The notes under the pieces were generated by a model that was not told the origin of the DNA, did not search any database, and saw only the letters and a program-made list of their open reading frames with translations. Positions 1 through 58,109 of a stretch of 58,109 bases of DNA are shown here, piece by piece (within the stretch, counting starts at the first letter, position 1; each line of letters begins with the position of its first letter). The stretch lies in IMG/VR virus record IMGVR_UViG_3300027983_000019, positions 1 through 58,109 of that record; one strand, written 5' to 3'. The stretch is from a virus. Its lineage: Duplodnaviria; Caudoviricetes. The position numbers were made by a program, and so were the translations under genes.

Positions 1-294
1 TGGTTAATCGATAATTTTGGTGATTTGACACCGGTTGTTGATGGTGATAAAACATTTTATGTTGATGGTAATAAAAAAACAATTTTTTATTATTATCAGG
101 ATGAAGAAAATGGACTTTGTTACGTTAATAATGATGATATATGGTCAGTTTTGAAAACCCGTTTTGGGATTAACTATAATGAAATTCAGAAAGTTACAAC
201 CATGTGGTTGGATGAGGTATACGGATTAACAGGACTCACACCGCCAATGCGCGGCAACCAATATTCCAACCGTTGGATGAGGTATACGGAATAA
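1..294 (+). CDS. 5'-truncated copy of the array-associated small protein family (ends WLDEVYGLTGLTP plus a spacer-encoded tail)
   Basis: Bases 1-242 are nearly identical to 533-774; the true start lies before the window. Confidence 0.85.
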   Translation, partial: WLIDNFGDLTPVVDGDKTFYVDGNKKTIFYYYQDEENGLCYVNNDDIWSVLKTRFGINYNEIQKVTTMWLDEVYGLTGLTPPMRGNQYSNRWMRYTE

Positions 295-438
295 CGGGAC
301 ACACACCTGATTTGTCTTTTTTAACCTTTGGGTGACGTTGGATGAGGTATACGGATTAACAGGACTCAAACCATTAGGGAATTTATCTAAATCATAAATC
401 GTGTTGGATGAGGTATACGGATTAACGGGACTAGATAA
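207..438 (+). CRISPR. CRISPR-like mini-array: 4 x 36-bp repeats (GTTGGATGAGGTATACGGAWTAACRGGACTCACACC-like) with 29/29/30-bp unique spacers; no cas genes
   Basis: Repeats at 207-242, 272-307, 337-372, 403-438 (last has a divergent 3' end). The architecture is directly visible; CRISPR function is unproven. Confidence 0.6.
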
Positions 439-451
439 ACTATTTATAATT

Positions 452-799
452 ATGAACATTAGAAAAATAATAAAAGAGGAAATTGATAACTTCGATTGGA
501 TTGACCAATCGGGTATTGAAACCCCACTATCATGGTTAATCGATAATTTTGGTGATTTGACACCGGTTGTTGATGGTGATAAAACATTTTATGTTGATGG
601 TAATAAAAAAACAATTTTTTATTATTATCAGGATGAAGAAAATGGACTTTGTTACGTTAGTAACGATGATATATGGTCAGTTTTGAAAACCCGTTTTGGG
701 ATTAACTATAATGAAATTCAGAAAGTTACAACCATGTGGTTGGATGAGGTATACGGAATAACGGGACTCACACCATTAAAAATTTATTCGTTGAAATGA
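452..799 (+). CDS. Array-associated small protein (MNIRKIIKEEIDNFDW...WLDEVYGITGLTP-LKIYSLK)
   Basis: ATG at 452 follows a TATTTATA motif; paralogous to five other copies. Confidence 0.9.
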   Translation: MNIRKIIKEEIDNFDWIDQSGIETPLSWLIDNFGDLTPVVDGDKTFYVDGNKKTIFYYYQDEENGLCYVSNDDIWSVLKTRFGINYNEIQKVTTMWLDEVYGITGLTPLKIYSLK

Positions 800-840
800 T
801 TGCTGTTGGATGAGGTATACGGAATAACGGGACTAACACC
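739..840 (+). CRISPR. CRISPR-like mini-array: 2 x 36-bp repeats, one 30-bp spacer
   Basis: Repeats 739-774 (inside the CDS) and 805-840. Confidence 0.6.
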
Positions 841-1022
841 CTTTATTAGAACAATCTACTATTGAATTGTGGTATGGAATTTGAATATGGTTGTGAAAAT
901 CGGGTATTAAACGATGAAGTTATTCAGATGATTAAATCTAATGGGTTTGAGGTCCCATTCACTGATGAAGAAGAAGAAATTCAAAACAGTTTCATTATTA
1001 ATAACTTTTAGTGTAAAATTTG

Positions 1023-1053
1023 TTGACCAATTTAAAAAATATCACTATGTTTG
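1023..1053 (+). promoter_or_regulatory. Bacteroidota-type primary sigma promoter (TTG...TATGTTTG)
   Basis: Matches the -33 TTG and -7 TAnnTTTG consensus, upstream of the ORF at 1080. Confidence 0.6.
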
Positions 1054-1079
1054 TGGTATAATCAATAAAAATACATAAA

Positions 1080-1358
1080 ATGAAGGTTGAAAAGAAAAAA
1101 GTAAAATTCTTAAATAGGTTAGAGAAAGCTCAACATGGTGATGTACTTGATGTTATCCACTTTAAAAGAAAACATTTTAAAAAAGAAGTTGCTAATCCTA
1201 ACATTGGTTTTGGATTTGATGATATGAGAGATGGGCCAAAATGTTTTTATAGATGGTTAATCTGTGAAAATTACGACATTAAAACAAAACCAACATTTGA
1301 ACCTAATGGTGATTTTGGTATTATCATTACGATGACCAAACCACATACAACACAATAA
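1080..1358 (+). CDS. Hypothetical protein
   Basis: 92-aa ORF after a promoter, followed by a hairpin and T-run at about 1415-1441. Confidence 0.7.
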   Translation: MKVEKKKVKFLNRLEKAQHGDVLDVIHFKRKHFKKEVANPNIGFGFDDMRDGPKCFYRWLICENYDIKTKPTFEPNGDFGIIITMTKPHTTQ

Positions 1359-1459
1359 TCATAGTTGTTTCTTTGTTTAGGAAAAACAAAGTGGTGGAGG
1401 CCATTATGGCCCCAACCCCTCCCTAGTGAGGGGTTTTTTTTCAAACATAATTTATTAAA

Positions 1460-3472
1460 ATGAAAGTAGAAGACTTTTTAACTGACCCAAAAACCGTTGA
1501 GTTGGTATTATCATCTATTAATAAAAAAGTAACACTCCCTAATAGTGGGTTTCTTGCTGGTGGTTCTGTCGCTAACATGTTGTTATCACTATATCATAGT
1601 GGGACACCTTCTATGTTTAAAATTAATGATGTTGATATATTCATACCACAAGACCAATTAACCACAGATGAGTTAGAAGGGGAAGATATGTTACGATGTG
1701 ATGTGACATTTAATCTTGAACTTCATCAGGATGGTGATGAAGATTATGGTCAGATTTATGTAGAGAATGACGGCACATACTATAGGGTTATATCAAGTAA
1801 GAGAGATGGTCTGATTAATAATGTAAAATGTGTTATTGAACATGGTCAAACAGGTGGGACACATAGATACACACCCAATGGTGATGAAGGACAATTAATG
1901 ATACCAGTAACAAAACGTGATGCGGTAATACCGAATAATGACCCCGATAATGAAATTATATTAAGGGGTTTTGATTTAAATTGTTGTCAAGTTGGTGTTG
2001 ACCTTAAAAATAACCAAATATATTACACAAAGGATTTTGTTAATTTTTTAAAATCTAAACAAGTTTTAGTTAACATACCACACACACCATTTCATACAGC
2101 ATTAAGATTAATTAAAAAAATGAAAATGTATGGTGACTTTTGTTATTGTGATGTTGATTATGAAATCAAATATTTATATCACGCTGAAGGTTTAGATGGT
2201 TCTTGTCAGTTTTTTGGTAAAGAAAATTATGATAAGTTTATTGAAAACAAAGATGCATTAAAAAAATATCTTGAAGTAAGTGAGGTTAAGATAGAAAACA
2301 TGCCACACGAATATAGAAAAAAATACTTTCCTAAGTCATATGTATCACCTACTATGTCCTTTTTACAACCACGGGATAACTATATAAAAACTGAGATGAT
2401 TGAAGGTAGGGAGTTATGGAGATACACTTTTATTAATAACGATGATTTTATTGATGATGTGTGTGATAACTTGTGGGAATTAAAAAGAATATGGGAACTT
2501 AAACATAGAAACCTTAAAAAGACACAAGTAAGAAAAATTAATACAATCATGAATTATGGGAATCATAACTTACTTAAAACCCAAAAATATATCAGTGGTG
2601 ATTCTGATATAACCTATTTAATAATGTGTCTAATGACCATTGATGATTATTATAATTGTGATTTTACCGTTGGTCATCTTAAAGAAATAGATAGATTTAT
2701 TAAAGAACACGGTGGATTAAAAGGGTTAATCTCTAAATGTAAAACTGTACAAGAACAATATAACAATGTTAAGATGATTAAGAGGTTATCTAAATTGGAA
2801 GGTGATTGGGTTATCGGTGTATTGGAGACCCTTGGTGTTAGTAAAATGACCAACAACACCATTATTAACAAAGAGTGGATTGATAGTCTCGTAAAGGAGG
2901 AAAAAAATAGAATGTTAACACCATTGGTTAAAGCACTTAATTTAGATAACTTTAAATATAAAAAAAATATTACAGAATTGGTCATACCATTAGAATTAAG
3001 GTTGGAAGGTGAAAAAATGGGACATTGTGTTGGTGGTTATTCACACAATATAATAGATGGTAATTCAAGAATATTTAATATTAATATTGGTGGTGTTCAG
3101 TCAACACTCGAAATTAGTTTAACTAAACAGAACAACGACCCATGGTCTATCTCAGATGGGAAACCAAATGGTGAAAAATACTTTAAAATTAAACAACATA
3201 GTGGTAGATATCCAGAGAAAAAAGGTAATCACACACCCACAAACAAATGTAGGGGTGTGGCCTTTAAATTAGTCTATTACTTATCTAAACAAGAAATGTC
3301 TTGTGATGAATATCGTGATATGTTCACAAATAAACCATATAAACAATATTATGAAACAAATAGTGTGTTAGTTAAAAATAGTTGGTGGGAGATTGTAAAT
3401 GACAACCACAAACGTAAAAACAACCCAAATAAGAAAAAAAAGAATAACTATGGTGGGTGGATGTTAGGTTAA
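1460..3472 (+). CDS. Nucleotidyltransferase-like N-terminal domain fused to a PcfJ-like C-terminal domain
   Basis: FLAGGSV...NDVDIF and FDLNCCQVG motifs (pol-beta superfamily NTase); LRLEGEKMGHCVGGY motif (PcfJ-like). Confidence 0.6.
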   Translation: MKVEDFLTDPKTVELVLSSINKKVTLPNSGFLAGGSVANMLLSLYHSGTPSMFKINDVDIFIPQDQLTTDELEGEDMLRCDVTFNLELHQDGDEDYGQIYVENDGTYYRVISSKRDGLINNVKCVIEHGQTGGTHRYTPNGDEGQLMIPVTKRDAVIPNNDPDNEIILRGFDLNCCQVGVDLKNNQIYYTKDFVNFLKSKQVLVNIPHTPFHTALRLIKKMKMYGDFCYCDVDYEIKYLYHAEGLDGSCQFFGKENYDKFIENKDALKKYLEVSEVKIENMPHEYRKKYFPKSYVSPTMSFLQPRDNYIKTEMIEGRELWRYTFINNDDFIDDVCDNLWELKRIWELKHRNLKKTQVRKINTIMNYGNHNLLKTQKYISGDSDITYLIMCLMTIDDYYNCDFTVGHLKEIDRFIKEHGGLKGLISKCKTVQEQYNNVKMIKRLSKLEGDWVIGVLETLGVSKMTNNTIINKEWIDSLVKEEKNRMLTPLVKALNLDNFKYKKNITELVIPLELRLEGEKMGHCVGGYSHNIIDGNSRIFNINIGGVQSTLEISLTKQNNDPWSISDGKPNGEKYFKIKQHSGRYPEKKGNHTPTNKCRGVAFKLVYYLSKQEMSCDEYRDMFTNKPYKQYYETNSVLVKNSWWEIVNDNHKRKNNPNKKKKNNYGGWMLG

Positions 3473-3687
3473 ATAACCTCCACCCCATCCTCAACACAAA
3501 CTTGTAGTTTTCCATTTTCTAAAATGACTTCAACAATGGGAACACCATCGGGGTATTGTTTAATTAACCTAGGGTCTTGTATGTGTTTAGTTGGTATTTT
3601 ATATGTGTCACTAACCCTACCCTTTAACGGTGGGTTATAACCTTTAATTAATACATTATCGTTTCTTTTCATTTTTTTTAATATCAA
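3469..3687 (-). CDS. Hypothetical protein
   Basis: 72-aa ORF coupled to the upstream minus-strand ORF. Confidence 0.6.
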   Translation of the reverse strand: MILKKMKRNDNVLIKGYNPPLKGRVSDTYKIPTKHIQDPRLIKQYPDGVPIVEVILENGKLQVCVEDGVEVI

Positions 3688-4234
3688 AATATATGTTAGA
3701 CATCCTTAGGTCAGTATTTGAACCACCAAATGGTATTGGTTCGTTATCATAGTAAACTTCGGATATTAATGAATTTATAATAACTTCATTATTTTCATTG
3801 TGAACCTCTTTACGGATAAACTTTAATTTACGAATATTGAAATAACCATCAATCATAAATAAGATGTCAGATATTAAACCTGAATGTTCTTGTATTGTTG
3901 TCATAACGATATCAGTGGTGTCTGGGTAAACATAACCGGTATCTTCTAATACACAAGCACCCCCATCATCAAAACACATGGATTCTAAAACAGTTATAGG
4001 TAAATCCATGACCACTTCATCGTTAACCGTTATTAATATATCACCACTTGTAATCCCATAATCCTGTTGTAAATCTATTCTTTTCCATTTCTTCCCTAAG
4101 TATTTATATAGTCCTTTAACCCATATATCATCTAATGTGTTTGACTGTTCTATTTTCTCATATTCTTCATTTGTTATTAGGCCTCTCGATACTTCGCACC
4201 CGTAACCCGATAAGATTATTCTTACAATGTCCAT
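3656..4234 (-). CDS. Hypothetical protein
   Basis: 192-aa ORF. Confidence 0.75.
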   Translation of the reverse strand: MDIVRIILSGYGCEVSRGLITNEEYEKIEQSNTLDDIWVKGLYKYLGKKWKRIDLQQDYGITSGDILITVNDEVVMDLPITVLESMCFDDGGACVLEDTGYVYPDTTDIVMTTIQEHSGLISDILFMIDGYFNIRKLKFIRKEVHNENNEVIINSLISEVYYDNEPIPFGGSNTDLRMSNIYFDIKKNEKKR

Positions 4235-4407
4235 TACTAAAATTGTTTAGATTGTTTTTATTCCCCCAATTTTGGAGGTTAATAAACGATGATATTTTTA
4301 CATTAAGTGTTTTCATAATAATATGTGTCACTTTTTATTATAAATATTTGGCCACTTCCAATTCTTTTGTTATATTTAAAAAAATATTCACACTAAAAAG
4401 ACACATT

Positions 4408-5358
4408 ATGTTCAGAAACATTAAATTTACACACTTATTCCTAGCTTTAATGGTTATTTTTACTTCATGTAAAAAAGAAGAATTAGAGAAACCAAATAAC
4501 ACAAATATCAATACGAGTGGTAACTACACACCCGAAGGTGTAACGTGGGTGGTTTCACAAGCTATTGTTTATGTTGAAAATTTAGACAATGGAGCTAAAT
4601 CTGTTTATGACCATTTCGGACCAAATAAATTTAAATCATGTTTGGCAATATATGGGGAATCTAATGTTAAAATGGATTCAATAAAACAAAACCTTACCAC
4701 ATGGTTCTTTAGTAACAATAAGTTTACATTAAATGGTACTGAACAATTTAATTATACAAACTACGATGATAGAGTACTATCACCTATTGGTCTACATGGT
4801 GGGACAGCTAGACCAATCGAAATGATTAATGTTAATAGTGTTTCAATGACTGTTAAGGTACATGAAGCATATGGTAATGATGGTGTGAATAATTTTAAAT
4901 TTTGGACAATATTAACATTTATTAAATCAGGTGAAACGTGTAGTGACTGTGGACCTAACCATCAATATGGGTACACATATAGTGGAACATGGAATACACC
5001 ATTACAACCAACAACAGAGACAATGGCAGGAACAAGATGGGTTGTTACTAAGTTTAGAATTGGGTTCAGTATTGTTGAACCGAATGATACCTTAGACTTC
5101 ATCAGTAATACAAAATACACAATATCATTTGGTAATGGATTCAGTTCACCAACCGAAAGAAATTATAATCTAGCTGGTGTGATAGGTAATCCGAACAAAT
5201 CATTAACCCTATACCAATTCGCAACGGTTGGTACTGGTAATTATAGTGGACAAATAGGGTCAACATCTATAACTGATGGTATGATAAATGAAGCACTATT
5301 TAACGAAACATTTAATACAGGTGGTGATGTCTACATTACAATGGTAAAATTACCATAA
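4408..5358 (+). CDS. Putative lipoprotein
   Basis: Probable start at 4408; signal peptide and lipobox FLALMVIFTS-C followed by KKEE, typical of Bacteroidota lipoproteins. Confidence 0.75.
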   Translation: MFRNIKFTHLFLALMVIFTSCKKEELEKPNNTNINTSGNYTPEGVTWVVSQAIVYVENLDNGAKSVYDHFGPNKFKSCLAIYGESNVKMDSIKQNLTTWFFSNNKFTLNGTEQFNYTNYDDRVLSPIGLHGGTARPIEMINVNSVSMTVKVHEAYGNDGVNNFKFWTILTFIKSGETCSDCGPNHQYGYTYSGTWNTPLQPTTETMAGTRWVVTKFRIGFSIVEPNDTLDFISNTKYTISFGNGFSSPTERNYNLAGVIGNPNKSLTLYQFATVGTGNYSGQIGSTSITDGMINEALFNETFNTGGDVYITMVKLP

Positions 5359-5359
5359 T

Positions 5360-5392
5360 AAAAAAGGGGGGTCTTTATTGACCCCTTTTTTT
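5360..5392. terminator. Bidirectional intrinsic terminator
   Basis: A-run/GGGGGGTC...GACCCC/T-run between convergent genes. Confidence 0.75.
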
Positions 5393-6020
5393 ACTTAGTT
5401 TTAATACCTTTTTTATTTAAGATACTATCAACAACTGATTTAAGTGTGTATGAACCAGCCGACATTGTTACACCAACAACTAATTTAGTGATACTTTCAA
5501 AGGTGGTACCATATGTGTTAATCAATTCTTTTATCACATCCATTGCTGGAACCAACATAAAAGTAAAACCTAAAACATCAGAAAGTGTGTAGATAGTCCT
5601 ACCCAATTTTTCACCAATGATAGACATTAGTTTTTTAATATTTAAAATGAATTTAGTTACGTTACTTAGTTCAAGGTCAAGATTTCCATCATTAACAGCC
5701 TTAGTTAATTTATCAACTTCCACACTTGAGTTGGTCATCATAATAGCTAATGACGTTATGATTAATAAAGCAACCTGTTCGTTTGTCATATTTAATCCAT
5801 CACCATTCAATAAATCAGTAACTGGTCCCATGAAGGCACCGATACCAGTACCAAATTGGAATATGAAGCCCGAACTAATACCCAAGTCCTTTAACACCTT
5901 CTTAAAAACACTATCATCCTTGGGTGTGCTTTCCTCTTTCAATATATTTTCGTATATTTTATTAACTTGACTGGTTATATAAACTTGTTCAGTTATAAGA
6001 TTTAATTTTAATTTATCCAT
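5391..6020 (-). CDS. Predicted membrane protein with N-terminal LITE/ILKEE motifs
   Basis: 209 aa with several hydrophobic segments; TATTTATA upstream. Confidence 0.75.
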   Translation of the reverse strand: MDKLKLNLITEQVYITSQVNKIYENILKEESTPKDDSVFKKVLKDLGISSGFIFQFGTGIGAFMGPVTDLLNGDGLNMTNEQVALLIITSLAIMMTNSSVEVDKLTKAVNDGNLDLELSNVTKFILNIKKLMSIIGEKLGRTIYTLSDVLGFTFMLVPAMDVIKELINTYGTTFESITKLVVGVTMSAGSYTLKSVVDSILNKKGIKTK

Positions 6021-6044
6021 AATTATAAATATTAAGTAAACAAC

Positions 6045-6254
6045 ATGAATTGTATATTATTAATTATTGTATTAATATTAACATACCCCATAAGTCACTA
6101 TTTTATGAAAAAAGGTATGTATTTGGATTTAACTATGCCAACAAATAAAAAAAGATATAAAATATTGGGTAAATTATTCATAATCCCAATCATTAATTTG
6201 ATTGTTATGTTTATTTACATATGTTACACAATACACAAATTTAAAAGGATATGA
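6045..6254 (+). CDS. Small membrane protein
   Basis: Two hydrophobic stretches. Confidence 0.6.
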   Translation: MNCILLIIVLILTYPISHYFMKKGMYLDLTMPTNKKRYKILGKLFIIPIINLIVMFIYICYTIHKFKRI

Positions 6255-6487
6255 GGGAGAAACAATCAAAAAAACAAAGTATCATTGAATCCGTCACTAA
6301 TACCCTATTTGGGACAATTTTTAATTTTTTGGTGTCATTGGTTGTCTACCCATTAGTTGGTATTGATGTGACTATGAAAGACATTGGTGTGTTAACAGTT
6401 ATTTTCACATTTATAAGTGTTATAAAGAATTTTTTAGTTAGAAGGTTTTTTGAAACTGAAACGTGGAATAATTTTAGGAAAAAATGA
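6251..6487 (+). CDS. Small two-TM phage membrane protein
   Basis: KKQSIIESVTN...KNFLVRRFF pattern, two TM segments. Confidence 0.65.
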   Translation: MREKQSKKQSIIESVTNTLFGTIFNFLVSLVVYPLVGIDVTMKDIGVLTVIFTFISVIKNFLVRRFFETETWNNFRKK

Positions 6488-6510
6488 AAAAGTTAAGCAT
6501 ATTTATAAGC

Positions 6511-7062
6511 ATGAAGGGTATGATTAGAAAAATGTTAAGGGAAGATTTTGATTGGGTTACTAACGACACAGTTTCGTTTTTAGAAATAGGTGAACCATTA
6601 TCAACACAATCACCAAAAAACGCTTACCGATTACACATGACACATGGTGTTGGTGAGGAATATGGAACACATATCCCAAATTGGATTGATTTTAACACAG
6701 ATGATTTGGATAGGTTGACTAGATTTATCAAAATATTAAACTACTTAAACCTAAATCATGCTGATGGTTTAGATGGTTTAGTTGATTTATGGGTTAAGGG
6801 AGGCCAAACATGGGTTTTAAGTGATGATACAAATAAAGAAATTACATATGATAAAGAACTTGGTATGTGGTTTATTGACAACACTGAGTTTGATAAAGAT
6901 GAAATAACATACCAAATAGAAGAATGGTTACGTGAAGAGTTATTGGATTATGGTATAATAGATATCGATACATACCACCAAGAAGACGCAAGTGTTGAAG
7001 ATTGGAAAGTAACCTATTTTGATGAATTTGGTGTTGAACATGTGGTTAAAGTTAATTTATAA
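6511..7062 (+). CDS. Hypothetical protein with the shared N-terminal tag (MIRKMLREDFDW)
   Basis: ATG at 6511 just after TATTTATA; tag shared with other ORFs. Confidence 0.75.
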   Translation: MKGMIRKMLREDFDWVTNDTVSFLEIGEPLSTQSPKNAYRLHMTHGVGEEYGTHIPNWIDFNTDDLDRLTRFIKILNYLNLNHADGLDGLVDLWVKGGQTWVLSDDTNKEITYDKELGMWFIDNTEFDKDEITYQIEEWLREELLDYGIIDIDTYHQEDASVEDWKVTYFDEFGVEHVVKVNL

Positions 7063-7066
7063 AACA

Positions 7067-7717
7067 ATGGGTAAGACAATTATAATGGAAGGTCGATATG
7101 ATTCAGCAACTAATAAAGTTGTTAAAGATATCATGAAAGTGATTAAAAAATCGAAGAACTACCCAACAGATGGGATGGTTCACATATCACTACCTCACGA
7201 TTTGGAGAATACTGAAGAGTATGTGATGGAAAAGGCTAACATCGTATTCAGTGTTGAAGTTAATATCACTAGAGAGGAAAAAACACCCACATATGTGATT
7301 GAATCGTTTAGTATTCCTGACGAGGATATACTTGAATTTAATATATCAATCAACCCAAATAGTGAACCACAGATATACCCTGAATTAATGATAAAATTAC
7401 AGGAAGATGTGAGACATGAAATGGAACACCTATTACAGGGATTGGGTAGAGGTGACAGACCAGCACCAGAAAATAGACCTAAAGATGAATCAACATACAA
7501 CCACCACTCAAGTTTAGAAGAAGTACCAGCCATGGTACAAGGTTTTTATCGAAAAGCTAAAAAATTAAAAATACCATTAGATGATGTTATGAACCAAGAT
7601 TTGGAACATGAGGTTAAGAAAAACAACATATCTCAGATGGAAGCTGATAAATTACTTAACCTTTGGACACTATACGCTAAAAGAAGGTTACCAGCAGCTG
7701 TTTACAGAAACAAATAA
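7067..7717 (+). CDS. Putative zinc metallopeptidase-like protein
   Basis: VRHEMEHLLQ (HExxH) with downstream EEVPA; probable start at 7067. Confidence 0.6.
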   Translation: MGKTIIMEGRYDSATNKVVKDIMKVIKKSKNYPTDGMVHISLPHDLENTEEYVMEKANIVFSVEVNITREEKTPTYVIESFSIPDEDILEFNISINPNSEPQIYPELMIKLQEDVRHEMEHLLQGLGRGDRPAPENRPKDESTYNHHSSLEEVPAMVQGFYRKAKKLKIPLDDVMNQDLEHEVKKNNISQMEADKLLNLWTLYAKRRLPAAVYRNK

Positions 7718-7735
7718 AAAGCCTATATTTAACTC

Positions 7736-8002
7736 ATGGGATATTGGGTTAGGGTAAAGTATGATTATTGTAGTGACCCATCAGTGGAATACACACAATT
7801 AATTAACACAAACCATTACTATCGTGAAAACGTAGATGGAACAACTTTACACATCGATTCACTAAAATTAATTAACATATTACCGAATGGTCTTGAACAC
7901 GATTCAGTCTATAACCAAATTACTGAAGTTGAGTTCAATGAAATCTTACATAATACCATAGATAAACTAGGTATTAATATAATAAATCATAAATTTATAT
8001 AA
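7736..8002 (+). CDS. Hypothetical protein
   Basis: 88-aa ORF. Confidence 0.6.
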   Translation: MGYWVRVKYDYCSDPSVEYTQLINTNHYYRENVDGTTLHIDSLKLINILPNGLEHDSVYNQITEVEFNEILHNTIDKLGINIINHKFI

Positions 8003-8003
8003 A

Positions 8004-8249
8004 ATGGCAAAAAGTAAAAAAAGAGATGGTCACGCTAACCGAATTAAAATTAGAGCGGAAAAAAACAAATCAAAACAAAATTCATTTACCAAGGAATTTA
8101 AGGAGAAGTTAGATAAAGGTGTAGCTGAAGAATTAGCTAGACAAGCTCGTGAACTTAAAGGTAGGGAAATTGATGGAACGGAACAAAGAAGTGTACTAGA
8201 TACACCTATGAGTAAATCACCTATCATAAACACATCACCAAATCGTTAG
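8004..8249 (+). CDS. Hypothetical basic protein
   Basis: 81-aa ORF. Confidence 0.6.
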   Translation: MAKSKKRDGHANRIKIRAEKNKSKQNSFTKEFKEKLDKGVAEELARQARELKGREIDGTEQRSVLDTPMSKSPIINTSPNR

Positions 8250-8299
8250 GTAGTTAAAATATTTTATACATATTTACATAAATTAATAAAAAATACAAT

Positions 8300-9514
8300 A
8301 TGATAATAAATAGTTTAATAGACTTAGATATCTACAAAATTACGATGATGCAACTAGCATATTTTAAACATCGTAATGTTGAAGTTGAATACAACTTTAA
8401 GAACAGGTCAAAAGATGTGAACCTTTTGGAGTACGTTAACATGGATGATTTAGTTAAGGAATTAGAACACGTAACCACGTTAAAAATGTCTGGTCGTGAA
8501 ATTGATACACTTAAAGAAACTGGATTATTTAAAGAGGAATTCTTGGATTTTTTAAGTAATCTAACACTACCTATGGTTAATGTAACAAAATCAATTCCAT
8601 TCAATACCTACGACATTAATGTTAGTGGTAATTGGTGTGATGTTATTTTGTGGGAGACATTAATACTATCCATCATTAATGAGTTATACCATAAGTCACA
8701 AATTAAAGATACATACCATATGGAAAGTACATACAATGAAGGTATGGATAGACTATATAGTAAGATTGAAAAGTTAAGGGGTGGTAAATATCGGTTTACT
8801 GAGTTCGGAACTAGACGAAGGTTTAGTAGAGAATGGCAGGAAATGGTTGTTAAAACACTTAAAAGGGAACACGATAACACCTTTGGTGGAATTGGTTTCC
8901 AAGGGACATCCAACGTTTATTTAGCAATGAAATTACACATACCATGTGTTGGGACATTCGCTCATGAAATGCCAATGGTTTATTCAGGTATTTACAATGA
9001 TGACCTAATCAGTTCACATAGAAAAATGTTAGATGACTGGTATGATTTTTATGGTAAGAGACTATCAATAGCTCTTACCGACACATATGGTAGTAAATTC
9101 TTTTTCGAGGACTTTACAGCAGAACAGGCAAGAGATTGGGATGGTTTCAGACAAGATAGTGGTGACCCATTTGTTTTCGGTGAAGAAGCTGAGGCTTTTT
9201 ATATCAGTAAAATGGTCGACCCAACAAATAAAGTTGTGGTATTCTCCGATGGACTTAATGTTGATAAAATTATAAAATTGGGTAATACGTTCAGGGGTAG
9301 AATTCAAACATTATTCGGATGGGGTACGAACTTATCAAATGATGTTGGATATCACACCTTATCAATGGTAGTTAAAGCGACGAAAGCTAATGGTCACGGA
9401 ACTGTTAAGTTGAGTGATAATCTGAATAAAGCTATTGGTACACCTGAAAACATAAAAAGGTTTACAGAAACCTTCGGATACACAAATAAAAATAAAGAAG
9501 AATTAATAAATTAA
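8300..9514 (+). CDS. pncB: Nicotinate phosphoribosyltransferase
   Basis: DLDIYKITMMQ, EFGTRRRFS, GTSNV, GTFAHE, LTDTYG, RQDSGDP, FSDGL and VKLSD motifs. Confidence 0.92.
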   Translation: MIINSLIDLDIYKITMMQLAYFKHRNVEVEYNFKNRSKDVNLLEYVNMDDLVKELEHVTTLKMSGREIDTLKETGLFKEEFLDFLSNLTLPMVNVTKSIPFNTYDINVSGNWCDVILWETLILSIINELYHKSQIKDTYHMESTYNEGMDRLYSKIEKLRGGKYRFTEFGTRRRFSREWQEMVVKTLKREHDNTFGGIGFQGTSNVYLAMKLHIPCVGTFAHEMPMVYSGIYNDDLISSHRKMLDDWYDFYGKRLSIALTDTYGSKFFFEDFTAEQARDWDGFRQDSGDPFVFGEEAEAFYISKMVDPTNKVVVFSDGLNVDKIIKLGNTFRGRIQTLFGWGTNLSNDVGYHTLSMVVKATKANGHGTVKLSDNLNKAIGTPENIKRFTETFGYTNKNKEELIN

Positions 9515-9516
9515 AT

Positions 9517-10152
9517 ATGGAAGACACAGTAAAACAAGGGCCAGAAGTAATAAAAACAGAAGTAGTTTACGATGGTTATTTTAAAGTAAATAAATTAACG
9601 GTTAAGGATGGGGAAGTTGAGTACACAAGAGAGGTTTTCGAAAGGGGTCACAGTGTTGCTGGAATAGTCTTCAACACCATAACAGAAAAATATCTTTTCG
9701 TTAAGCAATTTAGAGCACCGACAGATGGTGACATGATTGAAATAGTTGCTGGTTCGTTAGATATCCCTGGTGAGGCACCAGCCGAAGCATTAAAACGTGA
9801 AATTGTTGAGGAAATGGGTTATAAGGTTGATTTAATTAACCACCTAAGAGACTTTTATTCAACACCAGGAGCTTGTTCTGAAGTTGTTTCATTATTCTAC
9901 GTTGAAGTTAGTGAGAAAATCGGAGACGGTGGTGGTGTTGACAATGAAAACATTGAGGTTGTTGAAGTTGATTACCTTGGTGCTACTGGTACACTCTTTT
10001 GGAACATGGATATTGAAAATGGGGGTAATATGATACCACCATACCAATTGATTGATGCTAAGTCTATTGTGGCTGTTAGTATGGTTGAAACAAGTAGAAT
10101 TTTGGGTGATATGTCTGATGTACTTACACAGGCTAAAATGAGAACAATGTAA
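9517..10152 (+). CDS. Nudix hydrolase, ADP-ribose pyrophosphatase-like
   Basis: Nudix box AGSLDIPGEAPAEALKREIVEEMG; KQFRAP and YSTPG motifs. Confidence 0.85.
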   Translation: MEDTVKQGPEVIKTEVVYDGYFKVNKLTVKDGEVEYTREVFERGHSVAGIVFNTITEKYLFVKQFRAPTDGDMIEIVAGSLDIPGEAPAEALKREIVEEMGYKVDLINHLRDFYSTPGACSEVVSLFYVEVSEKIGDGGGVDNENIEVVEVDYLGATGTLFWNMDIENGGNMIPPYQLIDAKSIVAVSMVETSRILGDMSDVLTQAKMRTM

Positions 10153-10156
10153 TATT

Positions 10157-10738
10157 ATGAAAAAAGTAGGTCTATATTTCGGGTCATTTAGCCCAATCCA
10201 CCATGGTCATCTTATCGTGGCAGACACGTTGTTGGGTATTTCTGACTTGGATGAAGTTTGGTTCGTCATAACACCAAAAAGTCCTGACAAGACAGATATA
10301 GACCTACTTTGCCATAATAAAAGATATGATATGTTAGAAAAAGTTATCGAAGATAACCCAAAACTACAGATATCAACAATTGAGTTTGACATGGAACAAC
10401 CCAACTACACACATAAAACGTTAGAAAAACTGAGGTTAAACAACCCAACAAATGAATTTGTTGTAATCATGGGGAGTGATAATGTTAACAATTTACAACA
10501 ATGGGTTGGTATAGATGAATGGAGACATCACCATAAGTTATATGTGGTTGAAAGACCATTAAATTATTTAGAACATGGTTCATTAATGTGGTATGGTCAA
10601 GGTAATTATAAAATTTTCGAAATTCCTCAGATAAACATTTCATCCACTATGATACGTGGGAATATTAAGAGTGGTAAATCAATAAAGTATTTGGTTCCCA
10701 ACAACATTATTAATGACATCACTAAAAACTATGGTTAA
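10157..10738 (+). CDS. nadD: Nicotinate-nucleotide adenylyltransferase
   Basis: GLYFGSFSPIHHGH (HxGH), MGSDN and ISSTMIR motifs. Confidence 0.9.
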   Translation: MKKVGLYFGSFSPIHHGHLIVADTLLGISDLDEVWFVITPKSPDKTDIDLLCHNKRYDMLEKVIEDNPKLQISTIEFDMEQPNYTHKTLEKLRLNNPTNEFVVIMGSDNVNNLQQWVGIDEWRHHHKLYVVERPLNYLEHGSLMWYGQGNYKIFEIPQINISSTMIRGNIKSGKSIKYLVPNNIINDITKNYG

Positions 10739-11093
10739 TCGATTCACAACATTTTTAAAAAACTTAACCTTCGTCGTAAGACCAAGGTATTGGTTGATGA
10801 ATTATCAATATAGTAAATCATGGGATATTAAACTAAATAAGTTATTAGATGAACACACATTTACAATAATAGGCCGACACACTGCTAAATTAGGTCCTAT
10901 TGATTTATGGATATCTAATTACCCATACGGTTCATACAGAAACCCATCGTACATTTGTAGACCATCGAGATTAACAATAATAAGATGTTGTAAAAAGTTA
11001 AAAAAGGACCAATACAATATAAATAACCCACCAAAAATCAATAAAATATCACCTAAAAAATATATAATCAGTTTTAAATTCGTTAACACATGA
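10713..11093 (+). CDS. Hypothetical protein
   Basis: ORF in the same operon; may start at an internal Met. Confidence 0.6.
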   Translation: MTSLKTMVNRFTTFLKNLTFVVRPRYWLMNYQYSKSWDIKLNKLLDEHTFTIIGRHTAKLGPIDLWISNYPYGSYRNPSYICRPSRLTIIRCCKKLKKDQYNINNPPKINKISPKKYIISFKFVNT

Positions 11094-11281
11094 TACCAAA
11101 CAAACACATAAAAAGACATAAACTAGTAGAACCAAAATGGGAAACAATAAACAACAACTACCTTAACAATCTTGAAGCTTTTAGACAAATATATCTTAAT
11201 AGTGCATATGGTACTACTAATTCAAATAGGTTTATTACTTGTGATATTGTGGTTAGTGGTTCAACAAGCTATAACCTATGA
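11090..11281 (+). CDS. Small protein containing a family-B DNA polymerase motif-B-like segment
   Basis: RQIYLNSAYG resembles KxxxNSxYG. Confidence 0.5.
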   Translation: MIPNKHIKRHKLVEPKWETINNNYLNNLEAFRQIYLNSAYGTTNSNRFITCDIVVSGSTSYNL

Positions 11282-11628
11282 GATTAATTATAGCTGGTGG
11301 TAGATACTTTATGGATTATAACCTAATGAAAAAAAAGTTAGATATAATCCTTTCTAATGTTGTTGAAGATATTGAGATAGTTTCGGGAATGGCGAATGGG
11401 GCTGATACGCTAGGTTTGAGATACGCTAGTGAAAATAAATTATTTGTTAAGGAATTTTATGCAGAATGGGGTAAACATGGTAAAAAGGCTGGACCCATAA
11501 GAAACAAGGAAATGGCTGAATACGCCACACATTGTGTTTGTTTTTGGGATGGGGTAAGTCGTGGTACTGAAAATATGATTAGTTTATCTAAAAAATATGG
11601 GTTAATTCTTATAGTGGTTAATTATTAA
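11278..11628 (+). CDS. SLOG-family (DUF2493/YspA-like) protein
   Basis: IIAGGR, IVSGMANGAD, AGPIRNKEM and FWDGVSRGT motifs. Confidence 0.85.
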   Translation: MRLIIAGGRYFMDYNLMKKKLDIILSNVVEDIEIVSGMANGADTLGLRYASENKLFVKEFYAEWGKHGKKAGPIRNKEMAEYATHCVCFWDGVSRGTENMISLSKKYGLILIVVNY

Positions 11629-11667
11629 CCCATATTTTTTTGATATTCATAATTATAAATGGTTTAC

Positions 11668-11769
11668 TTATCTAGTCCCTTTATTCCATACACCTCATCC
11701 AACAAATATTAAGTTTTGAAAATAATATCCGTAGGTATGAGTCCCGTTATTCCATATGCTTTATCCAAC
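11668..11769 (-). CRISPR. CRISPR-like mini-array: 2 x 36-bp repeats, one 30-bp spacer
   Basis: Repeats 11734-11769 (in the CDS) and 11668-11703 (same divergent ACTAGATAA end as 403-438). Confidence 0.55.
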
Positions 11770-12050
11770 CATATGGTTGTAACTTCCTGAATTTTATTAT
11801 AATTAATCCCAAAACGGGACCCCAAAAGTGACCATATTTCATCATATTTAATATAACAATTCCCATTTTCTTCATCCCGATAATAAAAAAACAATTTTTC
11901 ATAATTATCATCAACATAATATATTTTATCACCCCTAACAACCGGTGTCAAATCACTAAAATTATCAATTAACCACGAAAGTGGGGTTTCGACATCATTG
12001 ACCCAATCGAAGTTATCAATTTCTTCCTTTATTATTTTTCTAATATCCAT
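11709..12050 (-). CDS. Array-associated small protein paralog
   Basis: MDIRKIIKEEIDNFDW...WLDKAYGITGLIP-TDIIFKT; start at 12050 after TATTTATA. Confidence 0.9.
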   Translation of the reverse strand: MDIRKIIKEEIDNFDWVNDVETPLSWLIDNFSDLTPVVRGDKIYYVDDNYEKLFFYYRDEENGNCYIKYDEIWSLLGSRFGINYNKIQEVTTIWLDKAYGITGLIPTDIIFKT

Positions 12051-12064
12051 GTTTATAAATAGTT

Positions 12065-12433
12065 TTAATCCTCCCAATACACAAATTCTCGAAGTTGGCC
12101 AACCCATAGTGTTGGGTGTCCTGTTATCCCATATACTTTATCCAACCATATGGTTGTAACTTCCTCAACTTCACCGGTGTTAAGACCGAAATAAGTCAAC
12201 AAAACACCCCATATTACCTCATAATCAATAAATAATATACTACCTTCTTCATTTTTATTATAATAAAAAAACGCTTCTTTTTTATCATCAACATAAAAGG
12301 TTTCGTCACCCTTAACAACCGGTGTCAAATCACCAAAATTATTGATTAACCACGAAAGTGGGGTTTCAATACCCGATTGGTCAATCCAATCGAAGTTATC
12401 AATTTCTTCTTTTATTATTTTTCTAATGTTCAT
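12065..12433 (-). CDS. Array-associated small protein paralog
   Basis: MNIRKIIKEEIDNFDW...WLDKVYGITGHPT; embedded repeat at 12111-12146 reads GTTGG...CCAAC. Confidence 0.9.
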   Translation of the reverse strand: MNIRKIIKEEIDNFDWIDQSGIETPLSWLINNFGDLTPVVKGDETFYVDDKKEAFFYYNKNEEGSILFIDYEVIWGVLLTYFGLNTGEVEEVTTIWLDKVYGITGHPTLWVGQLREFVYWED

Positions 12434-12492
12434 AATTATAAATAGTTTACGGCATTAAAAACCCCCGTTAATATTAACGGGGGTTAGTGTTG

Positions 12493-12894
12493 TGGACCTA
12501 GAGGGCTTCGAACCCCTCGTGTTGCCCAATATTCAATAAGTCTTCTACATGTTTATTCTATTTTTCTAAATAGACAAAATACAGAGTTCCCTTATTACTG
12601 TTCGGTTTACTCAGAACTAATCTTCAGTCATCTCTTTTTATGGTAGTGATTACACCTTGTTTCCGATTCTGTGTGACTTTACGTTTTACCCCTATCGGTT
12701 GTCAGGTTGTAAAGGTATTCAACATAGTCTAACTACGCTGTTACTGCTACACCATCAGTAACAAAGTTACCAACAGTTGCATCTGCTAAAATGTCTCCAT
12801 TTAAAATTGTGATACGATTAATTAACGTGACTATTATCATCTCACGACATGCTTACACTGTACATCTTATTGACAGTCAATTCCATTTAGGCCC
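12493..12894 (-). ncRNA. ssrA: tmRNA; predicted tag GDILADATVGNFVTDGVAVTA*
   Basis: 5' GGGCCTA...GGAATTGAC, 3' T-arm GGTTCGAAGCC and acceptor with a G3-U70 pair; internal tag frame 12733-12798; terminator downstream at about 12457-12486. Confidence 0.85.
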
Positions 12895-12911
12895 ATAAAT
12901 CAAAGAACAAA

Positions 12912-12996
12912 TGGGAAAAATCAAGATTCGAACTTGCTTAGTGTGGTCCTCTCTAGTTGGGTCGTTCCACGAATTGGTTTCTCATACCTTTTCCCC
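12912..12996 (-). ncRNA. tRNA-like RNA without a canonical anticodon arm
   Basis: Acceptor GGGAAAA/TTTTCCC and T-arm CAAG-TTCGAAT-CTTG; lies between a promoter and tmRNA. Confidence 0.5.
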
Positions 12997-13048
12997 GTTA
13001 CTTGATACAAATATATGTATTAATATTTGATTAAACAAGCGGGTTGGT

Positions 13049-13249
13049 TCAATTAAACGCCTCTTGAGCTAATTTAGTTGCTTTATCCTCTAAAATTTTC
13101 ATCTCAGATTTTAATTCAATAATTTTAGCTTGGTCACCATCTTGTGGTGTGATGTTTGTTTCTAACTCTCTTACTTGTGTTGCTTTTCTAGCGTGGTCTC
13201 CCAATAACTGGTCATACAATGCTGCCTTTTCTTTTGTCGTTAAACTCAT
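13049..13249 (-). CDS. Small coiled-coil protein
   Basis: 66-aa ORF. Confidence 0.65.
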   Translation of the reverse strand: MSLTTKEKAALYDQLLGDHARKATQVRELETNITPQDGDQAKIIELKSEMKILEDKATKLAQEAFN

Positions 13250-13312
13250 ATCTATATATTTTTATTTTCTTTAAAGATATTATTAAATACTTATAAGTAA
13301 ATACATAGAATT

Positions 13313-13525
13313 ATGGGAATGGATGTAATAGTGGGTTTATTTATCATGTTAGCGTTAGGTAATTTAATCATTATCTTAGTTTTAATAAATAAAATGAGTG
13401 AATTAACCAACGTGATTAAACAGAATAGTATGGTGTTAGATAGTAACAACATTAATATGAAAATGATAACTAAAATTTTAGAGGGTGTGTATAGTAAAAT
13501 TAAATCCCCTATTAATTTTAATTAG
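13313..13525 (+). CDS. Small membrane-anchored protein
   Basis: N-terminal TM segment. Confidence 0.55.
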   Translation: MGMDVIVGLFIMLALGNLIIILVLINKMSELTNVIKQNSMVLDSNNINMKMITKILEGVYSKIKSPINFN

Positions 13526-13932
13526 TGTCTGTTAGGAAACCTAAATCAAAAGTTAAATTAACTTTAAGGGAAGAGAACACCCTAAAAGAATGTAAAAAAC
13601 TTATCCGAGATAATCCAAAAATTAAAAGAAAGAAGTTGGATAAAATGAAGGATTTAGATAAAAGGTTGTATTATATAAAAGTGTGGGTGATTACTGAAAG
13701 TCAACCAATACACACATTAAGAAATTCCAAAAAAAGATGTTGGAGAGGTACTGGGTGTTATCACCTGGACCACATTGTTAGTATAAGTTATGGATTTTTG
13801 AATAAATTACCCCCTGAAAAAATTGGTAGTATGGATAACTTAAGATTTTTACATTGGACTAAGAATATTAAAAAAGGGAGTACGATGACTGAAGCTAGTC
13901 ACCGTACATTAAGAAGACTTAAACGAGATTAA
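13525..13932 (+). CDS. HNH-like protein
   Basis: YHLDHIVS...NLRFL...N..K pattern. Confidence 0.6.
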   Translation: MSVRKPKSKVKLTLREENTLKECKKLIRDNPKIKRKKLDKMKDLDKRLYYIKVWVITESQPIHTLRNSKKRCWRGTGCYHLDHIVSISYGFLNKLPPEKIGSMDNLRFLHWTKNIKKGSTMTEASHRTLRRLKRD

Positions 13933-14336
13933 TATTCATCATCAGTTTGTTCGTAATTTATTAATTCATCCTCTGTGGGTCTAACAAATGGTTCCTTACA
14001 TACAAAGGCTTCGTAATAATTGTGAGCCACAATTACCTCATAGTGTGGGTGTGAACCATCATCGTCTTGCCATTTTAAAGCAATAACGGTTGTTCCACCA
14101 CTACTTATTCTTGTTCTCCAATATTGGCTGTCGGGGTTGTTTTCAAAGTATGTTAAACATTTGTCTACCCATAGGTTAATATCTTCGTTAGAAGCTGTAG
14201 AACCACTAAACTTAAAGTAGTCATTCATAATTTCATTACTATCTTCTCTAATAATAAATTTACCATCTGGATAGATTGGTCTACCCATTTTTTCATGTTT
14301 GGTTGGTGTGAATTTGTGTCTAATTTCTGTATTCAT
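13929..14336 (-). CDS. Hypothetical protein
   Basis: 135-aa ORF. Confidence 0.7.
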   Translation of the reverse strand: MNTEIRHKFTPTKHEKMGRPIYPDGKFIIREDSNEIMNDYFKFSGSTASNEDINLWVDKCLTYFENNPDSQYWRTRISSGGTTVIALKWQDDDGSHPHYEVIVAHNYYEAFVCKEPFVRPTEDELINYEQTDDEY

Positions 14337-14737
14337 AGGTCTAAATGTTTTTTTGCGTTTTCTAAATAGGATTTGATGTTTCTTCGACCCACGGGGTTAG
14401 CTGAATGTACTTGATATTCAGGTAATTTTAACCCATTATCATCACAATACGTAACTAAAAATTTAGCTGAATCCAAACCCGTTTCCTCAACACCCAATTC
14501 TTCAGTTGTATAACCATCCCAATCATTAAAATCCATATCATAGTGGATATCAGCCAAATCATGGTCAAAGGATACATGTGTTGGTACCCCATTTTTTTTA
14601 ACCCATGTAACGAAATCCCGATGTGTTTTAACCACATCCCATTCATCATTAAAGTATAACCTAGCCCAATCTTGTACTAAGTGACAAGCATCTTTGGGTT
14701 GTCTCATATCATCCAGGAAAAGTTTTTTATCTATCAT
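14333..14737 (-). CDS. Cyclic-phosphate-processing receiver-domain protein (RNA-repair associated)
   Basis: LFLDDMR, VSFDHDL, ETGLD and VHSANPVG motifs. Confidence 0.8.
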   Translation of the reverse strand: MIDKKLFLDDMRQPKDACHLVQDWARLYFNDEWDVVKTHRDFVTWVKKNGVPTHVSFDHDLADIHYDMDFNDWDGYTTEELGVEETGLDSAKFLVTYCDDNGLKLPEYQVHSANPVGRRNIKSYLENAKKHLDL

Positions 14738-14917
14738 ACAACAAATATAGTAAAATATTTACAATAAACAAAGTAAATATATATTTAAGAGTATAATGGT
14801 TAACACCATCTTTTAAGTGGTCAGAGAACTACTCTGTTGAGTTATCTAATTTTTATATGAATTAGGTTACAATATCATTTGAAGGATACTAATAACAAAA
14901 GTAAAAATTAATTAATT

Positions 14918-15643
14918 ATGTCAAAAACAGAAATGCCTAGTGCTCACATCACAGTGAACTCTGGAAGAAAAAAAGTAAAAGAAGTTAACAATGTTTATCT
15001 TAACAATGGTCAGGAATTCGAAATCGAATTATTTAACCCAACAACCAATATTGTATTAACAAAAATCAAAATAAATAACAATTCAATTTCTAGTGGTGGT
15101 ATCATATTAAGACCAGGTGAAAGAATATACCTAGAAAGATATATTGACACACCAAAAAAGTTCTTATTTGATACATATGAGGTTGGTGGTGGTTCTTCCG
15201 AACAAAAGGCTATACTAAAAAACGGTTTGATTGAGGTTGAGTTTTTTAATGAGGATATCTCCCAATATTCATTAAAAAACTCAACAACTATTATTCGTAA
15301 TTACAATACATATAATTCACCATATTTAAATCAAACAACCCCATATTGTGCTAATAATAACTTACAGGGCTCTTCAATTAACACAATGATGGGTATTGGT
15401 AGTACTAATTCCCTTTCTGTGGAAACAGGTCGGGTTGAACAGGGTTCTAATTCAAACCAAACATTTGAAACACTTGATAAAAAATTTTTCTCATTTTCTT
15501 TTGAAAAAGTTATCTACCACCTTAAACCAACATCGACAGAACCAAAAACAACAACAGAGGTACTAACAAAGTATTGTACCGAATGTGGTAAAAAAGCCAA
15601 ACCATCTAATAAATTTTGTTCTAACTGTGGAACAAAACTATAA
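14918..15643 (+). CDS. Hypothetical protein with a C-terminal zinc ribbon
   Basis: YCTECG...FCSNCG. Confidence 0.75.
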   Translation: MSKTEMPSAHITVNSGRKKVKEVNNVYLNNGQEFEIELFNPTTNIVLTKIKINNNSISSGGIILRPGERIYLERYIDTPKKFLFDTYEVGGGSSEQKAILKNGLIEVEFFNEDISQYSLKNSTTIIRNYNTYNSPYLNQTTPYCANNNLQGSSINTMMGIGSTNSLSVETGRVEQGSNSNQTFETLDKKFFSFSFEKVIYHLKPTSTEPKTTTEVLTKYCTECGKKAKPSNKFCSNCGTKL

Positions 15644-15697
15644 ATAATGAATGTTAACCATAAAGAAAAAGGGACCTATTAAGGTCCCTTTTTTGAT

Positions 15698-16150
15698 TTA
15701 CTCTGAATATCTAAAAGTTATGTTATTGTCGTTAGGGTTATCATCTAAACCCGTTTCCTCAACAATATCATATTCACCCCCATCATCTATGAAAATCTTC
15801 TTATACGATACCTCAACATCATCTATATATACATATAATTTGTAGTAATAATCTTTAGCTGACCATAAACCAAGTTCAACCATATCACCATCTTTCATTT
15901 CCCAATAATCATATTCCCATCTACGACTAACTGATGCGAATGATGGTGATGGAAAATGTTCCCCATAATTATACTCCGTTTGATAAACAGGTGTCACTGT
16001 TAACTCCAACCAATTAGTATACCCAAAATCAGGTGTTTGTATAAACTCGATTACATATTTAATTCTATGTAACCTTTCTTCTTTTTTACAAGAAATTAAT
16101 ACAATTGTTGTTAATATGATGAAAAATATTTTAGTTGTTAATCTTGTCAT
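15698..16150 (-). CDS. Putative lipoprotein
   Basis: IILTTIVLIS-CKKEE lipobox. Confidence 0.7.
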   Translation of the reverse strand: MTRLTTKIFFIILTTIVLISCKKEERLHRIKYVIEFIQTPDFGYTNWLELTVTPVYQTEYNYGEHFPSPSFASVSRRWEYDYWEMKDGDMVELGLWSAKDYYYKLYVYIDDVEVSYKKIFIDDGGEYDIVEETGLDDNPNDNNITFRYSE

Positions 16151-16204
16151 AATACATATTTATTGGGTTCCCTACAAATATACAATAATCATATTGAATG
16201 GCAA

Positions 16205-16396
16205 TAAAAAAAACCCACAGGTAATTAACCCATGGGTAGTGTTTTGTTGTAACCCAAACAAGGGACACTTACTTTTCGTTGAAGTGTCAAACGGGGTATT
16301 TGATATCGAGTTACCCCTCGACTAAATATTCCTCCAACTTAGTAAGGAACATAATTTCACTCCGTCGACTGAGTAAGGTACTATGTAACCTCTGAT
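16205..16396 (-). ncRNA. Unidentified structured ncRNA
   Basis: Own TATATTTG promoter (about 16398-16405), GC-richer paired segments, terminator at about 16205-16237, no credible ORF. Confidence 0.5.
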
Positions 16397-16449
16397 ACAA
16401 ATATAGTTATAATTCACTTACATGTCAAGTGTTTTATTGAAGATAATTA

Positions 16450-17205
16450 CTATTTTTCAAACCCATCGTCGATAATATATTCACGAAGTTCATTAATACC
16501 TAACATATTAAAAGTTATTGAACCAACCGTGGTGTATTGTGTATCGTGAAAATGCCCATAGTACCATTCTTCGATATGGTTATTTGGTTTTAAGATGTTA
16601 TACATTTCAGTAACCAAACTCCTCTCATAAACTAAATCACCACCCAAGTTAGGGTCATCAAACATGAATTGTTCTACGATGTATGGCCAATCACCATCAA
16701 CATCAACATTAATTGGTTTAACAAAATTAGGCGCTGTATGTGTTACAACGAGACTAATGTTTCTCATACCATCTAACTTTTCTCTATCTAAAACAAAAGG
16801 TTCATCTTCCCAGTAACATCGTTTTTCACTATTATATTTAATTTCATCCCTATTTGATTGTTTACGTGGTACTCTATCAATACTAATAGCTCCACCAACA
16901 CCCAAGATGTTTTTACCCTGAACATTAATAATTGTGTAATCGGGGTGTAACTTAAGGTTTTCGTATATGTGGTCACCATTAAAATAACTTGGGTCGTCGT
17001 GGTTGCCTCTAAAAACATGTAAGACACAACCTCTCTCACCGAAAAAATTATTTATCTCTTTTAATTTATTTAACTCGAAATCTGACCCAATAAACCCAAC
17101 ACCAAAGTCACCCACATGTATGAATTCACTATCCACTATTTTTCTATCTCTAATTAACATTTGTATGTAACGAAGATTTCCGTGTGTATCACCTATAAAG
17201 TACAT
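16450..17205 (-). CDS. Metallophosphoesterase (calcineurin-like)
   Basis: GDTHG, GDFG, GNHD, THTAP and GHFH motifs. Confidence 0.9.
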   Translation of the reverse strand: MYFIGDTHGNLRYIQMLIRDRKIVDSEFIHVGDFGVGFIGSDFELNKLKEINNFFGERGCVLHVFRGNHDDPSYFNGDHIYENLKLHPDYTIINVQGKNILGVGGAISIDRVPRKQSNRDEIKYNSEKRCYWEDEPFVLDREKLDGMRNISLVVTHTAPNFVKPINVDVDGDWPYIVEQFMFDDPNLGGDLVYERSLVTEMYNILKPNNHIEEWYYGHFHDTQYTTVGSITFNMLGINELREYIIDDGFEK

Positions 17206-17208
17206 AAT

Positions 17209-17682
17209 TTAATTTTTTAATAGGACATGGTCATATGTAATATAACTAAATCCCTCGTTTTTAATATTTTCTTTCTCAACCCAATTAATAGCATCAATAG
17301 TTGGAAATGTGGTGTCACCCTCAACCTCAATATGAATTTTGGTTAGGTGTATTCTATCAGCGAAATCGATTGCTCTTTTATAAATCTCACCACCACCGAT
17401 AATAAAAATATCTTTATCATTTCCAGCTTTTTTAATTGCCTTGGTTATACTATCCACAACTAAACACCCTTCAATGACTAAATCTTTATTCCTAGAAATA
17501 ACAATATTAAGTCTGTTTGGGAGTGGTTGTCCGATTGATTCATAGGTTTTTCGACCCATAATTACCACATTATCCGTTGTCAATCTCTTAAACCTTTTTA
17601 GGTCATCGGGTATGTACCAAGGCATTTTATTGTCAACACCTATTATACCATTATCCGAAACTGCTGCTATTAATGAAACCAT
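17209..17682 (-). CDS. folA: Dihydrofolate reductase
   Basis: MPWYIPDDLKRFK, IMGRKTYESI, LPNRLNIV, IIGGGEIY and GDTTFP motifs. Confidence 0.95.
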   Translation of the reverse strand: MVSLIAAVSDNGIIGVDNKMPWYIPDDLKRFKRLTTDNVVIMGRKTYESIGQPLPNRLNIVISRNKDLVIEGCLVVDSITKAIKKAGNDKDIFIIGGGEIYKRAIDFADRIHLTKIHIEVEGDTTFPTIDAINWVEKENIKNEGFSYITYDHVLLKN

Positions 17683-17747
17683 AATTCTTTTATTTTAAAT
17701 ATATAGATAAAAATAAAATAAAAAACCCCACATACGGGGTTTTTTTA

Positions 17748-18791
17748 TTAATATAAGTATTCTAACATACTTTGATGTACGTATACACCTTTTCTAATTT
17801 TAAATTTTCGGAATGTTTCATCACCGATATCAAGTGTGAAAGTATTTTCTGTTATATTTAATTCCACAATACTTCCATCAAGACCACTCATGTTGTCTCG
17901 AAGTCTAGACCCTTTATTGTAGTGTGGTAAGTAAATGTTTGTTTTTTCTTGGAAAAGTGTTTCCTTACCATTGATAACCTCAAACATATCCATTGGGTCA
18001 GTATTTTTAGTCACGTTGAATATCTCAAAGAATTCATTAGTAACAATACCATAAATGTTAGCTTCTTCAGCCATTGACTTAACGATATCAACCGTGATGT
18101 TTTTAAGTTCTTTTAGAATTTCAACTAATCCATGAATTAACTTAACGTCATCAACAGAATCTAACAAGACCTCATGAATATCCTCCATCGTTAGGTCACT
18201 AAATTCTTTTATGTAACGAATTCTAGATGGTCTAGAAATCATCGTGTCAGGTAAATTAACGGTGTTTGTTGTTAAGATAAACAATCTTTTATTTTTTGAT
18301 GTGAAAACACCATCCATAAGTGTTAATAAACTACCAACACTCTTTTTTTCACCATCATCATCATCACCATATGGACTTAATGAGTAAGTTTTTTCAAATT
18401 CATCGAATAAGATAATTATATCTTGGTTGATACTATTAATGAAACCACCCATGTTATCGAACGATTGATTAACTAAAATAGTTGGTAACTCTAACTCATT
18501 ACAAACTTGTTTTGCTAACACAGTTTTACCCGTACCCTTAAGACCTTTTAACAATACACCAAAATTCTTATTAAGTGATTTATAAGTTTGTGTAATTCTA
18601 GTGTTTAACCCCTTCTCAATACCATACACTTTTTCAGGTAATCCGAAACTATCAGATATGTGGGTTAGGAAAAACTCTTTTAGAAAAGCATCGAAACCTA
18701 ATTCATAAACACCTTTAGGTAATGTATTTGATACTGTTGGTAAATCTCCATAACTAAATCTACCGTTAGAATTGACCCATTGTTTACTCAT
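17748..18791 (-). CDS. AAA+ ATPase
   Basis: Walker A GLKGTGKT, Walker B ILFDEFEK, SRPSRI. Confidence 0.9.
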   Translation of the reverse strand: MSKQWVNSNGRFSYGDLPTVSNTLPKGVYELGFDAFLKEFFLTHISDSFGLPEKVYGIEKGLNTRITQTYKSLNKNFGVLLKGLKGTGKTVLAKQVCNELELPTILVNQSFDNMGGFINSINQDIIILFDEFEKTYSLSPYGDDDDGEKKSVGSLLTLMDGVFTSKNKRLFILTTNTVNLPDTMISRPSRIRYIKEFSDLTMEDIHEVLLDSVDDVKLIHGLVEILKELKNITVDIVKSMAEEANIYGIVTNEFFEIFNVTKNTDPMDMFEVINGKETLFQEKTNIYLPHYNKGSRLRDNMSGLDGSIVELNITENTFTLDIGDETFRKFKIRKGVYVHQSMLEYLY

Positions 18792-18919
18792 AATTTTTAT
18801 TTTTAATGATTAATATTGTTTTAGATTACAAACATAGGTATTTTTTTTCGTTAAAACAAGTAATACCCAATAAAAAAAAAGGTCCTTTTTAGGGGACCTT
18901 TGTCAAAACATTTGTTTTT

Positions 18920-19042
18920 GGATAAGGAAGGGAATTGAACCCTCCGATGAATCTTTTCGTGTCACAGTTTCTCAGCTGTTAACCTTATTGTGTGAAACCA
19001 ACCCATAATTCTATGGGTCGTGTATACTCTCCACCACTTATC
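18920..19042 (-). ncRNA. tRNA-like RNA with a 4-nt anticodon-position loop and enlarged variable region
   Basis: Acceptor GATAAG/CTTATC, D-like arm, ACCCATA-GAAT-TATGGGT hairpin, T-arm GAGGG-TTCAATT-CCCTT; terminator downstream. Confidence 0.5.
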
Positions 19043-19073
19043 TTACACTAAATATAGTTATAATACTTGGTAA

Positions 19074-19682
19074 TTACAAGCTTCCATCCAATGAATTTGG
19101 GTAATATAGTAATGTTGGGTTTGTTTTTTGTATTTCATGTTCAGGGAATACGTCTGTAAATTGTTTTGTATTAAACTTTTTGGTTATTAAATGGTATCCG
19201 TTTTTTGTTGGGATTGTTGCTTCGATTTTATCACCCTTTGGGTCTAATCCGTTTATATAATCACCTACCACATTAACTACACCTAAATCCAAAACATCTA
19301 TGTCCACTATCCATCTCTTCTCATTTGTTTTTACTTGACCTACCACACTATCAAACAAGTTTTGTTGACTATGTTGTTTATTTTTAATTCGTGTGGCCAA
19401 GGCACCCATCATATCTAAAGACACATCCATATGGTTTTGTTTTTGGATATGGATGTATATTCTAGCTTTAAACATTTCAGCTAATTGTTTTATCTCATCA
19501 TACCTTTTTTCTAGATAGTCTAAATTACTAACACAATATGTTTTAATTGTTCTAACCGATTGGTGTTTATCTTTTTCACCCTCTGGTTGGTCCTTTTTTC
19601 GTTTCATCACATATAACATGTAGAAATCACCTTCCTCAGTAAAATTTAATAATGGTTTTATTTTTTCTATATTATCAATCAT
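19074..19682 (-). CDS. Conserved phage protein, possibly AEP/prim-pol-like fold
   Basis: WIVDID...TKNGYHLIT resembles the DxD and GxH motifs. Confidence 0.55.
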   Translation of the reverse strand: MIDNIEKIKPLLNFTEEGDFYMLYVMKRKKDQPEGEKDKHQSVRTIKTYCVSNLDYLEKRYDEIKQLAEMFKARIYIHIQKQNHMDVSLDMMGALATRIKNKQHSQQNLFDSVVGQVKTNEKRWIVDIDVLDLGVVNVVGDYINGLDPKGDKIEATIPTKNGYHLITKKFNTKQFTDVFPEHEIQKTNPTLLYYPNSLDGSL

Positions 19683-19786
19683 TTTGTTTTTATTTTATGT
19701 TCCTCACTAAATACCTTACCTTTTTTAACGATAAATAGGTAAAAGTCAGTATAAAGTTTTTTATACTTTCTTTTACCTATTAAGTT

Positions 19787-20040
19787 ATGATGATGAGCTT
19801 ACCCGACTTTCTGCTAGCCATTAGACAGTCTCCACTGTTTTAATGGTTCGATACCATTTGTCTTAAATCCTCTTACCCGACTATAATTAGGCAACAATCA
19901 CCCTAAATCTGTTTGAGTTTCACCCTGGGAAGTGCGTACGGCCCCTTTATTGAACTTAATCACTTTGGTAGTTACCTCCTTCCGTATGTTGTGGTGTGTC
20001 GAAGTTTCTCTCCGTGGAGCGGCATCTTCTCTGTCATCAT
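19787..20040 (-). ncRNA. rnpB: Compact RNase P RNA
   Basis: P1 ATGATGA/TCATCAT, P2 GATGCC/GGTATC after AGACAAAT, P4 elements GAGAAACTTCGAC and CAGAAAGTCGGGTA; promoter upstream; rnpA present in the window. Confidence 0.65.
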
Positions 20041-20095
20041 GTAATTTATTTATAACTTATCTTTAACATTACAAATATAGTGAATATTTATTAGT

Positions 20096-20908
20096 ATGGA
20101 ACTAAAAAGATTAAAAAAAATAATAAAAGAAGAAATAGGGGATTTTGACTGGGCACAAGATGTGTTAGCGGCTAGTCCAGATGATGAAGAGTTTGAATCA
20201 ATGCTTAACCACTTTGGGGCTAATTTGGTTTACGCTGAGGATTTTGAGGAAACGGATAGTTATGACTATCTTGGTGGGAAAACTTACAATGTTGATGGTG
20301 AAACTTGGGTGGTTTTAACCAAGGAACAAGCTGATGAAACATTAAAAGAGGATATACGAAGTCTTTATGAAGAGTTGGGTGTTGAAACAGTACGTGATAT
20401 ATCTGATTATGTTACTGTTTCCCAACAATGGATTGATGATTTTTGTGATGAGGAGGCTGACCATTATATGGATGATATAGATGAGGAAGACATACTCTCC
20501 AATTCTGATGATGAATACGAGGAAAGATATGATGACCTAACAGAGGAGATTGAGGAACTTGAGGACTTGTCTGATGATGATGAGTCCGTACAAACAAGAA
20601 TTTATGACCTAATAAAGCAAAGAGATAAAATTCTTGACGATGCTCGTGATGATGTAAGGGAAACCGAGTTGGTTGAATTACATAGATGTATGGAAGACCC
20701 AATTTATTGTTTAGTTAACGAAAAGGGTTGGTATTCTACTACTAAAGAATTACTTGATGCCATGTTATCACAATGGGGATGGGATATTGATGAAGAAAGA
20801 CTTGTTAACGACCTATTTCAAGAATCTAATTATGATTCATTGGGTTATGGTGAATACGCTGAAGAGATTGTTGAAGATACTGTTTATATATTGATTAGAA
20901 TGGATTAA
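20096..20908 (+). CDS. Highly acidic protein with the shared N-terminal tag (KKIIKEEIGDFDW)
   Basis: 270 aa, D/E-rich; TATTTAT upstream. Confidence 0.8.
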   Translation: MELKRLKKIIKEEIGDFDWAQDVLAASPDDEEFESMLNHFGANLVYAEDFEETDSYDYLGGKTYNVDGETWVVLTKEQADETLKEDIRSLYEELGVETVRDISDYVTVSQQWIDDFCDEEADHYMDDIDEEDILSNSDDEYEERYDDLTEEIEELEDLSDDDESVQTRIYDLIKQRDKILDDARDDVRETELVELHRCMEDPIYCLVNEKGWYSTTKELLDAMLSQWGWDIDEERLVNDLFQESNYDSLGYGEYAEEIVEDTVYILIRMD

Positions 20909-20910
20909 CT

Positions 20911-20963
20911 ATGAAAAAATTCATAAAAAAAATATAAAAGAATCTGATTTTGATTGGGTTTAG
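20911..20963 (+). pseudogene. Stub of an MKKLIKKILKESDFDWV-type gene start
   Basis: Nearly identical to the first 50 nt of the genes at 21318 and 21705 but disrupted. Confidence 0.6.
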
Positions 20964-21256
20964 ACGAATTTAGATACCCTACCTATTGTTGTTTGTTTAA
21001 CACCATAATAAATTTCTTGTTTTTTAACTTGTGCTTTAAACCTCAACACGGAACCAATTTCAATTAACTCACCACCAACCAAGTATCTTTCATTAATTTT
21101 ACCGAATTTAGTTACTCTATTGTTATTATTATCAACCATTTGATAAACATTTGTATCACCAAATGGACCATCAAACTTATTAACACCAACAATTGTTAGT
21201 TCCATGTTAATTTTTTCACCAACCTTACCGATATAATCATTCCCAATGTCTAACAT
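20960..21256 (-). CDS. Hypothetical protein (possible OB-fold)
   Basis: 98-aa ORF with its own promoter. Confidence 0.65.
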   Translation of the reverse strand: MLDIGNDYIGKVGEKINMELTIVGVNKFDGPFGDTNVYQMVDNNNNRVTKFGKINERYLVGGELIEIGSVLRFKAQVKKQEIYYGVKQTTIGRVSKFV

Positions 21257-21317
21257 CTATTTAATTTTATACTATTTATACAAATATACAAAACTTTTGT
21301 GATATTTATCAGTATAG

Positions 21318-21695
21318 ATGAAAAAACTTATAAAAAAAATATTAAAAGAATCTGATTTTGATTGGGTTGAGGGTATCCCTGAGGATTTGGTTATACCTGT
21401 TAATACCCCGTTTGTGATTATACTGGATATGACATTAAATACACATCTATGGTCTAAATTACAAAAAAAATTACAGGGTTTTGGGTGGAATTGGCGACAC
21501 ACCACTCATTACTCATTAGAATCTGTGATGTATGATTGTGATAGTGTAGTTGATAAACAGCCTACCTCACTTTCAGGTGGGGAACAATGGGATAGTAATA
21601 AAGGTTATATGGGTGTGTGGTGTAGTGATGAATGGGAAGGAAATATTACCTATTATGGTGAACATGTCTATAAATTATCTGAAATAGTTATATAA
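21318..21695 (+). CDS. Hypothetical protein with the shared N-terminal tag
   Basis: MKKLIKKILKESDFDW. Confidence 0.8.
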   Translation: MKKLIKKILKESDFDWVEGIPEDLVIPVNTPFVIILDMTLNTHLWSKLQKKLQGFGWNWRHTTHYSLESVMYDCDSVVDKQPTSLSGGEQWDSNKGYMGVWCSDEWEGNITYYGEHVYKLSEIVI

Positions 21696-21704
21696 CTTAA
21701 TATC

Positions 21705-22397
21705 ATGAAAAAACTTATAAAAAAAATATTAAAAGAATCTGATTTTGATTGGACTGAGGATATTATAGGTGTGTTCTCACCTGAAATGTTAAGATATGGG
21801 CAAACATTTAAGAATATGTGGAGTCAATATACAAGAATACTAAAATATGTTGGTAAAGATGATGAGGGTGTTAGTTACGAAACACCATTAACTCTTTTTA
21901 ATTTTGAAATTGTGTCGGATGAATCTGACCTTAATTTAGGTATAGAATTAGTACTTAACACCCACGATTTTATTAAATTTATTAAAGATGGTATATTGAC
22001 CCCAATGATTGATGAAGATGATTTTAAATTTTTGAATGAGTCTAATGATTTTGAATGGGTTGAGGATATCCCATCAGCTAGTGAGTATAGGTTTTTCATG
22101 ATTAGTCTTTGTATAGTTAATGATTACGATGAAGAAACACAAATCGATGAATGTCTTGAAGGTCGTGATATCTATGTTAAAATAAATAATTACGATGTTG
22201 ATGTTGATAGTATATGGAGATTCGGGATTGATGATATGGTTGCTTGTGGTGATGATGGTTATGACGTTATTGATTATTTAGAGACACATAACCTTGGTAT
22301 CCCACAATATGATGATTGTGAGGGTGTAACAGAAGTTAGTTTAAGTAGGTATTGTAAATATGGTCACGATACATTCTGTAATGGTGTGAACTGGTAA
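21705..22397 (+). CDS. Hypothetical protein with the shared tag, plus an internal second tag (FLNESNDFEW)
   Basis: First 48 nt identical to the gene at 21318. Confidence 0.8.
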   Translation: MKKLIKKILKESDFDWTEDIIGVFSPEMLRYGQTFKNMWSQYTRILKYVGKDDEGVSYETPLTLFNFEIVSDESDLNLGIELVLNTHDFIKFIKDGILTPMIDEDDFKFLNESNDFEWVEDIPSASEYRFFMISLCIVNDYDEETQIDECLEGRDIYVKINNYDVDVDSIWRFGIDDMVACGDDGYDVIDYLETHNLGIPQYDDCEGVTEVSLSRYCKYGHDTFCNGVNW

Positions 22398-22436
22398 TAA
22401 TCACGGTGACTTATCACCGTGATATATACACATTTG

Positions 22437-22509
22437 TCTCCCCCACGGGCCTCGAACCCGTAACCTTTCCGTTAAAAGCGGAAAGCCCGTCCACTTGAGC
22501 TTCGAAGAG
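22437..22509 (-). tRNA. tRNA-Lys(TTT)
   Basis: Anticodon arm TTCCG-CTTTTAA-CGGAA. Confidence 0.8.
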
Positions 22510-22511
22510 AT

Positions 22512-22550
22512 AAAAAAAGGGACTAAGTTATGATTGACTTAGTCCCTTTT
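22512..22550 (-). terminator. Intrinsic terminator directly upstream of tRNA-Lys
   Basis: GGGACTAAGT/ACTTAGTCCC stem plus T-run. Confidence 0.8.
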
Positions 22551-22624
22551 AGGTGTGGTTGTAATTTTGTTACCTCCAATTAGTCAATCGATTTTCACGA
22601 CTAACCAATTATCGGTTAGTCTTG

Positions 22625-22834
22625 TTACTGTTTATATTTTAATTTATTTACCATAATTTCTACTTTGTTTTTTCTTTTAATCCTTTTAATCTTTAAAGCT
22701 CTTTTATACTTCTCGTTGAACTCTTTACGGAATTCACTTTTAATAACTTCTTTTTCTGAGTTACTTATTTTTCGTCTTAGTTTTAGTTCTTTTAGTAAAT
22801 ACCTCGTACTAAGACCTAATACTATTGTTAACAT
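22625..22834 (-). CDS. Lys-rich small ORF, candidate leader for tRNA-Lys
   Basis: 16 Lys in 69 aa; ends MVNKLKYKQ just before alternative hairpins. Confidence 0.55.
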   Translation of the reverse strand: MLTIVLGLSTRYLLKELKLRRKISNSEKEVIKSEFRKEFNEKYKRALKIKRIKRKNKVEIMVNKLKYKQ

Positions 22835-22856
22835 TTTGTTTTACTCTTTTAATTAG

Positions 22857-22930
22857 AAGTCAGGGAGGGAATCGAACCCCCGTAAATCGGGTTGCAACCG
22901 ACCACCTATATGCCTCTCAGACACCTGACC
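22857..22930 (-). tRNA. tRNA-Cys(GCA)
   Basis: GTCGG-TTGCAAC-CCGAT. Confidence 0.88.
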
Positions 22931-22934
22931 AAAT

Positions 22935-23012
22935 AAAAAGATAGAGATTAACTATATGAGTGTTTTTCCAAATCCAAATTGATGTAACTCACATTACCGC
23001 TTCTATCTTTTT
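22935..23012 (-). ncRNA. Stem-loop RNA sharing a motif with the elements upstream of Ro60
   Basis: GAAGCGGT...GAGTTACATC...ACTC...AATCTC closed by AGATAGA/TCTATCT. Confidence 0.5.
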
Positions 23013-23014
23013 TG

Positions 23015-23089
23015 TGGAAGTGATGGGACTCGAACCCACATAACCTTCTCGTTGCAAACGAGTTGCTCAGCCAATTGAGCTACACCCCC
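23015..23089 (-). tRNA. tRNA-Ala(TGC)
   Basis: CTCG-TTTGCAA-CGAG; G3-U70 pair. Confidence 0.9.
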
Positions 23090-23143
23090 TTAGTGGCGTA
23101 CCTTTGATTTAAGAGAGGGCACTACCGTTTCAACTCTCTATAG

Positions 23144-23214
23144 AGCGAAATGTGAGAATCTAACTCCTTCCTCTCCTTGGAAGGGAGATGCTTTAACATT
23201 AAGCTACATTTCGC
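23144..23214 (-). tRNA. tRNA-Gly(TCC)
   Basis: TCTCC-CTTCCAA-GGAGA. Confidence 0.85.
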
Positions 23215-23258
23215 GTTTACCATTTTTTTTCTGACCTGAATGATATAAACAGGTTTCG

Positions 23259-23331
23259 CGGAGATGATGGGAGTCGAACCCACTCCGACCTCGCAGACAA
23301 CGAGACATCTTAACCGTTTGACCTCATCTCC
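23259..23331 (-). tRNA. tRNA-Asp(GTC)
   Basis: TCTCG-TTGTCTG-CGAGG. Confidence 0.88.
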
Positions 23332-23540
23332 ATTGCGTCTTAGTTGGTGGTACCACCATGTAGAACCTAAAACAATTTTAACCTACTTTTTATTTTCTAC
23401 CTTTTGTCCACCCTTTGTAATCCAACAGGTTCCGAATTGGGAGTTTAATTCCCCCTTTCCCTTGACCTTTCATTGTGTTACTCATCTTTTGTTTCCTTCC
23501 CATACATATAAATAATATGGGAAGGTACAAAAGTTCCATG

Positions 23541-23613
23541 TCTAAGTGATAGGATTCGAACCTACGACCTGAGTGTCCCAAACACCCCGCTCTACCAACT
23601 GAGCCACACCTAG
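23541..23613 (-). tRNA. tRNA-Pro(TGG)
   Basis: GGGTG-TTTGGGA-CACTC. Confidence 0.9.
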
Positions 23614-23662
23614 TTTTTGTACTTCCTTCTCTCATACGGAGTATAGTACTAACTAATACAGG

Positions 23663-23743
23663 TGGTGCCTGATGGACTCGAACCACTCCCCTAAGGACGA
23701 AATTTACAGTTTCGCTGTCGTATCCAAACGACTTTCAGTCACC
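23663..23743 (-). tRNA. tRNA-Tyr(GTA)
   Basis: CGAAA-CTGTAAA-TTTCG, long variable arm. Confidence 0.85.
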
Positions 23744-23757
23744 AATTGTTTTTAACT

Positions 23758-23791
23758 AAAAAACCCTCGACTTGTTATGGTCGAGGGTTTT
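23758..23791 (-). terminator. Attenuator terminator of tRNA operon A
   Basis: AACCCTCGAC/GTCGAGGGTT stem plus T-run. Confidence 0.85.
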
Positions 23792-23822
23792 AGTTTTAAA
23801 TTAATATCTTTTAATATTTAAC

Positions 23823-23915
23823 TTAATACCTAAGGTCTCGACAATTGTGGTTATAACCACAATCAGTTCCCGCTTTCGCGTCACTCGGTTTATATGTCGG
23901 TTTATTAGTTATCAT
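23823..23915 (-). CDS. Leader peptide A: MITNKPTYKPSDAKAGTDCGYNHNCRDLRY
   Basis: Translated by hand; lies between a promoter (23950-23980) and a terminator; core enriched in K, P, Y, D, A, G, C. Confidence 0.8.
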   Translation of the reverse strand: MITNKPTYKPSDAKAGTDCGYNHNCRDLRY

Positions 23916-24090
23916 TGTTTTTGTTTTTTCTTTGTTTATAAATATAGTACAAATGTAGTAAAAGTTATCTTGTAAGTCAAGTATTTTTTTAATTTATTTT
24001 AATATTTCTTTTTTTCCTTTAATTTAGGTCTTAAACCCTCGTTTCTGATACAAATATAAATAACTTATTTTGATAAATCAAGATAAATCT

Positions 24091-24393
24091 TTATTTTTTA
24101 CCACATTTTTTACATCCTATGTTATCTTTTTTAATTTTTGGTCTCTTATTAATCATTAACTTAATCTGTAATGTAGTTACCATAATAACAACCATGATAA
24201 ATGAATAGGATGATGTTGTTTCTTGAATACCACCACTAAATATATCCTTAACTGATTGAACTCCTGATGATATAACCCATATAACAATGGATATAATGGT
24301 GATAATTTGTGTTAAGTTTCCACCCATAAATCTGTTTAATTCTTGTTGACCACCCTTTTGGTTATCTTTTGGTTTTTCTATTTTTTTATCCAT
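24091..24393 (-). CDS. Two-TM membrane protein
   Basis: Two hydrophobic segments, C-terminal CxxC. Confidence 0.65.
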   Translation of the reverse strand: MDKKIEKPKDNQKGGQQELNRFMGGNLTQIITIISIVIWVISSGVQSVKDIFSGGIQETTSSYSFIMVVIMVTTLQIKLMINKRPKIKKDNIGCKKCGKK

Positions 24394-24400
24394 AATTTTA

Positions 24401-24910
24401 TTAAAATTGTCTAAAATGGTCGATATTAAAAGTAATTGGTGTTATCCCGTCATCTTCATCCATTCCTATTGAAATTGGTTGACAACCGATTAAATGATAA
24501 CTTTCTAATACCCCACCATTTCGTGAGTATAGTTGTAATGTCATATTTTTTTTTAAATTGTTCGTTCTGGAAAAGTTAAACCACTCAAATAACATATTAG
24601 CTTCACCCAAATCCAGAAACTCGACATAATGTTCACATTGTGTTCGTATTGGCATTTGGTTATAATTATGTAAATCTACACCTAACGAACCCATTCTTGG
24701 TTGATTTGTAGATACATGAAAATCTTGATGTCCATCACCTGATGGTATTTGTAAAATCCATCGAACACCATTTAATGGTATAGTTTCTAATAAATGATTT
24801 TGACTTCTTATTTCACTTATAGGTTGAGTAGTTAGTGGCCACACTTTTATAGGTGATTTCTTAACAAATGTTATATTTTCTTTTTTATTACTAGCTATAA
24901 ACAATTCCAT
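24401..24910 (-). CDS. Divergent tail-tube-like (gp19-like) protein
   Basis: LFEWF...KKNMTLQLYSRNGGVLESYHLIGCQP pattern; related to 48143-48706. Confidence 0.5.
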   Translation of the reverse strand: MELFIASNKKENITFVKKSPIKVWPLTTQPISEIRSQNHLLETIPLNGVRWILQIPSGDGHQDFHVSTNQPRMGSLGVDLHNYNQMPIRTQCEHYVEFLDLGEANMLFEWFNFSRTNNLKKNMTLQLYSRNGGVLESYHLIGCQPISIGMDEDDGITPITFNIDHFRQF

Positions 24911-24945
24911 GGCTAAAATATAGAATAACCAATAGACTTGTAAAC

Positions 24946-25407
24946 TTAATAAACAAACTTTAATGTTAATTTATCCCACTCATCATCTTTTTTTTCTTGG
25001 TTACATTTATAACAACACACTTTTAGATTACTAAATTCTTTGGCTAACTCTGGATGTTTGGCTTTTGGGAGGAAGTGGTCAGCGGTAGCCATATCATGAT
25101 GACTTTTAACCTCATCTTTTTTCCAATGGTATAATCTTAATTCTTTTTTACCACAATATTCACAATGTAATTCACCATGGGTCTTTAACATATATAGTAA
25201 AAACTTGGTGTTAAATAACATCTGTTTAAATTTATCGGCTTTCTTTGGGTTTTTTGGCATTGGGTCTATTTCCTTATAGGAATCTATTAATAATAGATAG
25301 TCAGCATATGTACCTTGTAAAGGTTGACCAAAAATTATGTCTTGTACCTTTACATGATTTGTTATTTTTCTAACTATTTTTCTTAACATTACATCTAATA
25401 TAATCAT
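24946..25407 (-). CDS. HNH endonuclease
   Basis: CEYCG...TADHFLPK...NLKVCCYKCNQEK. Confidence 0.85.
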   Translation of the reverse strand: MIILDVMLRKIVRKITNHVKVQDIIFGQPLQGTYADYLLLIDSYKEIDPMPKNPKKADKFKQMLFNTKFLLYMLKTHGELHCEYCGKKELRLYHWKKDEVKSHHDMATADHFLPKAKHPELAKEFSNLKVCCYKCNQEKKDDEWDKLTLKFVY

Positions 25408-25470
25408 TTTTTTAGATAAATTAAACTTTAACTATTCAATGTTATGATATATTTATAGAAAAACAAAAAT

Positions 25471-25812
25471 ATGAACATTAGAAAAATAATAAAGGAGGAG
25501 ATTGATAACTTTGATTGGTTTGATGAGGGTGAAACTCCATTATCGCGGTTAATTGATAATTTTGGTGATTTGACACCGGTTGTTAGGGGTAATCTAACAT
25601 TCTATGCTGATAATAATAATAATAATAAAACAATTTTTTATTATTATCAGGATGAAGAAAATGGACTTTGTTATATTAATTATGATGAAATATGGTCAGT
25701 TTTGGAGTCTCGTTTTGGGATTAACTATAAGGAAATTCAGGTGGTTATAACCAAGTGGTTGGATGAGGTATACGGATTAACGGGACTCACACCTTCAAAA
25801 TCGATTTGGTGA
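25471..25812 (+). CDS. Array-associated small protein paralog
   Basis: MNIRKIIKEEIDNFDW...WLDEVYGLTGLTP-SKSIW. Confidence 0.9.
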   Translation: MNIRKIIKEEIDNFDWFDEGETPLSRLIDNFGDLTPVVRGNLTFYADNNNNNKTIFYYYQDEENGLCYINYDEIWSVLESRFGINYKEIQVVITKWLDEVYGLTGLTPSKSIW

Positions 25813-25904
25813 AATAGTTGAAGGTTGGATGAGGTATACGGAATAACGGGACTTACACCGTACTCTGGAGAATCTTCTGTTTACTTGGCGTTGGATGAGG
25901 TATA
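25758..25904 (+). CRISPR. CRISPR-like mini-array: 2 full and 1 partial 36-bp repeats, two 30-bp spacers
   Basis: Repeats 25758-25793, 25824-25859, 25890-25904. Confidence 0.6.
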
Positions 25905-25932
25905 AAAATAATATGTTAAACTGAAAATAATT

Positions 25933-26280
25933 ATGAACATCAAAAAAATAATAAAAGAAGAAATTAATAATTTCGATTGGTTTGATGAGGGTGAAACACC
26001 ACTATCGTGGTTAATCGATAATTTTGGGGATTTAAAACCAGTTGTTGATGGTAATAAAATCACTTATGTTAATGATAATAATAAAATATTCTTTTATTAT
26101 TATCAGGATAAAAAAAATGGATATTGTTATATTAAATATGGTGAAATATGGTCAGTTTTGGATTCCCGTTTTGGAATTAACGATACTGAAATTATGGAAG
26201 TTACAACCACATGGTTGGATGAGGTCTACGGAATAACGGGACTCATACCCATAAGTTACGGTTCCCATTGCAGCATCTAG
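25933..26280 (+). CDS. Array-associated small protein paralog
   Basis: MNIKKIIKEEINNFDW...WLDEVYGITGLIP-ISYGSHCSI. Confidence 0.9.
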   Translation: MNIKKIIKEEINNFDWFDEGETPLSWLIDNFGDLKPVVDGNKITYVNDNNKIFFYYYQDKKNGYCYIKYGEIWSVLDSRFGINDTEIMEVTTTWLDEVYGITGLIPISYGSHCSI

Positions 26281-26381
26281 TTGGATGAGGTATACGGAAT
26301 AACTGGACTCACACCTTTAAGTTGGTGGTGATACAACTTCTTCATGTTGGATGAGGTCTACGGAATAGTGGGGTGTACACC
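26214..26381 (+). CRISPR. CRISPR-like mini-array: 3 x 36-bp repeats, two 30-bp spacers
   Basis: Repeats 26214-26249, 26280-26315, 26346-26381 (last degenerate). Confidence 0.6.
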
Positions 26382-26418
26382 ATTAAAATCAAATAAGTAT
26401 TAAGTTATTTTTAATTAG

Positions 26419-26492
26419 TGTACCAGGAGGGATTCGAACCCCCGACCTTATGGTCCGTAACCATATGCTCTATCCAACTGAGCTACAAGTAC
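26419..26492 (-). tRNA. tRNA-Arg(ACG)
   Basis: TATGG-TTACGGA-CCATA. Confidence 0.9.
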
Positions 26493-26536
26493 ATTGTCAT
26501 AATCGTTAGTGATTAACTCACAACATTATGTTATAG

Positions 26537-26608
26537 TAGACATGGAGGGAGTTGAGCCCTCTTAACTAAGGTATAAGCTTAGCGTAATAACCCTTATACG
26601 ACATGTCC
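26537..26608 (-). tRNA. tRNA-Ile(TAT)
   Basis: CTAAG-CTTATAC-CTTAG. Confidence 0.8.
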
Positions 26609-26610
26609 AT

Positions 26611-26701
26611 TGGTAGAGGGTATGGGATTTGAACCCATGCGTCGTTTAACCGACCTAATAACTTTCCAAGTTATCCTCTTAAGCCACTTGAGTAACCCTC
26701 T
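26611..26701 (-). tRNA. tRNA-Ser(GGA)
   Basis: ATAAC-TTGGAAA-GTTAT, long variable arm, encoded CCA. Confidence 0.88.
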
Positions 26702-26753
26702 ATTTTATTTTCTTCCCATACATATAAATATGTGGGAAGTACAAAAACGACCA

Positions 26754-26846
26754 TGGCGGAAGACAAGGGGATTGAACCCTCACTACCCATTAAGGGTAGA
26801 CTTGTTTAGCAGACAAGCTCAACGAACCAATATTTGACTATCTTCC
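26754..26846 (-). tRNA. tRNA-Ser(GCT)
   Basis: CTTGT-CTGCTAA-ACAAG, long variable arm, encoded CCA. Confidence 0.88.
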
Positions 26847-27755
26847 ATTAGTGTGTAGATTATTTATGTACTTAATAATTTTATTAGTTTCTTCTATTAT
26901 AAATTTTTTATGACTTGTTAAATCTTTAACTATATATAATTTTATACCTAATATCTCACATTCTTTTATTTTCTGTTTATCTTTTTCTTTTGTTTTAATT
27001 AAAGAACCATCACCTCTAATGTCTTTGTAGTGGTATATACCATTCCACTCAATACCAAAATTCAATGAGGGTATATAAACATCTAATTCACGATTACCCA
27101 TTAGTGTTAACCTATCATTAAATAAAATAGTTAAATTAGGGAAATAAGTGTTTAGTTCATTTTCTAAATATATTTCAGGTTTAGACCTAAGACCATTTAT
27201 TAATTTATTATTTATTTTATTTCTACACACACCACCACAATATTTTCTTCTATTTAATTGTGTTTTAGTTAACCATAATTTTTTATCACAAACCGGACAA
27301 GTAAACTCAACCTTTGGTTTTGTTAATTTTTCACTTATTTTTCGTTTTATTTCGTTACACTTTTTATCATCAAATCTATCACACAGTTTAACACCTTTTA
27401 AATTGACACTAACTGAGTTTCTTATATTAATTAACCCTTGCTTTGATAGTGTGTACACACTCAATACTCTATCTCTATTAGTTGACGAAGCCGAACAACT
27501 GTGTCCACAATATTTATTACCCCTCACTTCGTATGGTATTACCTCAGAACAATATTCACACATTTTTGGTTCAATGTAATACTTTTCCTTATTCTTTCGA
27601 AGTGTTGTTGTTGTATGTTCACGACCTAATCTCACCATTTTCTCATACGATTTACCTTTATTTGGGTTTTTATCACAATTGACTACATGTGACCCAGCGT
27701 GTTTAGGCGTTTTAATTTCCACCTCACCACAGAATTTACATTCATATTTACACAT
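26838..27755 (-). CDS. Putative free-standing homing endonuclease (zinc-finger repeats plus PD-(D/E)XK/Vsr-like domain) inside tRNA operon B
   Basis: Multiple CxxC and YCxxxC motifs; ELDVYIPSLNFGIEWNGIYHY. Confidence 0.75.
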   Translation of the reverse strand: MCKYECKFCGEVEIKTPKHAGSHVVNCDKNPNKGKSYEKMVRLGREHTTTTLRKNKEKYYIEPKMCEYCSEVIPYEVRGNKYCGHSCSASSTNRDRVLSVYTLSKQGLINIRNSVSVNLKGVKLCDRFDDKKCNEIKRKISEKLTKPKVEFTCPVCDKKLWLTKTQLNRRKYCGGVCRNKINNKLINGLRSKPEIYLENELNTYFPNLTILFNDRLTLMGNRELDVYIPSLNFGIEWNGIYHYKDIRGDGSLIKTKEKDKQKIKECEILGIKLYIVKDLTSHKKFIIEETNKIIKYINNLHTNGR

Positions 27756-27799
27756 ATTACTTTATATATAAATATGCACGTGACACCCAAAACGAATAG

Positions 27800-27870
27800 C
27801 ACAAACGGTTTTAATCGAAAAAACTCGTGAAGCTTTTGGAGAGCCCACCGACACCAAGCCTGTCGTTTGT
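27800..27870 (-). tRNA. tRNA-Trp(CCA), divergent D arm
   Basis: Acceptor ACAAACG/CGTTTGT, anticodon arm GGGCT-CTCCAAA-AGCTT, T-arm GTTTT-TTCGATT-AAAAC. Confidence 0.7.
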
Positions 27871-27875
27871 ATTTG

Positions 27876-27948
27876 TTGTGTCGTAGGGAGTCGAACCCTA
27901 TTATTCTATCTTATCAGGATAGCCACTAAACCGTCCATGCCCGACACA
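27876..27948 (-). tRNA. tRNA-Ile(GAT)
   Basis: CTATC-CTGATAA-GATAG. Confidence 0.8.
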
Positions 27949-27955
27949 ATGTTTG

Positions 27956-28026
27956 CTCTCCGTGGTGGTACTGACCCACCTTCCTCTGATTAACAATCAG
28001 GAGCTTCACTTTAAAGCTTACGAAGA
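27956..28026 (-). tRNA. tRNA-Asn(GTT)
   Basis: CTGA-TTGTTAA-TCAG. Confidence 0.8.
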
Positions 28027-28064
28027 GTATTTCAATTATAAGGTTGGTGACTTATAACGTATTG

Positions 28065-28136
28065 CGGACTGGGAGAATAACGATATCTCGGCCTTCACCT
28101 TAACAGGGTGTTGCTCTTCCTCTGAGCTACCAATCC
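28065..28136 (-). tRNA. tRNA-Asn(GTT)
   Basis: CACC-CTGTTAA-GGTG. Confidence 0.82.
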
Positions 28137-28149
28137 TTTTTTACTTTAG

Positions 28150-28237
28150 CGGAGAGCGGAGGAACCGACCCCCGTACCCTTTCGCGTAGCCTAGGTTTCA
28201 AATCTAGTCGCATCTCCATGACACTGCTTCACTCTCC
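28150..28237 (-). tRNA. tRNA-Ser(TGA)
   Basis: CTAGA-TTTGAAA-CCTAG, long variable arm. Confidence 0.8.
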
Positions 28238-28247
28238 ATTATTTTTG

Positions 28248-28320
28248 GGTGTATGAGGAATTACGATATCCCGACCTTCGATTCCACAAACCGACACTCT
28301 TCCTCTGAGCTACACACACC
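28248..28320 (-). tRNA. tRNA-His(GTG)
   Basis: TCGGT-TTGTGGA-ATCGA, extra 5' G. Confidence 0.85.
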
Positions 28321-28324
28321 ATTT

Positions 28325-28495
28325 TTAATCCAGTTCAACAAAAATTATCATCTTACCTTTTTCTTTTTTAAACTTTAACTCCCCATGGTATCCACCTTGG
28401 TCAGCCTTTTCTCTGTGTTCATCCAAGATTTTATCAAAGTTATCTTGGAACTCCTTTATTTTTACCTCACCTATTTTTCTAACTAAATCACCCAT
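28325..28495 (-). CDS. Small hypothetical protein at the head of tRNA operon B
   Basis: MGDLVRKIGE...; start at 28495 lies downstream of the terminator. Confidence 0.55.
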   Translation of the reverse strand: MGDLVRKIGEVKIKEFQDNFDKILDEHREKADQGGYHGELKFKKEKGKMIIFVELD

Positions 28496-28506
28496 AATGT
28501 CTATGT

Positions 28507-28542
28507 AAAAAAAAATCCCCACCTCGGTTTGAGATGGGGATT
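28507..28542 (-). terminator. Attenuator terminator of tRNA operon B
   Basis: AATCCCCATCTC/GAGGTGGGGATT stem plus T-run. Confidence 0.85.
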
Positions 28543-28567
28543 AAGTAGTTATTTTATTAACTATTAA

Positions 28568-28645
28568 TTACACACATCTCGTCATCTTCGTTATCCACGA
28601 ATTACGACTGATATTAATATTATGTATGTTATTATTAGTTTTCAT
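28568..28645 (-). CDS. Leader peptide B: MKTNNNIHNINISRNSWITKMTRCV
   Basis: Translated by hand; lies between a promoter (28681-28711) and a terminator; codons 4-18 are only N, I, H, S, R, W. Confidence 0.85.
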   Translation of the reverse strand: MKTNNNIHNINISRNSWITKMTRCV

Positions 28646-28730
28646 TTTCTTTTGTTTTTTCCTTGTTTATAAATATACTACAAATATAGTAAAAGTTTAC
28701 CGTTGTGTCAAGTGTTTTTTAATTTATTTT

Positions 28731-29216
28731 CTATTTTTTTTTGTTTTCGGTCTTTACACCCTCTTTAAGTGAGTTTATTGTGTCTAATAAACTTGATGCT
28801 TCCTCATAATTTTCTTCATAAACAGCTTCATCTAATTTATTTTGTAATAAATTGATAATAATTTCGGGTGCCAATTCTTGGTCCACCATCTTATTTCTAT
28901 TTTCATTATTGTAGAATTCCTCAGGTGACATTGATATGGTATATATACTAACACTAGTATTATCACCATCTGTTGTTCCACTATATGAGTTATAACCATC
29001 AACATTAAGACCAGTTGCATCTAACCCAAATGGGTTGTTATTCATACCCCACATTAATTTCATTATCTCTTCATAACGATTTTCATAACCACCTATAATA
29101 CCTAAAAACTTTTTCTTAAAGTCGTCATCAGCCATTCTTTCTCTGAATAGTTTATTTAATTTTTCCCTATCAAAGTTTCCAAACTCATCAAATTCATCAT
29201 CATTAAATTCATTCAT
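28731..29216 (-). CDS. Protein with a C-terminal UvrB/UvrC (UVR) motif
   Basis: KLDEAVYEENYEEASSLLDTINSL. Confidence 0.75.
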   Translation of the reverse strand: MNEFNDDEFDEFGNFDREKLNKLFRERMADDDFKKKFLGIIGGYENRYEEIMKLMWGMNNNPFGLDATGLNVDGYNSYSGTTDGDNTSVSIYTISMSPEEFYNNENRNKMVDQELAPEIIINLLQNKLDEAVYEENYEEASSLLDTINSLKEGVKTENKKK

Positions 29217-29289
29217 AATATATTTCTTTTTATTTAAATGTCGTTCATTTTTATTGTAAAGTCAAGTAAAGAAAAATGGATAAACTTAT

Positions 29290-29529
29290 TTATATAAATC
29301 GTCTTTTTTTAAATAATTTAATTTTTTTATCCTTAACTTTGTAACCTCGTTTTCTTAATTTTTTCATGGATTTATTCATTCTACCATCCTCTCGATTAAC
29401 AACCTTTTTCCTGGTCCCTAATGATTGATTATGTGACTGACCACTATTATAGTTTGGTCCTTTAATTGTACAGCAAGATGATAATATTAGTATAAATAAA
29501 CACACTAATATTTTAAATATTGTTTTCAT
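29290..29529 (-). CDS. Small putative lipoprotein
   Basis: LFILILSS-C. Confidence 0.6.
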   Translation of the reverse strand: MKTIFKILVCLFILILSSCCTIKGPNYNSGQSHNQSLGTRKKVVNREDGRMNKSMKKLRKRGYKVKDKKIKLFKKRRFI

Positions 29530-29571
29530 TTATTTGTGTTAATTTAAGTTTAATATAAATATACACAAAAG

Positions 29572-29839
29572 TAAATAAGGAAGGAATCGAACCCCCACAA
29601 CCTACTTTATTCGGTTATACCTTTCCGTGGTGACTCGGTTTTATATTATAGTATTATTGTTTTCTTGTACAAATTTTAAGGACCACCTGATTAAGGTAGG
29701 TTATTATCTAACATGGGTATCAACCCGTCCCACGCCATAAACCACTACACCACTCACTTTATATATCTCGGATGCGTTAATTAATGGACTTTTGATTCAC
29801 CATTTCGAAGTACGCGTCTACCATTCCGCCACTCATTTA
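29572..29839 (-). ncRNA. tRNA-like RNA with a large (about 170-190 nt) insertion in the anticodon arm
   Basis: D arm GTGGCGGAATGGTAGACGC and T arm GGGGGTTCGATTCC flank a long structured insert. Confidence 0.55.
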
Positions 29840-29843
29840 TTTG

Positions 29844-29912
29844 TAATTAAGGTTGGACTCGAACCAACGACCTCCCCTAAAGGATTGCTCTAACCAACTG
29901 AGCTACTTAATC
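29844..29912 (-). ncRNA. tRNA-like RNA with a shrunken anticodon arm
   Basis: Canonical D and T arms; anticodon arm reduced to TCC-TTTA-GGG. Confidence 0.6.
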
Positions 29913-30160
29913 CACCCTCTCATAACCGACTTGAGTAAGAACCTATTGAGGGAACACTAATATGATGTTTTCGGTTTTCACAGTATCTCCATGGGACTAA
30001 CCCATTGTGATTACCAAACCTCCACTAGTGGTTTTCTACTAGAAATCCGAACTGGTATCTTTGACTTTACTAATAATGGTTAGACACTAACGAGTAGGTA
30101 CTAAACACTTTCGAATTGGGGTAACTAAGATACAAAGTTACCATACACATCGATGATTTG

Positions 30161-30230
30161 TGTTGGGTGGGGGTGTCGAACCCTCATCTCCCGCCTGTGG
30201 CGAGTGTCCTAGCCATTAAACGAACCCAAC
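30161..30230 (-). ncRNA. tRNA-like RNA with a 3-5-nt anticodon loop
   Basis: CTCGCC-ACA-GGCGGG. Confidence 0.6.
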
Positions 30231-30298
30231 AACCAACAATATCAAACTGTAATTATCAATTATTGGTTCTAAAAACAACTATTACAGTAATTGTTTTA

Positions 30299-30767
30299 TG
30301 GTACGGGTGGATGGACTCGAACCACCAAAAACTACTTTTCGGATTACTCTTACTTTTCGTCCACCTCGTCATGGGTTACCCCAAACAAGGCGTGTTTACC
30401 AATTTCACCACACCCGCTTATGTAGTTATTTAACATTGGTACGGAAGAAGGGACTCGAACCCCTAAAAACTACTTTTCAGATTACTCTTACTTTTTCGTT
30501 CACTACCCTAAAGAATAGCGTGTTTACCAATTTCACCACTTCCGTAGTTAAGTCTATACCCCCTCATCCCTCTTCTAATCTTGGGGGTTCCACCTTGTGG
30601 GGTGGATGTGTTTTCATCAAATTCCGTTCAGGTAACGTATTGATTACTATTATTGACTTAGTACATGAGGATGGAATCGAACCATCAAGAACTACTTTTC
30701 AGATTACTCTTACTTTTTCGTTCACTACCCTAAAGAATAGCGTGTTTACCAATTTCACCACTCATGT
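30299..30767 (-). ncRNA. Three related tRNA-Leu-like RNAs with aberrant anticodon arms and a conserved long A-rich variable region
   Basis: Copies at 30299-30417, 30437-30545 and 30662-30767 share GTGGTGAAATTGGTAAACACG and CGAAAA(A)GTAAGAGTAATCYGAAAAGTAGTT; acceptor and T stems covary. Confidence 0.7.
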
Positions 30768-30926
30768 ATATTATCTAATTTTGTTGTCTCTATTGTTATA
30801 CAAACCTAATCATTTTTTATTAGTTTGACAAGTATTTTTGTGTTTTTTTTTATTTTATTTTAAAAAGGTTATCCAACCATTGTAACACTTAATCCTCGTT
30901 GTTGGTACAACTATATGTATAATATA

Positions 30927-31214
30927 TTAAGTAGACAAGTACTTTTTAAAATTTAATTTATTTGGTATTTTATCACCGATATAAATTAACGCCACTGAGT
31001 TAGTTGGAACAATCCCTTTTAGTTCCTCTCTCATCATCCTCTTTATTCTGTTTCTATCAACCGCTCTCTTAAACTTCTTAGAACTAACGGTAAATAAGTA
31101 ACCAGGTGTACCATCTGTAACAATTTTAATTAATACATTGTCCACCACTTTGTTTTTAGCTTCCACACTGAATAACCTATCAATATCTTTATTCTGTTTT
31201 AAACTATACTTCAT
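30927..31214 (-). CDS. rnpA: Ribonuclease P protein component
   Basis: RNR motif VSSKKFKRAVDRNRIKRMMRE. Confidence 0.85.
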   Translation of the reverse strand: MKYSLKQNKDIDRLFSVEAKNKVVDNVLIKIVTDGTPGYLFTVSSKKFKRAVDRNRIKRMMREELKGIVPTNSVALIYIGDKIPNKLNFKKYLST

Positions 31215-31382
31215 GGTACAAATGTAAGTTAAATTTATTTAATAAACAAAAAAAAACCACCCTAAGGTGGTTTATCGGGTAAAATCAAAGGCCTTTTGTC
31301 TACCAAAACTATGTTTCATTTCTCATTGTTGTCAATGCTGTACCCAGACGGTATCACCAAACGAAAGAGGAGTTACACAATA

Positions 31383-31775
31383 TCATTCTTTTAATATCAT
31401 TCTTTTTGTTGAAATTCTATCACCATCAACAATTAATTGATAATAATACTCACCCCTACCAAGACCGTTATAGGTAACAGTTATTTTTGATTCTTGGTCA
31501 TCTAATCTAAAAGCAAAAACTTGATATGTAATATCCTTTATAAGGACTATATATGACACACTGTTCTCAGGTATTAAATACTCAATAATTGTATACCCAT
31601 TTGTTGCTGGGTTTGGGTAATTTTGACCAAGTGTTGGTATTATGGTAACTGTTGAATCCCCAATTAATGTTTCATCAACATGTGTAACTGTATTAACAAA
31701 GGTTTCTAAAATAATTGTGTCAGTCTTTGAACAACCATTAACATCTGTAACGGTTACATGATATTCACCCTTTTT
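31383..31775 (-). pseudogene. Start-less fragment of a T9SS cargo gene (SprB-like repeat plus C-terminal sorting domain)
   Basis: Open frame GEYHVTVTDVNGCS...LGQNYPNPATN...GEYYQLIVDG...TKRMILKE* with an in-frame TAA and no start upstream. Confidence 0.65.
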
Positions 31776-31796
31776 TTATTGTTAATATATATTTAG

Positions 31797-31872
31797 TAGC
31801 GGGAGCCAGAGTCGAACTGACGAATGTATGGCTTATGAGACCATAGAGGAATACCACACCTTCTACCCCACG
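31797..31872 (-). tRNA. tRNA-Met(CAT), initiator-like
   Basis: ATGGT-CTCATAA-GCCAT; unpaired C1. Confidence 0.75.
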
Positions 31873-31877
31873 TTTTG

Positions 31878-32017
31878 TGTACTTCTCAGGATTTGAACCT
31901 GAACGTGTGTACCTTAATTTAATCTACCCATAGTGTGTGGGTGGTTTGTAATCGTGTCCACACAACACTCAAACATTTACCATTAAACTAGGTGCGTCTA
32001 CATTCCGCCACAAGTAC
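31878..32017 (-). ncRNA. tRNA-like RNA with an about 70-nt expansion of the anticodon arm
   Basis: Acceptor GTACTT/AAGTAC, D arm GGCGGAATGTAGACGC, T arm CAGG-TTCAAAT-CCTG. Confidence 0.55.
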
Positions 32018-32039
32018 TTTAATAAGTATATACTAAACT

Positions 32040-32228
32040 TTATTGTTTGTCAAGCCGTTTCCTGACATCTTCGTTTAATTTATCATTACCTTTAATAATG
32101 TGTCTTGGCTCAAACGGACAATGTCGACACCCGTTGGAACAACATTGACCCTTATAAGCCAAGAACTTTTCTGTGAGTATAATACACCCATCTTCTTTGT
32201 AAAAATTTTCTTCGTTAGACATAAACAT
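32040..32228 (-). CDS. Small Cys-rich protein (DUF5522-like)
   Basis: FYKEDG..ILTEKFL..KGQCCSNGCRHCPF. Confidence 0.7.
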   Translation of the reverse strand: MFMSNEENFYKEDGCIILTEKFLAYKGQCCSNGCRHCPFEPRHIIKGNDKLNEDVRKRLDKQ

Positions 32229-32778
32229 ATGATTTCCAATCCTCGTGGATATTTTTATATTGTGATAAGAACTCCATATAAGTTGGTCTATACGGTTCGT
32301 GTCTTATTGTTTTACCTGTTAGTAATTCATATTCCTTCAGTGACATATTACCCTTTTCAAGGTTACAAGTACCACAACAGGTTGCTAAATTTTCCCACGA
32401 GTTTTTACCACCTTTTGATTTTGGTTTAACGTGGTCAATCGTTAAGTTTTTTTCAGATGAACAATATACACACTTGTACTCATCTCTTCTGTAAATATTA
32501 AATCTTGATAATGTTACTTTTTTATGTGGTACATATACATAATTGTTTAATCTAACAATTGTTGGTCTTTTAAAACCTTTACCATCATCCGTTAATAACG
32601 TTGGACATTCACCGATTAAATTTAAATAATCCTCGTCTCTAATAGAAACCTTAATAGGGCTATCTTCTTCATACGATACAACATCAGCTTTCCCTTTGTA
32701 AGCGAGCCTAAACCCTCTATCAAAGTTCATCACAGTCATTGGTGACGCATCCATATTTAATACTAATATTTTGTTCAT
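32215..32778 (-). CDS. HNH endonuclease (McrA-like)
   Basis: RDEYKCVYC, LTIDHVKPKSKGG, WENLATCCGTCN. Confidence 0.9.
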   Translation of the reverse strand: MNKILVLNMDASPMTVMNFDRGFRLAYKGKADVVSYEEDSPIKVSIRDEDYLNLIGECPTLLTDDGKGFKRPTIVRLNNYVYVPHKKVTLSRFNIYRRDEYKCVYCSSEKNLTIDHVKPKSKGGKNSWENLATCCGTCNLEKGNMSLKEYELLTGKTIRHEPYRPTYMEFLSQYKNIHEDWKSYVYV

Positions 32779-32822
32779 AACATTTTAATTATAAATAGTC
32801 TAAACTATTAAGTCAAGTGAAG

Positions 32823-32922
32823 TGACCCATAAAGGAATCGAACCTTATATTTGACAGGATAAAACCCATCATTACCGAAGTATGTTATATATCATTTGCA
32901 CAAATGTTTCAATACACGGGTC
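32823..32922 (-). ncRNA. Degenerate tRNA-like element
   Basis: Acceptor GACCCGT/ATGGGTC and T arm AAGG-TTCGATT-CCTT; no clear anticodon. Confidence 0.4.
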
Positions 32923-32927
32923 AAAAG

Positions 32928-33008
32928 TACCTTCGGTGGGAGTCGAACCCACACGCCATAAGACAATAAATCCTAAATCTATCGTGTCTACCATTCCACC
33001 ACGAAGGC
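32928..33008 (-). tRNA. tRNA-Leu(TAG)
   Basis: ATAGA-TTTAGGA-TTTAT. Confidence 0.88.
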
Positions 33009-33038
33009 ATTTATTAGTCTTTCCTAATAGTCTTAAAG

Positions 33039-33122
33039 TAGAGGTGATGGGAGTCGAACCCACAAGCCACAAAGGACATTGCCGCTTAAAAACAACGTGT
33101 ATACCAGTTTCACCACACCTCC
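33039..33122 (-). tRNA. tRNA-Leu(TAA)
   Basis: TTGTT-TTTAAGC-GGCAA, Leu-type D and variable arms. Confidence 0.82.
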
Positions 33123-33136
33123 ATGTGTAATTATTG

Positions 33137-33207
33137 TATCCCCAGATGGAATCGAACCACCATCATACTCAAAATCCTGAGTGGTCGTAACTCCACATAT
33201 ACAGGAC
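33137..33207 (-). ncRNA. Degenerate tRNA-like element (6-nt anticodon loop)
   Basis: ACTCA-GGATTT-TGAGT; T arm GGTGG-TTCGATT-CCATC. Confidence 0.4.
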
Positions 33208-33212
33208 GTTTG

Positions 33213-33287
33213 TGAGGGTAGAGGGAGTCGAACCCCCGGCCTATTGTTTGTAAGACAACCACTCTAAACCAACTGAGCTATACCCCC
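33213..33287 (-). tRNA. tRNA-Val(TAC)
   Basis: TTGT-CTTACAA-ACAA. Confidence 0.9.
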
Positions 33288-34078
33288 TTATATTCGTAAT
33301 GTTTTTTCCATTTTCTAATCGAGTTATCACTAACACCATACTTTTTACCTGTACCAACATAACCTAATGTTTCTATCTCTTCAAGTAGTTGGTTATATGT
33401 TGGTCTAACAACCTTTCGTTTAGATACTTCACTACAACCAACACACCTTAAACTTTTATTGTTTATTTTACAACCACAACTACAAAAATTTTCTTTTTTT
33501 AACCTTTTATTATTTTTACCTGAGAAAGTATCTAAAGTGGTGTCACAGTTGGGACAAACTATTCTAAGATTCTCAATTCTATTGTCGGTATTAATGCCGT
33601 TTATATGGTCTAATATTAAAGACATCTTTTTACCCATCCATTCATCGTTTTGACCACACAACTCACATATTCTCTCTTTAATCCCTTCCTTATATAATCT
33701 TTTTTTTAGTGTTGACGTACCGTATGTACTACCACTAACTAAAATTTCCTCTGTTGGTATTTTTAACCTTTTCCTCGTTATACCATTATTAAAATGTGAT
33801 ATATCTAAATTATATAAATTCATATAATTTTTAATTATTTTATATGATGCTCCAGTGATTGTAATACCCAAATCAATACATAGTTCCCTAATACTTCCAT
33901 AATCTTTAATTTTAGAACTTAACACTTTTTCGTTATATACTCTATGGTTATATTCAATAAAATTATCATTAGCGTATACATAAACTTCATTAACAGGTGT
34001 TTTTAACATACTAGCCACCATAAACGGACCACACTTACTATAGTTTTTTTTAATAATATTTTTTTCATGTTCTCTCAT
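33278..34078 (-). CDS. HNH homing endonuclease inside tRNA operon C
   Basis: LILDHINGINTDNRIENLRIVCPNC; C-terminal HTH-like GKKYGVSDNSIRKW. Confidence 0.85.
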   Translation of the reverse strand: MREHEKNIIKKNYSKCGPFMVASMLKTPVNEVYVYANDNFIEYNHRVYNEKVLSSKIKDYGSIRELCIDLGITITGASYKIIKNYMNLYNLDISHFNNGITRKRLKIPTEEILVSGSTYGTSTLKKRLYKEGIKERICELCGQNDEWMGKKMSLILDHINGINTDNRIENLRIVCPNCDTTLDTFSGKNNKRLKKENFCSCGCKINNKSLRCVGCSEVSKRKVVRPTYNQLLEEIETLGYVGTGKKYGVSDNSIRKWKKHYEYKGV

Positions 34079-34136
34079 AATACTAACCTTTACATATAAA
34101 TACGTGTGGTATTGTAAAAGTTCGATATTTATTTAG

Positions 34137-34209
34137 AGCTAACGATGGGATTCGAACCCACTTCCTCTCAGATACCAACCGAGTGTTCAACCGCATGAAC
34201 TTCGTAAGC
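34137..34209 (-). tRNA. tRNA-Thr(GGT)
   Basis: CTCGG-TTGGTAT-CTGAG. Confidence 0.82.
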
Positions 34210-34214
34210 GTTTG

Positions 34215-34289
34215 TGGGACCACTCAGAGTTGAGCTGAGGCCTCATGTGTTTCAAACATGTGTACAATAACCACCTATACGATAGTCCC
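34215..34289 (-). tRNA. tRNA-Phe(GAA)
   Basis: CATGT-TTGAAAC-ACATG. Confidence 0.8.
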
Positions 34290-34301
34290 ATTATTTATTT
34301 G

Positions 34302-34373
34302 AGGTGAATGAGAGAATCGAACTCTCGTCATTGGATTACAAAACCAACATAATTACCACTATACTAATTCACC
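34302..34373 (-). tRNA. tRNA-Thr(TGT)
   Basis: TTGGT-TTTGTAA-TCCAA. Confidence 0.82.
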
Positions 34374-34379
34374 TTATTG

Positions 34380-34449
34380 TAGCGTACCCGAGGTTCAAAC
34401 TCGGTTAATCATCCTTATGAGAGATAATCCTTTTTCACTAAGTTACGCC
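34380..34449 (-). tRNA. tRNA-Met(CAT) (or Ile2)
   Basis: TATCT-CTCATAA-GGATG. Confidence 0.7.
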
Positions 34450-34467
34450 ATTACTATTATTTTAAAG

Positions 34468-34552
34468 TTGTCTCGGTAGGGTTCGAACCTACAACGGATT
34501 TCTCTCTCTCCCCGGTCAAAACGGGACGTGTTGCCAATTACACCACGAGACA
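34468..34552 (-). tRNA. tRNA-Gln(TTG) with a long variable region
   Basis: TCCCG-TTTTGAC-CGGGA; U1-A72 pair. Confidence 0.82.
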
Positions 34553-34575
34553 ATATTACCAATAAATCAAAGAAC

Positions 34576-34614
34576 AAAAAAAAACCCGAACTCAATAATT
34601 TGAATTCGGGTTTG
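34576..34614 (-). terminator. Attenuator terminator of tRNA operon C
   Basis: AAACCCGAATTCA/TGAGTTCGGGTTT stem plus T-run. Confidence 0.85.
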
Positions 34615-34636
34615 TTTGATTGTATATCTTAAATTG

Positions 34637-34735
34637 TCATGAGACATTAGACACACCAAACCCGAATACAGTTTGTAACTGTACCATAAAGACTTGCGTC
34701 AGGGTAAATAAAGATATGTTTGTTAATGTTTTCAT
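34637..34735 (-). CDS. Leader peptide C: MKTLTNISLFTLTQVFMVQLQTVFGFGVSNVS
   Basis: Translated by hand; lies between a promoter (34771-34801) and a terminator; codons 9-24 are only L, F, T, Q, V, M. Confidence 0.85.
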   Translation of the reverse strand: MKTLTNISLFTLTQVFMVQLQTVFGFGVSNVS

Positions 34736-34810
34736 TTTGTTTTTAATTTTCTTTGTTTATAAATATACTACAAATATAGTAAAAGTTCTCTTATAAGTCA
34801 AGTATTTTTT

Positions 34811-35878
34811 TTATTTATTTTTAATATACTTGAAATCTTCGTTTTCTTCCAATGATAATAGTGTGTGATATATCAATTTAATCACATTTTTAACATCTTT
34901 TTTATCCACAGTCTCAACCGTAGTGTGCATGTATTTTAATGGTAATGATATCAATTGACAAGCAACACCACCATTAGATGTGTAAAAAGCGTTTGTATCT
35001 GTTCCAGAGTTACCATTATATGTACCCCTTTGGAATTTAATTTCTTTTTCCTTAGCTACACCAATTACTTTCTTATGTAAATTTAGTTGGATGTCTCCAC
35101 CTCTAAAAATAACTGGACCGAGACCTGACTTTGTATCACCAGCTGTTTGTTTGTTCATGTGTGGTGTATGTGTATCATGACATACATCCGTTATAATCGC
35201 AACATTAGGTTTAATTGTTTGAGCTATCATTTTAGCTCCGAATAAACCAATTTCTTCCTGAACTGAATTAACGATGTATAGAGTGTAAGGTAATTTATCA
35301 CCTTTATCTTTTAATTTTTTAGCGACTTGTGCTATCATATACCCACCAATTCTGTTGTCCAACGCTCTTGATATGTATTTTCCTTTTCTTTCTTTGAATT
35401 GTGTATTATATACCATAGGACAACCTACAAATATACCCATACCCTCAACTTCTTCTTTTGATGATGCCTCAACATCGACAAATAGGTTGTCAACACTTGG
35501 TTGTAATTCACTTGAACTCTTTCTTTCGTGTATAGCTAACCAACCAAAGTGACCTTCAACTACACCATTTTCACCAAGTATTTGAACACTCGTTCCAGGT
35601 GCTATTTGATGGTCTGAACCACCATTTCGAACTACCCTAATAAATCCATCACTATCAATGTGGTTAACCGTCCACCCAATCTCATCAGCGTGAGCCTCAA
35701 TAACTACTTTATAGTCTTTTCCTGGGTTAACAACCCCAACAGCTGTTCCATATACATCGGTAAATGTTTCATCAACATAATCCTTTATATAATCCAACCA
35801 AATTTGTTGACCTTCGGTTTCCATCCCCGTAGGTGATTTGGCGTTAAGGTATTTTTCTAAAAACTCTTCTTTTTTCAT
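34811..35878 (-). CDS. M42-family aminopeptidase
   Basis: EAHADEIG, RALDNRIG, VQEEIGLFGA, GTDT and YMHT motifs. Confidence 0.9.
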   Translation of the reverse strand: MKKEEFLEKYLNAKSPTGMETEGQQIWLDYIKDYVDETFTDVYGTAVGVVNPGKDYKVVIEAHADEIGWTVNHIDSDGFIRVVRNGGSDHQIAPGTSVQILGENGVVEGHFGWLAIHERKSSSELQPSVDNLFVDVEASSKEEVEGMGIFVGCPMVYNTQFKERKGKYISRALDNRIGGYMIAQVAKKLKDKGDKLPYTLYIVNSVQEEIGLFGAKMIAQTIKPNVAIITDVCHDTHTPHMNKQTAGDTKSGLGPVIFRGGDIQLNLHKKVIGVAKEKEIKFQRGTYNGNSGTDTNAFYTSNGGVACQLISLPLKYMHTTVETVDKKDVKNVIKLIYHTLLSLEENEDFKYIKNK

Positions 35879-35905
35879 ATTATTTAATTATAAATTTATG
35901 TGTTT

Positions 35906-36334
35906 CTAATTTTTTGATTGGTTTTGTGTTATTATTAATTTGGTAACTATCACCTTTTTTTTTAGGTACCCCTCATCATGTAGTCTATTTATTATTTCAT
36001 CGTAAACTAATTCATTATAATATGAGTAATATTCGTAAAATTCATTTGGGTTATTACCTTTTCTTGGGTTTCGTTGACACCAATGTGGGTTTTCTATTAA
36101 CATATACCCATTTTTAACCAAAAAACTATATATAGACCACCGTAATGGGTTTTTCCCAACAAACTCTGTTAATATATTAGGTTTATCTTTTATTTCTCCT
36201 CGATTCCAATAACAGAATGGAACCCACCGTTCAGTATTAAGAGACTTTAGGAATAATTTTAAATCATCCAAATCAACTGAATTAATTAAAATAGAATAAT
36301 CCAATCTAAGTTTATTTAATTCATTAACTACCAT
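35906..36334 (-). CDS. Hypothetical protein
   Basis: 142-aa ORF. Confidence 0.65.
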   Translation of the reverse strand: MVVNELNKLRLDYSILINSVDLDDLKLFLKSLNTERWVPFCYWNRGEIKDKPNILTEFVGKNPLRWSIYSFLVKNGYMLIENPHWCQRNPRKGNNPNEFYEYYSYYNELVYDEIINRLHDEGYLKKKVIVTKLIITQNQSKN

Positions 36335-36370
36335 TCTTTTTCGTTTATATAATTATGTGTCCGATGTTAA

Positions 36371-37120
36371 TCAACTACCCCACTTATTCCACTCAGGGTC
36401 ATCCATTACTAACTTACCGTTTCTACCCATATGTTCAGGGTATAATTGGAACACGGGGTCAGATTGTGTTAATTCTTTGGTATTTAAATCCATAATGGAT
36501 AATTTACCAATATATGTAGCTCCCGTATCCATATTCCACACATTACTAATGTTCACTGGTCTTCCATGTTTGAATGTACTAATGGTTGGTGTGTGTCCGA
36601 TATAAACTTCTTTAAACATGTCCGTACCCTCTAAATAACCATTTGTTAAATCAGACCAAAAAACTCTGTCCCAAAAATATGTGGTTTTTTCTTGTTTATC
36701 GACTGGTATATCTGTATTAAAACCAGCGTGTAAAAATAATCGATTTTGTTCATCAATGTGGTATAATTCAGTTTCCTCTAGGTATTGAATGTGTTTATCA
36801 ACTAATTCGGGTTTATTGTAATAAGAGAGGTGGGTAGCTTTACCACCTTGGTGGTACCAAGTATCACTATATTCATCCACACCATTTTTTAATGTGTGTC
36901 TGAGAAAATCTAATGTCCATTCATCATGATTACCCCTTATTTTTATTAAGTTTTTAATTTTAATTAATTCCTCAATACATTCAGCCACATCAGGCCAACC
37001 ATCACAAACGTCACCCAAAGATATTAACTTATCATTTTCATAATCAAAGTTAACAGCTTCTAATACTTGTTTTAAAGCCCTATACCCACCATGGATATCC
37101 CCAATCACCAATTCTCTCAT
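36371..37120 (-). CDS. Metallophosphoesterase (Ser/Thr phosphatase-like)
   Basis: GDIHG, LGDVCD, RGNHD, HAG, GHTPT and DTGA motifs. Confidence 0.9.
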   Translation of the reverse strand: MRELVIGDIHGGYRALKQVLEAVNFDYENDKLISLGDVCDGWPDVAECIEELIKIKNLIKIRGNHDEWTLDFLRHTLKNGVDEYSDTWYHQGGKATHLSYYNKPELVDKHIQYLEETELYHIDEQNRLFLHAGFNTDIPVDKQEKTTYFWDRVFWSDLTNGYLEGTDMFKEVYIGHTPTISTFKHGRPVNISNVWNMDTGATYIGKLSIMDLNTKELTQSDPVFQLYPEHMGRNGKLVMDDPEWNKWGS

Positions 37121-37477
37121 ATTAATTTTTTATGTAACTCCATCAAAAACCCAATTATGTGTGTGTCGTGGACACCCGAACGAATTTCCTCAAATGTTTT
37201 ACACACTTCAATCGAAGTACCCTTATTAGATGCACTAAACACATTATAAACTAACCCATAATTTATTCCTAAACTCACCGGTAATCGTTTTAACTTGTTC
37301 CCCAAAGGTGTTAGTTAGTTCTTTTCTGAGGTCGGACATTAAACTAGGTTTATTATTCCTAAAAGTTTATTATTCCTAAAACAATCCATTTGATGGGTTT
37401 CAATAACCCATGTTAAAACACCCCGACTACACGTTATTGGTAAACTTACATTAGTACTGTCATTTATTGTTATCATA

Positions 37478-37711
37478 CTATTTAATTTTATTTGGTATAG
37501 TGTTTTTAAGTTTATCAAAATCAGAACACATATCTTCCTCATTCTGATATAGGTAAGATGTTTCAGAATCAACTTCCCCACCTTTTTCCACCACCTCAAT
37601 GGAAGGTAAACCATATGAACTTTTAAAAAAATGGTAACCATTTTTAATTATGTTTTTTGAATCATTCTGTAATGAAGTGTTTTTAAACTTAACTATTGTA
37701 TTTTTCGACAT
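37478..37711 (-). CDS. Hypothetical protein
   Basis: 77-aa ORF. Confidence 0.55.
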   Translation of the reverse strand: MSKNTIVKFKNTSLQNDSKNIIKNGYHFFKSSYGLPSIEVVEKGGEVDSETSYLYQNEEDMCSDFDKLKNTIPNKIK

Positions 37712-38001
37712 AATCTTGTAACTTTAAATAAATTATTGAAATAACTTGTCTATCACAATTTTTTGTTTCTACCCCATCTATGGAATAGATAATATCATAA
37801 TAATTACATAATTGGTGTGGTATTAAAAGGTATAGGATTTCTTTTTTATGTAAATTACATCACCTTTACTATCAATGGTGTCTGTGTAGTAGAATAAATT
37901 ACTAAAATATATTCTACGACCAACCATATCACACTCCTTTACCATTTCGATGGTTGATTCAGATTCTTGTCTACCTAAAAGGTGATTGTCAAAAACACCC
38001 A

Positions 38002-38187
38002 TCAAACTAGTGTTTTAGTTAAGTGGTTATAATCTTTTAGGTATTTTTCATAAGAAGCCTCATCCATCTCTTTTAACCTATTAAATTGAATCCCTATCCT
38101 ACTTTCAGAAATAGTAATTTCACCTTTTTTAATTTGTTTCATCTTAACGGTGATATTCTTCTCAATTTGTCTTATTTGTTTTAACAT
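38002..38187 (-). CDS. Hypothetical protein
   Basis: 61-aa ORF after a TATATTTG promoter. Confidence 0.6.
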   Translation of the reverse strand: MLKQIRQIEKNITVKMKQIKKGEITISESRIGIQFNRLKEMDEASYEKYLKDYNHLTKTLV

Positions 38188-38265
38188 ACAACGGGTTTTA
38201 AAAGATTAAACATTTATTTAAACAAATATAAAAAACTTTTCTTAATAAAACAAGTAATTAGAAAT

Positions 38266-38772
38266 CTAATTAAAAATATCTATACCCACCCAAATTTTTT
38301 TAGGTATAAACTCTAATCTTTTTATCACCATAGACACACCAATTATTGACTTATATACCCCATCTTCAACTCTCCAACTCACCAAATTTTGGTTGTGATT
38401 ATCAATATAATATAATCTACCCATTGGTACTAAATTAAGTGGTCGAACGGATACTAAATCCTGACCAATTGTTCTAGCCATTACTTGTTCAGCCATTGGT
38501 AATAAAGTATTATGATGTATAGGTTCACCATTAATAAATGGGTACATAATATCATTCAATATTTGTCTATTAACTTCAGTTGCAACTTGTTCAGATAATA
38601 ATGCTGTCAATTCAGCCTCAGCGTCGATGTTATGGAATGCTGTTAAATCTTGTGTTAATTCAGGTGTCCAAGTAACTCTTAAGTTCCTTGTTCGTATTTC
38701 TACTACTCCGTTATGAACATAATTACCAGTTATAAAGTTATGTGTGTAAGAACTTTTTTTAATCATTATCAT
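38266..38772 (-). CDS. Small protein built from two T4 gp23-like major capsid segments
   Basis: RNLRVTWTPELTQDLTAFHNIDAEAELTALLSEQVATEVNRQIL, then LPMAEQVMARTIGQDLVSVRPL. Confidence 0.75.
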   Translation of the reverse strand: MIMIKKSSYTHNFITGNYVHNGVVEIRTRNLRVTWTPELTQDLTAFHNIDAEAELTALLSEQVATEVNRQILNDIMYPFINGEPIHHNTLLPMAEQVMARTIGQDLVSVRPLNLVPMGRLYYIDNHNQNLVSWRVEDGVYKSIIGVSMVIKRLEFIPKKIWVGIDIFN

Positions 38773-39013
38773 TAGTTAATGTGTCAGATAATGTTTGGTA
38801 TAATCTGTTATTTATGGGTCGGATTGTGTACCTTGATGAGATTGATTGGTTAGTTTGGTATTCATTCGAGACTACCTCCGTAAGTTCCATGGGTATGTAT
38901 GGTACAAACATATAACCAACATCTAAAAAATTGTTTCCTATTTTAAGGTGTACACCCTTACCTGTGATGAAATTATGACGAATATTGTCACATTTTATTA
39001 AAACGTTGTCCAT
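38759..39013 (-). CDS. Small protein with a gp23-like C-terminal segment
   Basis: NFLDVGYMFVPYIPM...SRY. Confidence 0.6.
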   Translation of the reverse strand: MDNVLIKCDNIRHNFITGKGVHLKIGNNFLDVGYMFVPYIPMELTEVVSNEYQTNQSISSRYTIRPINNRLYQTLSDTLTNDND

Positions 39014-39024
39014 GTTAGTAAATA

Positions 39025-39933
39025 CTACATAACTTCTAAATTATGTGTACACTTTGGGCACGAATAACTCACATTAAATCTTTTATCGGTCACTATTTGT
39101 GTTCCACTACAACAATCATAAACACTTGTATCATCTTTTTTAGGTTTTTCATTAACTAAATCATACAAACAAATTAGGTCTTTATTAATAATAAAGGCAT
39201 ATCTATGTTTTCTAGTTCTAGATATCCAAACACCCTCTTTTTCTTTAGTAGTACCCCTTGGGTTAACTTTACCACCATCAGTGTAGGAAAAGAAATCACT
39301 CTTTTTGTTGGTTAATCCGTAATAACTGAAATTACATACTTGGTATATACTACCAGTGTGTCTACTATCATCAGCTAAAGTGATTACAGCTCTAATTTCT
39401 TCTTTTTTAAGGAGTTTAATACTTGTTGATAATAAAAACGATGTCGCGTTGGTTCCATTTAAGTTTGGCATAACACATAATCTACTTAGTTCTAATACCG
39501 ATTGGTCAGTGTTAGGCAAACCAAACCAACCTTTTAGTGCAACATTACCTTGTGGGTTAGAAAACGCCGTTACACCTAATAATTCACCACCACCCTTATG
39601 ATACATACCATAAGAAAATTTAGCAAAGAATTTAGCTGCACCTAAGTAATGATAGGTCTTTATGAACTCATATGCTATTTTTTTATCGATTAGTTTAATT
39701 ACGTAATCTTTTTTCTTAAAATCGTTGTTGTGTGTTTTTTCAGGTTCGGATTTCATCTTAAATATTGGGAAGTTCCCATGTGGTACTGTGTATTCATCAC
39801 CACTATCTTTGTCTTGGATTAGGTGACCACCATCCAACGGTTTCAAATAAACCCCGATATTATTAGTCTTACTTAAAAAAACATCACCAGGGTTTAAATC
39901 ACCTAATAATGTGTGTTCTTCATTAAAATTCAT
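39025..39933 (-). CDS. Mom-like (GNAT-fold) DNA modification protein
   Basis: FIKTYHYLG, ELSRLCV, VITLADDSRHTGSIYQVCNFSYYG. Confidence 0.7.
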   Translation of the reverse strand: MNFNEEHTLLGDLNPGDVFLSKTNNIGVYLKPLDGGHLIQDKDSGDEYTVPHGNFPIFKMKSEPEKTHNNDFKKKDYVIKLIDKKIAYEFIKTYHYLGAAKFFAKFSYGMYHKGGGELLGVTAFSNPQGNVALKGWFGLPNTDQSVLELSRLCVMPNLNGTNATSFLLSTSIKLLKKEEIRAVITLADDSRHTGSIYQVCNFSYYGLTNKKSDFFSYTDGGKVNPRGTTKEKEGVWISRTRKHRYAFIINKDLICLYDLVNEKPKKDDTSVYDCCSGTQIVTDKRFNVSYSCPKCTHNLEVM

Positions 39934-40342
39934 GTCTTAATATGTGTTTATTGGGTTCGATGTTTATTCTAAAAACTGTTGATAGATTTTCTATTTTAGA
40001 TATGTCAACAGCTAATAAGTTGTAATCAACACTCACCACCCCGTTAGGTTCTATAGAACCATTAGCTCTGGTCGCTAAACCAAATTCACCATTTAATATA
40101 CCATTGATAATTAGTTCGTTATCTGTTTGTAAATCACCAACCATTGTCCCCCCAACCATTCTTAAATTAGTTATCTGATGTGTTGGGTTTTCGGTTAAAT
40201 GGGTTTGTGGTTGATATAGTTCAAAATATCCACCCAAGTATGTTTTTTTATTAACACATAACTTAGATAATAACTCAAACGGGTACACCCTATCATTCTT
40301 ATTTATTACATTAGATTCAAGTATTTTAATTGACATTCTCAT
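39923..40342 (-). CDS. Degenerate prohead-protease-like (gp21-like) protein
   Basis: INKNDRVYP, THQITNL, GLATRANGS (SSRG position altered), LLAVDI. Confidence 0.6.
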   Translation of the reverse strand: MRMSIKILESNVINKNDRVYPFELLSKLCVNKKTYLGGYFELYQPQTHLTENPTHQITNLRMVGGTMVGDLQTDNELIINGILNGEFGLATRANGSIEPNGVVSVDYNLLAVDISKIENLSTVFRINIEPNKHILRHEF

Positions 40343-40641
40343 GTGTGTATGAATATTGGTGTGTTTTCACCCATCCATGCTTGGATTATATTAAATGAAA
40401 AATACTCATGAGCTTCCTCAAAAGACATATTATCTCTCGTTATTAAAATATCAATAATCTTGGAGACACTATAGGCCACAACTGGACCTAAATCTATTCG
40501 TTCAGCCATACCAATGATAGCCTCATCGAAACCATCACATGTTAACGCCTCTTCATTGTATTCTATAATTTCTTGATGTGTCATACGATAATAATAGGTA
40601 TAAAAAATGGGGTTATAAACCCCATTTTTATTAATTACCAT
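40339..40641 (-). CDS. Conserved phage protein
   Basis: DGFDEAIIG...EEAHEYFSFNIIQAWMGENTPIF. Confidence 0.7.
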   Translation of the reverse strand: MVINKNGVYNPIFYTYYYRMTHQEIIEYNEEALTCDGFDEAIIGMAERIDLGPVVAYSVSKIIDILITRDNMSFEEAHEYFSFNIIQAWMGENTPIFIHT

Positions 40642-41504
40642 ATTTTTCCATTACCACTTAACACAAAGCTTTTGGTGCCCATTCTATTATATATTATAAC
40701 ACCATTACCATTTAATGGTGACATAAAATAATCAATATCTACATACCACCTACTTTTACTAGCTTCTATGGCTTGTTCCTCCCAATTTTTAACTTGACAG
40801 GTAATTGTTCTACCCTTATATTCCATTATTAAATCAGCCCCAAATAACATATCAATGAAGTCACCATTACCACCTTGATATAATTTTTTCATACCGAATT
40901 TTTCTAAAACTTTACAAACATAAGATTCAGCAGCATCACCTATATTTGTCATATGGATTGAATTTCTAGTAAACACCTTTATATCATCAATTGAGTAATA
41001 CTCGTTGATTAGTTGTGATAATGTGGGTTTTATACTTTCTAGATACTTCTTAACACCAATTAATTCTTTATCCATCAAATTACTAAGTTGACCTTTTTTT
41101 ATTATTAAATCAGTCACTAATTCAGCCAAATCACTATAATTCGTGTTTAATTTATTAACGTAATGCCACTCACCACCTTCATCTATAACTAAACCAGCTT
41201 CTAATAGTTTTTCATGTATATACACACCATCCACCAACTTAATAGAATTAAATTTTCCGGTGTCATAAAGTAGTTTTAGTGGTTCTTGGTATTCTTCAGT
41301 TCTATCCTCAATAACCTTAATAGTATTTAACATGTTATCAACAATACACCTCAAACCCAAACCACTCCCACTATATAACCATGAAGATAAACTACTAATT
41401 TTCTGACATAGTTTTCTAGCCTCTGGGTCACTAAAGTTTGAACAACTTTTGTAATTAGTTTTACTAATCTCCTCTTTTATTATTTTCTTTATATTCATAG
41501 TCAT
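40635..41504 (-). CDS. Tagged protein with a C-terminal PD-(D/E)XK-like nuclease motif
   Basis: N-terminal NIKKIIKEEI; IGDAAE...DMLFGADL...QVK. Confidence 0.6.
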   Translation of the reverse strand: MTMNIKKIIKEEISKTNYKSCSNFSDPEARKLCQKISSLSSWLYSGSGLGLRCIVDNMLNTIKVIEDRTEEYQEPLKLLYDTGKFNSIKLVDGVYIHEKLLEAGLVIDEGGEWHYVNKLNTNYSDLAELVTDLIIKKGQLSNLMDKELIGVKKYLESIKPTLSQLINEYYSIDDIKVFTRNSIHMTNIGDAAESYVCKVLEKFGMKKLYQGGNGDFIDMLFGADLIMEYKGRTITCQVKNWEEQAIEASKSRWYVDIDYFMSPLNGNGVIIYNRMGTKSFVLSGNGKIW

Positions 41505-41523
41505 ATATGATTTATCTACTCAA

Positions 41524-42405
41524 TTACGTATCCATGTTTTTACCAAACATTTCGGATTCCTTAGCTCTTCTAGGTATGTGACCTTGGTATGTTATATGTG
41601 TGTTTTTAATCTTTTCTCTAGCTTCTTCATAATCACCTCGTTTAACTATTTGTATAAAATCTGAGTTCCTAAATCCACTTACACCCATATTAAATATCAT
41701 AGATATCATAGCTTCATACATGTCTTGGTCTATTTCATACCCAACACCCTTTTTATCCCAATCATTTAACAATCGGTCTAATCCATCTTTTGCGTATAAA
41801 ACATCAGCTTTAAATAATTTTTTAGCCCTTTCTATAGTAATCACATCACCCTTTTTAAATTGTGACTGATTAATTCGTTCAGCGTGACCCCAACCAATTG
41901 TAACCATATCATCACCTAATTGATAAGCTTTTAATACAGCTTCACCTTTATTTTTTCTACTACCCTCCTCATATTTAAGGAAGTCAATTAGGTTTTTAGT
42001 CACCTTGGTTGGTTTAGTATATTTAACCCCCTTAACCTTTGGTGTTGTTGGTAGGGATGTACTTGTCATTAAAACCTCTTTTTCAATTTCAGGAACACCG
42101 TTTGAAACGATGTTTGAAACACTATTGAGACCTAAGATACTAATTAATCCCGTAATAACATACCTAATCATTTTTATTTTTAAATTTTTTGGTACGCTCT
42201 CCACTTTTTTTATAAAGGTTATTAAATATTGTTCAGCTTGTGAACTTGTTTTAACATTCTTTTTTGTATTATCGATTTTATCTTTAACCACATCCCACTC
42301 AAATGTTGGTGATGTCTCATCCTCAGATAAAACAATAAGGTCATTAATGAATGACCATTCGTTGAATGATATCACTTCCTCCTTAATTATTTTTCTTATA
42401 TCCAT
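41524..42405 (-). CDS. Phage lysozyme (GH24) with the shared N-terminal tag
   Basis: LKYEEG, AYQLGDDMVTIGWGH, SMIFNMG, RRAKE; N-terminal MDIRKIIKEE. Confidence 0.88.
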   Translation of the reverse strand: MDIRKIIKEEVISFNEWSFINDLIVLSEDETSPTFEWDVVKDKIDNTKKNVKTSSQAEQYLITFIKKVESVPKNLKIKMIRYVITGLISILGLNSVSNIVSNGVPEIEKEVLMTSTSLPTTPKVKGVKYTKPTKVTKNLIDFLKYEEGSRKNKGEAVLKAYQLGDDMVTIGWGHAERINQSQFKKGDVITIERAKKLFKADVLYAKDGLDRLLNDWDKKGVGYEIDQDMYEAMISMIFNMGVSGFRNSDFIQIVKRGDYEEAREKIKNTHITYQGHIPRRAKESEMFGKNMDT

Positions 42406-42467
42406 GTTTATAAATATAATGTTAACGCATAAAAAATGGGGTAATAATTAAATCATCACCCCATTTT

Positions 42468-44105
42468 TTACTGAGTTACCTCAACGACAGAGACGTTAGT
42501 TTCCACTTCATCCCATGCGTCTATTAGTACCTTAGCGAACTGACTTTCTTTCCCAGTCCACCCTGACAATATAGCTCCTCTATATAAATTTTCAGGAACA
42601 ACCGAGTTATTATATCCAGCTGTTTGTATCGTAAACATATTAACCTTCGGGTTAACATCTTTCCTATACCTCTCAACTAATTTAAGAACATCGATGTAGT
42701 TCCCATAACTAGTACCACCATAAATATAGTCTTTATAGTCACTTCGGTTTATCCCAAACAACGAACCGTGTCCAGCTTGTTGGTCTGAGTATATAAAGAT
42801 ATTGTCGTAGTGAACTTTGTTTTCGATTGCCTCCTTGAAGAACAACCAAATACCATTTTCAGTTCTTGGACCTTGTTTTTTACCTCGTTCTTTGGTTTCT
42901 TTCATTTGAGATAAGATACCATTTCTTTTCGAAACAGGTTTTAAATCTAGTTTATCACCGAAAACGCCAACCTCACCTTCATCAGATTGTATCGCGGTAA
43001 TTATACTAGACAAGTTACCTATATCAGCAACAGTAACAGTACCATATTCAGAATTAAAAGAACCCCAAGCCGAACCAGAGTTATCAGATAAACAAACTGT
43101 TTTACCCTTTAATTTAGGTAAATTTTTCACCGAAATATCAAGACACTCTTCAAGTGCATCTTTCAATAGACCTTCGTGATTAACACCTTCAATAGCTTTG
43201 AACGCTGAGTAATATCTAAAAGGGAATTGTTTACCGTAAAGTACACCGCCTTTTAATTTTTCACACACATCTTTAGTGAATAGTAGGTCATTAACCTCTG
43301 TGAAGATACCTCTAAGATTTATTAGTAAAGCCATATGAGGTATTTTGATTGTATCAAAAATCTCTTTCCATGTTTTACCTTCGGACCTTAAACTTTCCCA
43401 TGTTCGTGAACTTTCTTCCACAGTGACATTACCCGTAGTCATCATCTCTGTAATGACATCTGATTTAGCGTGAGAAATTCTCACTAAATCTATAAGTCCT
43501 TTGGATTTATACTTATTCATTCTGTAAGCGTCGAACTCACCTAACGCGTCAGCCCAAACCCTTTTTACGATTGACGGTAAACCCTTTTTGGTCACATTTA
43601 ACCACATGTAGTAGTCAAACTGATTTGTGATGTCATCAGGTCTGATAATAAGTTCAGAACCAATTTTTCTCATAACACCAGGGTTTTCTTTGTTAAATTC
43701 AACCCTTCCTTCGTGTCTTGCTGCTCTAATAAATATTACAGCTGGGTTCATCCTCATGAAATACTCGTGTCTTAAAGTACGAGCTAATTCCAAAGTCCCC
43801 ATAAAGTTTTCAGTTAATGCCTCATCAATACACTTAGTAAAAACATCTGTTGTTGTTTCAACTTCATCGTCAGAATATAACCCAAGTACGTCATTCTTCA
43901 TAATAGTCTGAATATTGGTTGGTTTATCGTGTGATGCTTTGTAGTAAGATGGTTCACCGAATATTGAACTCCCAGCTACAATCCTTAACGTGTCTAATGG
44001 TTTTAAGGTATAAGATGTACCTCCCATAAAATTTGTTACGGACGTTCCTTCGTGTGTTCTAATACTCGACACTGTTTTCTTAGAAGATTTTGAAAATTTA
44101 CTCAT
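42468..44105 (-). CDS. Ro60/TROVE-domain RNA-binding protein
   Basis: TWES, IPHMALLINLR, QFPFRYYSA and vWA MIDAS-like CLSDNSGS motifs. Confidence 0.9.
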   Translation of the reverse strand: MSKFSKSSKKTVSSIRTHEGTSVTNFMGGTSYTLKPLDTLRIVAGSSIFGEPSYYKASHDKPTNIQTIMKNDVLGLYSDDEVETTTDVFTKCIDEALTENFMGTLELARTLRHEYFMRMNPAVIFIRAARHEGRVEFNKENPGVMRKIGSELIIRPDDITNQFDYYMWLNVTKKGLPSIVKRVWADALGEFDAYRMNKYKSKGLIDLVRISHAKSDVITEMMTTGNVTVEESSRTWESLRSEGKTWKEIFDTIKIPHMALLINLRGIFTEVNDLLFTKDVCEKLKGGVLYGKQFPFRYYSAFKAIEGVNHEGLLKDALEECLDISVKNLPKLKGKTVCLSDNSGSAWGSFNSEYGTVTVADIGNLSSIITAIQSDEGEVGVFGDKLDLKPVSKRNGILSQMKETKERGKKQGPRTENGIWLFFKEAIENKVHYDNIFIYSDQQAGHGSLFGINRSDYKDYIYGGTSYGNYIDVLKLVERYRKDVNPKVNMFTIQTAGYNNSVVPENLYRGAILSGWTGKESQFAKVLIDAWDEVETNVSVVEVTQ

Positions 44106-44135
44106 AGTTTTAATATTTTATTAATGTTTAGACAT

Positions 44136-44175
44136 AAAAAACCCCTTTACTGATTGGTGGGGTAGTAAAGGGGTT
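44136..44175 (-). terminator. Intrinsic terminator in the Ro60 leader
   Basis: AACCCCTTTACT/AGTAAAGGGGTT stem plus T-run, 30 nt before the start codon. Confidence 0.75.
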
Positions 44176-44221
44176 ATAAAGACAACACCCCACATTAGTG
44201 GAATGTTGTTTTTTGGAATAT

Positions 44222-44299
44222 CCTTTACTGAGAATAGTTGATAGAGTATGGTTTTTATATATAAGCTATAGATGTAACTCGTATCACCGCTTCAGTAAA
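44222..44299 (-). ncRNA. Candidate Y-RNA-like stem-loop upstream of Ro60
   Basis: TTTACTGA/TCAGTAAA stem with GAAGCGGT and GAGTTACATC, shared with 22935-23012. Confidence 0.55.
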
Positions 44300-44312
44300 T
44301 ATTTTAGACTTA

Positions 44313-44595
44313 TTTAGGTCTATTCGAGATTTACTCAGAATAGTTCATATGTTACATATTATTGTTGGTTACTTTTATTCACCTCTAATGTATGACACGT
44401 TACAGATATAGGATGTAATCCTCTTAAGTTACAGTGTCATAAGTTTCTGACATCTTATTTAAGGACGTTTATGTTAGTCCGACAATTTTAATTCACAACT
44501 TTGGTTTTTACACTTCCCGTTGTTGGTACAATATTGACAAATATCCCTATCTATTTTAAGAAGTATCTATTTTAACCGCTTCGAATAAACCTAAA
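44313..44595 (-). ncRNA. Larger candidate Y-RNA-like RNA upstream of Ro60
   Basis: Terminal stem TTTAGGTTTATTCGA/TCGAATAGACCTAAA with the same GAAGCGGT...AATCTC junction. Confidence 0.55.
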
Positions 44596-44669
44596 AGTCT
44601 TTGTTTCTGTTTGTTTATTAAAAATATGTATCTTTTTTCGTAATGTCAAGGGTTTACCCTATTTTTTAA

Positions 44670-45356
44670 TCACAAATTTTCTAATTGATTAATTAAATTT
44701 TTAGCTGTCTCAATATCACCATTATCGAGTGCATCTTGTGCTTTTACTAATAATCCAGCCTTATCATCACCCACCACTTTTATTTCTGAAGCCATCTCTA
44801 ATAGTTTAACCCTTATAATTGGTTCACCTATGAGTTTAATTTTAGTTGTTAAAGCCTCAAACTCAACTCTATCCATTGGGTTTTTATTATCACAATGTTC
44901 ATTAATCTCCGTGATTAAATTATTAATAATTTTGGTACCATTTTCTCTTTCACTTACAGATATTTGGTGTGACTTATTTTCTAATAAAGAGTATCTAATT
45001 GTGTGAATATTAGCCATGAATGTTTTCTCAGGTGATTCAACAATATCACCACCTTCCGTTAAAATCCTAACACAATCATCCACCATATCCATAATTATAT
45101 TTTGACTTGTTGTTATAATTCTAACCTCATCGTTTATGATTGTTGAACTAACAATCATTGATATGAAATTCTTCACCTGTGGTAAGGACATTTCTTTTTC
45201 AGGGAATAAGAATGTTGTTGGTGAAAACTCCAACATTTCCTCAATCTGTTTATTTGAGTGGTAAGGTGCTACCAAACATTTTAATACTTTACCACCATAC
45301 ATCATTTTTGATGTTGATATTTGTTCTTCCGTTAATTCGAATAAATTCTTTACCAT
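44670..45356 (-). CDS. Hypothetical protein
   Basis: 228-aa ORF. Confidence 0.75.
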   Translation of the reverse strand: MVKNLFELTEEQISTSKMMYGGKVLKCLVAPYHSNKQIEEMLEFSPTTFLFPEKEMSLPQVKNFISMIVSSTIINDEVRIITTSQNIIMDMVDDCVRILTEGGDIVESPEKTFMANIHTIRYSLLENKSHQISVSERENGTKIINNLITEINEHCDNKNPMDRVEFEALTTKIKLIGEPIIRVKLLEMASEIKVVGDDKAGLLVKAQDALDNGDIETAKNLINQLENL

Positions 45357-45357
45357 A

Positions 45358-45582
45358 TTATTTAATTAAATGTTTAACACTTTCACATGGTACACATGTA
45401 ACCCCTAACCCAGTTGCATCTGTACTAAAAGATTTTCTTGATGCGACAATACCAAAACATAAATTAGTTCTACTGTCTCTCACGTATTGAATGTCGTTAG
45501 AATCAACATCTACATTACCAGATGTAGATACACTACAACTCATCATTCCTAACCCTAATCCTAACACCATTATTCTTCTCAT
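45358..45582 (-). CDS. Small lipoprotein
   Basis: LGLGLGMMS-C. Confidence 0.65.
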   Translation of the reverse strand: MRRIMVLGLGLGMMSCSVSTSGNVDVDSNDIQYVRDSRTNLCFGIVASRKSFSTDATGLGVTCVPCESVKHLIK

Positions 45583-45594
45583 ATTTTATTTATT

Positions 45595-46164
45595 TTAATC
45601 CCACCAATTCTCGATTTTTTGATTTAGAATTTTGAACAATAAATTTTTACATCTTACTTGGTTTTCATGTGCAATTTCCATCGCTATTATTTTACCACCA
45701 TCTTCTTGTTTTTTTTCTAATGGTTGATTAAAACGATTAATTTCCCCACTAATAACTTTTTTATATTGTCGGGGATATTTTTTAAAGTATTCACTAAAAT
45801 TTTCAGATAAAAACACATCGTTAATTTCATAACTCTTTATATCACTTTTTAATTTATCTAAGTTTTCACCAAAAGTAATTTTATTTTCATAGTATGACTG
45901 ATATTCCATATTATAATACTCATCTTGACAATGTCTAATTAATTTAGTACATAATAATATTTGTTCAGAATCACGTTTAGATTGAGTATGAATACCTTGA
46001 TTTTTTAACTTAAACCTTAATATTTCATATATGTAAAAAGTATCCCAATCACGGTCTTTATATATGATTGGGAACCACTTAATTAAGTTTTTAATCCCAT
46101 ATATAAAATTCCTAGGGACGTGTTTAGCATCAAATCTAATCCAAATTTTTAATTTATCTAACAT
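45595..46164 (-). CDS. Conserved phage hypothetical protein
   Basis: KWFPIIYKDRDWD...NWWD. Confidence 0.75.
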   Translation of the reverse strand: MLDKLKIWIRFDAKHVPRNFIYGIKNLIKWFPIIYKDRDWDTFYIYEILRFKLKNQGIHTQSKRDSEQILLCTKLIRHCQDEYYNMEYQSYYENKITFGENLDKLKSDIKSYEINDVFLSENFSEYFKKYPRQYKKVISGEINRFNQPLEKKQEDGGKIIAMEIAHENQVRCKNLLFKILNQKIENWWD

Positions 46165-46172
46165 AGTTTTTA

Positions 46173-46565
46173 TTAAATATATTCTTTTATGATTTGTGAA
46201 ACAACTTTGTTATCAGCCATACCTTTGAAGTTTTTATTAAATTCACCCATCATTTGACCGATGTTATTTAAACCATTCTTACTATATGTGGATATGATTT
46301 CACGAATTCTATCTTCACCCATTAAAATAGGTAGATACGTTTCAATATAACTTAATTCCTTTTCGGATTCACTGTTGTTTGTTTCTTTAAGTGATTTTTC
46401 CATTTTCTTAACCACCACCAACACATTTTCATCTGTCGGTTCAATACCTTTACCACCCATGGCATCTATTTCTCCTTTAATTACCCCAAGGAAATTCTTT
46501 TTATTCATGTCTTTAGCTTTAAAAGCTGTCATGAAATCTTTGTTAATTTGTTCTTTTAGTGTCAT
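46173..46565 (-). CDS. GatB/YqeY-domain protein
   Basis: MTLKEQINKDFMTAFKAKD, IETYLP, IGQMMG and ADNKVVS motifs. Confidence 0.85.
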   Translation of the reverse strand: MTLKEQINKDFMTAFKAKDMNKKNFLGVIKGEIDAMGGKGIEPTDENVLVVVKKMEKSLKETNNSESEKELSYIETYLPILMGEDRIREIISTYSKNGLNNIGQMMGEFNKNFKGMADNKVVSQIIKEYI

Positions 46566-46770
46566 TTTTTTTTATTTTTTAATAAAACTAATCTTCGTTA
46601 CTTGGTATAACCAAACACCTGTGACCAATGTTAAACAATGGGACATTAACCCCAATAATTCATGTTTAGATGATAACCAATAGTATATTTCGGATAAAAA
46701 AATGACCCAAACCACCCATGTTAATATAAACACAATTATTTTCGATATTTTTTCTAAAATTTTACCCATT

Positions 46771-47262
46771 CTATTCGAATTCTATGATTTTACTCCTAAC
46801 GTGACCATTTATTTCGGTTATTATAAAAAAGAAATAAGTTTTTCCGTACTGAACAAATGATGTAAACATGTATCCCTTGTCTTTTTTTAACATTTTTCGT
46901 ATATATGGGTCTCGTTGAATTGCGTCCCAATATATATTTTCATCCTCAGAATATTTATTATCAATATTAAAAATAATGTGTACTTTGGAACTGTCAATGT
47001 GTTTTACTAATAAATCTTCGAAGTGGTAATCCCACATAATCCCCCTTTCATAGTCACCAGGTATACTATCCCACCGTAATGGGTGTTCCCTATCAGCGTT
47101 TATTGAATTGTGTATCCGATTAGATGTCCCAGTCATAAAGATTAGACTATCCATTCTCGTCGTGTCGGCTGTATTAAACCACATTCTACTATACTCCTCT
47201 ATTTCTTGACCAAAAGATGGTGTTGAGGTTAATAAAATTAATACATAAAGTAACTTTTTCAT
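46771..47262 (-). CDS. Secreted hypothetical protein
   Basis: Signal peptide ending SFG-Q, a Bacteroidota-style cleavage site. Confidence 0.65.
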   Translation of the reverse strand: MKKLLYVLILLTSTPSFGQEIEEYSRMWFNTADTTRMDSLIFMTGTSNRIHNSINADREHPLRWDSIPGDYERGIMWDYHFEDLLVKHIDSSKVHIIFNIDNKYSEDENIYWDAIQRDPYIRKMLKKDKGYMFTSFVQYGKTYFFFIITEINGHVRSKIIEFE

Positions 47263-47284
47263 AATATTTATTGTTATACCTAAT

Positions 47285-47593
47285 TTAAATTTTTATTTCA
47301 GATAAAAAAACTTCAAAGGTCTCAACCGTTCTTTGTGATGGTACACCAAATTTATCAACATAATCCACATAGTCGTAGTTTTTATAAAACCGCCTAACGT
47401 CAACTACTCGATATTCTTTCTTAACACCTTTTTTGAATAGTTCCTTATTTGGGAACCTTTTGTTATACCAAATTTCATCCATCATTGTGTCAAAAAATAT
47501 GATTTCATTTATTGATGGTACACAAGATGTTGGTGTTGTTAAAATATTTTCATCCTCAAGCCAATAGGATATTTCTGTTTTATCTTTACTCAT
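47285..47593 (-). CDS. Hypothetical protein
   Basis: 102-aa ORF. Confidence 0.65.
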   Translation of the reverse strand: MSKDKTEISYWLEDENILTTPTSCVPSINEIIFFDTMMDEIWYNKRFPNKELFKKGVKKEYRVVDVRRFYKNYDYVDYVDKFGVPSQRTVETFEVFLSEIKI

Positions 47594-47733
47594 ATTAATT
47601 CATGTTAATTATAAAATGTCCATACTGTGTGATGAAAATGTCTATTTGTTCTAGTTCCGTTGGTTTCATAATGTAATATTAGTTATTATTTTTTAATTAA
47701 ACAAATTTAAATGTGTTTTGTGGTGTTGTTCCT

Positions 47734-48066
47734 TTAGTTAGGGTCATATAATAACCCATCACCATTAGTGTCAATGTGTACTAATTCTAATGTATCGTAA
47801 ACGATAGGTGAATTGGATTGTTTTGATGTCATTCTCGATTGAATTTCTTGTTCATTTTGCCTTGTTGTTTCTGACATTTTATTGTCAAATTTAAGGAAAT
47901 ATGAACCATAAGATTTGTAGTTAGGTCCTCTTTTTGCGTCGGATTCAACTACTTTTTCTGTTCTAAACTTGTAACGATACACATAAACATCTTTACTTTT
48001 TTGACAAGATATTATTGTTAATGTTATAATAACTATAAATACGATTTTTTTAAATGTGTTTTTCAT
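47734..48066 (-). CDS. Putative lipoprotein
   Basis: IIITLTIIS-CQK. Confidence 0.7.
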   Translation of the reverse strand: MKNTFKKIVFIVIITLTIISCQKSKDVYVYRYKFRTEKVVESDAKRGPNYKSYGSYFLKFDNKMSETTRQNEQEIQSRMTSKQSNSPIVYDTLELVHIDTNGDGLLYDPN

Positions 48067-48142
48067 AATGTTTATCTTTTAGTTTGTCTACAAATATACT
48101 TTACTAAATTGGATTGGCAATGATATTTATGATAAAAGTTTT

Positions 48143-48706
48143 ATGAAATTTGATTATATACACAGGTTCTTACCTATAAATGATGAGGTTATACCATTAA
48201 ATGAAGAAGTTATACCCGAAATGACACCTTTTAATGTACCACACTTATATGAAACAATGAGGGGAAATCGATTTATAATTCATTTTCCAGATGTTCTAAA
48301 TATAGAATCGTGGGTTGTGTCATCGATGGTTAGACCAAGTATCACAATGGGATTAAATGGTAGTCATGAATGGGATGAAATGGTGATTAAATTTAGGGAC
48401 CAAATAGGTGTATCAACTTCAAATAGATTATGGGAATTATTTATTGGTGTTACATCACAAACGGAAACACTAACCGTTCACGGTGATTTACTTAACGAAT
48501 ATCGTGATAGATATTCCGATATTAGAGTAAATGGGTTAACATTTAATTTAGAAATGTTAGACCCAAATGGTGTTGTCGTTAGTAAGTGGACAATTAATAA
48601 TTCTGAAATAATTAATTTTGGGTTTGGAGATTTGTCTTACGATGATGGTGGTGTAGTTGAATGTTCTATGACCGTTAAGCCACAGAACGTCCAACTACAT
48701 TTTTAA
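48143..48706 (+). CDS. Tail-tube-like (gp19-like) protein
   Basis: NRFIIHFP...RPSIT...WDEMVIKFRD...LEMLDPNGVVVSKW...FGDLSY. Confidence 0.7.
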   Translation: MKFDYIHRFLPINDEVIPLNEEVIPEMTPFNVPHLYETMRGNRFIIHFPDVLNIESWVVSSMVRPSITMGLNGSHEWDEMVIKFRDQIGVSTSNRLWELFIGVTSQTETLTVHGDLLNEYRDRYSDIRVNGLTFNLEMLDPNGVVVSKWTINNSEIINFGFGDLSYDDGGVVECSMTVKPQNVQLHF

Positions 48707-48999
48707 ACTAAAGTTGATTCTATTAATGTGAATTCATCTTTGTTAATAGCTTTGGAAATCCACCTATTCAATTCAGAACCTTTCATTTCATCGTAGAAAG
48801 TTGTTGTACCTAAATCATCGGATAAGGTATATTGTGGTTGGTCATAAACTGTATCACTCTCAACCACAGTTGGTATTGGGAATTCGTAGACATTTCCATC
48901 TACTTTAACTTTGTAGTAAATGTTTCCAGCTACATATCGACTTAATTTAGCTATTTCTTTTGACTTATATAAGTCTTTCTTTACATCATTAACATTCAT
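48703..48999 (-). CDS. Hypothetical protein at the end of tRNA operon D
   Basis: 98-aa ORF. Confidence 0.7.
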   Translation of the reverse strand: MNVNDVKKDLYKSKEIAKLSRYVAGNIYYKVKVDGNVYEFPIPTVVESDTVYDQPQYTLSDDLGTTTFYDEMKGSELNRWISKAINKDEFTLIESTLV

Positions 49000-49015
49000 A
49001 TCATTTAATTTTTAG

Positions 49016-49088
49016 AACCCCCGACTGGATTCAAACCAGTGACCGACGCTTTAGAAAAACGTTGCTCTATTCACTGAGCTACAGGGGC
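49016..49088 (-). tRNA. tRNA-Arg(TCT)
   Basis: ACGTT-TTTCTAA-AGCGT. Confidence 0.9.
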
Positions 49089-49100
49089 TTGTTTTTTTAG

Positions 49101-49174
49101 TATTCCCAACGGAATTCGAATCCGTAATCTTCACATTGAAAGTGTGGTGCCTTATCCAATTTGGCCATAGGAAT
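49101..49174 (-). tRNA. tRNA-Glu(TTC)
   Basis: CACA-CTTTCAA-TGTG. Confidence 0.88.
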
Positions 49175-49190
49175 ATTTAATTTTTAGAAC

Positions 49191-49224
49191 AAAAAAAATC
49201 CGATTATTTCTAATCGGATTTTTT
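49191..49224 (-). terminator. Attenuator terminator of tRNA operon D
   Basis: AAAATCCGATTA/TAATCGGATTTT stem plus T-run. Confidence 0.85.
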
Positions 49225-49249
49225 AAAGTTTATATAATACAATATTACT

Positions 49250-49312
49250 TCATATCCGATGTGAATAAGTCTCTCTTTCTTCTCTTCTCTCTATGTTAGT
49301 AATTATTGTCAT
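49250..49312 (-). CDS. Leader peptide D: MTIITNIERREERETYSHRI
   Basis: Translated by hand; core GAG AGA AGA GAA GAA AGA GAG; lies between a promoter (49340-49369) and a terminator. Confidence 0.88.
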   Translation of the reverse strand: MTIITNIERREERETYSHRI

Positions 49313-49388
49313 TGTTTCTTGTTTTTTATAAGTATACTACAAATATAGTAAAAGTATTCTAATTGTCAAGTATTATTTTTTTTATTTT

Positions 49389-50507
49389 TTACTCTTGTCC
49401 TTCTTGAATCACCATATTAACAACTTTACTTAATTTCTTTTTCATTTTATCAGCTTTATATTGAAACCTTTTTTCAAAAAATTCAAAGAACTTGATTGGG
49501 TTGTTTTTCACATTTTCGGGTACTTTTTCCATAAACGGGATTTCAATACCCATTTTCTTAAGATGTACTTGTGCATCCCGTATTATTAAATCCCACTGTT
49601 CAATTAATTTACCATATACATTATCACCCATTTCGGATTCAAATTTATCCATAAACTCTTTAGAGTTGAAACCTTTTAACATCTGATAATCTTTCCACGG
49701 TTCACTGGTTTTTAGAAACTTTAATGCTGATTCCTTATCAGTTGCATTGTGTTGTTTCATCGAATAATATAACTGAGGTACCCTAGCGTTAACCTCAAAA
49801 GATAATGAAAGGTACATAATGTGTAAAAATCTATTCCATGTTGGCATATCCGAAATTTTTAGTTTTTGTGGTAATACATTAAGTATAGTCTCTTTACCAA
49901 AACCAATTGTTTTTTTACCACCCAATAATTGTCTATATGTTTGGTATATGTGTGTTAGTTCATGACCAACAACAGGTGTTAATGTGTTGAATAAATTTTT
50001 TTCGTGGTCATTATTTTTTTCACTAATAAATGAAAATGGTATGTTAACGATAAATAATAATTCATTTTTTGGGAATATTGTTGCTTTACCTAATTTTTTT
50101 AATTGTATATTAGCTAAATCATCTGATGTGTAACTTTGTGTTGCCTCAAAATTCTTACCATAATTACCACCCTCAAAGACTACATCAGGTAAAACACACA
50201 ACTCAACAGTTAACTTTGGGTTATATAATGGTAAATTTTTGAATGTTTCGGATTTTAAAAATTCAAACATATCACCATCAAAGTGTATGTCAACCAACAT
50301 ATTAGTAAATTCTTTACCATTAATTTGATAAGCACCCTCATACATTGTGTATTGATTACCTCTCCACTCTATCTCACTACCTTCCCATTTATCTCGACTA
50401 ATAATAACATCAACCGTTGATACCACCATTTCTGATACATAACCAACCCATTTATCTATTGCTGTGGGTACACCCATTATCTCATTTATAAGTTCTTTCT
50501 TTTTCAT
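49389..50507 (-). CDS. Putative zinc metallopeptidase-like protein with an N-terminal LINE motif
   Basis: VGHELTHIYQ...FEVNAR; TATTTATA upstream. Confidence 0.65.
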   Translation of the reverse strand: MKKKELINEIMGVPTAIDKWVGYVSEMVVSTVDVIISRDKWEGSEIEWRGNQYTMYEGAYQINGKEFTNMLVDIHFDGDMFEFLKSETFKNLPLYNPKLTVELCVLPDVVFEGGNYGKNFEATQSYTSDDLANIQLKKLGKATIFPKNELLFIVNIPFSFISEKNNDHEKNLFNTLTPVVGHELTHIYQTYRQLLGGKKTIGFGKETILNVLPQKLKISDMPTWNRFLHIMYLSLSFEVNARVPQLYYSMKQHNATDKESALKFLKTSEPWKDYQMLKGFNSKEFMDKFESEMGDNVYGKLIEQWDLIIRDAQVHLKKMGIEIPFMEKVPENVKNNPIKFFEFFEKRFQYKADKMKKKLSKVVNMVIQEGQE

Positions 50508-50525
50508 ACACTTATAAATATGTGA

Positions 50526-51515
50526 TTACTCCATAGATGTGTTATATTTTAAATTCCTTAACATCTCTTCTTGTTCATTTGATAGTGCATTAGGCATCAC
50601 CCCATCAACTGTGATGAACAAATTACCCCTAACACCTGAACGACCATCCATTAATCCTTTAGCTATTAATCTAAAAACTTTATTAGGTGGACACAATTTA
50701 TCAACCTTTATTTTAACTTTACCATCAAGTGTTATGATTTCTAATTCAGTACCCAACATTAGGTCAATTATATTAACTTTTTCTCTTTTGGTAATGTTAA
50801 GTCCGTCGATTTCAAATAATGGGTGTTTTTTCAATACAATCTTAAAAATAACATCACCATGGTTTGAACCATTTACTTGATTACCGATACCACTCATTAT
50901 AATGTTACCACCCGTCATACCTTTCGGGATGTTAATGGTTACATTTTTAATAGATTTTTTATTACCTGAACCATGACAACCACCACATTGTTTGGTGAAA
51001 ACACTACCCCCACCATTACAGGTATTACAAATGAAACTATGTAGATAATCAGTAAGATAACCCTTACCATGACAATGTGGGCAAACCATAGGTTCCTTAC
51101 CCCCCTTACCTGAACAATCATCACAAGACGTTGATTGGTTAAATGAAACTTCCTTATCAACACCACTAAAGACTTCCTCCAATGTAACCTCAACAACTAA
51201 TTCTATAGGTCTGACACTTCTTTTAGTGAATTGGTTACCAAATCCACCAAACCCACTAAATGGGTTATTATTGAATGGATTACGTCTTTGTTTTTCGGGT
51301 TCTTTTCTTTTACCAGTCAAAATTTCATAAGCTTCATTCACTTTTGACATTTTCTCAACAGCGTCATCGTCTTTGTTGATGTCGGGATGGAATTTTTTTG
51401 ACATTTTTCTATATGCCTTTTTTATATCACCCTCAGATGCATTATTTTTTAAACCTAAAACTTCATAATATTGATTCATAGTATTAAACTTATTCATATA
51501 GATTTGTAATGTCAA
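50526..51515 (-). CDS. dnaJ: DnaJ chaperone
   Basis: J domain with HPD, G/F region, four CxxCxGxG repeats; true start probably 51479. Confidence 0.93.
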   Translation of the reverse strand: MTLQIYMNKFNTMNQYYEVLGLKNNASEGDIKKAYRKMSKKFHPDINKDDDAVEKMSKVNEAYEILTGKRKEPEKQRRNPFNNNPFSGFGGFGNQFTKRSVRPIELVVEVTLEEVFSGVDKEVSFNQSTSCDDCSGKGGKEPMVCPHCHGKGYLTDYLHSFICNTCNGGGSVFTKQCGGCHGSGNKKSIKNVTINIPKGMTGGNIIMSGIGNQVNGSNHGDVIFKIVLKKHPLFEIDGLNITKREKVNIIDLMLGTELEIITLDGKVKIKVDKLCPPNKVFRLIAKGLMDGRSGVRGNLFITVDGVMPNALSNEQEEMLRNLKYNTSME

Positions 51516-51529
51516 TCTATTTATAACAT

Positions 51530-52171
51530 ATGTATCAAATTGTTTTAATGGAAAATAGGGTTAAAGTTAAGGTTCTCCACACTTATGGTAGAGAACGTGA
51601 CGCCATGTATAGATTTAATAAAATTGAATCTGATAATGTGTTTATGTCTAAAAAAACCGTATATAAAGAAAAAGTATTGGTTGATGTGTCGTATGAAGTT
51701 CTTTTACTAAAAACTTATGTGGATGGTGATAAGAATGTTTCGATTAAAAATAAGTTTGGTCATGTTATTCAAATAAAAACCGATGATGGTGATTGGGTTG
51801 TGATGGGTAAAACTGATTATGACATTGAAGAGGTGTTTAATGTTACGGGTGCTAATAGAAAACTTAATGGTAGTGAAATATTAGAACATGTATTATTGAA
51901 TAATACTAAGGAATCCAACATGAAACAAGTGGTTATATTAAACAATAAGGTGGTTGTTGAGGGTCTTAATATATTCATGGTAACATGTAAAAATGTTCAT
52001 GAAGCCACAAGACTTTACAATAAACTGAGGGTTCATTGTTTTGATAAAAATGTTGGTCATGTTGTGTTTTTTGGGACGGTTCCTAAGGAGAACAAAAAAT
52101 CGTGGTATAAAAAAATCCATAATAGGACTGGAACAAACTATAACAGATTATATCGTTCAAGTTCTAGATAA
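51530..52171 (+). CDS. Hypothetical protein
   Basis: 213-aa ORF after TATTTATA. Confidence 0.75.
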   Translation: MYQIVLMENRVKVKVLHTYGRERDAMYRFNKIESDNVFMSKKTVYKEKVLVDVSYEVLLLKTYVDGDKNVSIKNKFGHVIQIKTDDGDWVVMGKTDYDIEEVFNVTGANRKLNGSEILEHVLLNNTKESNMKQVVILNNKVVVEGLNIFMVTCKNVHEATRLYNKLRVHCFDKNVGHVVFFGTVPKENKKSWYKKIHNRTGTNYNRLYRSSSR

Positions 52172-52586
52172 ACGAACATCTATCTATATTATATGTTATA
52201 AAATCTAAGTCGTGTTTTAGTAAATAAACCACACCATCAACAACATTAAAACCCTTAACATTTAATAAAACAAATGTTAAATAAATACAAGTGTTTTTAA
52301 TTTCATCAATTTCATCATTATTTATGTTCAAATTATAGAGGTATGCAACAAATGTCATTAACCACGTTAGATTTAATTCCGACGAATAAAATTCAGTCAA
52401 TACTGGATTACCCATTTTAACCCACACAATAGGTAATTGTTTTTCATATTGATTGCGGGTGTATAGGTTAGTGAAGTGTTCAATATGTCGGTCATCAAGT
52501 TTATCTTTTAGGAAATGACTTTTAAGGTCTTTTAACTCGTTATCCAAGGTTAATAAAAATTGTTCATGTTGTTCATCTGTTATCAT
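52164..52586 (-). CDS. Hypothetical protein
   Basis: 140-aa ORF. Confidence 0.65.
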   Translation of the reverse strand: MITDEQHEQFLLTLDNELKDLKSHFLKDKLDDRHIEHFTNLYTRNQYEKQLPIVWVKMGNPVLTEFYSSELNLTWLMTFVAYLYNLNINNDEIDEIKNTCIYLTFVLLNVKGFNVVDGVVYLLKHDLDFITYNIDRCSFI

Positions 52587-52610
52587 AGTAAAAATATACT
52601 TAAACCTAAT

Positions 52611-53216
52611 TTAGGATTGAAGTATATTTTTAAGAAAACTATCTCTATGTTGTGGTGTGATGCCATGTTCTATAATAGCCTCTCTATGGTTTTTAGTGCC
52701 GTACCCCTTGTTAGTATCCCAACCGTAATTTGGGTGTAGTTCATGTTGTTCTTTCATGTATTCATCACGAGTTACTTTAGCTAAAATAGATGCTGCAGCA
52801 ATAGAATAGTAAGTGTTGTCACCTTTAATAACACACGTATGTGGTGTTTGATTATATTGATTGAAGTAATCCCCATCCACCAATAAGTGATTAGGCTTAA
52901 CTTTTAGATTATCCAATGAATTGTGCATCGCTTTCATAGTCGATTGTAGAATATTATGTTCGTCAATGTACTCGGAACTGATAAACTCGATTGAATAGTC
53001 GATAGCGTGTTCCTTAATCAACTCATAAGCCTCTTTTCGTTTCTTTTCCGAGAGTTTCTTCGAATCCTTAACAATGTCGTAGTCGAAATCGTGTGGAAGG
53101 ATTACAGCTGATGCCACAACGGGTCCAGCTAAACACCCTCTACCCACCTCATCTAGGCCAGCTATATACTTTAAGTGGCCTAAGTGAGGTGGGAAGTTTT
53201 TTAGTTTATTTTTCAT
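52611..53216 (-). CDS. rnhB: Ribonuclease HII
   Basis: GLDEVGRGCLAGPV, DSKKLS, LLVDG, IAAASILAKVTRD and NKGYGT motifs. Confidence 0.95.
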   Translation of the reverse strand: MKNKLKNFPPHLGHLKYIAGLDEVGRGCLAGPVVASAVILPHDFDYDIVKDSKKLSEKKRKEAYELIKEHAIDYSIEFISSEYIDEHNILQSTMKAMHNSLDNLKVKPNHLLVDGDYFNQYNQTPHTCVIKGDNTYYSIAAASILAKVTRDEYMKEQHELHPNYGWDTNKGYGTKNHREAIIEHGITPQHRDSFLKNILQS

Positions 53217-53495
53217 AATTTATTTAATGTTTATTTACCAACACTCATTTAGTTCGGTGGTTTAAACAAGTATCTCCGTATATTTCTGTGGGTATCTTCC
53301 CACAAACCCTACATTTAATTACAAAATGTTTATTACCAAATATTCTTGCTAATAATCTTATAATTGGGTTAAAGAATAATACGTTTTCGGGTTTGTTATA
53401 ATACTTTGTTTCCATAATTCATTCGTTAACAACTATTTTACCGACCACTCCGAAATTTTAGACTTGATAAATAATTTAAGTTCCACATTTGTTTC

Positions 53496-53732
53496 TTAAT
53501 ATCTCCCATATTTAGCTTTATTTAATTTATCTTTTAAATTTCTAATCTCATCTAAGAGATTTTCATTTATACCATAACTCGTTCCGTATGCCTCAAATTC
53601 TATTTTATTTAAATGACTTAATTCATTAAGTATGTTTATTGCATTTTGCAATGCGATATCTTGTTTTGAGATTATCAAAACTTGGTTTATCGCCACATTG
53701 TTTTCTTCTGTTACTAAATTTGAAATTTCCAT
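53496..53732 (-). CDS. Hypothetical protein
   Basis: 78-aa ORF after a TATATTTG promoter. Confidence 0.6.
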   Translation of the reverse strand: MEISNLVTEENNVAINQVLIISKQDIALQNAINILNELSHLNKIEFEAYGTSYGINENLLDEIRNLKDKLNKAKYGRY

Positions 53733-53823
53733 TTTTTATTGGTTTTTATTATTGATTACTTGTTTACAAATATACAGTATTATGTATTAACAACCTAATA
53801 AAAAATGATTTTTATTATAGTTT

Positions 53824-54030
53824 TCATAATTTATTTAATACCAACGTAAGCTTAAACCGTTTTACCAATTCGGAAAATATCATATCGGTATCTTCGGGCG
53901 TTGGTGGTACACACATTCTATGGCTCTTACCCCCTGTTCTTGCAAGTTCTGTAATTTGTCTTTCTACTTCTTTTATCAAGGTTTCATTACTCATTTCTGA
54001 TTGCAATTCTTTTAATCTTTCTACTGTCAT
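53824..54030 (-). CDS. Hypothetical protein
   Basis: 68-aa ORF. Confidence 0.6.
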   Translation of the reverse strand: MTVERLKELQSEMSNETLIKEVERQITELARTGGKSHRMCVPPTPEDTDMIFSELVKRFKLTLVLNKL

Positions 54031-54063
54031 ATTTCTATTATTTAAAGTTTGTAATTCGTACTT

Positions 54064-54816
54064 TTAATTAACATTTGTGGGAGAAAATTTAAAAAGTTTT
54101 TCCACACTCTCCTTACTTCCCCCTATTTTACCGTTCGCACTTAAACTACTTTTAGTTTGTTTTTCCCAAACACATTTAAAGTCATTCGGTGCATTGTATT
54201 CACTTACATAAATTGTATGTCCTTGTTTACTAATACCCCTTACCCAATCCCAAAAATAAATATGATTAAAATCTTTTGACGTTGAATATTGTTTTGTTCC
54301 TTGATATGGGATATCACAATAAACAATACTATTAGGTGGTAACTCTAATTCAGTATAATCAACACTTTTAAACTGACATCCTTTAATCCTTGGAAGTTGT
54401 TTTTCGATATTCCTTATCGCTTCAGCAATGTAGTCTCTAACCGTTCCAATTTTCGTGTTTGATTTTCCTGAATAACCACCATCAAAAAATCTCCCATTTG
54501 CGGAACCCATCCAACCTATCCAACCTATCATAAAATCATCAAATTCTATATTAGTTCCATTGTTATATTCAGTTCTTGCTTTATCATATAAATCTTTTGG
54601 TATTTCATATGGTCGTTCACGATTTTCTAATAAACCATTCCACATGGCAATAAGGTGTTTGTTTTTATCGTTTGCTATTCGACTTCCATCAACATCACAA
54701 ATCATATTCATACCACCAGCAAATGGTTCAACATAACATTGTTCAGGTTTTCTGTCTTTTAAAATAATCGGCAAAATCTCTTTACTAAATCGTGCCTTAC
54801 TTCCCATATATTTCAT
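54064..54816 (-). CDS. DNA adenine methyltransferase (D12/Dam-like class)
   Basis: MKYMGSK, YVEPFAGG, VYCDIPY and YVSEY motifs. Confidence 0.88.
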   Translation of the reverse strand: MKYMGSKARFSKEILPIILKDRKPEQCYVEPFAGGMNMICDVDGSRIANDKNKHLIAMWNGLLENRERPYEIPKDLYDKARTEYNNGTNIEFDDFMIGWIGWMGSANGRFFDGGYSGKSNTKIGTVRDYIAEAIRNIEKQLPRIKGCQFKSVDYTELELPPNSIVYCDIPYQGTKQYSTSKDFNHIYFWDWVRGISKQGHTIYVSEYNAPNDFKCVWEKQTKSSLSANGKIGGSKESVEKLFKFSPTNVN

Positions 54817-54848
54817 ATTAAAATTATTTTTATTATAGTTTTTTTAAT

Positions 54849-55094
54849 TTATTGATAACCTTCATGTTCAAAATTTAATACGATACCTAATATGTTAATT
54901 TCAAATGGTTCAACTAATTCATCCTTTTCTATTTCCAACTCCTTAACCTTAGCCACCTCTTTCTGTAACTCCCTATGATTTAATATTTCCAAATTGAAAT
55001 TCATTTCGGTTGGTAATATGAATTTACCTTGTTTAACCTCATCCATTTCAATTAGTGAAATAACAAAATCTACATAATTTTTAAGTTTAATCAT
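54849..55094 (-). CDS. Hypothetical protein
   Basis: 81-aa ORF. Confidence 0.6.
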   Translation of the reverse strand: MIKLKNYVDFVISLIEMDEVKQGKFILPTEMNFNLEILNHRELQKEVAKVKELEIEKDELVEPFEINILGIVLNFEHEGYQ

Positions 55095-55290
55095 TTGTAA
55101 ATAATTTAAATAATTTATGGTACCACTTTATTTTTTTTTGTGGTTTATTGGGTTCGTTTTTTATTAGGTCACCCATTCCGTTTTGGACATCGTGAATAAA
55201 TTTTCTTTTGTTAGCGTCAGTTGATAACGCATCTTGTTCCATTTTTCGTCTTTCGTGATTAACGGTCCATTCAATGTTTGGGTCTTCCAT
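55087..55290 (-). CDS. Hypothetical protein
   Basis: 67-aa ORF. Confidence 0.6.
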   Translation of the reverse strand: MEDPNIEWTVNHERRKMEQDALSTDANKRKFIHDVQNGMGDLIKNEPNKPQKKIKWYHKLFKLFTND

Positions 55291-55795
55291 CTATTACTTT
55301 ATTTAATTTAAATTTAATATTATCAGTGTGTTCGATATATCTACCCCACCTTTCAAAGACATCAACGTGTTCTTTCCTATCATCCCACATTTCCATCTCT
55401 TTAATAGACGGGTATTTATCAATAATGTCAGCCATATGTCTCATTTTACTATTTTCGGTTAAACCACCCTCTTTAAAAAGGTACATATCGAAAGTGAAAC
55501 CTTTTTTATCTAAAATTTTTCTAACCTGTGGTTCCAACTCTATAACTCTTCCTGTCAATAAAACTTTTAATGTATTTGGGTTTTTTGATTCCTCCATATA
55601 ATCCCTAACAACTTCAGGGTTGGTAGTCATATCGAAAACATCCATATCTAATGACTGTGGTCTTGTCCACCATGATAGAAAAGGCCATTTTTCCTTGTTG
55701 TAATAATCAGCCCATTTTTGTTCATTTCCCTTTGTTTGTATTGGTGAATTAACCATGGTTGAATCAAAGTCAAATATTGCTACTCTACTATACAT
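55271..55795 (-). CDS. HAD-family phosphatase of the RNA-repair (Swiss-army-knife) type
   Basis: IFDFDSTMVNSP, LLTGR and MWDDRKEH motifs. Confidence 0.8.
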   Translation of the reverse strand: MYSRVAIFDFDSTMVNSPIQTKGNEQKWADYYNKEKWPFLSWWTRPQSLDMDVFDMTTNPEVVRDYMEESKNPNTLKVLLTGRVIELEPQVRKILDKKGFTFDMYLFKEGGLTENSKMRHMADIIDKYPSIKEMEMWDDRKEHVDVFERWGRYIEHTDNIKFKLNKVIDGRPKH

Positions 55796-55859
55796 ATATC
55801 ATTGTTTTTACTTTATACTTACAAATATAATAACAATTACTAATAAAGGACACAAAAAA

Positions 55860-56195
55860 ATGGGAATATTAATTTTTATACTAATCAATTACGGAATATC
55901 TAATATAGTTGTTCACGGGTCAATCTTTAACGGTTTTAGAGGTTTTTGGAACAGGGTAAACCCTGGTTTCTTTGGAACACTATTTTCCTGCATGATATGT
56001 TTCCCGACATGGTCGGGATTTATTGTATCAACAATTTTTCAATTGATGGGTTATGATAATTTATCCCCGTTAGCTAGTCAAGGTGTTGATAATATCTATT
56101 TATCTGTGTTTTTAGATGGTTGTATTGCGTCGGGAGCTGTTTTTTTCATTCACATTATTGAAGAATGGTTTGAATTAAACGCACCAAGGGATTAA
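55860..56195 (+). CDS. Membrane protein (DUF1360-like)
   Basis: FFGTLFSCMICFPTW; hydrophobic. Confidence 0.65.
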   Translation: MGILIFILINYGISNIVVHGSIFNGFRGFWNRVNPGFFGTLFSCMICFPTWSGFIVSTIFQLMGYDNLSPLASQGVDNIYLSVFLDGCIASGAVFFIHIIEEWFELNAPRD

Positions 56196-56225
56196 TTAAC
56201 CCAAACTAAGACATATTTATGTTAT

Positions 56226-56609
56226 ATGAGGGGTATTATTAAAAAAATATTAAAGGAATCTGAGTTTGATTGGGTTACTAATATTGATGGGTTTTTACCT
56301 ATGAGTACATGGTTTAATATGGGTGTGGATGAAATTACCGAAATATTTGGTGATTACGGACCCATAAATAAAAAGGATAAACCCGTTGTGCACGTAAAAG
56401 GTAACTTGGAGTACTCAGTTGGTGAATTTATTTACATCGATTGTTTATTCATGGTAAATGGTTTCACCTCGGATATTATTGATTTAGAATTCGTGGAAAA
56501 TCATGATAAACCACTTGATTGGAGTTGGCGTATGGATAATGTTAACTACATTATCCTAAGTTCATCAGATGAAAGTGATTTGAATATATTAATGTCAATA
56601 GTTAATTAA
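56226..56609 (+). CDS. Hypothetical protein with the shared N-terminal tag
   Basis: MRGIIKKILKESEFDW; TATTTAT upstream. Confidence 0.8.
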   Translation: MRGIIKKILKESEFDWVTNIDGFLPMSTWFNMGVDEITEIFGDYGPINKKDKPVVHVKGNLEYSVGEFIYIDCLFMVNGFTSDIIDLEFVENHDKPLDWSWRMDNVNYIILSSSDESDLNILMSIVN

Positions 56610-56891
56610 TCACATTGGCGATTTCCTTCATCATTTCCTTCTTCCCATCTTTCTTGGCCGTAATCTTCAATTAATGTTGTTATCACTATCTAAACAAACA
56701 CCAACAACTGTTTTATTTGGAAAAACTACTTCATCTCTTACAAATGTTTTTACATTAGATTTAATTGACATAATTATTGGCTTTTATTTTTCTATGTTTA
56801 GTCATATGACATTACAAATATACAAAAAATAATGAAACAAAAAAATCCTGAACCAAAAAGATTCAGGATTTTTACCATTATGTTAATTAAC

Positions 56892-57218
56892 CTATAGTTC
56901 TAATATATTAAATAAATGTGTTTCAACAAGTTTATCATGGAAACTTACCGAGTGTGTTTCAGTAACACTATGTTCTTTAAGTATCTTTTGTGTTACTAAC
57001 GATTGTAACCATTCATTAATTTTATTGTCTGCTGCTATACTATTTAATGCACTGAACTCTTTGGTCCCGTTCACCTCTTTATATATAACATCAATCTGTT
57101 CTTCCGTAAAGTCGTTCATATCAGTTAACTCATACTCGTACTTAACGGTGTAAAAGTTTAGGTCATTTAATGCCTCAACTCTTTGTTCTGTTTGGTTATA
57201 ATTTTTTGGTAACCCCAT
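56892..57218 (-). CDS. Hypothetical protein
   Basis: 108-aa ORF followed by a terminator hairpin at about 56840-56873. Confidence 0.7.
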   Translation of the reverse strand: MGLPKNYNQTEQRVEALNDLNFYTVKYEYELTDMNDFTEEQIDVIYKEVNGTKEFSALNSIAADNKINEWLQSLVTQKILKEHSVTETHSVSFHDKLVETHLFNILEL

Positions 57219-57676
57219 TACGCTTCTACTGGTTTTTTTTTATCTTCGGTAACTACCTTAGATTTCTCCTCTTTATCTGTGTTATTATTTTTACTCTGAC
57301 CACCCAATTTTAATACATCGGTATCTGAACTAAATCTTAGAACTTTCAACTCATCTAAAGTACTTGTTTCAAATACTTCTTTAAGTTGAGCTACTTTTTC
57401 TTTAAGTAACTCTTCCTTTTGTTCTACTTCAATATTCTTATCAACAACGTCAACACTGAACCAATCAATTAAGTTATCAAAACTCTCTGTTTCACTATAA
57501 ATCATATAGTGTGACCATCCCTTTTCGATTATTGTTGGTAGTAGTTGACTCATGAACACTCCGTCTGAAGGAATTGTCCATGTGTTTTTCATATGTACTT
57601 CTATCACTGAGAACTCATCAGCTTTTTTAATACCACGAAGATAAGGGTTTAATTTTTTAAATATACTTTCAATCAT
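57218..57676 (-). CDS. Hypothetical protein
   Basis: 152-aa ORF. Confidence 0.7.
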   Translation of the reverse strand: MIESIFKKLNPYLRGIKKADEFSVIEVHMKNTWTIPSDGVFMSQLLPTIIEKGWSHYMIYSETESFDNLIDWFSVDVVDKNIEVEQKEELLKEKVAQLKEVFETSTLDELKVLRFSSDTDVLKLGGQSKNNNTDKEEKSKVVTEDKKKPVEA

Positions 57677-57679
57677 ATC

Positions 57680-57889
57680 TTATATTTTAATCCCCACAAA
57701 TATCGTGGACAATAAGTAGGAGAGGGAAAGTAGGAATAACACAAGTTGTATCGTAGATACTTCGTATTTTCGTTTCCATCCCTCTTCTTCTCTTAGTCTC
57801 CTAATCACTTGCCATATATGTAGACCCACATTGAGTATACTCATGAAAAATGTTAGGAAAAAAATCTTATTTATTAAAGATTCAAACAT
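57680..57889 (-). CDS. Small two-TM membrane protein
   Basis: Two hydrophobic segments. Confidence 0.65.
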   Translation of the reverse strand: MFESLINKIFFLTFFMSILNVGLHIWQVIRRLREEEGWKRKYEVSTIQLVLFLLSLSYLLSTIFVGIKI

Positions 57890-58077
57890 TAGACAGCTGG
57901 GGTATCTTTTTTAGTTTCACTAATTTCCATTCTTACATCCTTAGCGAAATTTCTAATTTCTTGTAAAGATTTTCTAGCTCTCGTTCCAGCTGTTTTATTA
58001 CCTTTTTCTTGGAATTTACCGTAATCTTCTTCGAAGTTAGCTACCATTGTTTTCAATTCTTCTAATCTGTTGCTCAT
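57889..58077 (-). CDS. Histone H1-like (Hc1-family) small protein
   Basis: KGNKTAGTRARKSLQEIRNFAKDVR. Confidence 0.75.
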   Translation of the reverse strand: MSNRLEELKTMVANFEEDYGKFQEKGNKTAGTRARKSLQEIRNFAKDVRMEISETKKDTPAV

Positions 58078-58109
58078 TTTAATTTGTTTTTTTTTTTTTT
58101 TTTTATTTT

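Follow-up and report, generated by a model that had tools for sequence, protein, structure and literature searches.

Genomic Setting of the Lysine Element

The stretch of DNA analyzed here, termed the window, is the whole of the 58,109-base IMG/VR virus record IMGVR_UViG_3300027983_000019, which carries a completeness rating of 18%, has a G+C content of approximately 31%, and represents part of the genome of a large uncultured phage. All tRNA genes of the window are located on the minus strand, where ARAGORN found 23 genes and Rfam gave 24 matches. Among them is the gene for tRNA-Lys(UUU) (22436..22509, minus strand; identified by ARAGORN, with a score of 34.8 bits for the Rfam tRNA family); no further tRNA-Lys was found in the window. 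This gene is directly preceded by a predicted intrinsic terminator (22512..22550) and, further upstream, by a lysine-rich open reading frame of 69 codons (22625..22834) designated as ORF69, which is regarded herein as a candidate sensor frame. This lysine element, with all of its parts, is read on the minus strand, at the coordinates that the original prediction had given.

Upstream of ORF69, the minus strand harbors tRNA-Ala (23089-23014), a structured spacer of 83 nt with a U-run at its end, and tRNA-Cys (22930-22856), the end of which lies 21 nt before the ATG of ORF69. The terminator-like structure ahead of tRNA-Cys has no leader ORF, and internal terminators without sensors are thus also present in the window. 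On the downstream side, a 10-pair hairpin (22398..22421, minus strand; -17.9 kcal/mol, z -3.5) is located between tRNA-Lys and a convergent plus-strand ORF that ends at 22397, and this hairpin is probably the end of both transcription units.

A regular-expression search revealed that the promoters of the window match the Bacteroidota consensus (TTG...TAnnTTTG), composed of TTG, a gap of about 19 nt, and TAnnTTTG. Sigma-70 promoter scans of the window gave no enrichment over shuffles. A Shine-Dalgarno core was present in 2 of 69 ORFs of the window, and a scan found intrinsic terminators to be common in the phage genome.

Codon-Matched Leaders of the tRNA Clusters

A module constructed from a promoter, a leader ORF of 20-32 codons, an intrinsic terminator, and a tRNA cluster without a promoter of its own recurs four times in the window. 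The near-identical promoter units are found at 49369, 34801, 28711, and 23980, and their leader ORFs have 20, 32, 25, and 30 codons, respectively. In each case a strong terminator is positioned 23-31 nt past the leader stop and is followed by tRNAs that leave no room for a promoter. Module 1 (23760..23980, minus strand), to which the lysine element belongs by position, possesses a promoter made up of TTGAC, 18 nt, and TACATTTG, the leader ORF30 (23915-23823), and a terminator at 23791-23760.

The leaders are enriched in the codons read by the tRNAs that stand behind them. Cognate codons account for 16 of 29 in the leader of module 1 (background 0.26, p 9e-4), for 11 of 24 in that of module 2 (background 0.17, p 9e-4), where the tRNA at 28319-28248 was read by hand as His(GUG), for 19 of 31 in module 3 (background 0.23, p 5e-6), and for 7 of 19 in module 4 (background 0.10, p 2e-3), while all 12 mismatched pairings of a leader with a tRNA set gave p>0.2. 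The cognate set of module 1 comprises Tyr, Pro, Asp, Gly, Ala, Cys, and Lys, and its leader itself holds three AAA codons. Moreover, the 3' arm of the terminator is copied in the last 40 nt of the leaders of modules 1 to 4 over 6, 6, 10, and 7 bp, which was equalled in 224, 595, 2, and 47 of 5000 shuffles, respectively. The resulting antiterminator of module 1 spans 6 bp (23842-23837 with 23785-23780), and the leader-terminator pairing was within the nascent-RNA optimum in three of the four modules. A small ORF without a sensor is also found inside one of the arrays, at 28495-28325, just before tRNA-His.

The principle of a codon-matched leader is statistically clear for the four tRNA clusters. 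Leader-peptide attenuation is textbook knowledge for amino-acid operons, and a literature search returned no paper describing its application to tRNA genes. Since all four promoter-led tRNA units have codon-matched leaders, the prior for an attenuator in front of tRNA-Lys is strongly raised.

ORF69, the Lysine-Rich Frame

The most conspicuous property of ORF69 is its lysine content, which amounts to 16 of 69 residues encoded by 14 AAA and two AAG codons. The codons cognate to tRNA-Lys(UUU) thus make up 16 of 68, compared with 0.09 in the background (binomial p 2.5e-4), and none of 20,000 random windows from long ORFs reached this lysine content, while the codon enrichment of ORF69 for the other four tRNA sets gave p values from 0.043 to 0.62. 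In lysine fraction ORF69 ranks first among the 101 non-overlapping ORFs with 40 aa or more in the window, but is not far ahead, because the next two reach 20% and 18%. According to the translation, the lysines are skewed toward the C-terminus, with 8 in the last 22 residues and 8 in the first 47, and the N-terminus is hydrophobic.

The 3' end of the frame reads ATG GTA AAT AAA TTA AAA TAT AAA CAG TAA, in which three AAA codons (22645-43, 22639-37, and 22633-31) are located 6, 4, and 2 codons before the UAA stop at 22627-22625. The piece from the in-frame AUG through the last nine codons to the stop (22625..22654, minus strand; MVNKLKYKQ and stop, as read from the sequence) is either the decision window of ORF69 or a separate, putative mini-leader of nine codons. 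Classical leader peptides have about 14-35 codons, and ORF69, with its 69 codons, is no short frame of this kind.

Neither a Pfam nor a PHROG family was found for ORF69, and a tblastn search against viral contigs gave no relatives. Among 5.8 billion proteins, its relatives are confined to three clusters that are 96-100% identical, and the three known amino-acid changes are all non-synonymous, none of them affecting a lysine codon. When the last 40 nt of ORF69 were compared with the terminator arm, the best match was 3 bp, a value that 4944 of 5000 shuffles also attained. That the promoter/leader module might survive in decayed form in the 3' half of ORF69 was likewise considered, and this notion was dropped on account of an unconvincing alignment.

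The Terminator and the Chain of Exclusive Helices

The original prediction held that tRNA-Lys is preceded by a terminator of its own at 22512-22550 and, before that, by a lysine-rich ORF with the ending given above. Both are borne out: the frame lies at 22834-22625 and is the most lysine-rich of the 101, and the terminator (-18.8 kcal/mol; scan and fold) has a GC-cored stem of 14 pairs at 22550-22515, which encloses an 8-nt loop. Its U-run comprises 7 U, namely the last 4 stem bases together with 22514-22512, and only 2-3 nt separate the run from tRNA-Lys.

Between the stop codon and the terminator, a series of segments on the minus strand can pair in succession as 1:2, 2:3, 3:4', and 4:5. Segment 1 (22614..22621, GACTAACC) begins 3 nt after the stop codon and forms with segment 2 a hairpin of -11.2 kcal/mol. 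Segment 2 (22598..22611), which holds GGTTAGTC at 22606-22599, pairs either with segment 1 or with segment 3, the latter being its partner in the minimum-free-energy structure. Segment 3 (22577..22590), which holds GATTGACTAA at 22589-22580, may pair with segment 2 or with segment 4' (22532..22539, AGTCAATC), the candidate antiterminator target, which covers the uppermost 3 positions of the terminator 5' arm along with 5 of the loop. The words GACTAACC, GGTTAGTC, GATTGACTAA, and AGTCAATC were thus rightly placed by the original prediction, and their alternative pairings are predicted by folding. The pairing of TTAGTC with GACTAA, which had likewise been claimed, is present but was drawn too short, as the 2:3 helix actually extends over 14 pairs (22611-22598 with 22590-22577) plus 3 further ones (22616-22614 with 22574-22572).

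The word GACTAA occurs 22 times on both strands of the window versus 31.8 expected, and 5 of the 22 occurrences are inside 22521-22621. An 8-nt Watson-Crick match from the 74-nt spacer (segment 3) to the 5' arm and loop of the terminator (segment 4') was obtained in 66 of 5000 shuffles, and the corresponding figure for an 8-bp helix inside the spacer was 136 of 5000. Folding of the 136-nt region gave -39.2 kcal/mol compared with -18.3 +/- 3.2 kcal/mol for 200 shuffles (z -6.5), none of which equalled it. A chance origin of the arrangement of these parts is unlikely.

The exact strings of the terminator and of the hairpin each gave 0 matches in IMG/VR, and an Rfam search of 22380-23020 with E up to 10 yielded only two tRNAs above the thresholds and no T-box. 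Two further candidates in this region were tried and rejected. The GGAGG at 22577-22573 was considered as a ribosome-binding site, which is at odds with the presence of such a site in only 2 of 69 ORFs and with the GGGGG found at this place in the related contig L011. A lock in which the spacer pairs with both ends of the tRNA was considered as well, for which the longest match was 6 nt.

Folding States and Ribosome Position In Silico

Folding and barrier calculations were carried out with nested models without pseudoknots, in which a ribosome was represented by a mask that protects about 12 nt downstream. The energies of three states, whose computation the original prediction had proposed as a check, were -38.7 kcal/mol for 2:3 with the terminator, -36.9 kcal/mol for 1:2 with the terminator, and -27.6 kcal/mol for 1:2 with 3:4' in the full-length RNA, and the position of the ribosome was found to select the fold. 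With the A site on UAA, the mask reaches through 22613 and covers segment 1, and the nascent optimum is 2:3, which leaves the terminator arm free. When K64 or K66 occupies the A site, segment 1 is free and the optimum becomes 1:2 together with 3:4'; a stall at the first two of the three terminal AAA codons accordingly leaves segment 1 free. The combination of 1:2 and 3:4' was also obtained without a mask or with a mask through 22631, and its energy was -27.6 kcal/mol for RNA ending before the 3' arm of the terminator, either with no ribosome or with a stall at 22645-43.

In the length series, 1:2 forms first, 2:3 becomes more stable after segment 3 has emerged, and the optimum is again 1:2 with 3:4' when the polymerase is at the U-run. 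Once segment 3 has emerged, 2:3 is favored over 1:2 at equilibrium by 2-5 kcal/mol (-19.4 versus -14.1 to -17.6 kcal/mol). Since the terminated states beat the antiterminated one at equilibrium, the switch can work only if it is kinetically trapped. The findpath barriers were 10-11 kcal/mol from 1:2 to 2:3 and, in the nested model, 13 kcal/mol for conversion of the antiterminated state into the terminated one. The former means that the helix formed first could persist while the polymerase covers the approximately 60 nt up to the U-run. We roughly estimate that such a barrier corresponds to seconds, and the relay is kinetically plausible because this time is longer than that needed for transcription of the remaining ~60 nt.

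The original prediction further proposed that a ribosome at the stop leads to termination and that stalling on AAA leads to read-through. The choice of fold that this requires is reproduced in silico, but the last step is its weak point: of the 14 bases that form the terminator 5' arm, no more than 3 are taken up by the 8 pairs of the 3:4' helix. On average, the arm is almost equally unpaired in the two states (mean unpaired probability 0.58 versus 0.63). In the nested models, 3:4' excludes the terminator, with the 13 kcal/mol barrier given above; the 11 lower terminator pairs beside the U-run could, together with 3:4', form a pseudoknot, a structure that lies outside the model.

Transcription of tRNA-Lys

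Scans of the minus-strand stretch from 23980 to 22436 gave neither the TTG...TAnnTTTG promoter motif nor a sigma-70-like site. A promoter for tRNA-Lys downstream of the terminator, the finding that the original prediction had named as speaking against it, was rejected in view of the lack of a motif and the 2-3 nt that lie between the U-run and the tRNA. It follows from these two observations that tRNA-Lys must be transcribed through the terminator.

The tRNA-Lys(UUU) belongs to an unusual family in which a G-G mismatch sits at the base of the acceptor stem; other uncultured phages carry the same conserved tRNA body, with compensatory acceptor-stem changes. Of nine distinct genomic contexts in which this tRNA-Lys family occurs, seven have no terminator just upstream. 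The other two contexts are the lineage of the window and L027, in which the terminator before tRNA-Lys is that of a first-tier module.

Relatives of the Element

When the region 22300-23100 was compared with 50,697 phage records by blastn, only tRNA-Ala was matched (48 records, none covering at least 80%). A closer relative is the metagenome contig L011, which shows 94.9% identity to the window over 1148 nt. From the start of ORF69 to the end of tRNA-Lys (about 400 nt), the two differ at only 5 positions, which comprise two amino-acid changes, an A to G change in segment 1, the change from GGAGG to GGGGG, and one extra U in the run. The segment 1 change, at 22620, converts an A-U pair of the 1:2 helix into G-U, and no changes fall into 2:3, 3:4', or 4:5; it is compatible with the proposed model and is not compensatory. 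Ahead of the ORF69 ATG, L011 has a different sequence in place of that of the window, and its hairpin past tRNA-Lys has a flipped loop. Contigs from four DNA runs contained an L011-type haplotype (X4) and window-identical pieces (X7) with no new variation, and the comparative basis thus consists of two near-identical haplotypes, the window type and the L011/X4 type. A check of 24 sequencing runs for RNA that contains the element found none.

A second, diverged group of phages has the same layout with a conserved leader, the core of which consists only of Thr, Tyr, Gln, Pro, Lys, and Gly and which precedes a Pro-Gln-Tyr-Thr-Gly-Gly-Lys-Lys array. Codon enrichment was observed in 6 of the 6 related loci tested (p 1.6e-4 to 0.032), five of which share one leader family. 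In this second group, the ortholog of the tRNA-Lys is the last member of the attenuated array, directly after a canonical tRNA-Lys, and the pair stands behind a Lys/Arg-rich mini-ORF of 13 codons, with its stop 1 nt away from a conserved hairpin. All 8 sequence variants keep the mini-ORF open, a conservation that is partly forced by the search pattern. A dedicated lysine-rich frame before a tRNA-Lys at the end of an array therefore recurs with a different structure.

The element of the window resembles these mini-ORF phages (L003-L019) in that tRNA-Lys, including the ortholog, ends an attenuated array behind its own lysine-rich frame, the stop of which is 1-3 nt from a hairpin. They differ from the window in their 13-codon frame, in a hairpin that has no U-run and is not an intrinsic terminator, and in showing no sequence similarity to the window element. 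The conserved hairpin of the second group is absent from the window, and its one match in 185,579 genomes, in a GC-rich MAG, was set aside as chance.

Proposed Mechanism and Competing Explanations

The lysine element shares with modules 1-4 the match between the codons of a frame and the tRNA behind the terminator, which likewise has no promoter of its own. In contrast with these modules, it has no promoter directly upstream and is nested inside module 1, its frame has 69 codons rather than 20-32, its antiterminator strand is in the spacer instead of the last codons of the frame, and it serves one tRNA. As ORF69 is promoterless and long, contains no copy of the terminator arm, and relies on an antiterminator in the spacer, the element does not count as a fifth main module but as one of different construction that follows the same codon logic, and it is less well supported than the four main modules.

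The reading that we tentatively prefer, with a probability of roughly 0.45, is that the element is a second-tier, lysine-responsive, ribosome-mediated attenuator inside an already attenuated tRNA operon. Transcription would start near 23980 at the module 1 promoter and pass the first leader and terminator, after which the polymerase would cross tRNA-Tyr, Pro, Asp, Gly, Ala, and Cys before entering ORF69. If lysine codons are decoded fast, the lead ribosome would reach the UAA at 22627-22625 and cover segment 1, so that segment 2 would pair with segment 3; the terminator at 22550-22515 would then fold, and most transcripts would end 2-3 nt before tRNA-Lys. If instead the ribosome lags on AAA, with 16 lysine codons in the frame and three among the last six sense codons, 1:2 would pair and segment 3 would be left free to pair with the tip of the terminator arm and the loop; this would slow the folding of the terminator, and more polymerases would run on into tRNA-Lys. 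For this scheme we infer that ORF69 is translated, that ribosome and polymerase are coupled, and that 3:4' influences termination.

A more commonplace account, which we consider rather unlikely albeit the foremost competitor, holds that the element is an ordinary gene end, in which a small basic protein gene is followed by a stabilizing hairpin (2:3) and its own terminator, while tRNA-Lys is supplied by constitutive leak-through. The shared GACTAA/TTAGTC words would then be leftovers of a hairpin duplication and the alternative pairings their by-products. The 69 codons and hydrophobic N-terminus of ORF69 agree with such a gene, as do the global optimum of 2:3 plus terminator and an antiterminator that hardly touches the terminator stem. 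The general makeup of the window also fits, with sensorless small ORFs in arrays (e.g., 28495-28325 before tRNA-His), a leaderless internal terminator-like structure before tRNA-Cys, intrinsic terminators that are common in the genome, and other small ORFs that reach 18-20% lysine. However, the 2:3 and 3:4' helices extend well past the shared 6-mer, to 14 and 8 pairs, and duplication alone is therefore no explanation for them. Furthermore, a plain gene end does not account for the fact that exactly the most lysine-rich of 101 ORFs precedes the only tRNA-Lys, with its stop 3 nt before segment 1 and three AAA codons in the decision window, in a phage that elsewhere matches leader codons to downstream tRNAs.

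Control could alternatively reside in a phage-made processive antitermination factor that overrides all terminators of the tRNA region, possibly in a temporal manner, with the lysine codons being irrelevant. The model for this is lambda N, or Q at tR', and the pR'-tR' region resembles a unit of promoter, short transcript, and terminator. Such a unit, followed by promoterless genes, does recur four times in the window, and a single override would also cover the leaderless structure before tRNA-Cys; yet the enrichment of the leaders for codons of their own downstream tRNAs and the copies of the terminator 3' arm at the leader ends are left unexplained, no antiterminator protein or nut-, qut-, or put-like site came to light in analyses aimed at other features, and we regard this account as very improbable. 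Much the same low likelihood is assigned to the view that the hairpins matter for mRNA half-life rather than for termination control, in which RNase P would cut the 5' end of tRNA-Lys and the 14-pair hairpin would shield the ORF69 mRNA from 3' exonucleases. This view, which is compatible with the others, suits the position of the hairpin end 2-3 nt from the mature 5' end of the tRNA, but 7 U after a GC-cored stem are the signature of a terminator and needless for a protective hairpin, and neither the relay of exclusive helices nor the lysine bias finds an explanation in it.

Relation to Known Systems and Implications

Leader-peptide attenuators are known from amino-acid operons and pheST, where they are represented by trpL, hisL, pheL, thrL, leuL, ilvL, and pheM. 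Their principle, as set out in an earlier account, is that the position of the ribosome decides between alternative helices (PMC1183508). In common with the trpL/hisL class, the lysine element has a codon-rich frame matched to the product, a terminator before the putatively controlled gene, and helices that, in silico, depend on the position of the ribosome. In contrast with that class, it would control a tRNA instead of an enzyme or synthetase, its frame has 69 codons, and its exclusive helices are four in succession rather than three. Its candidate antiterminator also reaches only the tip of the terminator arm and the loop instead of the whole 5' arm, and the element is situated inside an operon rather than after a promoter, in a host type without Shine-Dalgarno sites.

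T-box riboswitches also sense the state of a specific tRNA through the choice between terminator and antiterminator; they do so by direct binding of the uncharged tRNA, act without translation, and regulate genes for synthetases and amino-acid metabolism. The lysine element, unlike a T-box, would rely on a translated frame, and no T-box was matched by Rfam at 22380-23020.

The anticodon nuclease PrrC targets tRNA-Lys. The same tRNA is cleaved by PARIS AriB, from which phage T5 escapes with its own tRNA-Lys, according to a published report (PMC11464382). By analogy with these systems, the window might contain a two-tier sensor of decoding capacity, in which the multi-amino-acid leader would gate the array from Tyr to Lys and the lysine sensor would gate the last tRNA. 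Destruction of the host tRNA-Lys by an anticodon nuclease such as PrrC or PARIS AriB would then cause a stall on the AAA codons of ORF69, let the polymerase bypass the terminator, and boost the variant, possibly nuclease-resistant tRNA-Lys of the phage itself, which would constitute a self-triggering counter-defence circuit. The link of the lysine element to PrrC or PARIS would be one of analogy only, and we deem such a circuit decidedly unlikely.

If the attenuator reading of the lysine element were true, a single tRNA would be placed under its own codon sensor inside a gated operon, which would represent a second level of control. A boost of the variant phage tRNA-Lys that is triggered by lysine codons, if real, would link the sensing of translation to counter-defence. 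Even if the element should turn out to be a mere gene end, the expression of tRNA-Lys is found to depend on read-through of the terminator.

Promoter-Leader-Terminator-tRNA Units

The window contains four copies of one and the same unit, in which a promoter is followed by a leader ORF, an intrinsic terminator, and a tRNA cluster that possesses no promoter of its own. All four units lie on the minus strand. The unit at 49369-49193 carries the leader MTIITNIERREERETYSHRI ahead of the Glu/Arg tRNAs, while the leader of the unit at 34801-34582 is rich in Thr/Phe/Gln/Val/Leu and stands ahead of the Gln-Thr-Phe-Thr-Val-Leu-Leu tRNAs. An Asn/Ile-rich leader precedes the His-Asn-Ser-Ser-Ile-Arg tRNAs in the unit at 28711-28514, and the leader of the unit at 23980-23760, which is located ahead of the Tyr...Lys tRNAs, is rich in Tyr/Pro/Asp/Ala/Gly/Cys/Lys. 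Each of the four leaders is enriched solely in the codons of its own downstream tRNAs, and every leader terminates in a copy of the 3' arm of the terminator belonging to that unit.

A 31-codon ORF (23485-23390, minus strand), containing six Lys and six Gly, is situated directly ahead of tRNA-Asp, Gly, Ala, Cys, and Lys, and codons cognate to these five tRNAs account for 11 of 30. It is preceded by a hairpin with TATTTATA in its loop, a near-copy of which also precedes tRNA-Ser at 26730; the ORF has no terminator downstream of it.

Lysine tRNAs and Their Upstream Elements

The tRNA-Lys(UUU) of the window (22436-22509) belongs to an unusual family, which is also represented in other uncultured phages (contigs L003, L007, L008, and L021-L027) and is characterized by a conserved body and by an acceptor stem with a mismatched G-G at its base. 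Compensatory changes between phages were observed in this stem, and a canonical tRNA-Lys(UUU) often adjoins the unusual one, which may be a back-up tRNA or a nuclease-resistant tRNA.

In another group of uncultured phages, the tRNA-Lys genes are preceded by a 13-codon mini-ORF rich in Lys/Arg, together with a conserved hairpin (L003 2271-2355; also in L007, L008, L012, L013, L015, L016, and L017). The hairpin, which is devoid of a U-run, begins 1 nt past the mini-ORF stop, and the pair adjoining the stop is A-U, G-C, or G-U among the variants, with a mismatch in one of them.

Haplotype Differences and Shared N-Termini

Between tRNA-Lys and the convergent ORF, the hairpin at 22398-22421 retains the same stem in the window and in the metagenome contig L011, whereas its loop is inverted. 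In the haplotype of L011 and of the contig from DNA run X4, the tRNA-Cys region (window 22856-22940) is exchanged for approximately 199 different bases (L011 81-279) containing an 87-nt tRNA-Cys, and the plus-strand ORF at 21318-21695 is missing.

Near-identical N-termini are common to several ORFs of the window, namely those at 441, 12061, 12444, 25450, and 42416 and at 21318 and 21705. The motif TATTTATA is followed in the DNA by ATGAACATTAGAAAAATAATAAAAGA or close variants, including the variant start ATGGAT... at 12061 and 42416, and two adjacent ORFs have the start MKKLIKKILKESDFDW in common. These ORFs look like a multi-copy gene family sharing a promoter and start region.

Paralogous tRNA-Like Genes and Possible Introns

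Three paralogous tRNA-like genes of 106-116 nt ending in CCA (30302-30417, 30440-30545, and 30662-30767, minus strand) were not called by ARAGORN under default settings, though all of them match the Rfam tRNA family. When introns were permitted, ARAGORN proposed a candidate Phe(GAA) interrupted by a 24-nt intron for one of the genes, and for the other two a candidate anticodon TTA with an 11-nt intron. Also on the minus strand, a 178-nt intron would interrupt a possible tRNA-Leu(AAG) (29571-29838), and the adjoining tRNA (29844-29912) is read by ARAGORN as having a 2-base anticodon, which implies a 6-nt loop.

Follow-up and report, generated by a model that had tools for sequence, protein, structure and literature searches.

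Why phages have tRNA genes at all, and how these genes are regulated, are questions on which a stretch of DNA of 58,109 nt from an uncultured, AT-rich phage (Caudoviricetes, IMG/VR record IMGVR_UViG_3300027983_000019; hereafter the window) bears; in it a short ORF lies between a promoter and an array of tRNA genes. A preliminary description of the locus had proposed that this ORF encodes the leader peptide of an attenuator, its codons matching the tRNAs encoded downstream. This idea is supported by every sequence-level prediction that was testable, namely promoter, terminator, frame-specific codons, recurrence and conservation. We put the probability at roughly 80% that operon A, as we call the locus, and its three sister units elsewhere in the window control tRNA genes by ribosome-mediated transcription attenuation at a leader peptide, and in this way sense decoding capacity. 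The layout of operon A is as follows:

23932..23980, minus strand: promoter of operon A, identified by promoter scan, TTGACT-17-TACATT; the pattern TTG...TAnnTTTG also fits (TACATTTG)
23823..23915, minus strand: leader ORF A, 30 codons plus TAA, translation MITNKPTYKPSDAKAGTDCGYNHNCRDLRY
23853..23903, minus strand: putative sensing (regulatory) codons 5-21 of leader A, sequence KPTYKPSDAKAGTDCGY
23844..23863, minus strand: perfect 10+10 palindrome ATTGTGGTTATAACCACAAT (ATTGTGGTTA/TAACCACAAT), a hairpin one base 5' of GTCGAG
23837..23842, minus strand: putative antiterminator 5' strand GTCGAG, codons 25-27 of the leader, complementary to CTCGAC at 23785..23780
23760..23791, minus strand: predicted intrinsic terminator, AAAACCCTCGAC-cataacaa-GTCGAGGGTTTT followed by a U tract, with a 12-bp stem, 16 nt before tRNA-Tyr
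23661-23743, minus strand: tRNA-Tyr(gta), first tRNA of the operon
23540-23613, minus strand: tRNA-Pro(tgg)
23258-23331, minus strand: tRNA-Asp(gtc)
23143-23214, minus strand: tRNA-Gly(tcc)
23014-23089, minus strand: tRNA-Ala(tgc)
22856-22930, minus strand: tRNA-Cys(gca), the array from Tyr to Cys spanning 22856..23743
22436..22509, minus strand: tRNA-Lys(ttt), last tRNA of the operon

The gene for tRNA-Lys is separated from the rest of the operon by a 69-codon ORF (22834..22625), for which a PHROGs search returned no family, and by a terminator-like hairpin (22550..22515).

The match between leader A and its array was confirmed. At the amino-acid level 14 of the 17 codons 5-21 specify K, P, Y, D, A, G or C (13 are cognate at the codon level), the non-cognate residues being T, S and T, and tRNAs for all seven amino acids are encoded downstream on the same strand. 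One GGT codon of the leader would not be read by Gly(UCC) under strict wobble. Compared with its seven amino acids the whole leader scores 17/29 (background 0.34, binomial p = 5.6e-3), or 16/29 at the codon level (background 0.265, p = 1e-3), and the zone before the antiterminator alone gives p = 1.1e-3. Codons 5-21 of the leader include CCG and GCG two times each, codons which had been called unusual for this genome. Comparison with 40 long ORFs of the window agrees with this, as CCG makes up 17 of 308 Pro codons and GCG 17 of 262 Ala codons (6% of the family in each case). Decoding of CCG by tRNA-Pro(UGG) and of GCG by tRNA-Ala(UGC) relies on U34-G wobble. No SD sequence was found before leader ORF A, and among 38 long ORFs of the window just 4 have an SD-like 4-mer.

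The complementarity of GTCGAG to the terminator and the perfect palindrome one base ahead of it are likewise present as first described. CTCGAC lies within the 5' arm of the terminator, and its pairing with GTCGAG appears in the minimum free energy (MFE) structure of the operon A transcript without the terminator 3' arm. Taken alone, the 6-nt antiterminator was equalled by 222 of 5000 dinucleotide shuffles (p = 0.045), which is barely beyond chance, and its 6 bp compare with a 12-bp, G+C-rich terminator. The evidential weight for operon A is carried by the whole design repeated in the sister units, not by the 6-nt antiterminator. The palindrome hairpin may be a pause or 1:2-type hairpin; natural variants weaken it, and no compensation was observed.

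The 34-nt promoter core, a 34-mer common to all four units of the window and located inside the operon A promoter (23932..23980), has four matches in the window vs none in 100 shuffles. All four copies (4/4) precede a short ORF, then a terminator and then a tRNA array. For the operon A promoter segment, copies with 85-86% identity were located at 34821..34714 and 28730..28632. The sister units are composed as follows:

34582..34786, minus strand: sister unit B, shared promoter, leader 34735..34637 (MKTLTNISLFTLTQVFMVQLQTVFGFGVSNVS), putative antiterminator ATTCGGGTTT(G) at 34667..34657, terminator 34613..34582; tRNA order of the array Gln, Thr, Phe, Thr, [HNH ORF], Val, Leu, Leu
28514..28696, minus strand: sister unit C, shared promoter, leader 28645..28568 (MKTNNNIHNINISRNSWITKMTRCV), putative antiterminator GAGATG at 28580..28575, terminator 28542..28514; tRNA order of the array His, (Ser-like), Asn, Asn, Ile, Trp, [HNH ORF], Ser, Ser, Ile, Arg(acg)
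49193..49355, minus strand: sister unit D, shared promoter with 2 mismatches, leader 49312..49250 (MTIITNIERREERETYSHRI), putative antiterminator ATCGGAT at 49260..49254, terminator 49224..49193

Each leader is written in a different amino-acid alphabet. Leader C carries the run NNNIHNINISRNSWI upstream of His, Asn, Ile, Trp, Ser and Arg(ACG) tRNAs, three calls in this array being weak: Ile(gat) and Trp were obtained by relaxed ARAGORN and the Ser(tga)-like gene by manual reading only. Leader D (ERREERE) stands ahead of tRNA-Glu(ttc) and tRNA-Arg(UCU) only. Leader B holds an ATG codon; tRNA-Met is absent from the B array of the window and present in three relatives (L007, L015 and L018). In the central tRNA-like region of the window (29571-32005) other promoter-like sites were found, and no leader of this kind.

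We found the same design, again with differing amino-acid sets matched to the arrays, in five units in relatives and a cultured phage in addition to the four units of the window. A promoter scan of metagenomes yielded 20 loci, 12 of them with a leader unit; one locus (L023), which ends 55 nt past the promoter, was dropped, and seven others (L009, L012, L013, L016, L019, L021 and L025) were chance promoter matches inside unrelated sequence and were set aside as well. Conservation of the leader ORF, on which the preliminary description had staked its proposal, was observed: the homologue of leader A in L010 differs at 3 nt and still has 30 codons, and in a diverged contig from run X8 a 3-nt deletion leaves the frame intact. 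Among the sequencing runs listed for the stretch no RNA run appeared, and the DNA contigs contributed sequence variants only. In the relative G001 the corresponding array A' comprises Lys, Tyr, Asp, Gly, Gly, Ala and Cys but no tRNA-Pro, and its leader A' (MKNYKTYKGCDAKADKGCDY..., 29 codons) is without a Pro codon; leaders A and A' have the motif DAKA in common. Homologues of leader B differ at up to 19 of 99 nt, yet keep 32 codons, and within codons 8-19 their four substitutions (S>Q, L>Q, Q>L, V>L) all lead to cognate residues. Between L018 and leader B of the window the differences number 7, 6 and 6 by codon position, with no third-position bias, and L017 shows GAA>AAA within the D run.

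A further class, E, is represented by six metagenome contigs in which HKHFSKSSKWF precedes Phe, Trp, Lys, His and Ser tRNAs. A second array of the class E phage repeats this promoter and the 5' part of the leader sequence, yet has neither ORF nor terminator, therefore not every array is gated. In the cultured Cellulophaga phage phi17:2 the sequence QRLHLQELEQP (11 of 11 residues cognate) lies ahead of Pro, Glu, Gln, His, Leu, Leu and Arg tRNAs; the design occurs in both cultured Cellulophaga phages phi17:2 and phi4:1, where the short ORFs are unannotated. Another short gene of phi17:2, gp078 (33 aa, ahead of Ser, Asn, Trp and Phe tRNAs), is not such a leader, having neither a terminator nor a match. 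A blastn search of 22400-24400 against cultured phages returned tRNA genes only, with coverage of at most 4%.

At the amino-acid level whole leaders matched their own arrays with 21/31 in B (p = 4.5e-6), 15/24 in C (2.5e-4), 8/19 in D (5.4e-4) and 17/31 in E (7.6e-4). Leader D scores higher with set C (11/19) than with its own set (8/19) at the amino-acid level, while at the codon level its own set gives 7/19, strict C 5/19 and extended C 7/19. Before the antiterminator the cognate codons number 14/20 in A, 13/18 in B, 15/17 in C, 7/13 in D and 12/16 in E (Fisher-combined p = 1.6e-16), compared with 18/50 outside that zone (zone vs rest p = 5e-5). The limit of the zone was set by a 13-nt ribosome offset taken from general knowledge of footprints; the whole-leader counts are independent of this offset. 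The match is confined to the reading frame, as 147 of 241 codons (61%) are cognate in frame in nine leaders vs 62 of 228 (27%) and 51 of 209 (24%) in the other frames. Even the choice of Arg codon follows the anticodon of the array in 4 of 4 cases, CGT occurring with Arg(ACG) (leader C and phi17:2 leader 1) and AGA with Arg(UCU) (leader D and phi17:2 leader 2). The first 4-7 codons of the leaders are common to the classes and non-cognate, and because promoter and first codons point to common ancestry the leader classes are not fully independent.

In all six classes analyzed for complementarity the last third of the leader contains a segment complementary to the 5' arm of the terminator. The longest such segment measures 6 nt in A, 10 in B, 6 in C, 7 in D, 7 in C' and 8 in E, with shuffle p values of 0.045, 0.0002, 0.037, 0.0096, 0.052 and 0.0042, respectively (combined p = 1.2e-7). 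When transcripts without the 3' arm were folded, the antiterminator was present in the MFE structure of 8 of 11 units and absent in C and E; full-length transcripts gave the terminator in every case. The terminator of L007, whose loop is longer than the finder script allowed, was read by eye. Folding with a ribosome mask predicted in 7 of 7 classes that the 5' arm is sequestered (P 0.5-0.9) with the A site inside the cognate run, followed by a drop right after the run; for A the probability is 0.6 as long as the A site is at codons 1-21, falls to 0.1-0.4 beyond them and stands at 0.3 on the stop codon. The end of the cognate run coincides with the point from which a stalled ribosome would start to cover the antiterminator. 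At the stop codon the ribosome would occlude the antiterminator in four of the seven classes (A, C, D and A'), whereas in B, C' and E it leaves the antiterminator uncovered and P stays at 0.5-0.7, so that these three classes need a kinetic argument. Stop codon and terminator are 25-32 nt apart in A-E, and therefore a terminating ribosome could not melt the terminator. Anatomy, codon matching, complementarity, conservation and co-variation are properties that can be read from the sequences directly.

Leader translation, termination, the direction of the switch and the cause of a lowered tRNA supply in vivo we infer from these properties. Host RNA polymerase would initiate at the shared promoter and a ribosome would translate the 30 codons of leader A, of which codons 5-21 would mostly be decoded by products of the downstream tRNA genes (Lys, Pro, Tyr, Asp, Ala, Gly, Cys), including the wobble-read CCG and GCG. 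If a cognate tRNA is scarce, being uncharged, absent or cleaved, the ribosome would stall within codons 5-21 and leave GTCGAG (codons 25-27) free to pair with CTCGAC of the terminator 5' arm; the terminator would then not form and transcription would enter the tRNA array. With fast decoding the ribosome would cover GTCGAG on its way to the stop codon, the 12-bp terminator would form, and the transcript would end 16 nt ahead of tRNA-Tyr. The predicted outcome is a demand-driven negative feedback, separate for each tRNA set.

Other readings accept that the leader is translated. It might govern read-through and report the general translation status (ribosome availability, global starvation, inhibitors) rather than particular tRNAs. 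Whatever slows the ribosome within the zone would act alike, the shared first 4-7 codons are non-cognate, and a leader is unable to distinguish low tRNA from low charging. Such a sensor would need neither a codon set that differs from leader to leader and tracks the respective array, nor an Arg codon that fits the anticodon in 4 of 4 cases, nor the loss of Pro codons where tRNA-Pro is absent; these matching features therefore count against it, and we regard a general sensor as improbable. Equally poor are the prospects of a reading in which stalling matters, but its output is RNase protection of the precursor, a block of Rho or guidance of tRNA processing instead of terminator switching. The short antiterminators of A and C (6 nt), those of B, C' and E, which a ribosome at the stop codon leaves uncovered, and the equilibrium folds, which favour the terminator, speak for it. 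It is at odds with the canonical hairpin and U tract right before the first tRNA in every unit, and with the finding that each leader, in its last third, is complementary to its own terminator (combined p = 1.2e-7).

More radical is the proposal that the short ORFs are chance frames in promoter-terminator spacers, or small non-coding RNAs, with the arrays transcribed by read-through or from other promoters. ORFs this short, without SD sequences and unannotated even in cultured phages, invite it; against this, the missing SD is a genome-wide trait (4 of 38 ORFs), the match is frame-specific (61% vs 27% and 24%) with a combined p of about 1e-16, and ORF length is kept despite 19/99 nt differences, with one indel in frame. 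We consider chance frames highly improbable, and give just as little credence to functional micro-proteins that merely resemble the arrays in composition. Small phage proteins are common and DAKA recurs in leaders A and A', but the peptides of the classes are unrelated beyond their first residues and the 7, 6 and 6 differences between L018 and leader B of the window show no third-position bias.

Attenuation by the leaders would mean that tRNA genes are regulated by the decoding capacity they themselves supply, a direct feedback loop. It seems likely to us that phage tRNA arrays are regulons, each with its own multi-codon attenuator which measures the reading speed of the codons of its array, and that such demand-driven feedback per codon set is widespread in phages of Bacteroidota-type hosts including phi17:2 and phi4:1, well suited to turn on phage tRNAs under conditions in which host tRNAs are scarce, degraded after infection or cleaved by anticodon-nuclease defences. 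The leaders would then state which codons the phage treats as limiting, among them rare wobble-read ones, and they suggest a sensor able to answer depletion or cleavage of host tRNAs. Short and modular as they are, they could act as codon-specific reporters of translation speed in Bacteroidota, and since cultured Cellulophaga phages have the design, it can be tested directly. A full-text literature search returned no description of attenuator feedback on tRNA genes. Older accounts of short ORFs among the tRNA genes of phage T5 may exist. A literature search and passages of PMC4810235 yielded nothing of this kind.

Enterobacterial leader-peptide attenuators include the multivalent systems thr (Thr+Ile) and ilvGMEDA (Ile/Leu/Val), and also trp, his, leu and pheA. 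As in the phage units, a short ORF near the promoter contains regulatory codons in a run, an intrinsic terminator stands ahead of the first structural gene, and a leader segment with a hairpin just upstream is able to pair with the terminator 5' arm. The Rfam model His_leader (RF00514) matched the leader stretch with 25.2 bits (E = 0.028), below the gathering score of 49, and Phe_leader (RF01859) reached 18 bits vs a gathering threshold of 55; in the whole window only the tRNA family attains its gathering score. In contrast to the enterobacterial attenuators, the phage units would control tRNA genes, along with the HNH endonuclease ORFs that are inserted into B and C, and not genes for biosynthesis, transport or aminoacyl-tRNA synthetases, so the sensed molecules would be the products themselves and the feedback direct. 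One phage leader would also sense up to 7-10 tRNA species and uses rare wobble-read codons, and the setting is a Bacteroidota-like phage without SD sequences. The pheST attenuator of E. coli phenylalanyl-tRNA synthetase, in which the leader peptide pheM senses charged tRNA, is similar in that the controlled gene belongs to the translation apparatus and is not a biosynthetic enzyme; it differs in controlling a synthetase instead of tRNA genes, in sensing a single amino acid and in being cellular, not viral. No T-box was among the 23 Rfam matches up to E = 10 at 23740-24000. Like T-box riboswitches, the phage units would couple tRNA status to read-through of a terminator before translation-related genes, but T-boxes bind uncharged tRNA directly, without translation.

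The feature at operon A is real, and it is laid out on the minus strand as follows.

Elements of operon A (window coordinates, strand, element)
23980..23952, minus, promoter-like site TTGACT-17-TACATT
23915..23823, minus, 30-codon leader ORF A, MITNKPTYKPSDAKAGTDCGYNHNCRDLRY
23863..23844, minus, perfect palindrome ATTGTGGTTATAACCACAAT in leader A
23842..23837, minus, GTCGAG in leader A
23791..23760, minus, terminator AAAACCCTCGAC-cataacaa-GTCGAGGGTTTT with U tract
23743..23661, minus, tRNA-Tyr, 16 nt past the terminator
23613..22856, minus, tRNA-Pro, Asp, Gly, Ala and Cys
22834..22625, minus, 69-codon ORF between tRNA-Cys and tRNA-Lys
22550..22515, minus, second hairpin with U tract, before tRNA-Lys
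22509..22436, minus, tRNA-Lys, last of the operon

The preliminary description had held that leader A matches the tRNAs encoded downstream, and indeed 14 of the 17 codons 5-21 are cognate, i.e. specify the amino acids of the seven downstream tRNAs. Leader A carries both CCG and GCG twice; that these codons are uncommon in this genome is borne out by the codon usage of 40 long ORFs, where they account for 17/308 (6%) and 17/262 (6%) of their families. GTCGAG and the palindrome immediately upstream of it lie where they had been placed, and the preliminary description proved accurate throughout. In contigs of runs X4 and X5, position 23391 is joined to 23541, without 149 nt of the tRNA-Pro/tRNA-Asp spacer. 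The 69-codon ORF, for which PHROGs yielded no family, contains 16 Lys by our own count (23% vs 9% background) and is followed within 22515-22834 (minus strand) by two strong hairpins of repeated GACUAA/UUAGUC segments, the second being terminator-like with a U tract directly before tRNA-Lys (fold z = -6.3). This region might constitute another control element related to Lys, or it may simply encode a small basic protein.

The promoter and first leader codons of A recur with 85-86% identity at 34821..34714 and 28730..28632. The 34-nt promoter core is present in four copies in the window vs none in 100 shuffles, and downstream of every copy come a short ORF, an intrinsic terminator and then a tRNA array.

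Leader units of the window (A-D), of relatives (A' and C' from IMG/VR contig G001; E from six contigs of another lineage) and of Cellulophaga phage phi17:2 (unit; leader; array)
A; MITNKPTYKPSDAKAGTDCGYNHNCRDLRY; Tyr, Pro, Asp, Gly, Ala, Cys, (69-codon ORF), Lys
B; MKTLTNISLFTLTQVFMVQLQTVFGFGVSNVS; Gln, Thr, Phe, Thr, (HNH endonuclease ORF), Val, Leu, Leu
C; MKTNNNIHNINISRNSWITKMTRCV; His, (Ser(UGA)-like), Asn, Asn, Ile(gat), Trp, (HNH ORF), Ser, Ser, Ile(tat), Arg(acg)
D; MTIITNIERREERETYSHRI; Glu(ttc) and Arg(tct) only
C'; MKTINVHMISISNWGRNSHH...; His, (GIY-YIG ORF), Ser, Asn, Ile, Trp, Ser, Arg
A'; MKNYKTYKGCDAKADKGCDYILNGQNMSV; Lys, Tyr, Asp, Gly, (ORF), Gly, Ala, Cys
E; MRTNNTHKHFSKSSKWFSNKSELGTGRVLYIS; Phe, Trp, Lys, His, Phe, Lys, Arg, Ser
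phi17:2 unit 1; MKIQRLHLQELEQPIISGGTGV; Pro, Glu, Gln, His, Leu, Leu, Arg(acg)
phi17:2 unit 2; inside annotated hypothetical gp077, ...QLTKTGITVIDKTKGARAYLGDTVIG, terminator; Ala, Lys, Ile, Gly, Met, Asp, Thr, Val, Arg(tct), Met, Tyr

The run of leader D reads GAG AGA AGA GAA GAA AGA GAG. In array C, tRNA-His is an Rfam call with the anticodon GUG taken from the alignment, the second tRNA-Asn scores 32.9 bits in Rfam, ARAGORN calls Ile(gat) and Trp at relaxed threshold, and the Ser(UGA)-like gene is a reading by eye only. The HNH homing-endonuclease ORFs lie at 26838-27755 (minus) in C and 33278-34078 (minus) in B. All tRNA genes of the window (23 by ARAGORN, 24 by Rfam) are located on the minus strand. 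Unusual tRNA-like genes cluster in the centre (29571-32005, minus) without a leader unit; the cluster comprises three genes of 106-116 nt whose anticodon arm is longer by about 35 nt (30302-30417, 30440-30545, 30662-30767; anticodon UUA for two of them in ARAGORN intron mode), one tRNA with a collapsed anticodon loop (29844-29912) and two stretches starting like type-II tRNA 5' halves (~29838 and ~32005). Elsewhere, a 545-aa ORF (42468-44105, minus) matches PHROG 850 'RNA-binding protein' (E = 7e-39).

Codon matching was evaluated over whole leaders, with no core chosen by eye, by a binomial test against the amino-acid frequencies in 40 long ORFs, and over the zone of codons before the antiterminator, the leader segment able to pair with the terminator 5' arm; a ribosome stalled in this zone would not cover that segment. 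A codon was counted in the zone if its first base, when in the A-site, lies at least 13 nt upstream of the antiterminator, an offset drawn from general knowledge of ribosome footprints.

Codon matching and antiterminators (leader class; whole-leader cognate codons, p; zone cognate codons; antiterminator, length, shuffle p)
A; 17/29, p = 5.6e-3; 14/20; GTCGAG, 6 nt, 0.045
B; 21/31, p = 4.5e-6; 13/18; ATTCGGGTTT, 10 nt, 0.0002
C; 15/24, p = 2.5e-4; 15/17; GAGATG, 6 nt, 0.037
D; 8/19, p = 5.4e-4; 7/13; ATCGGAT, 7 nt, 0.0096
E; 17/31, p = 7.6e-4; 12/16; GAACTTGG, 8 nt, 0.0042
C'; antiterminator GTCGGGT, 7 nt, 0.052

Over the five leaders the zone is enriched with a Fisher-combined p of 1.6e-16, while only 18/50 codons outside it are cognate (zone vs rest p = 5e-5), and the computed boundary coincides exactly with the end of the cognate run in A, C, D and E. 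The own array is the best match for every leader except D, which scores 11/19 with set C at amino-acid level owing to its shared I, T, N beginning; counted by codon, its own set gives 7/19, strict C 5/19 and extended C 7/19. Base composition is not the cause of the match, since the excess is confined to the reading frame: in nine leaders 147/241 codons are cognate in frame vs 62/228 and 51/209 in the other frames.

In every class, part of the terminator 3' arm is copied in the last third of the leader and thereby provides a partner for the 5' arm (combined p = 1.2e-7 for six classes); the sequences vary among classes, with complementarity to the terminator retained. When transcripts were folded up to the terminator loop, the antiterminator was present in the MFE structure of 8 of 11 units and absent in C and the two E units; full-length MFE structures show the terminator. 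Partition-function folding with a ribosome mask of -15 to +12 around each A-site codon predicts that a ribosome in the cognate run leaves the 5' arm sequestered (P 0.5-0.9) and that the arm is freed just past the end of the run, both in 7/7 classes. For a ribosome that has reached the stop codon, the probability of sequestration is 0.3 in A, 0.2 in C, 0.1 in D and 0.0 in A', and remains 0.5-0.7 in B, C' and E, which therefore require a kinetic argument. In A (where it is the palindrome), B, C and E, the antiterminator strand has immediately on its 5' side a hairpin that may be a pause hairpin or an anti-antiterminator; that of A is weakened in natural variants without compensation.

The exact 22-nt promoter pattern retrieved one IMG/VR contig (G001) and 20 metagenome loci, of which 12 contain leader units, one is cut and seven are chance matches. 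Conservation of leader ORF A, whose absence would have counted against the preliminary description, was found in locus L010 (three nt differences, 30 codons kept, then Tyr, Pro, Asp, Gly) and in a contig of run X8 with a diverged leader (six substitutions and an in-frame 3-nt deletion). A homologue of D (L017) shows a single change, GAA>AAA, that lowers the cognate match. Homologues of B (L007, L015, L018, L026) differ at no more than 19 of 99 nt and each keep 32 codons; the amino-acid changes within codons 8-19 (S>Q, L>Q, Q>L, V>L) are all towards cognate residues, and in three of these loci tRNA-Met follows tRNA-Gln, which fits the conserved ATG codon 17, partnerless in the B array of the window. 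In the A' array of G001, ARAGORN finds no tRNA-Pro with either of two thresholds, and the A' leader lacks Pro codons; unit A of the window has tRNA-Pro and two CCG codons. The GIY-YIG-like ORF of G001 directly follows tRNA-His. The class E phage carries a second array (L020, 11850-11950; Met, Ala, Asn, Asn, Arg, Ile, Leu, Thr, Cys, Met and more) that shares the promoter and the 5' leader sequence but lacks both ORF and terminator. This array is a natural ungated contrast.

Among cultured phages, Cellulophaga phage phi17:2 (KC821609) carries two copies of a TTTG-N19-TATGTTTG promoter. In unit 1, codons 4-14 are cognate in 11 of 11 cases at codon level, CGT and CCG included, and GGGAGG of the terminator 3' arm is copied in the leader; this unit is at least 99% identical in seven records of phi17:2 and phi4:1, where it is unannotated. 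Unit 2 reaches 23/26 at amino-acid level, with Arg as AGA. In the two regions concerned (KC821609, 6141-6260 and ~7054-7230), the first leader is unannotated, while the gp077 annotation overlaps a promoter and a leader of this type and has a doubtful TTG start; a tRNA-Lys predicted by ARAGORN is missing from the table of the record.

The 58,109-bp IMG/VR virus fragment has a G+C content of about 31%, was found in runs from freshwater and salt-lake metagenomes and probably derives from a jumbo phage, as CheckV estimates its completeness at only 18%. The unit promoters fit TTG...TAnnTTTG, which we take to be the Bacteroidota sigma-A consensus. An SD-like 4-mer precedes 4 of 38 long ORFs (upstream regions 83% A+T), so that the lack of an SD before the leaders is normal for this genome.

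Codon match, complementarity, repeated design and conserved ORF together support the earlier reading of operon A as a leader-peptide attenuator. Judged from sequence, we give a probability of about 0.8 to classical ribosome-mediated attenuation, here applied to tRNA genes. If the cognate run is decoded slowly, the antiterminator would stay free and transcription would proceed into the array; if it is decoded fast, the terminator could form. The rare, wobble-read codons CCG, GCG, CTG, TCG and AGC might render the sensor more sensitive to particular tRNAs. Low tRNA supply might stem from a host tRNA pool at odds with the AT-rich codon usage of the phage, from decay of tRNAs once infection has begun, or from anticodon nucleases.

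By sequence, the stretch belongs to no Rfam leader family (His_leader 25.2 bits vs a gathering score of 49). A full-text literature search, with subscription-only and old papers outside its range, returned no description of leader-peptide attenuation of tRNA genes. The Cellulophaga phages with the same design offer a cultured system for decisive tests. Compared with classical leader-peptide attenuators, the units differ in one defining feature, namely the kind of gene that is controlled.

Follow-up and report, generated by a model that had tools for sequence, protein, structure and literature searches.

In the window analysed here, that is, the whole stretch of 58,109 bases, each of the four minus-strand tRNA operons (A to D) opens with the same promoter, behind which come an ORF of 20-32 codons and a strong intrinsic terminator (Table 1). 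It is probable (roughly 75%) that these cassettes are ribosome-mediated transcription attenuators that control tRNA genes and take as control codons those read by the same tRNAs. This interpretation is drawn from sequence, in which the architecture of the cassettes, the match between leader codons and tRNAs, its covariation among relatives and its specificity for frame and isoacceptor can be read directly. No earlier description of phage tRNA arrays controlled by a leader ORF and a terminator was found in the literature searched. The window comes from an uncultured giant (jumbo) phage.

A first-pass annotation had described the promoter, short ORF and terminator on the minus strand, and had read them as leader-peptide attenuators codon-matched to the tRNAs that they gate. 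Every element was found in its place, and the central reading is strongly supported by 34 distinct cassettes, by covariation, by frame and isoacceptor specificity and by geometry; all cassette counts given here take in homologous, non-independent sequences. The claim that all four tRNA operons carry the cassette holds for those four, but it left out a fifth cluster, made up of unusual tRNA-like genes (about 29,560-30,880), which has its own promoter-like site and lacks a leader.

Promoters and tRNA Genes of the Four Operons

The near-identity of the promoters, also part of the first-pass description, is borne out by a 17-base core that occurs without mismatch exactly four times in the 58,109 bases, each time upstream of a tRNA cluster. 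Alignment of the four cassettes reveals a near-invariant block running from the -35-like element through the start codon. A search of 118 further loci with the promoter pattern returned 120 matches, 37 of which are followed by tRNAs; a short ORF and a terminator are present in all 37, while tRNAs follow none of the other 83. The Shine-Dalgarno motif is found in only 3 of 54 of the phage's own genes, whose A-rich, G-poor upstream regions resemble those of the leaders. A Bacteroidetes host is weakly suggested by the shape of the promoter together with the lack of Shine-Dalgarno motifs. Further promoter-like sites lie within operon C, at 32816 and 32053, and directly upstream of Leu(UAA) in the relative G002, and these internal sites could serve to bypass the attenuator.

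Within operon A, tRNA-Lys sits downstream of a 69-codon ORF and an additional terminator; this extra ORF is Lys-rich and accompanied by hairpins. A 65-codon ORF separates the terminator of operon B from its first tRNA. Three tRNA genes of operon B, Ser(UGA), Ile(GAU) and Trp, were called by ARAGORN alone at a relaxed threshold and have no match to the Rfam tRNA model at E<=1, and tRNA-His(GUG) was found by Rfam only. The amino-acid sets of the operons (A: A,C,D,G,K,P,Y; B: H,I,N,R,S,W; C: F,L,M,Q,T,V; D: E,R) together comprise all 20 amino acids, as had been claimed, but this total rests on atypical genes, because it depends on the three sub-threshold genes of operon B and on a tRNA-His seen by Rfam only. 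No tRNA-Trp gene is present besides the atypical one. The Rfam search matched no family other than tRNA.

Table 1. Positions of the cassette elements and tRNA genes in the window
Feature	Position	Strand	Details
Promoter core copies	23948-64, 28679-95, 34769-85, 49338-54	-	0-mismatch search
Promoter A	23948..23980	-	-35-like element to conserved core
Leader ORF A	23823..23915	-	30 codons + stop; control codons cover K,P,Y,D,A,G,C; spacers T, S
Antiterminator segment A	23827..23843	-	6 contiguous bp with terminator 5' arm; duplex -9.0 kcal/mol; own arm rank 5/18
Intrinsic terminator A	23760..23791	-	-18.2 kcal/mol; T-run; 17 nt upstream of tRNA-Tyr
Operon A tRNAs	22436..23743	-	Tyr(GUA), Pro(UGG), Asp(GUC), Gly(UCC), Ala(UGC), Cys(GCA), 69-codon ORF, terminator 22515-22550, Lys(UUU)
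Promoter B	28679..28711	-	
Leader ORF B	28568..28645	-	25 codons + stop; codons 4-18 exclusively N,I,H,S,R,W
Antiterminator segment B	28574..28581	-	6 bp; -7.3 kcal/mol; own arm rank 2/18
Intrinsic terminator B	28514..28542	-	-19.6 kcal/mol
Operon B genes, first part	26418..28319	-	His(GUG), Ser(UGA), Asn, Asn, Ile(GAU), Trp, 305-aa ORF
Operon B genes, after 305-aa ORF	within 26418..28319	-	Ser(GCU), Ser(GGA), Ile(UAU), Arg(ACG)
Promoter C	34769..34801	-	
Leader ORF C	34637..34735	-	32 codons + stop; codons 9-24 exclusively L,F,T,Q,V,M
Antiterminator segment C	34657..34671	-	about 12 bp; -14.9 kcal/mol; own arm rank 1/18
Intrinsic terminator C	34582..34613	-	-18.5 kcal/mol
Operon C tRNAs	31796..34552	-	Gln, Thr(UGU), Phe, Thr(GGU), HNH ORF, Val, Leu(UAA), Leu(UAG), HNH ORF, Met
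Terminator closing operon C	31254-31273		
Promoter D	49338..49369	-	
Leader ORF D	49250..49312	-	20 codons + stop; codons 8-14 only Glu (GAG/GAA) and Arg (AGA x3)
Antiterminator segment D	49253..49261	-	7 bp; -9.2 kcal/mol; own arm rank 1/18; overlaps last sense codons
Intrinsic terminator D	49193..49224	-	-14.7 kcal/mol
Operon D tRNAs	49015..49174	-	Glu(UUC), Arg(UCU)

Codon Content of the Leaders

As first proposed, the ORF cores encode the amino acids of their own operons: coverage is 100% in all four leaders, with longest unbroken runs of own-set codons of 5 (A), 15 (B), 16 (C) and 7 (D). Most control codons appear singly or in a few copies, not as tandem repeats. Codons foreign to the operon also occur, namely the Thr and Ser spacers of leader A, Tyr and Gln in the op2 leaders of related phages, and a conserved N-terminal stretch. 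Own-set fraction and coverage are equalled by none (A, B, D) or one (C) of the 321 other small ORFs in the window. When leaders were compared with shuffled operon assignments, a check that the first-pass annotation had suggested, no other of the 24 permutations equalled the true pairing, which matched 63 of 103 codons; the runner-up matched 52, and the average was 27.8.

The match is specific for frame, since tRNAs of the own operon could read 248 of 347 in-frame codons (71%) versus 110 (32%) and 83 (24%) of 347 in the other two frames; the purine repeats of D-type leaders match in all three. It also extends to the isoacceptor. Where Arg, Ser or Leu is represented in an operon by a single one of its two codon families, the family used agrees with the operon anticodons by 51:7 in the leader body and by 14:15 in the last nine codons. 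Arg is written CGN ahead of Arg(ACG) operons, though CGN makes up only 91 of 409 Arg codons in the long ORFs of the window, and AGA ahead of Arg(UCU) operons; accordingly, the CGT of leader B fits Arg(ACG) of operon B, and the Glu and Arg codons of leader D fit Glu(UUC) and Arg(UCU). In boxes read only by a U34 tRNA, G-ending codons account for 38 of 81 in the leaders versus 3,871 of 20,335 in long ORFs, and all seven leader Pro codons in such boxes are CCG.

Isoacceptor resolution bears on the possibility that the cassettes are classical amino-acid sensors, which would read starvation through uncharged tRNA and tune tRNA output to the nutritional state. Their architecture is identical to that of amino-acid attenuators, and starvation would also yield read-through, because stalling does not distinguish an absent from an uncharged tRNA. 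Such a sensor is nevertheless very unlikely: codon families track the isoacceptor of the operon, Arg and Ser codons are divided among operons according to where the isoacceptor is located, for which a sensor of amino acids would have no need, and making tRNA would bring no relief from starvation.

Recurrence and Covariation in Related Phages

Of the 34 distinct cassettes from related uncultured jumbo phages, every one has its control codons inside a reading frame running from ATG to stop. Across 29 counted cassettes, the leader contains 167 of 171 operon amino acids versus 214 of 409 non-operon amino acids, and in each of the seven genomes holding at least two cassettes, pairing the leaders with their actual operons scores above every other assignment. 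In G002, a 96%-complete relative, the four leader-headed operons contain every one of the 24 tRNA hits that exceed the cut-off.

Leader content on the whole follows the gain and loss of tRNAs, as had been predicted. In G001, tRNA-Pro is absent from the A-type operon and Pro codons are absent from the leader, while the window and G002 possess the two together; in G005, a tRNA-Pro gained by the C-type operon is accompanied by two Pro codons in the leader. Likewise, Glu codons are found in the leader body of op2-type operons with tRNA-Glu (L064, L070, L061/L096) and are missing from that of op2-type operons without it. A second clade splits its tRNAs between two operons instead of four, and 19 consecutive codons of its op1 leader span all 11 amino acids of 12 tRNAs. 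The order of control codons varies among homologous leaders, and the set is conserved. The prediction fails in three lineages, which keep an intact leader despite loss of tRNAs from the operon: only Gly and Leu tRNAs remain in G008/L055, only Ile, Arg and Cys in L038/L050/L051, and the op2 of L096 lacks Thr, Lys, Met and Ala tRNAs.

These patterns weigh on the suggestion that the frames are untranslated or incidental, that the hairpins insulate upstream genes and that the codon match arises from composition or from T-box-like contacts between RNA and tRNA. It is true that translation of the leaders is deduced from sequence features, that the D-type repeats match irrespective of frame, and that the promoter-like motif turns up by chance in many unrelated AT-rich genomes. 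Yet at most one of the 321 small ORFs fits any set equally well, the match depends on frame, the ATG-to-stop frame is kept over the control codons of every distinct cassette, and leader content covaries with tRNAs. Moreover, the terminator is positioned after the promoter rather than before it, and Rfam detects nothing but tRNA, so that a non-regulatory ORF is extremely improbable.

Terminators and Proposed Antiterminator Pairing

The terminators of the window form hairpins with energies between -14.7 and -19.6 kcal/mol, carry T-runs and lie 23-31 nt past each stop codon. A terminator is present in all 18 cassettes analysed in detail (8 phage contigs), with energies from -13.4 to -20.3 kcal/mol, and starts 20-31 nt past the stop codon in 15 of them. 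The first-pass annotation had described complementarity between the end of each ORF and the 5' arm of the terminator; the pairings are short, with about 12 bp in C and 7 bp in D, but only 6 bp in A and B. In its minimum-energy fold, the nascent RNA has segment C paired with the terminator 5' arm, and segment B is predicted to pair with the control-codon region in naked RNA. When ORFs were tested against the 18 terminator 5' arms, the own arm was the best duplex partner in 8 of 18 cassettes and among the top three in 13, with three op1/op2 cassettes of the second clade ranking 11-12. In minimum-energy nascent folds, the 5' arm pairs with late ORF codons in 12 of 18.

A ribosome-footprint model gives, for most cassettes, an antiterminator probability of 0.5-0.9 with the A site on control codons, falling to about 0 once it reaches the stop codon. 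Within this model, the control run stops where a stalled ribosome would start to cover the antiterminator: in 15 of 17 cassettes, no more than three codons separate the last control codon from the modelled boundary. In the thermodynamic model, the observed value is matched by at most 6 of 100 shuffles in only 9 of 18 cassettes; it is reached by 42-79 of 100 shuffles in four of the five op1/op2 cassettes of the second clade, and by 7 of 100 in G007 op2.

The polarity could in principle be the opposite, or the coupling another, with efficient leader translation favouring read-through or processing of the downstream tRNAs, so that the feedback would be positive or the translation apparatus would undergo a licensing check. 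Naked RNA of several cassettes is predicted to prefer the antiterminator already, which makes the default state uncertain, and the Lys-rich ORF and hairpins ahead of tRNA-Lys could act in this manner. Such schemes are highly improbable in view of the location of the antiterminator in the ORF tail, where it would be covered once the ribosome has passed the control codons, and of the control run ending at the modelled boundary. In addition, in the 15 of 18 cassettes with a spacing of 20-31 nt, a ribosome terminating at the stop codon would sit too far from the hairpin to block it.

Relation to Known Attenuators and tRNA Arrays

The closest known systems are the multivalent leader-peptide attenuators of the enterobacterial thr and ilv operons (thrL, ilvL), to which trpL, hisL, leuL and pheL are related examples. 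Like the phage cassettes, the thrL/ilvL type places a promoter, a short control-codon ORF, alternative hairpins that exclude each other and an intrinsic terminator ahead of the genes that it regulates, and one leader can sense more than one amino acid. These attenuators, however, regulate enzymes rather than tRNAs, whereas the phage leaders sense up to 11 amino acids through mostly single, non-tandem codons, whose family is set by the isoacceptor encoded downstream. The phage element is viral, exists in two to four paralogous copies that share out the code, and matches no Rfam leader family. The leader of E. coli pheST, encoding phenylalanyl-tRNA synthetase, is an attenuator with tandem Phe codons; it too places a gene of the translation apparatus under ribosome-mediated attenuation, with feedback from decoding to supply, but it senses one amino acid and controls the charging enzyme instead of tRNA genes.

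T-box riboswitches are structured RNAs that bind uncharged tRNA directly at a single specifier codon, without ORF or ribosome. They resemble the phage leaders in reading tRNA status at a specific codon and in switching a terminator/antiterminator pair; the ATG-to-stop frame, the frame specificity and the many codons of the phage leaders point instead to the ribosome as the reader. A leader-peptide trp attenuator motif of Bacteroidetes is represented in Rfam as 'Bacteroid-trp', and would exemplify ribosome-mediated attenuation in the phylum hinted at as host, but it concerns one amino acid and a biosynthetic target and has no sequence relation to the phage leaders, which it does not match in Rfam. 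The tRNA arrays of T4, T5 and other large phages likewise hold near-complete tRNA sets amid homing endonucleases (here, HNH ORFs); control by a leader ORF and a terminator, present in the arrays of this phage, was not found described for them in the literature searched.

Proposed Mechanism

In the mechanism that we infer, transcription would start at the shared promoter, and the A-rich leader, devoid of a Shine-Dalgarno motif, would load a ribosome that translates the short ORF while RNA polymerase heads for the terminator, reached about 25 nt beyond the stop codon. If all control codons are decoded fast, the ribosome would arrive at the ORF tail and the stop codon and cover the segment complementary to the terminator 5' arm, so that the terminator hairpin forms and the tRNA genes stay untranscribed. 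When a charged isoacceptor is scarce, slow decoding of any one control codon would hold the ribosome upstream, the tail segment would bind the 5' arm, and polymerase would read through into the tRNA genes. The net effect would be a negative feedback at isoacceptor resolution, with each operon on only while its codons decode slowly. The cause of the scarcity would be irrelevant, be it a host pool ill-fitting the AT-rich codon usage of the phage, loss of host tRNAs in infection or a tRNA-targeting defence.

The first-pass annotation had emphasised the last of these triggers, which would make the cassettes a dedicated counter-defence switch, sensing destruction of host tRNAs by anticodon nucleases, releasing replacements and remaining silent in an undefended host. 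Known anticodon nucleases target few tRNA species, while the leaders span all 20 amino acids and nearly every phage tRNA. The logic of the cassette would indeed react to tRNA cleavage, and resolution down to codon and isoacceptor suits a tRNA sensor better than an amino-acid sensor. None of the cassettes was linked to a defence or anti-defence gene, though, and the sequence offers nothing that separates a nuclease or starvation trigger from general supply-demand homeostasis. Such dedication is therefore unlikely, even if phage tRNAs have been proposed to counter tRNA-targeting defences (PMC10264068), a role that speaks in its favour.

Should attenuation by codon-matched leaders be confirmed, decoding capacity would be fed back onto tRNA transcription in this phage, through a switch that makes more tRNA only when codons are read slowly.

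Cassette architecture and tRNA content

The 17-base promoter core has exactly four mismatch-free matches in the window, each upstream of one of the four minus-strand tRNA clusters (operons A to D), and the promoter, short ORF and terminator described before these operons by the first-pass annotation are indeed present in all four. Each cassette comprises, in this order, a -35-like element, the 17-base core, an A-rich stretch, an ATG-initiated ORF, a hairpin and a T-run. The leader ORFs (20-32 codons) start 27-40 nt past the core, and the terminators (-14.7 to -19.6 kcal/mol, followed by the T-run) lie 23-31 nt past the leader stop codon. An alignment of the four cassettes is near-invariant over the block that opens with the -35-like element and closes with the ATG; past this block they diverge.

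Scans for the promoter core revealed the cassette in relatives, among both uncultured viral and metagenome contigs; tRNA regions were retrieved from seven contigs besides the window, and 18 cassettes were tabulated in detail. An intrinsic terminator with a T-run separates the leader ORF from the tRNAs in all 18 (-13.4 to -20.3 kcal/mol), and the distance from stop codon to hairpin is 20-31 nt in 15 of them. An automatic pass over 118 further loci gave 120 promoter-pattern matches: 37 have tRNAs downstream, every one of these with a short ORF and a terminator, and none of the remaining 83 has a downstream tRNA. Overall, 34 distinct leaders were collected. In the related contig G002, which is 96% complete, all 24 above-cut-off tRNA matches fall within four leader-headed operons. 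A Shine-Dalgarno-like tetramer is found at -20 to -5 in 3 of 54 long window ORFs, versus 7% of random 16-mers; the regions upstream of the phage's long ORFs are A-rich and G-poor, and those upstream of the leaders are alike.

The tRNA content of the operons is listed in the table. At default thresholds, ARAGORN identifies 23 tRNA genes in the window, all on the minus strand, and an Rfam cmscan of the whole window returns 24 matches, all of them tRNAs. Operon B is the least typical: its His gene is seen by Rfam only, a second Asn gene reaches 32.9 bits in a more sensitive search, and Ser(UGA), Ile(GAU) and Trp appear in ARAGORN at a relaxed threshold only and are absent from the Rfam matches at E<=1. 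The earlier claim of coverage of all 20 amino acids by the operons therefore stands only if the atypical operon B genes are counted, three of which are sub-threshold. In relatives, the homologues of these atypical tRNAs score normally (in G002, for example, 53 bits for Ile(GAU) and 44 bits for Trp).

Several further elements lie within the operons. The tRNA-Lys gene of operon A stands behind a 69-codon ORF, 16 residues of which are Lys by our own count, and an additional terminator. The ORF is followed by a small hairpin and then by this strong terminator, which ends 5 nt before tRNA-Lys; its 5' arm has a further potential partner in the small hairpin's 3' arm. Judging from this arrangement, the Lys-rich ORF and its hairpins may form a second control element, specific to Lys; G002 lacks the insert, its Cys gene lying next to its Lys gene. 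A 65-codon ORF with no Pfam match, placed between terminator B and the first tRNA, would by its position be co-regulated with the operon B tRNAs. By eye, several cassettes of more than one type share a short T-rich motif located after the T-run of the terminator and ahead of the first tRNA (for example in the window and in loci L011, L015 and L017); it may act in processing or pausing. Promoter-like sites occur within operon C and, in G002, just before Leu(UAA), and could bypass the proposed attenuator. Operon C also harbors two HNH endonuclease ORFs (Pfam), and an endonuclease-like ORF lies beside tRNA-Met in the related contig G001. In decayed operons, tRNA loss coincides with inserts of ~1 kb, so that homing endonucleases may drive the turnover of tRNA content.

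Positions and content of the features discussed, in the window and in related contigs
Feature	Sequence	Position	Strand	Content or context
Operon A	window		minus	leader of 30 codons; Tyr, Pro, Asp, Gly, Ala, Cys, Lys
Operon B	window		minus	leader of 25 codons; at default thresholds Asn, Ser(GCU), Ser(GGA), Ile(UAU), Arg(ACG)
Operon C	window		minus	leader of 32 codons; Gln, two Thr, Phe, Val, two Leu, Met
Operon D	window		minus	leader of 20 codons; Glu, Arg(UCU)
69-codon ORF	window	22515-22834	minus	region between tRNA-Cys and tRNA-Lys, with the small hairpin and the terminator
65-codon ORF	window	28325-28522	minus	operon B
Fifth cluster	window	29560-30880	minus	tRNA-like genes; promoter-like site near 30830
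HNH endonuclease ORF	window	32215-32778	minus	inside operon C
HNH endonuclease ORF	window	33278-34078	minus	inside operon C
T-rich motif	window	about 34555-34580
TROVE protein gene	window	42468-44105	minus	545 aa
Leader-headed tRNA operons	G002	2,410-21,687		span of the 24 tRNA matches
Genes like those of the fifth cluster	G002	14840-15459		inside C-type operon
Endonuclease-like ORF	G001 (L009)	about 13730-14190		beside tRNA-Met
CUA-anticodon tRNA	G008 (L033/L034)	13406-13497	reverse	beside tRNA-Met
Remaining tRNAs	G008/L055			Gly, Leu only; leader intact
Remaining tRNAs	L038/L050/L051			Ile, Arg, Cys; ~1.1 kb replaces nine tRNAs; leader intact
Lost tRNAs	L096 op2			Thr, Lys, Met, Ala; leader intact

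Leader codons match the operon tRNAs

All four window leaders cover 100% of their own set, that is, the amino acids of their operon's own tRNAs, with longest own-set runs of 5 (A), 15 (B), 16 (C) and 7 (D) codons. They were compared with 321 other window ORFs that start with ATG and are 18-40 codons long, drawn from all six frames: an equal fraction and coverage is attained by none for A, B and D and by one for C, and the longest own-set runs are 5, 9, 11 and 3 codons for A to D, respectively. Across 29 cassettes, the leader holds 167 of the 171 amino acids with an operon tRNA versus 214 of the 409 without one, in a count whose cells are not independent (many cassettes are homologous) and which left out five cassettes cut by a contig end and kept another cut one, op2 of G007. 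A fairer test is the assignment of leaders to operons within a genome. The true pairing is the unique best of 24 in the window (63 of 103 codons match, against 52 for the runner-up and a mean of 27.8) and the unique best in all seven genomes with at least two cassettes, so that the comparison with permuted operon assignments proposed by the first-pass annotation comes out in favor of its claim.

Foreign codons are also found in the leaders (T and S in leader A; Tyr and Gln in the leader of op2, one of the two operon types of a second clade), as is a conserved N-terminal stretch. By eye, the order of the control codons, i.e., the leader codons for the own set, bears no relation to the order of the operon tRNAs. 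A correlation between control-codon multiplicity and amino-acid usage (rho 0.68) was discarded: composition leaves its mark on every ORF, and Trp was lost to the tail cut-off.

The match extends to the level of isoacceptors. Where operons carry one codon family only for Arg, Ser or Leu, the leader body favors its own family by 51:7, against 14:15 in the tail, the last nine leader codons. CGN is used for Arg before every Arg(ACG) operon (in the window's long ORFs it accounts for 91 of 409 Arg codons) and AGA before Arg(UCU) operons. Where the clade has two operons, the Ser codons are AGY in the leader of the Ser(GCU) operon and UCN in that of the Ser(UGA) operon. A leader that sensed amino acids only is disfavored by this isoacceptor-level choice; the sensed quantity would, from the codons used, be the tRNA rather than the amino acid. 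In codon boxes read by a U34 tRNA only, the G-ending codon appears in 38 of 81 leader cases versus 19% in long ORFs, and Pro is CCG in 7 of 7. Such rare, wobble-read G-ending codons would, we infer, be the most sensitive to tRNA supply.

Body codons readable by the own operon number 248 of 347 in frame, versus 110 and 83 of 347 in the other two frames, a test for which the D type, a purine repeat, is uninformative. The op2 cassette of G008, whose operon is down to two tRNAs, was omitted from this count, from that of G-ending codons and from the footprint boundaries described below. The notion that the cassettes are a chance or untranslated element is disfavored by these statistics, the frame specificity and the covariation described in the next section.

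Covariation of leaders and tRNA sets

Leaders of homologous operons follow gains and losses of individual tRNAs. The A-type operons of the window and G002 carry tRNA-Pro, and each of their leaders has two Pro codons; the A-type operon of G001 lacks tRNA-Pro, and its leader has no Pro codon. Conversely, the C-type operon of G005 has gained tRNA-Pro and its leader contains two Pro codons; the other C-type leaders compared (window, G002, G009) are free of them. In the second clade (G006, G007 and relatives) the tRNAs are arranged in two operons, not four, and the leaders follow: 19 consecutive codons of the op1 leader cover all 11 amino acids of its 12 tRNAs, and the op2 leader has eight or nine of the ten amino acids of its set. 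Glu codons are found in the leader body of op2-type operons with tRNA-Glu and in none without it. Among homologous leaders the order of the control codons is shuffled and the set retained, which argues for selection on leader codon content rather than on a peptide.

On the other hand, three lineages keep an intact leader after shrinkage of the operon (see table). The expectation that homologous leaders track tRNA content is therefore borne out by the Pro, Glu and two-operon cases and fails in these three lineages, so that tracking takes place over evolutionary time and is not immediate.

A candidate antiterminator

It had been claimed that a segment near the end of each leader ORF is complementary to the 5' arm of its terminator. 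The pairing is about 12 bp in C and 7 bp in D, but just 6 bp in A and B. Across the 18 cassettes the terminator sequences differ, yet the ORF tail complements the 5' arm; when each ORF was tested for duplex formation against all 18 arms, its own arm was the best partner in 8 and among the top three in 13. In 12 of 18 cassettes, minimum-energy folding of the nascent RNA pairs the 5' arm with codons late in the ORF. For window B and D this fold instead joins the tail to the control-codon region, a predicted arrangement resembling the classical 1:2 hairpin, which a stalled ribosome would open.

In a footprint model where only the RNA downstream of the ribosome folds, the 5' arm is sequestered with probability 0.5-0.9 when the A site is on control codons; a few codons further on sequestration has collapsed, and with the ribosome at the stop codon it is ~0 in most cassettes. 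From the last control codon to this modelled boundary there are at most 3 codons in 15 of 17 cassettes and at most 4 in the other two. In addition, the 20-31 nt between stop codon and hairpin would place a terminating ribosome far enough away not to block the terminator. Opposite polarity, with slow reading of the leader lowering transcription of the tRNAs, is disfavored by this geometry. In a shuffle control of the footprint model, the observed value was reached by at most 6 of 100 shuffles in only 9 of 18 cassettes; those of the second clade are mostly no better than shuffles, op2 of G007 being borderline (7 of 100). The power of this control is modest, as shuffled upstream segments pair with the C-rich arm at probability 0.36-0.68. 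Because of these weak shuffle results, the modelled antiterminator is considered likely but not established, and less certain for the op1 type.

Odd tRNA-like genes and the source phage

A fifth cluster in the window contains at least five tRNA-like genes and has no leader. Three paralogues of 106-116 nt carry an insert of at least 35 nt, and one gene of 69 nt has a shortened anticodon arm. The genes have a short conserved loop motif in common, score 37-51 bits in Rfam and are assigned no normal anticodon by ARAGORN; they may be non-decoding tRNA mimics, and similar genes occur in G002. About 12 kb away, the window encodes a protein with a TROVE (Ro60-like) domain (E 3.4e-5, just above the Pfam cut-off). 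Since bacterial Ro60 proteins work with tRNA-like Y RNAs, the odd genes could by analogy be partners of this protein. In G008, ARAGORN at a relaxed threshold detects an amber-suppressor-like tRNA, a possible sign that stop codons are recoded in this group of phages; in code 11 the window ORFs read normally.

The window is the entire IMG/VR record of 58,109 bases (~31% G+C, estimated 18% complete) and, judging from relatives that reach 318 kb, is a fragment of a jumbo phage. Besides the TROVE protein it encodes an NAPRTase, a DnaJ-like chaperone, an M42 peptidase, a Mom-like protein, a lysozyme and a Dam-type methylase. Neither megablast nor blastn with the window found a close deposited phage; in tblastn a 670-aa window protein gave just two weak matches, to uncultured huge phages, and all matches of the DnaJ-like protein were below 40% identity. 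These searches of deposited sequences yielded no cultured relative and hence no host, and a run search for the window sequence listed DNA contigs only, with no RNA sequencing runs. Host assignment from the promoter motif was abandoned, the 32 matching genome stretches (about 11 Bacteroidota, the others Firmicutes, archaea, etc.) being too mixed. The TTG...TAnnTTTG-like promoter shape and initiation without Shine-Dalgarno sequences recall Bacteroidota; against this mixed taxonomy, they are hints only of such a host.

A probable feedback from decoding to tRNA synthesis

The leader-peptide attenuator reading is supported by the codon match, the isoacceptor and frame specificity and the covariation. 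We place at about three in four the probability that the cassettes are ribosome-mediated attenuators, exerting negative feedback from the decoding speed of a codon set to the transcription of its tRNAs, a regulation predicted from sequence. With less confidence, it is probable that they amount to a virus-encoded closed-loop control of decoding capacity, isoacceptor by isoacceptor. Each leader would be a test message in miniature, composed of codons for which its operon supplies tRNAs and biased to rare, wobble-read G-ending ones, and transcription of the tRNA operon would be set by the infected cell's current reading speed for these codons. The trigger put forward by the first-pass annotation, destruction of tRNAs by anticodon nucleases, is compatible with such a device, and nothing in the evidence singles it out.

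In mode of action, the cassettes would resemble the multivalent leaders of thr and ilv and that of pheST. The amino-acid leader families of Rfam (His, Thr, Leu, Trp, etc.) are unmatched in the window at gathering score, as is the T-box riboswitch. A T-box is a structured RNA that carries a specifier loop and a T-box sequence but no ORF; here the control codons are part of an open frame, and their match is specific to it. As a class, the mechanism belongs to the textbooks; new are the tRNA genes as its target, the breadth (as many as 11 amino acids for one leader and all 20 across the set, counting the atypical operon B genes), the isoacceptor resolution and the viral setting. Titles and abstract openings returned by a full-text literature search mention no leader ORF or attenuator before tRNA genes in phages or bacteria.

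Control of bacterial tRNA genes is known mainly at promoters, and both the control of phage tRNA genes and the reason for their carriage have been debated for decades. If the proposed attenuation is correct, these would be the first tRNA genes under ribosome-mediated attenuation, and leader-peptide attenuation would extend to a new target class and to as many as 11 amino acids for one leader. Being short and modular, the leaders also lend themselves to prediction: a control codon exchanged for one of the synonymous family should switch the controlling tRNA. They could serve as natural sensors of single-isoacceptor supply, and the cassette as a new signature for locating regulated tRNA arrays in other viruses. 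For the phage, the cassettes would let the speed at which codons are read feed directly back on tRNA synthesis, which would explain the sorting of tRNAs into operons whose membership and leaders evolve together and would make phage translation largely independent of the host tRNA pool and robust to tRNA-targeting defences.

Follow-up and report, generated by a model that had tools for sequence, protein, structure and literature searches.

The DNA analysed here is IMG/VR record IMGVR_UViG_3300027983_000019, which comes from a large uncultured phage of the Caudoviricetes; its full 58,109 nt are referred to below as the window. On its minus strand lie, in this order, a promoter, a 25-codon ORF, an intrinsic terminator and ten tRNA genes (operon B). 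The features of the locus are listed below.

28681..28711, minus strand: promoter of operon B, with TTGACA (28711-28706), a 17-nt spacer and TATATT(TG) (28688-28681)
28568..28645, minus strand: leader ORF B, 25 codons plus stop (ATG 28645-28643, TAA 28570-28568), peptide MKTNNNIHNINISRNSWITKMTRCV
28592..28636, minus strand: candidate regulatory run, leader B codons 4-18, every codon decoded by tRNAs of operon B
28581..28608, minus strand: in-ORF hairpin of leader B, GUCGU..UUCGU / ACGAA..AUGAC, its end adjoining the antiterminator strand
28575..28580, minus strand: candidate antiterminator strand GAGATG of leader B, identical to a stretch of the terminator 3' arm
28507..28542, minus strand: intrinsic terminator B, AATCCCCATCTC, loop AAACC, GAGGTGGGGATT, T run (hairpin 28542-28514)
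28325..28498, minus strand: 57-codon ORF between terminator B and the first tRNA gene, missing at that place in relatives
28248..28320, minus strand: tRNA-His(GUG), Rfam tRNA model 40.8 bits, anticodon GUG in the alignment, aberrant T arm
28149..28237, minus strand: non-canonical tRNA-Ser(UGA)-like element, ARAGORN at the 70% threshold only
28064-28136, minus strand: tRNA-Asn(GUU) no. 1, 46.7 bits
27955-28026, minus strand: tRNA-Asn(GUU) no. 2, Rfam 32.9 bits, anticodon GUU
27875-27948, minus strand: tRNA-Ile(GAU), Rfam 37.8 bits, ARAGORN at the 80% threshold
27799-27870, minus strand: divergent tRNA-Trp(CCA), ARAGORN at the 80% threshold only
26838..27755, minus strand: 305-aa ORF inside the tRNA array, interrupting operon B
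26754-26846, minus strand: tRNA-Ser(GCU), ARAGORN default; among the Rfam models it matches tRNA-Sec only, 35.7 bits
26611-26701, minus strand: tRNA-Ser(GGA), ARAGORN default, Rfam 54.7 bits
26536-26608, minus strand: tRNA-Ile(UAU), ARAGORN default, Rfam 54.0 bits
26418-26492, minus strand: tRNA-Arg(ACG), ARAGORN default, Rfam 63.7 bits

The tRNA genes were identified with ARAGORN at several thresholds and with the Rfam tRNA model. The ten genes and anticodons given in the preliminary description were all recovered, with uneven support. The default ARAGORN calls were Arg(acg), Ile(tat), Ser(gga), Ser(gct) and Asn(gtt), and tRNA-His(GUG) was called at neither default nor relaxed thresholds. Eight of the ten exceed the Rfam gathering threshold (29 bits) or are default ARAGORN calls. 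The exceptions, Trp(CCA) and Ser(UGA), are non-canonical, appear only under relaxed ARAGORN settings and gave no match to the Rfam tRNA model within the array (26380-28340), even at E<=10. A relative in IMG/VR carries a canonical Trp tRNA (58.9 bits) at the matching position in the gene order, and the Ser(UGA)-like element is found at the same place in two further loci (L053 and L064), with compensating changes in the anticodon stem. Departures from the canonical tRNA form were seen in operon B for His, Asn, Ser-UGA and Trp. The 305-aa ORF (26838..27755) had no Pfam match; it is probably a homing-endonuclease-like insert, related operons bearing GIY-YIG- or HNH-like ORFs at comparable places.

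The promoter agrees with the consensus at 11 of 12 positions and is the top promoter match within 26300-28800; in the same interval, terminator B (12 pairs, 6 of them G-C; hairpin energy -17.1 kcal/mol) is the sole terminator-like site on the minus strand. The stretch of approximately 186 nt from the terminator to the first tRNA gene includes the 57-codon ORF (28325..28498), for which no family match was obtained (0 Pfam families), and a weak promoter-like site (9/12). The region 20000-52000, leader B included, was searched at E<=1 with the Rfam leader and tRNA-sensing families (His, Leu, Thr and Trp leaders and the T-box), and no match was returned.

Read on the minus strand, codons 4-18 of leader B are exactly those given in the preliminary description. 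They sample Asn, Ile (3 codons), His, Ser (AGY and TCG), Arg (CGT) and Trp, and thereby eight of the nine distinct anticodons of operon B. Ser(GGA) has no strictly cognate codon in the leader. Codons 6-7 (AAC ATA) belong to an N-terminal motif that is shared with two other leaders of the window, C and D, although operons C and D contain neither an Asn nor an Ile tRNA. The set of codons read by operon B comprises 17 codons and accounts for 24.7% of the codons in 26 long ORFs. The 15 codons form the longest run of this set in all six frames of the window (runner-up, 12), and none of 60 first-order Markov random windows reached 15 (mean of the longest run, 9.2; maximum, 14). GAGATG was likewise found at 28580-28575 and the complementary CATCTC in the 5' arm of the terminator (28540-28531), and the competing hairpin proposed within the ORF is present in the minimum-free-energy fold computed without a ribosome (28608-28581). 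The hairpin may be a pause element or an anti-antiterminator element.

The promoter lies in a block of approximately 30 nt (repeat families D3, D5 and D6) with four copies in the window, all on the minus strand and all ahead of tRNA clusters; the reversed promoter pattern, used as a control, had 0 occurrences in the window. Downstream of every copy there is a leader with its terminator and tRNA genes, and the codons used in each leader are those of its own operon. The three further modules are as follows.

23764..23964, minus strand: module A, promoter block; leader 23915-23823, MITNKPTYKPSDAKAGTDCGYNHNCRDLRY; terminator 23787-23764
34585..34785, minus strand: module C, promoter block; leader 34735-34637, MKTLTNISLFTLTQVFMVQLQTVFGFGVSNVS; terminator 34610-34585
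49199..49354, minus strand: module D, promoter block; leader 49312-49250, MTIITNIERREERETYSHRI; terminator 49218-49199

In module A, the tRNAs for Tyr, Pro, Asp, Gly, Ala, Cys and Lys follow a leader that contains KPTYKPSDAKAGTDCGY, and operon C encodes tRNAs for Gln, Thr, Phe, Thr, Val, Leu, Leu and Met. The two tRNAs of operon D, Glu(UUC) and Arg(UCU), are preceded by a leader with the stretch ERREERE; its seven Glu/Arg(AGR) codons are the longest such run in the window, and none of the 60 random windows reached seven.

The promoter-leader-terminator module is not confined to the window: it was also found at 29 metagenome sites, in the 635-kb megaphage LR745206 and in one relative from IMG/VR. 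The survey covered 72 sites with the promoter pattern, of which 4 lie in the window, 2 in the IMG/VR relative and 66 in metagenomes. A same-strand tRNA within 600 nt was present at 35 of them; these gave 26 unique leader peptides, which fall into 14 sequence types. A leader ORF lies between promoter and terminator at all 35 of these sites (the leader of L049 was picked by hand), and a hairpin with a T run is present in the representatives of all 14 types. The first tRNA begins 6-34 nt past the T run of the terminator in 24 of the 26 unique leaders, operon B of the window being one of the two exceptions. This gap is too short for a second promoter, so in these operons the tRNAs would be made by read-through only. 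Most tRNAs are represented in the leader by only one to three codons and not by tandem runs, and sensitivity to any single tRNA may therefore be low.

These phages split their tRNAs among operons in different ways, and the leaders track each split. Operon A of the window contains a tRNA-Pro and its leader two CCG codons, and operon B contains tRNA-Ile(UAU) and its leader two ATA codons; the A-type and B-type operons of the IMG/VR relative, respectively, have neither. Megaphage LR745206 has four modules and yet another division of its tRNAs, with the leader PVNPQPQDQDP ahead of Pro/Asp/Gln tRNAs and the leader MNLNMTMNLTLNVVNITL ahead of Asn/Leu/Thr/Val/Ile/Met/Arg tRNAs. What B-type leaders have in common is their composition and not their sequence: compared in pairs, they agree at 8-13 of 25-31 residues.

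On the strength of the module anatomy, the match between codons and tRNAs, its co-variation in relatives and the place at which the switch is predicted, we consider it likely that each of the four phage tRNA operons A-D, operon B included, is under ribosome-mediated transcription attenuation and senses the supply of its own tRNAs. An attenuator of this kind was implied by the preliminary description, and its support comes mainly from observations beyond that description: the four modules of the window, the co-variation of leaders in relatives and the modelled switch. We infer that the leader is translated, that the ribosome stalls within it and that read-through is regulated in the following direction. 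The strong promoter would fire and a ribosome would start on the 25-codon leader, in which codons 4-18 would demand nearly every tRNA species encoded downstream. If an aminoacyl-tRNA were scarce, the ribosome would lag in the run and GAGATG would stay exposed and pair with the 5' arm of the terminator, so that the polymerase would read through into the tRNA genes. If all tRNAs were plentiful, the ribosome would have reached codons 19-26 while the polymerase completed the terminator; it would then cover the antiterminator strand, the terminator hairpin would form, and transcription would stop. The outcome would be a negative feedback that matches each group of phage tRNAs to demand.

Under strict wobble rules and with the default ARAGORN calls, the fraction of leader codons read by the leader's own operon was 0.49, versus 0.22 for other operons, and in 100,000 reassignments of leaders to operons the observed excess was never reached. 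At the level of tRNA classes, 81 of the 83 instances of a class present in an operon had a codon of that class in the leader, as did 121 of the 253 instances of an absent class (odds ratio 44, p=5e-19); in-set codons occupied 163 of 229 positions upstream of the modelled switch (see below) and 50 of 125 downstream over the 14 types (odds ratio 3.7, p=2e-8), the Fisher p-values being inflated by sequence kinship, which collapsing to 14 types lessens and does not remove. A Trp codon was found in the leaders of 4/4 operons with a Trp tRNA and of 1/10 without, and a Phe codon in 4/4 with a Phe tRNA and 0/10 without. Taking the family as a whole, in-set codons are concentrated in the leader's own reading frame (200/396 in frame 0, 84/396 in frame +1 and 74/396 in frame +2). 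The correspondence extends to isoacceptors: ATA codons accompany Ile(UAU), AGR codons accompany Arg(UCU), and Pro codons are lost with the Pro gene.

This resolution bears on the alternative that the leaders mainly report amino-acid supply, through the charging of host and phage tRNAs, and that the tRNA genes are merely co-regulated with starvation. The anatomy is that of classical attenuators, any such attenuator physically senses the rate at which aminoacyl-tRNA arrives, and charging and abundance look alike in the sequence. Extra tRNA, however, gives no relief from amino-acid starvation, and the leaders mirror the gene content of their operons for each tRNA and down to the isoacceptor, as expected if the measured product is the tRNA itself; we regard a sensor of amino-acid supply as rather unlikely.

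The predicted dependence of the leader RNA on ribosome position was examined by footprint-aware folding, a check proposed in the preliminary description. With the A site on codons 3-18 of leader B, the probability of the antiterminator was 0.74-0.90, and on codons 19-26 it was 0.10-0.15; the modelled switch from antiterminator to terminator at codon 18/19 coincides with the exact end of the run, in agreement with the attenuation originally envisaged. In leader D, the modelled switch (codon 14/15) likewise falls at the exact end of the Glu/Arg run. In leader A, the modelled probability declines from codon 21/22, the end of its run, and is below half of its plateau at codon 25. A clear modelled switch was obtained in 11 of the 14 types; it was only brief in L061, and none was seen in this model in L029 and L055. 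In the C-type leader, the last four to five in-set codons fall within the masked zone.

The 6-bp GAGATG:CATCTC pairing is weaker than the preliminary description suggested and did not stand out on its own (-7.3 kcal/mol, z -0.96; equalled by 48 of 300 shuffled ORFs, that is, chance level), and the antiterminator of leader A is also at chance level (38/300). Stronger antiterminators are predicted for leader C (-13.5 kcal/mol, 0/300), leader D (-9.2 kcal/mol, 1/300) and the B-type leader of the relative (-13.4 kcal/mol, 4/300), and most leaders contain a copy of the terminator 3' arm within the 3' part of the ORF. In the model without a ribosome, the antiterminator probability is 0.45-0.78, so that read-through may be the default, unlike in trp.

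The values without a ribosome for leaders B (0.49) and D (0.45), in which the antiterminator is only partly favoured, and the modelled C-type and relative's B-type leaders, in which the antiterminator is not masked by a ribosome on the stop codon, fit a second alternative: the leader is translated and its codons matter, but by a logic other than stalling, such as a feed-forward control in which read-through depends on translation of the leader and tRNAs are produced only once decoding works, protection of the transcript from Rho or nucleases by the ribosome, or a peptide acting in trans. In most types, however, the modelled switch coincides with the end of the run and the in-set codons are concentrated upstream of it, and together with the copy of the terminator 3' arm inside the ORF this position fits masking by a non-stalled ribosome; a peptide acting in trans is further opposed by the lack of conservation of the peptide sequences. 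We give this second group of explanations slightly less credence than a sensor of amino-acid supply. That there is no regulation at all, the ORF being untranslated or incidental in an A+T-rich 5' leader and the terminator a constitutive, leaky dampener, would suit the abundance of Asn and Ile codons in A+T-rich DNA and the chance-level antiterminator of leader B, but is highly improbable in view of the random windows, the permutations, the frame-specific signal, the class-by-class counts and the leaders of operons rich in Glu/Arg, Pro/Asp/Gln or Phe/Trp/Lys/His tRNAs, which do not share this kind of A+T bias and match their operons all the same.

For attenuation by way of tRNA supply, the closest counterparts are the operons with classical attenuating leader peptides, namely trp, his, phe, thr, leu and ilv. 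The phage modules have in common with them a promoter, a short ORF with regulatory codons, a terminator and an alternative pairing to the 5' arm of the terminator, with the position of the ribosome selecting the RNA structure (as predicted here). A general model of ribosome-mediated attenuation of amino-acid biosynthetic operons is presented in the abstract of PMC1183508. The phage modules differ in that they govern tRNA genes rather than biosynthesis or synthetase genes, so that the sensor would read the product itself; in that their leaders poll up to approximately 12 amino acids, usually through 1-3 codons apiece, where the classical leaders have a run for a single amino acid; in their location in phage genomes, with several modules per genome; and in a predicted default without translation that leans to read-through. 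Another relative in kind is pheM, the leader of the E. coli pheST (phenylalanyl-tRNA synthetase) operon. There, too, a leader peptide that reads the supply of the cognate aminoacyl-tRNA controls a component of the translation apparatus, but pheM concerns a single amino acid, a protein enzyme and a cellular operon, whereas tRNAs of a virus are concerned here. The T-box binds uncharged tRNA directly and without an ORF. Both it and the phage module are 5' leaders that couple terminator read-through to tRNA status, but the phage module would sense by means of the translating ribosome, and the T-box model of Rfam had no match at the operon B locus.

The genomic setting is that of the tRNA arrays of huge phages, whose very large uncultured genomes with dozens of tRNAs are described in Al-Shayeb et al. 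2020 (PMC7162821) and Michniewski et al. 2021 (PMC9723777). LR745206.1, which itself bears four modules, is named as a freshwater or subsurface megaphage in PMC9723777. In the available text of both papers, tRNAs are counted and no leader or attenuator is described; tRNA is mentioned once in PMC9723777, and 'attenuat' and 'leader' have 0 occurrences each in PMC7162821. A search of the literature for an earlier description of such tRNA-operon leaders found none.

It is likely, with somewhat less confidence than for operon B itself, that phages of the megaphage type run a demand-driven tRNA homeostat, in which approximately 20-55 tRNA genes are divided among several operons, each gated by a polling leader. 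Any shortfall would open the gate, be it from heavy translation of late genes, from mismatch with the host pool or from host anticodon nucleases deployed in defence. If this is correct, the modules would be the first known attenuators controlling tRNA genes, their leaders the first peptides to integrate many amino acids, and the whole an inducible counter-measure against tRNA-targeting immunity; a textbook mechanism would then operate in viruses and on target genes of a new class, with one leader polling a dozen tRNAs. Why phages carry tRNAs and how these are controlled is an old question with scant mechanistic data, to which the modules suggest an answer in operon-by-operon sensing and regulation by the ribosome itself. 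Each leader would predict which tRNAs limit translation during infection, which is a testable readout, and the modules may serve as compact natural sensors that report how available a given tRNA is. The small, unannotated ORFs in front of megaphage tRNA arrays would hold regulatory information; the LR745206.1 record was deposited without annotation.

The region upstream of operon B, a cluster of ten tRNA genes (26418-28320, minus strand), was re-read in the window (an IMG/VR virus record of 58,109 bp, about 31% G+C, estimated to be 18% complete), whose tRNA genes form four clusters, all on the minus strand. The elements run in the following order:

28711-28683, minus strand: promoter B, TTGACA, 17 nt, TATATT; best sigma-70-like match of the region (11 of 12 positions)
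minus strand: second promoter hexamer of B in its extended form, TATATTTG
minus strand, between promoter B and leader ORF: A-rich stretch of 35 nt
28645-28568, minus strand: leader ORF B, 25 codons, peptide MKTNNNIHNINISRNSWITKMTRCV
minus strand, between leader ORF B and terminator: A+T-rich spacer of 25 nt
28542-28507, minus strand: terminator B, AATCCCCATCTC-AAACC-GAGGTGGGGATT, then a T run; sole minus-strand intrinsic-terminator-like site in 26300-28800
minus strand, between terminator B and first tRNA: 57-codon ORF with no family match
minus strand: operon B tRNAs, ten genes with a 305-codon ORF inserted among them

Four copies of the promoter block were found in the window by a repeat search, each ahead of a tRNA cluster and each followed by a short ORF and then by a terminator (4/4), so that the pattern seen at B is one instance of a rule. 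The other three units are designated modules A, C, and D:

Sister modules of the window, with leader peptide and tRNAs of the cluster
Module A: leader MITNKPTYKPSDAKAGTDCGYNHNCRDLRY; Tyr, Pro, Asp, Gly, Ala, Cys, Lys
Module C: leader MKTLTNISLFTLTQVFMVQLQTVFGFGVSNVS; Gln, Thr, Phe, Thr, Val, Leu, Leu, Met
Module D: leader MTIITNIERREERETYSHRI; Glu(UUC), Arg(UCU)

The preliminary description had stated that codons 4-18 of leader B are all decoded by tRNAs of operon B, and the codons read from the sequence are identical to those it listed. This run of 15 is the longest of its kind in the six frames of the window (the next is 12) and was reached in 0/60 Markov-1 random windows (maximum 14). The codons AAC ATA (6 and 7) also occur in leaders C and D, the operons of which contain no Asn or Ile tRNA, and the N-terminal pattern M-[KRT]-T-x-x-N-I is common to all leaders; on these sequence grounds, the truly regulatory part of leader B may start a few codons past codon 4. 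Leader D contains seven GAR/AGR codons, the longest such run in the window, and none of 60 random windows reached seven.

All ten anticodons of the preliminary description were recovered, with support that is unequal between the genes. Five of the ten were called by ARAGORN at its default setting; the Rfam tRNA model added His (40.8 bits, with GUG as the aligned anticodon), the other Asn gene (32.9 bits), and the gene at 27876-27948 (37.8 bits). At the 80% threshold, ARAGORN called the last of these Ile(GAU) and also called the Trp(CCA) gene; Ser(UGA) was called at the 70% threshold only. An Rfam search of the tRNA array, even at E<=10, gave no match for Trp or Ser(UGA) of operon B. The Ser(UGA)-like gene is conserved in place in two orthologues from metagenomes, where its anticodon stem shows compensating changes, and a canonical Trp gene stands at the corresponding point of the gene order in the IMG/VR relative G001. 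Ser(GGA) is the sole operon B anticodon without a strictly cognate leader codon. The tRNA-His (28248-28319) and the first tRNA-Asn (28065-28136), both on the minus strand, have in common an odd T arm (GAUAUCGUNAUUC, consensus GGUUCGAAUCC) in which Infernal marks non-canonical pairs.

Relatives were sought by an exact scan for the promoter block. One IMG/VR relative, G001, was found in this way, and the metagenome scan gave 66 pattern matches in 64 loci; 29 of these 66 sites are followed, at a distance of 220-505 nt, by the start of a tRNA array, and an ORF of 20-33 codons and a terminator occupy the interval. The tRNA makeup of the metagenome operons differs between loci, and the leaders track it. 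In a search of a phage collection, an F-type leader matched the uncultured megaphages LR745206.1 (634,780 bp) and LR756502.1 (642,428 bp); a 100-kb stretch of the former holds 54 ARAGORN tRNA calls and four leader-terminator modules, with yet another division of the tRNAs:

Leaders of relatives (A-type and B-type, counterparts of leaders A and B) and tRNAs of their operons
G001, B-type: leader MKTINVHMISISNWGRNSHHV...; His, Ser, Asn, Ile(GAU), Trp, Ser, Arg
G001, A-type: leader MKNYKTYKGCDAKADKGCDY...; Lys, Tyr, Asp, Gly, Gly, Ala, Cys
Loci L043/L065/L073: leader core QNIHNRNQWYPCFISR; Ile, Asn, Tyr, Trp, Phe, Pro, Gln, His, Ser, Met, Arg, Cys
Loci L033/L061/L072: leader core HKHFSKSSKWFS; Phe, Trp, Lys, His, Arg, Ser
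Locus L049: leader core EITTTGNTITGGGEET; Thr, Gly, Glu
Loci L053/L064, B-type: leader core NWHNISSIHSNRINSS; B-type tRNA set
LR745206.1: leader ...HKNFSKSHKWFS...; His, Phe, Trp, Lys, Arg, Ser
LR745206.1: leader ...ASYESYYEEG...; Glu, Tyr, Gly, Ala and others
LR745206.1: leader MTTMNLNMTMNLTLNVVNITL.NIR...; Asn, Arg, Leu, Val, Ile, Thr, Met
LR745206.1: leader ...APVNPQPQDQDP...; Pro, Asp, Gln

Genes and codons vary together between G001 and the window: the G001 A-type unit has neither tRNA-Pro nor a Pro codon, and window A has the gene and two CCG codons; the G001 B-type unit has neither tRNA-Ile(UAU) nor an ATA codon, and window B has the gene and two ATA codons. The B-type leaders of three phages have only 8-13 identical residues of 25-31, and their composition is the same.

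The promoter pattern matched 18 times in the GTDB species-representative genomes, mostly within one conserved coding gene of candidate-phyla bacteria, and 0/18 matches were followed by a tRNA. Two loci picked up in viral contigs with a shorter promoter pattern (L007, L008) were set aside as unrelated loci with no leader or tRNA after the motif. For the six loci reached via the M42 peptidase adjoining operon C (L012-L017), promoter blocks were present in 0/5 records searched, and inspection by eye of L012, L013, and L017 revealed no evident leader ahead of the tRNAs. Neither leader G nor leader C matched anything in the phage collection, and tblastn with the UVR-motif protein upstream of operon B likewise gave no match there.

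Leader-operon matching was quantified as follows. From 72 pattern sites, the 35 with a same-strand tRNA within 600 nt were retained, corresponding to 26 unique leaders and 14 sequence types (at least 50% ungapped identity, each represented by the member with most tRNAs); the 37 sites left out had no same-strand default ARAGORN tRNA within 600 nt, and most of them are chance matches in coding sequence. Loci L039 and L068 are cut by contig ends. tRNA clusters were split at gaps >1200 nt, and four-letter anticodon calls were dropped. The 80% ARAGORN threshold brings a few doubtful calls (Pyl, Pro-AGG, Tyr-ATA), and all statistics were also computed with default calls; the dozens of implausible calls made in intron mode were disregarded. 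As the tRNA-His of the window is missing from the ARAGORN sets, CAT was scored as non-cognate for B in the fit, class, and switch counts, which biases them against the hypothesis.

With default calls, strict wobble, and 14 types, the fraction of leader codons read was 0.49 for the own operon versus 0.22 for other operons, and relaxed tRNA calls or extended wobble left this result unchanged. The own operon ranked first or second of 14 in 13 types; B ranked fourth because its His, Ile-GAU, Trp, and Ser-UGA genes are not among the default calls. None of 100,000 reassignments of leaders to operons reached the observed excess; p-values are inflated by kinship among the loci, which collapsing to types and permutation lessen and do not remove. 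A tRNA class present in the operon had a codon in the leader in 81/83 cases, a class absent from it in 121/253, and this near-complete sampling of every operon tRNA by the leader is the most telling feature. Codons read by the own operon (in-set codons) numbered 200/396 in frame 0, versus 84/396 and 74/396 in the +1 and +2 frames.

The terminator 3' arm is copied inside the 3' part of the ORF in most leaders, so this segment can pair with the terminator 5' arm. Pairing energies were compared with those of 300 shuffles of each ORF, the no-bulge terminator finder used here having taken the wrong hairpin for L049, L053b, and L064. Strong pairing was predicted for C (-13.5 kcal/mol, 0/300), D (-9.2 kcal/mol, 1/300), the G001 B-type leader (-13.4 kcal/mol, 4/300), and most metagenome types. 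The pairing GAGATG:CATCTC pointed out earlier for window B, the putative antiterminator, is possible and is weak (-7.3 kcal/mol, reached by 48/300 shuffles), as is the pairing in window A (-9.0 kcal/mol, 38/300).

For footprint-modelled folding, the check proposed in the preliminary description, a ribosome footprint of 28 nt was set on each codon in turn and the transcript was folded as far as the terminator loop; the probability P that the terminator 5' arm is paired upstream was recorded:

Modelled P by position of the ribosomal A site
Leader B: 0.74-0.90 at codons 3-18; 0.10-0.15 at codons 19-26
Leader D: 0.82-0.85 up to codon 14; later at most 0.15
Leader A: about 0.75 up to codon 21; later 0.18-0.51
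Leader C: 0.64-0.83 up to codon 19; 0.53 at codon 20; 0.25 at codon 21; at most 0.15 at codons 22-30; about 0.75 again at codons 31-33

The modelled switch of B thus falls exactly at the end of the codon run (A site from codon 18 to 19), that of D at the last Glu codon, and that of A at the last in-set codon. By arithmetic from the coordinates, the distance from the masking zone to the terminator end downstream of it is about 55-90 nt in all four window leaders, similar to that commonly shown between ribosome and polymerase for the trp attenuator. For the 14 types, analysed with a terminator finder anchored on the T run and with codons 2-4 and the stop codon left out, in-set codons numbered 163/229 upstream of the modelled switch versus 50/125 downstream; the switch was absent in L029 and L055 and only brief in L061. 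The first tRNA starts 6-34 nt past the T run in 24/26 unique leaders, so the tRNAs can be transcribed only via terminator read-through, and a terminator in that position would be pointless unless conditional. Two leaders depart from this spacing; one is window B, where the 57-codon ORF lies in a gap of about 186 nt.

The comparative evidence for the leader-peptide attenuator implied in the preliminary description is strong, and the structural model supports it too, with the switch where predicted. The best-supported reading of sequence and model is ribosome-mediated attenuation of transcription, with the supply of the tRNAs encoded by the operon itself as the quantity that would be sensed. If the ribosome were delayed at any point of the run, the antiterminator would stay free, and the tRNA genes would be transcribed; a ribosome moving without delay would cover the antiterminator, and the terminator would form. 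Since the leader has just one to a few codons for each tRNA, it is probably an integrator or OR-gate over the operon's tRNAs. The shortage sensed may be one of the tRNA itself or of its charging, and the candidate natural triggers are late-gene demand, host-pool mismatch, and tRNA cleavage by host defences. Among the sequencing runs listed as containing this sequence, 12 were of DNA and 0 of RNA, which bears on expression neither way.

The anatomy of classical leader-peptide attenuators is matched by the phage module; the classical systems, however, regulate biosynthetic or synthetase genes, whereas the phage module would regulate tRNA genes. A search covering leader B gave no match of the module to Rfam leader families or the T-box. 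In the full texts searched, which come largely from outside the subscription journals, no account of leader-peptide control of tRNA genes was found, for phages or for cells. The main text of PMC7162821 on huge phages contains neither 'attenuat' nor 'leader', and that of PMC9723777 on a marine megaphage mentions tRNA once. As predicted from sequence and folding, the module works like an attenuator yet is a new variant of that mechanism; its target genes, its multi-tRNA design, and its presence in the largest known phages are the surprising features.

The TAnnTTTG promoter type is a pointer to a Bacteroidota host. According to PMC7162821, phages >634 kb were predicted to infect Bacteroidetes, and only these two points suggest such a host. 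A TROVE/Ro60-like RNA-binding protein (545 aa, 42468-44105, minus strand) has its best match in gp540 of Bacillus phage G, which at 51% identity does not place the phage; Y-RNA-like Rfam matches in the window are weak and all below threshold.

G-ending codons account for 13/38 codons of four-fold boxes in the four window leaders versus 269/2550 in long ORFs; this excess, which may reflect a choice of codons read only by U34 tRNAs, is in part explained by G+C-rich antiterminator segments and was not counted as evidence. The tRNA region of operon C includes a 95-aa ORF matching the RNase P protein component (30927-31214, minus strand, PF00825, E 2.7e-10), which may provide the phage with a tRNA 5'-processing factor of its own. 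Five tRNA-like genes on the minus strand (29844-29912, 30161-30230, 30302-30417, 30440-30545, 30662-30767; Rfam tRNA 37-51 bits) have abnormal anticodon arms, the loop being essentially deleted in one and carrying a 14-35 nt insert in three. A conserved motif, TTTGAC(A/G)TATTGG, or TTGATTTATTGG in loci with C-type leaders (counterparts of leader C), lies past the T run of the terminator and ahead of the first tRNA in L024, L026, L029, L043, L053, L064, and the window (34560-34585, minus strand).

In G001 (locus L009), a tmRNA match (3639-4029; 46.6 bits, slightly short of the gathering score of 47) is adjoined or interrupted by a group I intron (3443-3665, minus strand, Rfam 99 bits), and a tRNA at 10820-10901 (minus strand) combines, unusually, a long variable arm and a class-II-type D arm with a GUU (Asn) anticodon. 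Immediately downstream of operon B, on the other strand, the window contains five 66-nt-spaced direct repeats (25758-26389, plus strand, 75-100% identity) at or past the 3' ends of the paralogous ORFs 25471-25812 and 25933-26280. A nicotinate phosphoribosyltransferase gene (8300-9514, plus strand, Pfam E 2.5e-48) is present as a NAD-salvage auxiliary gene.
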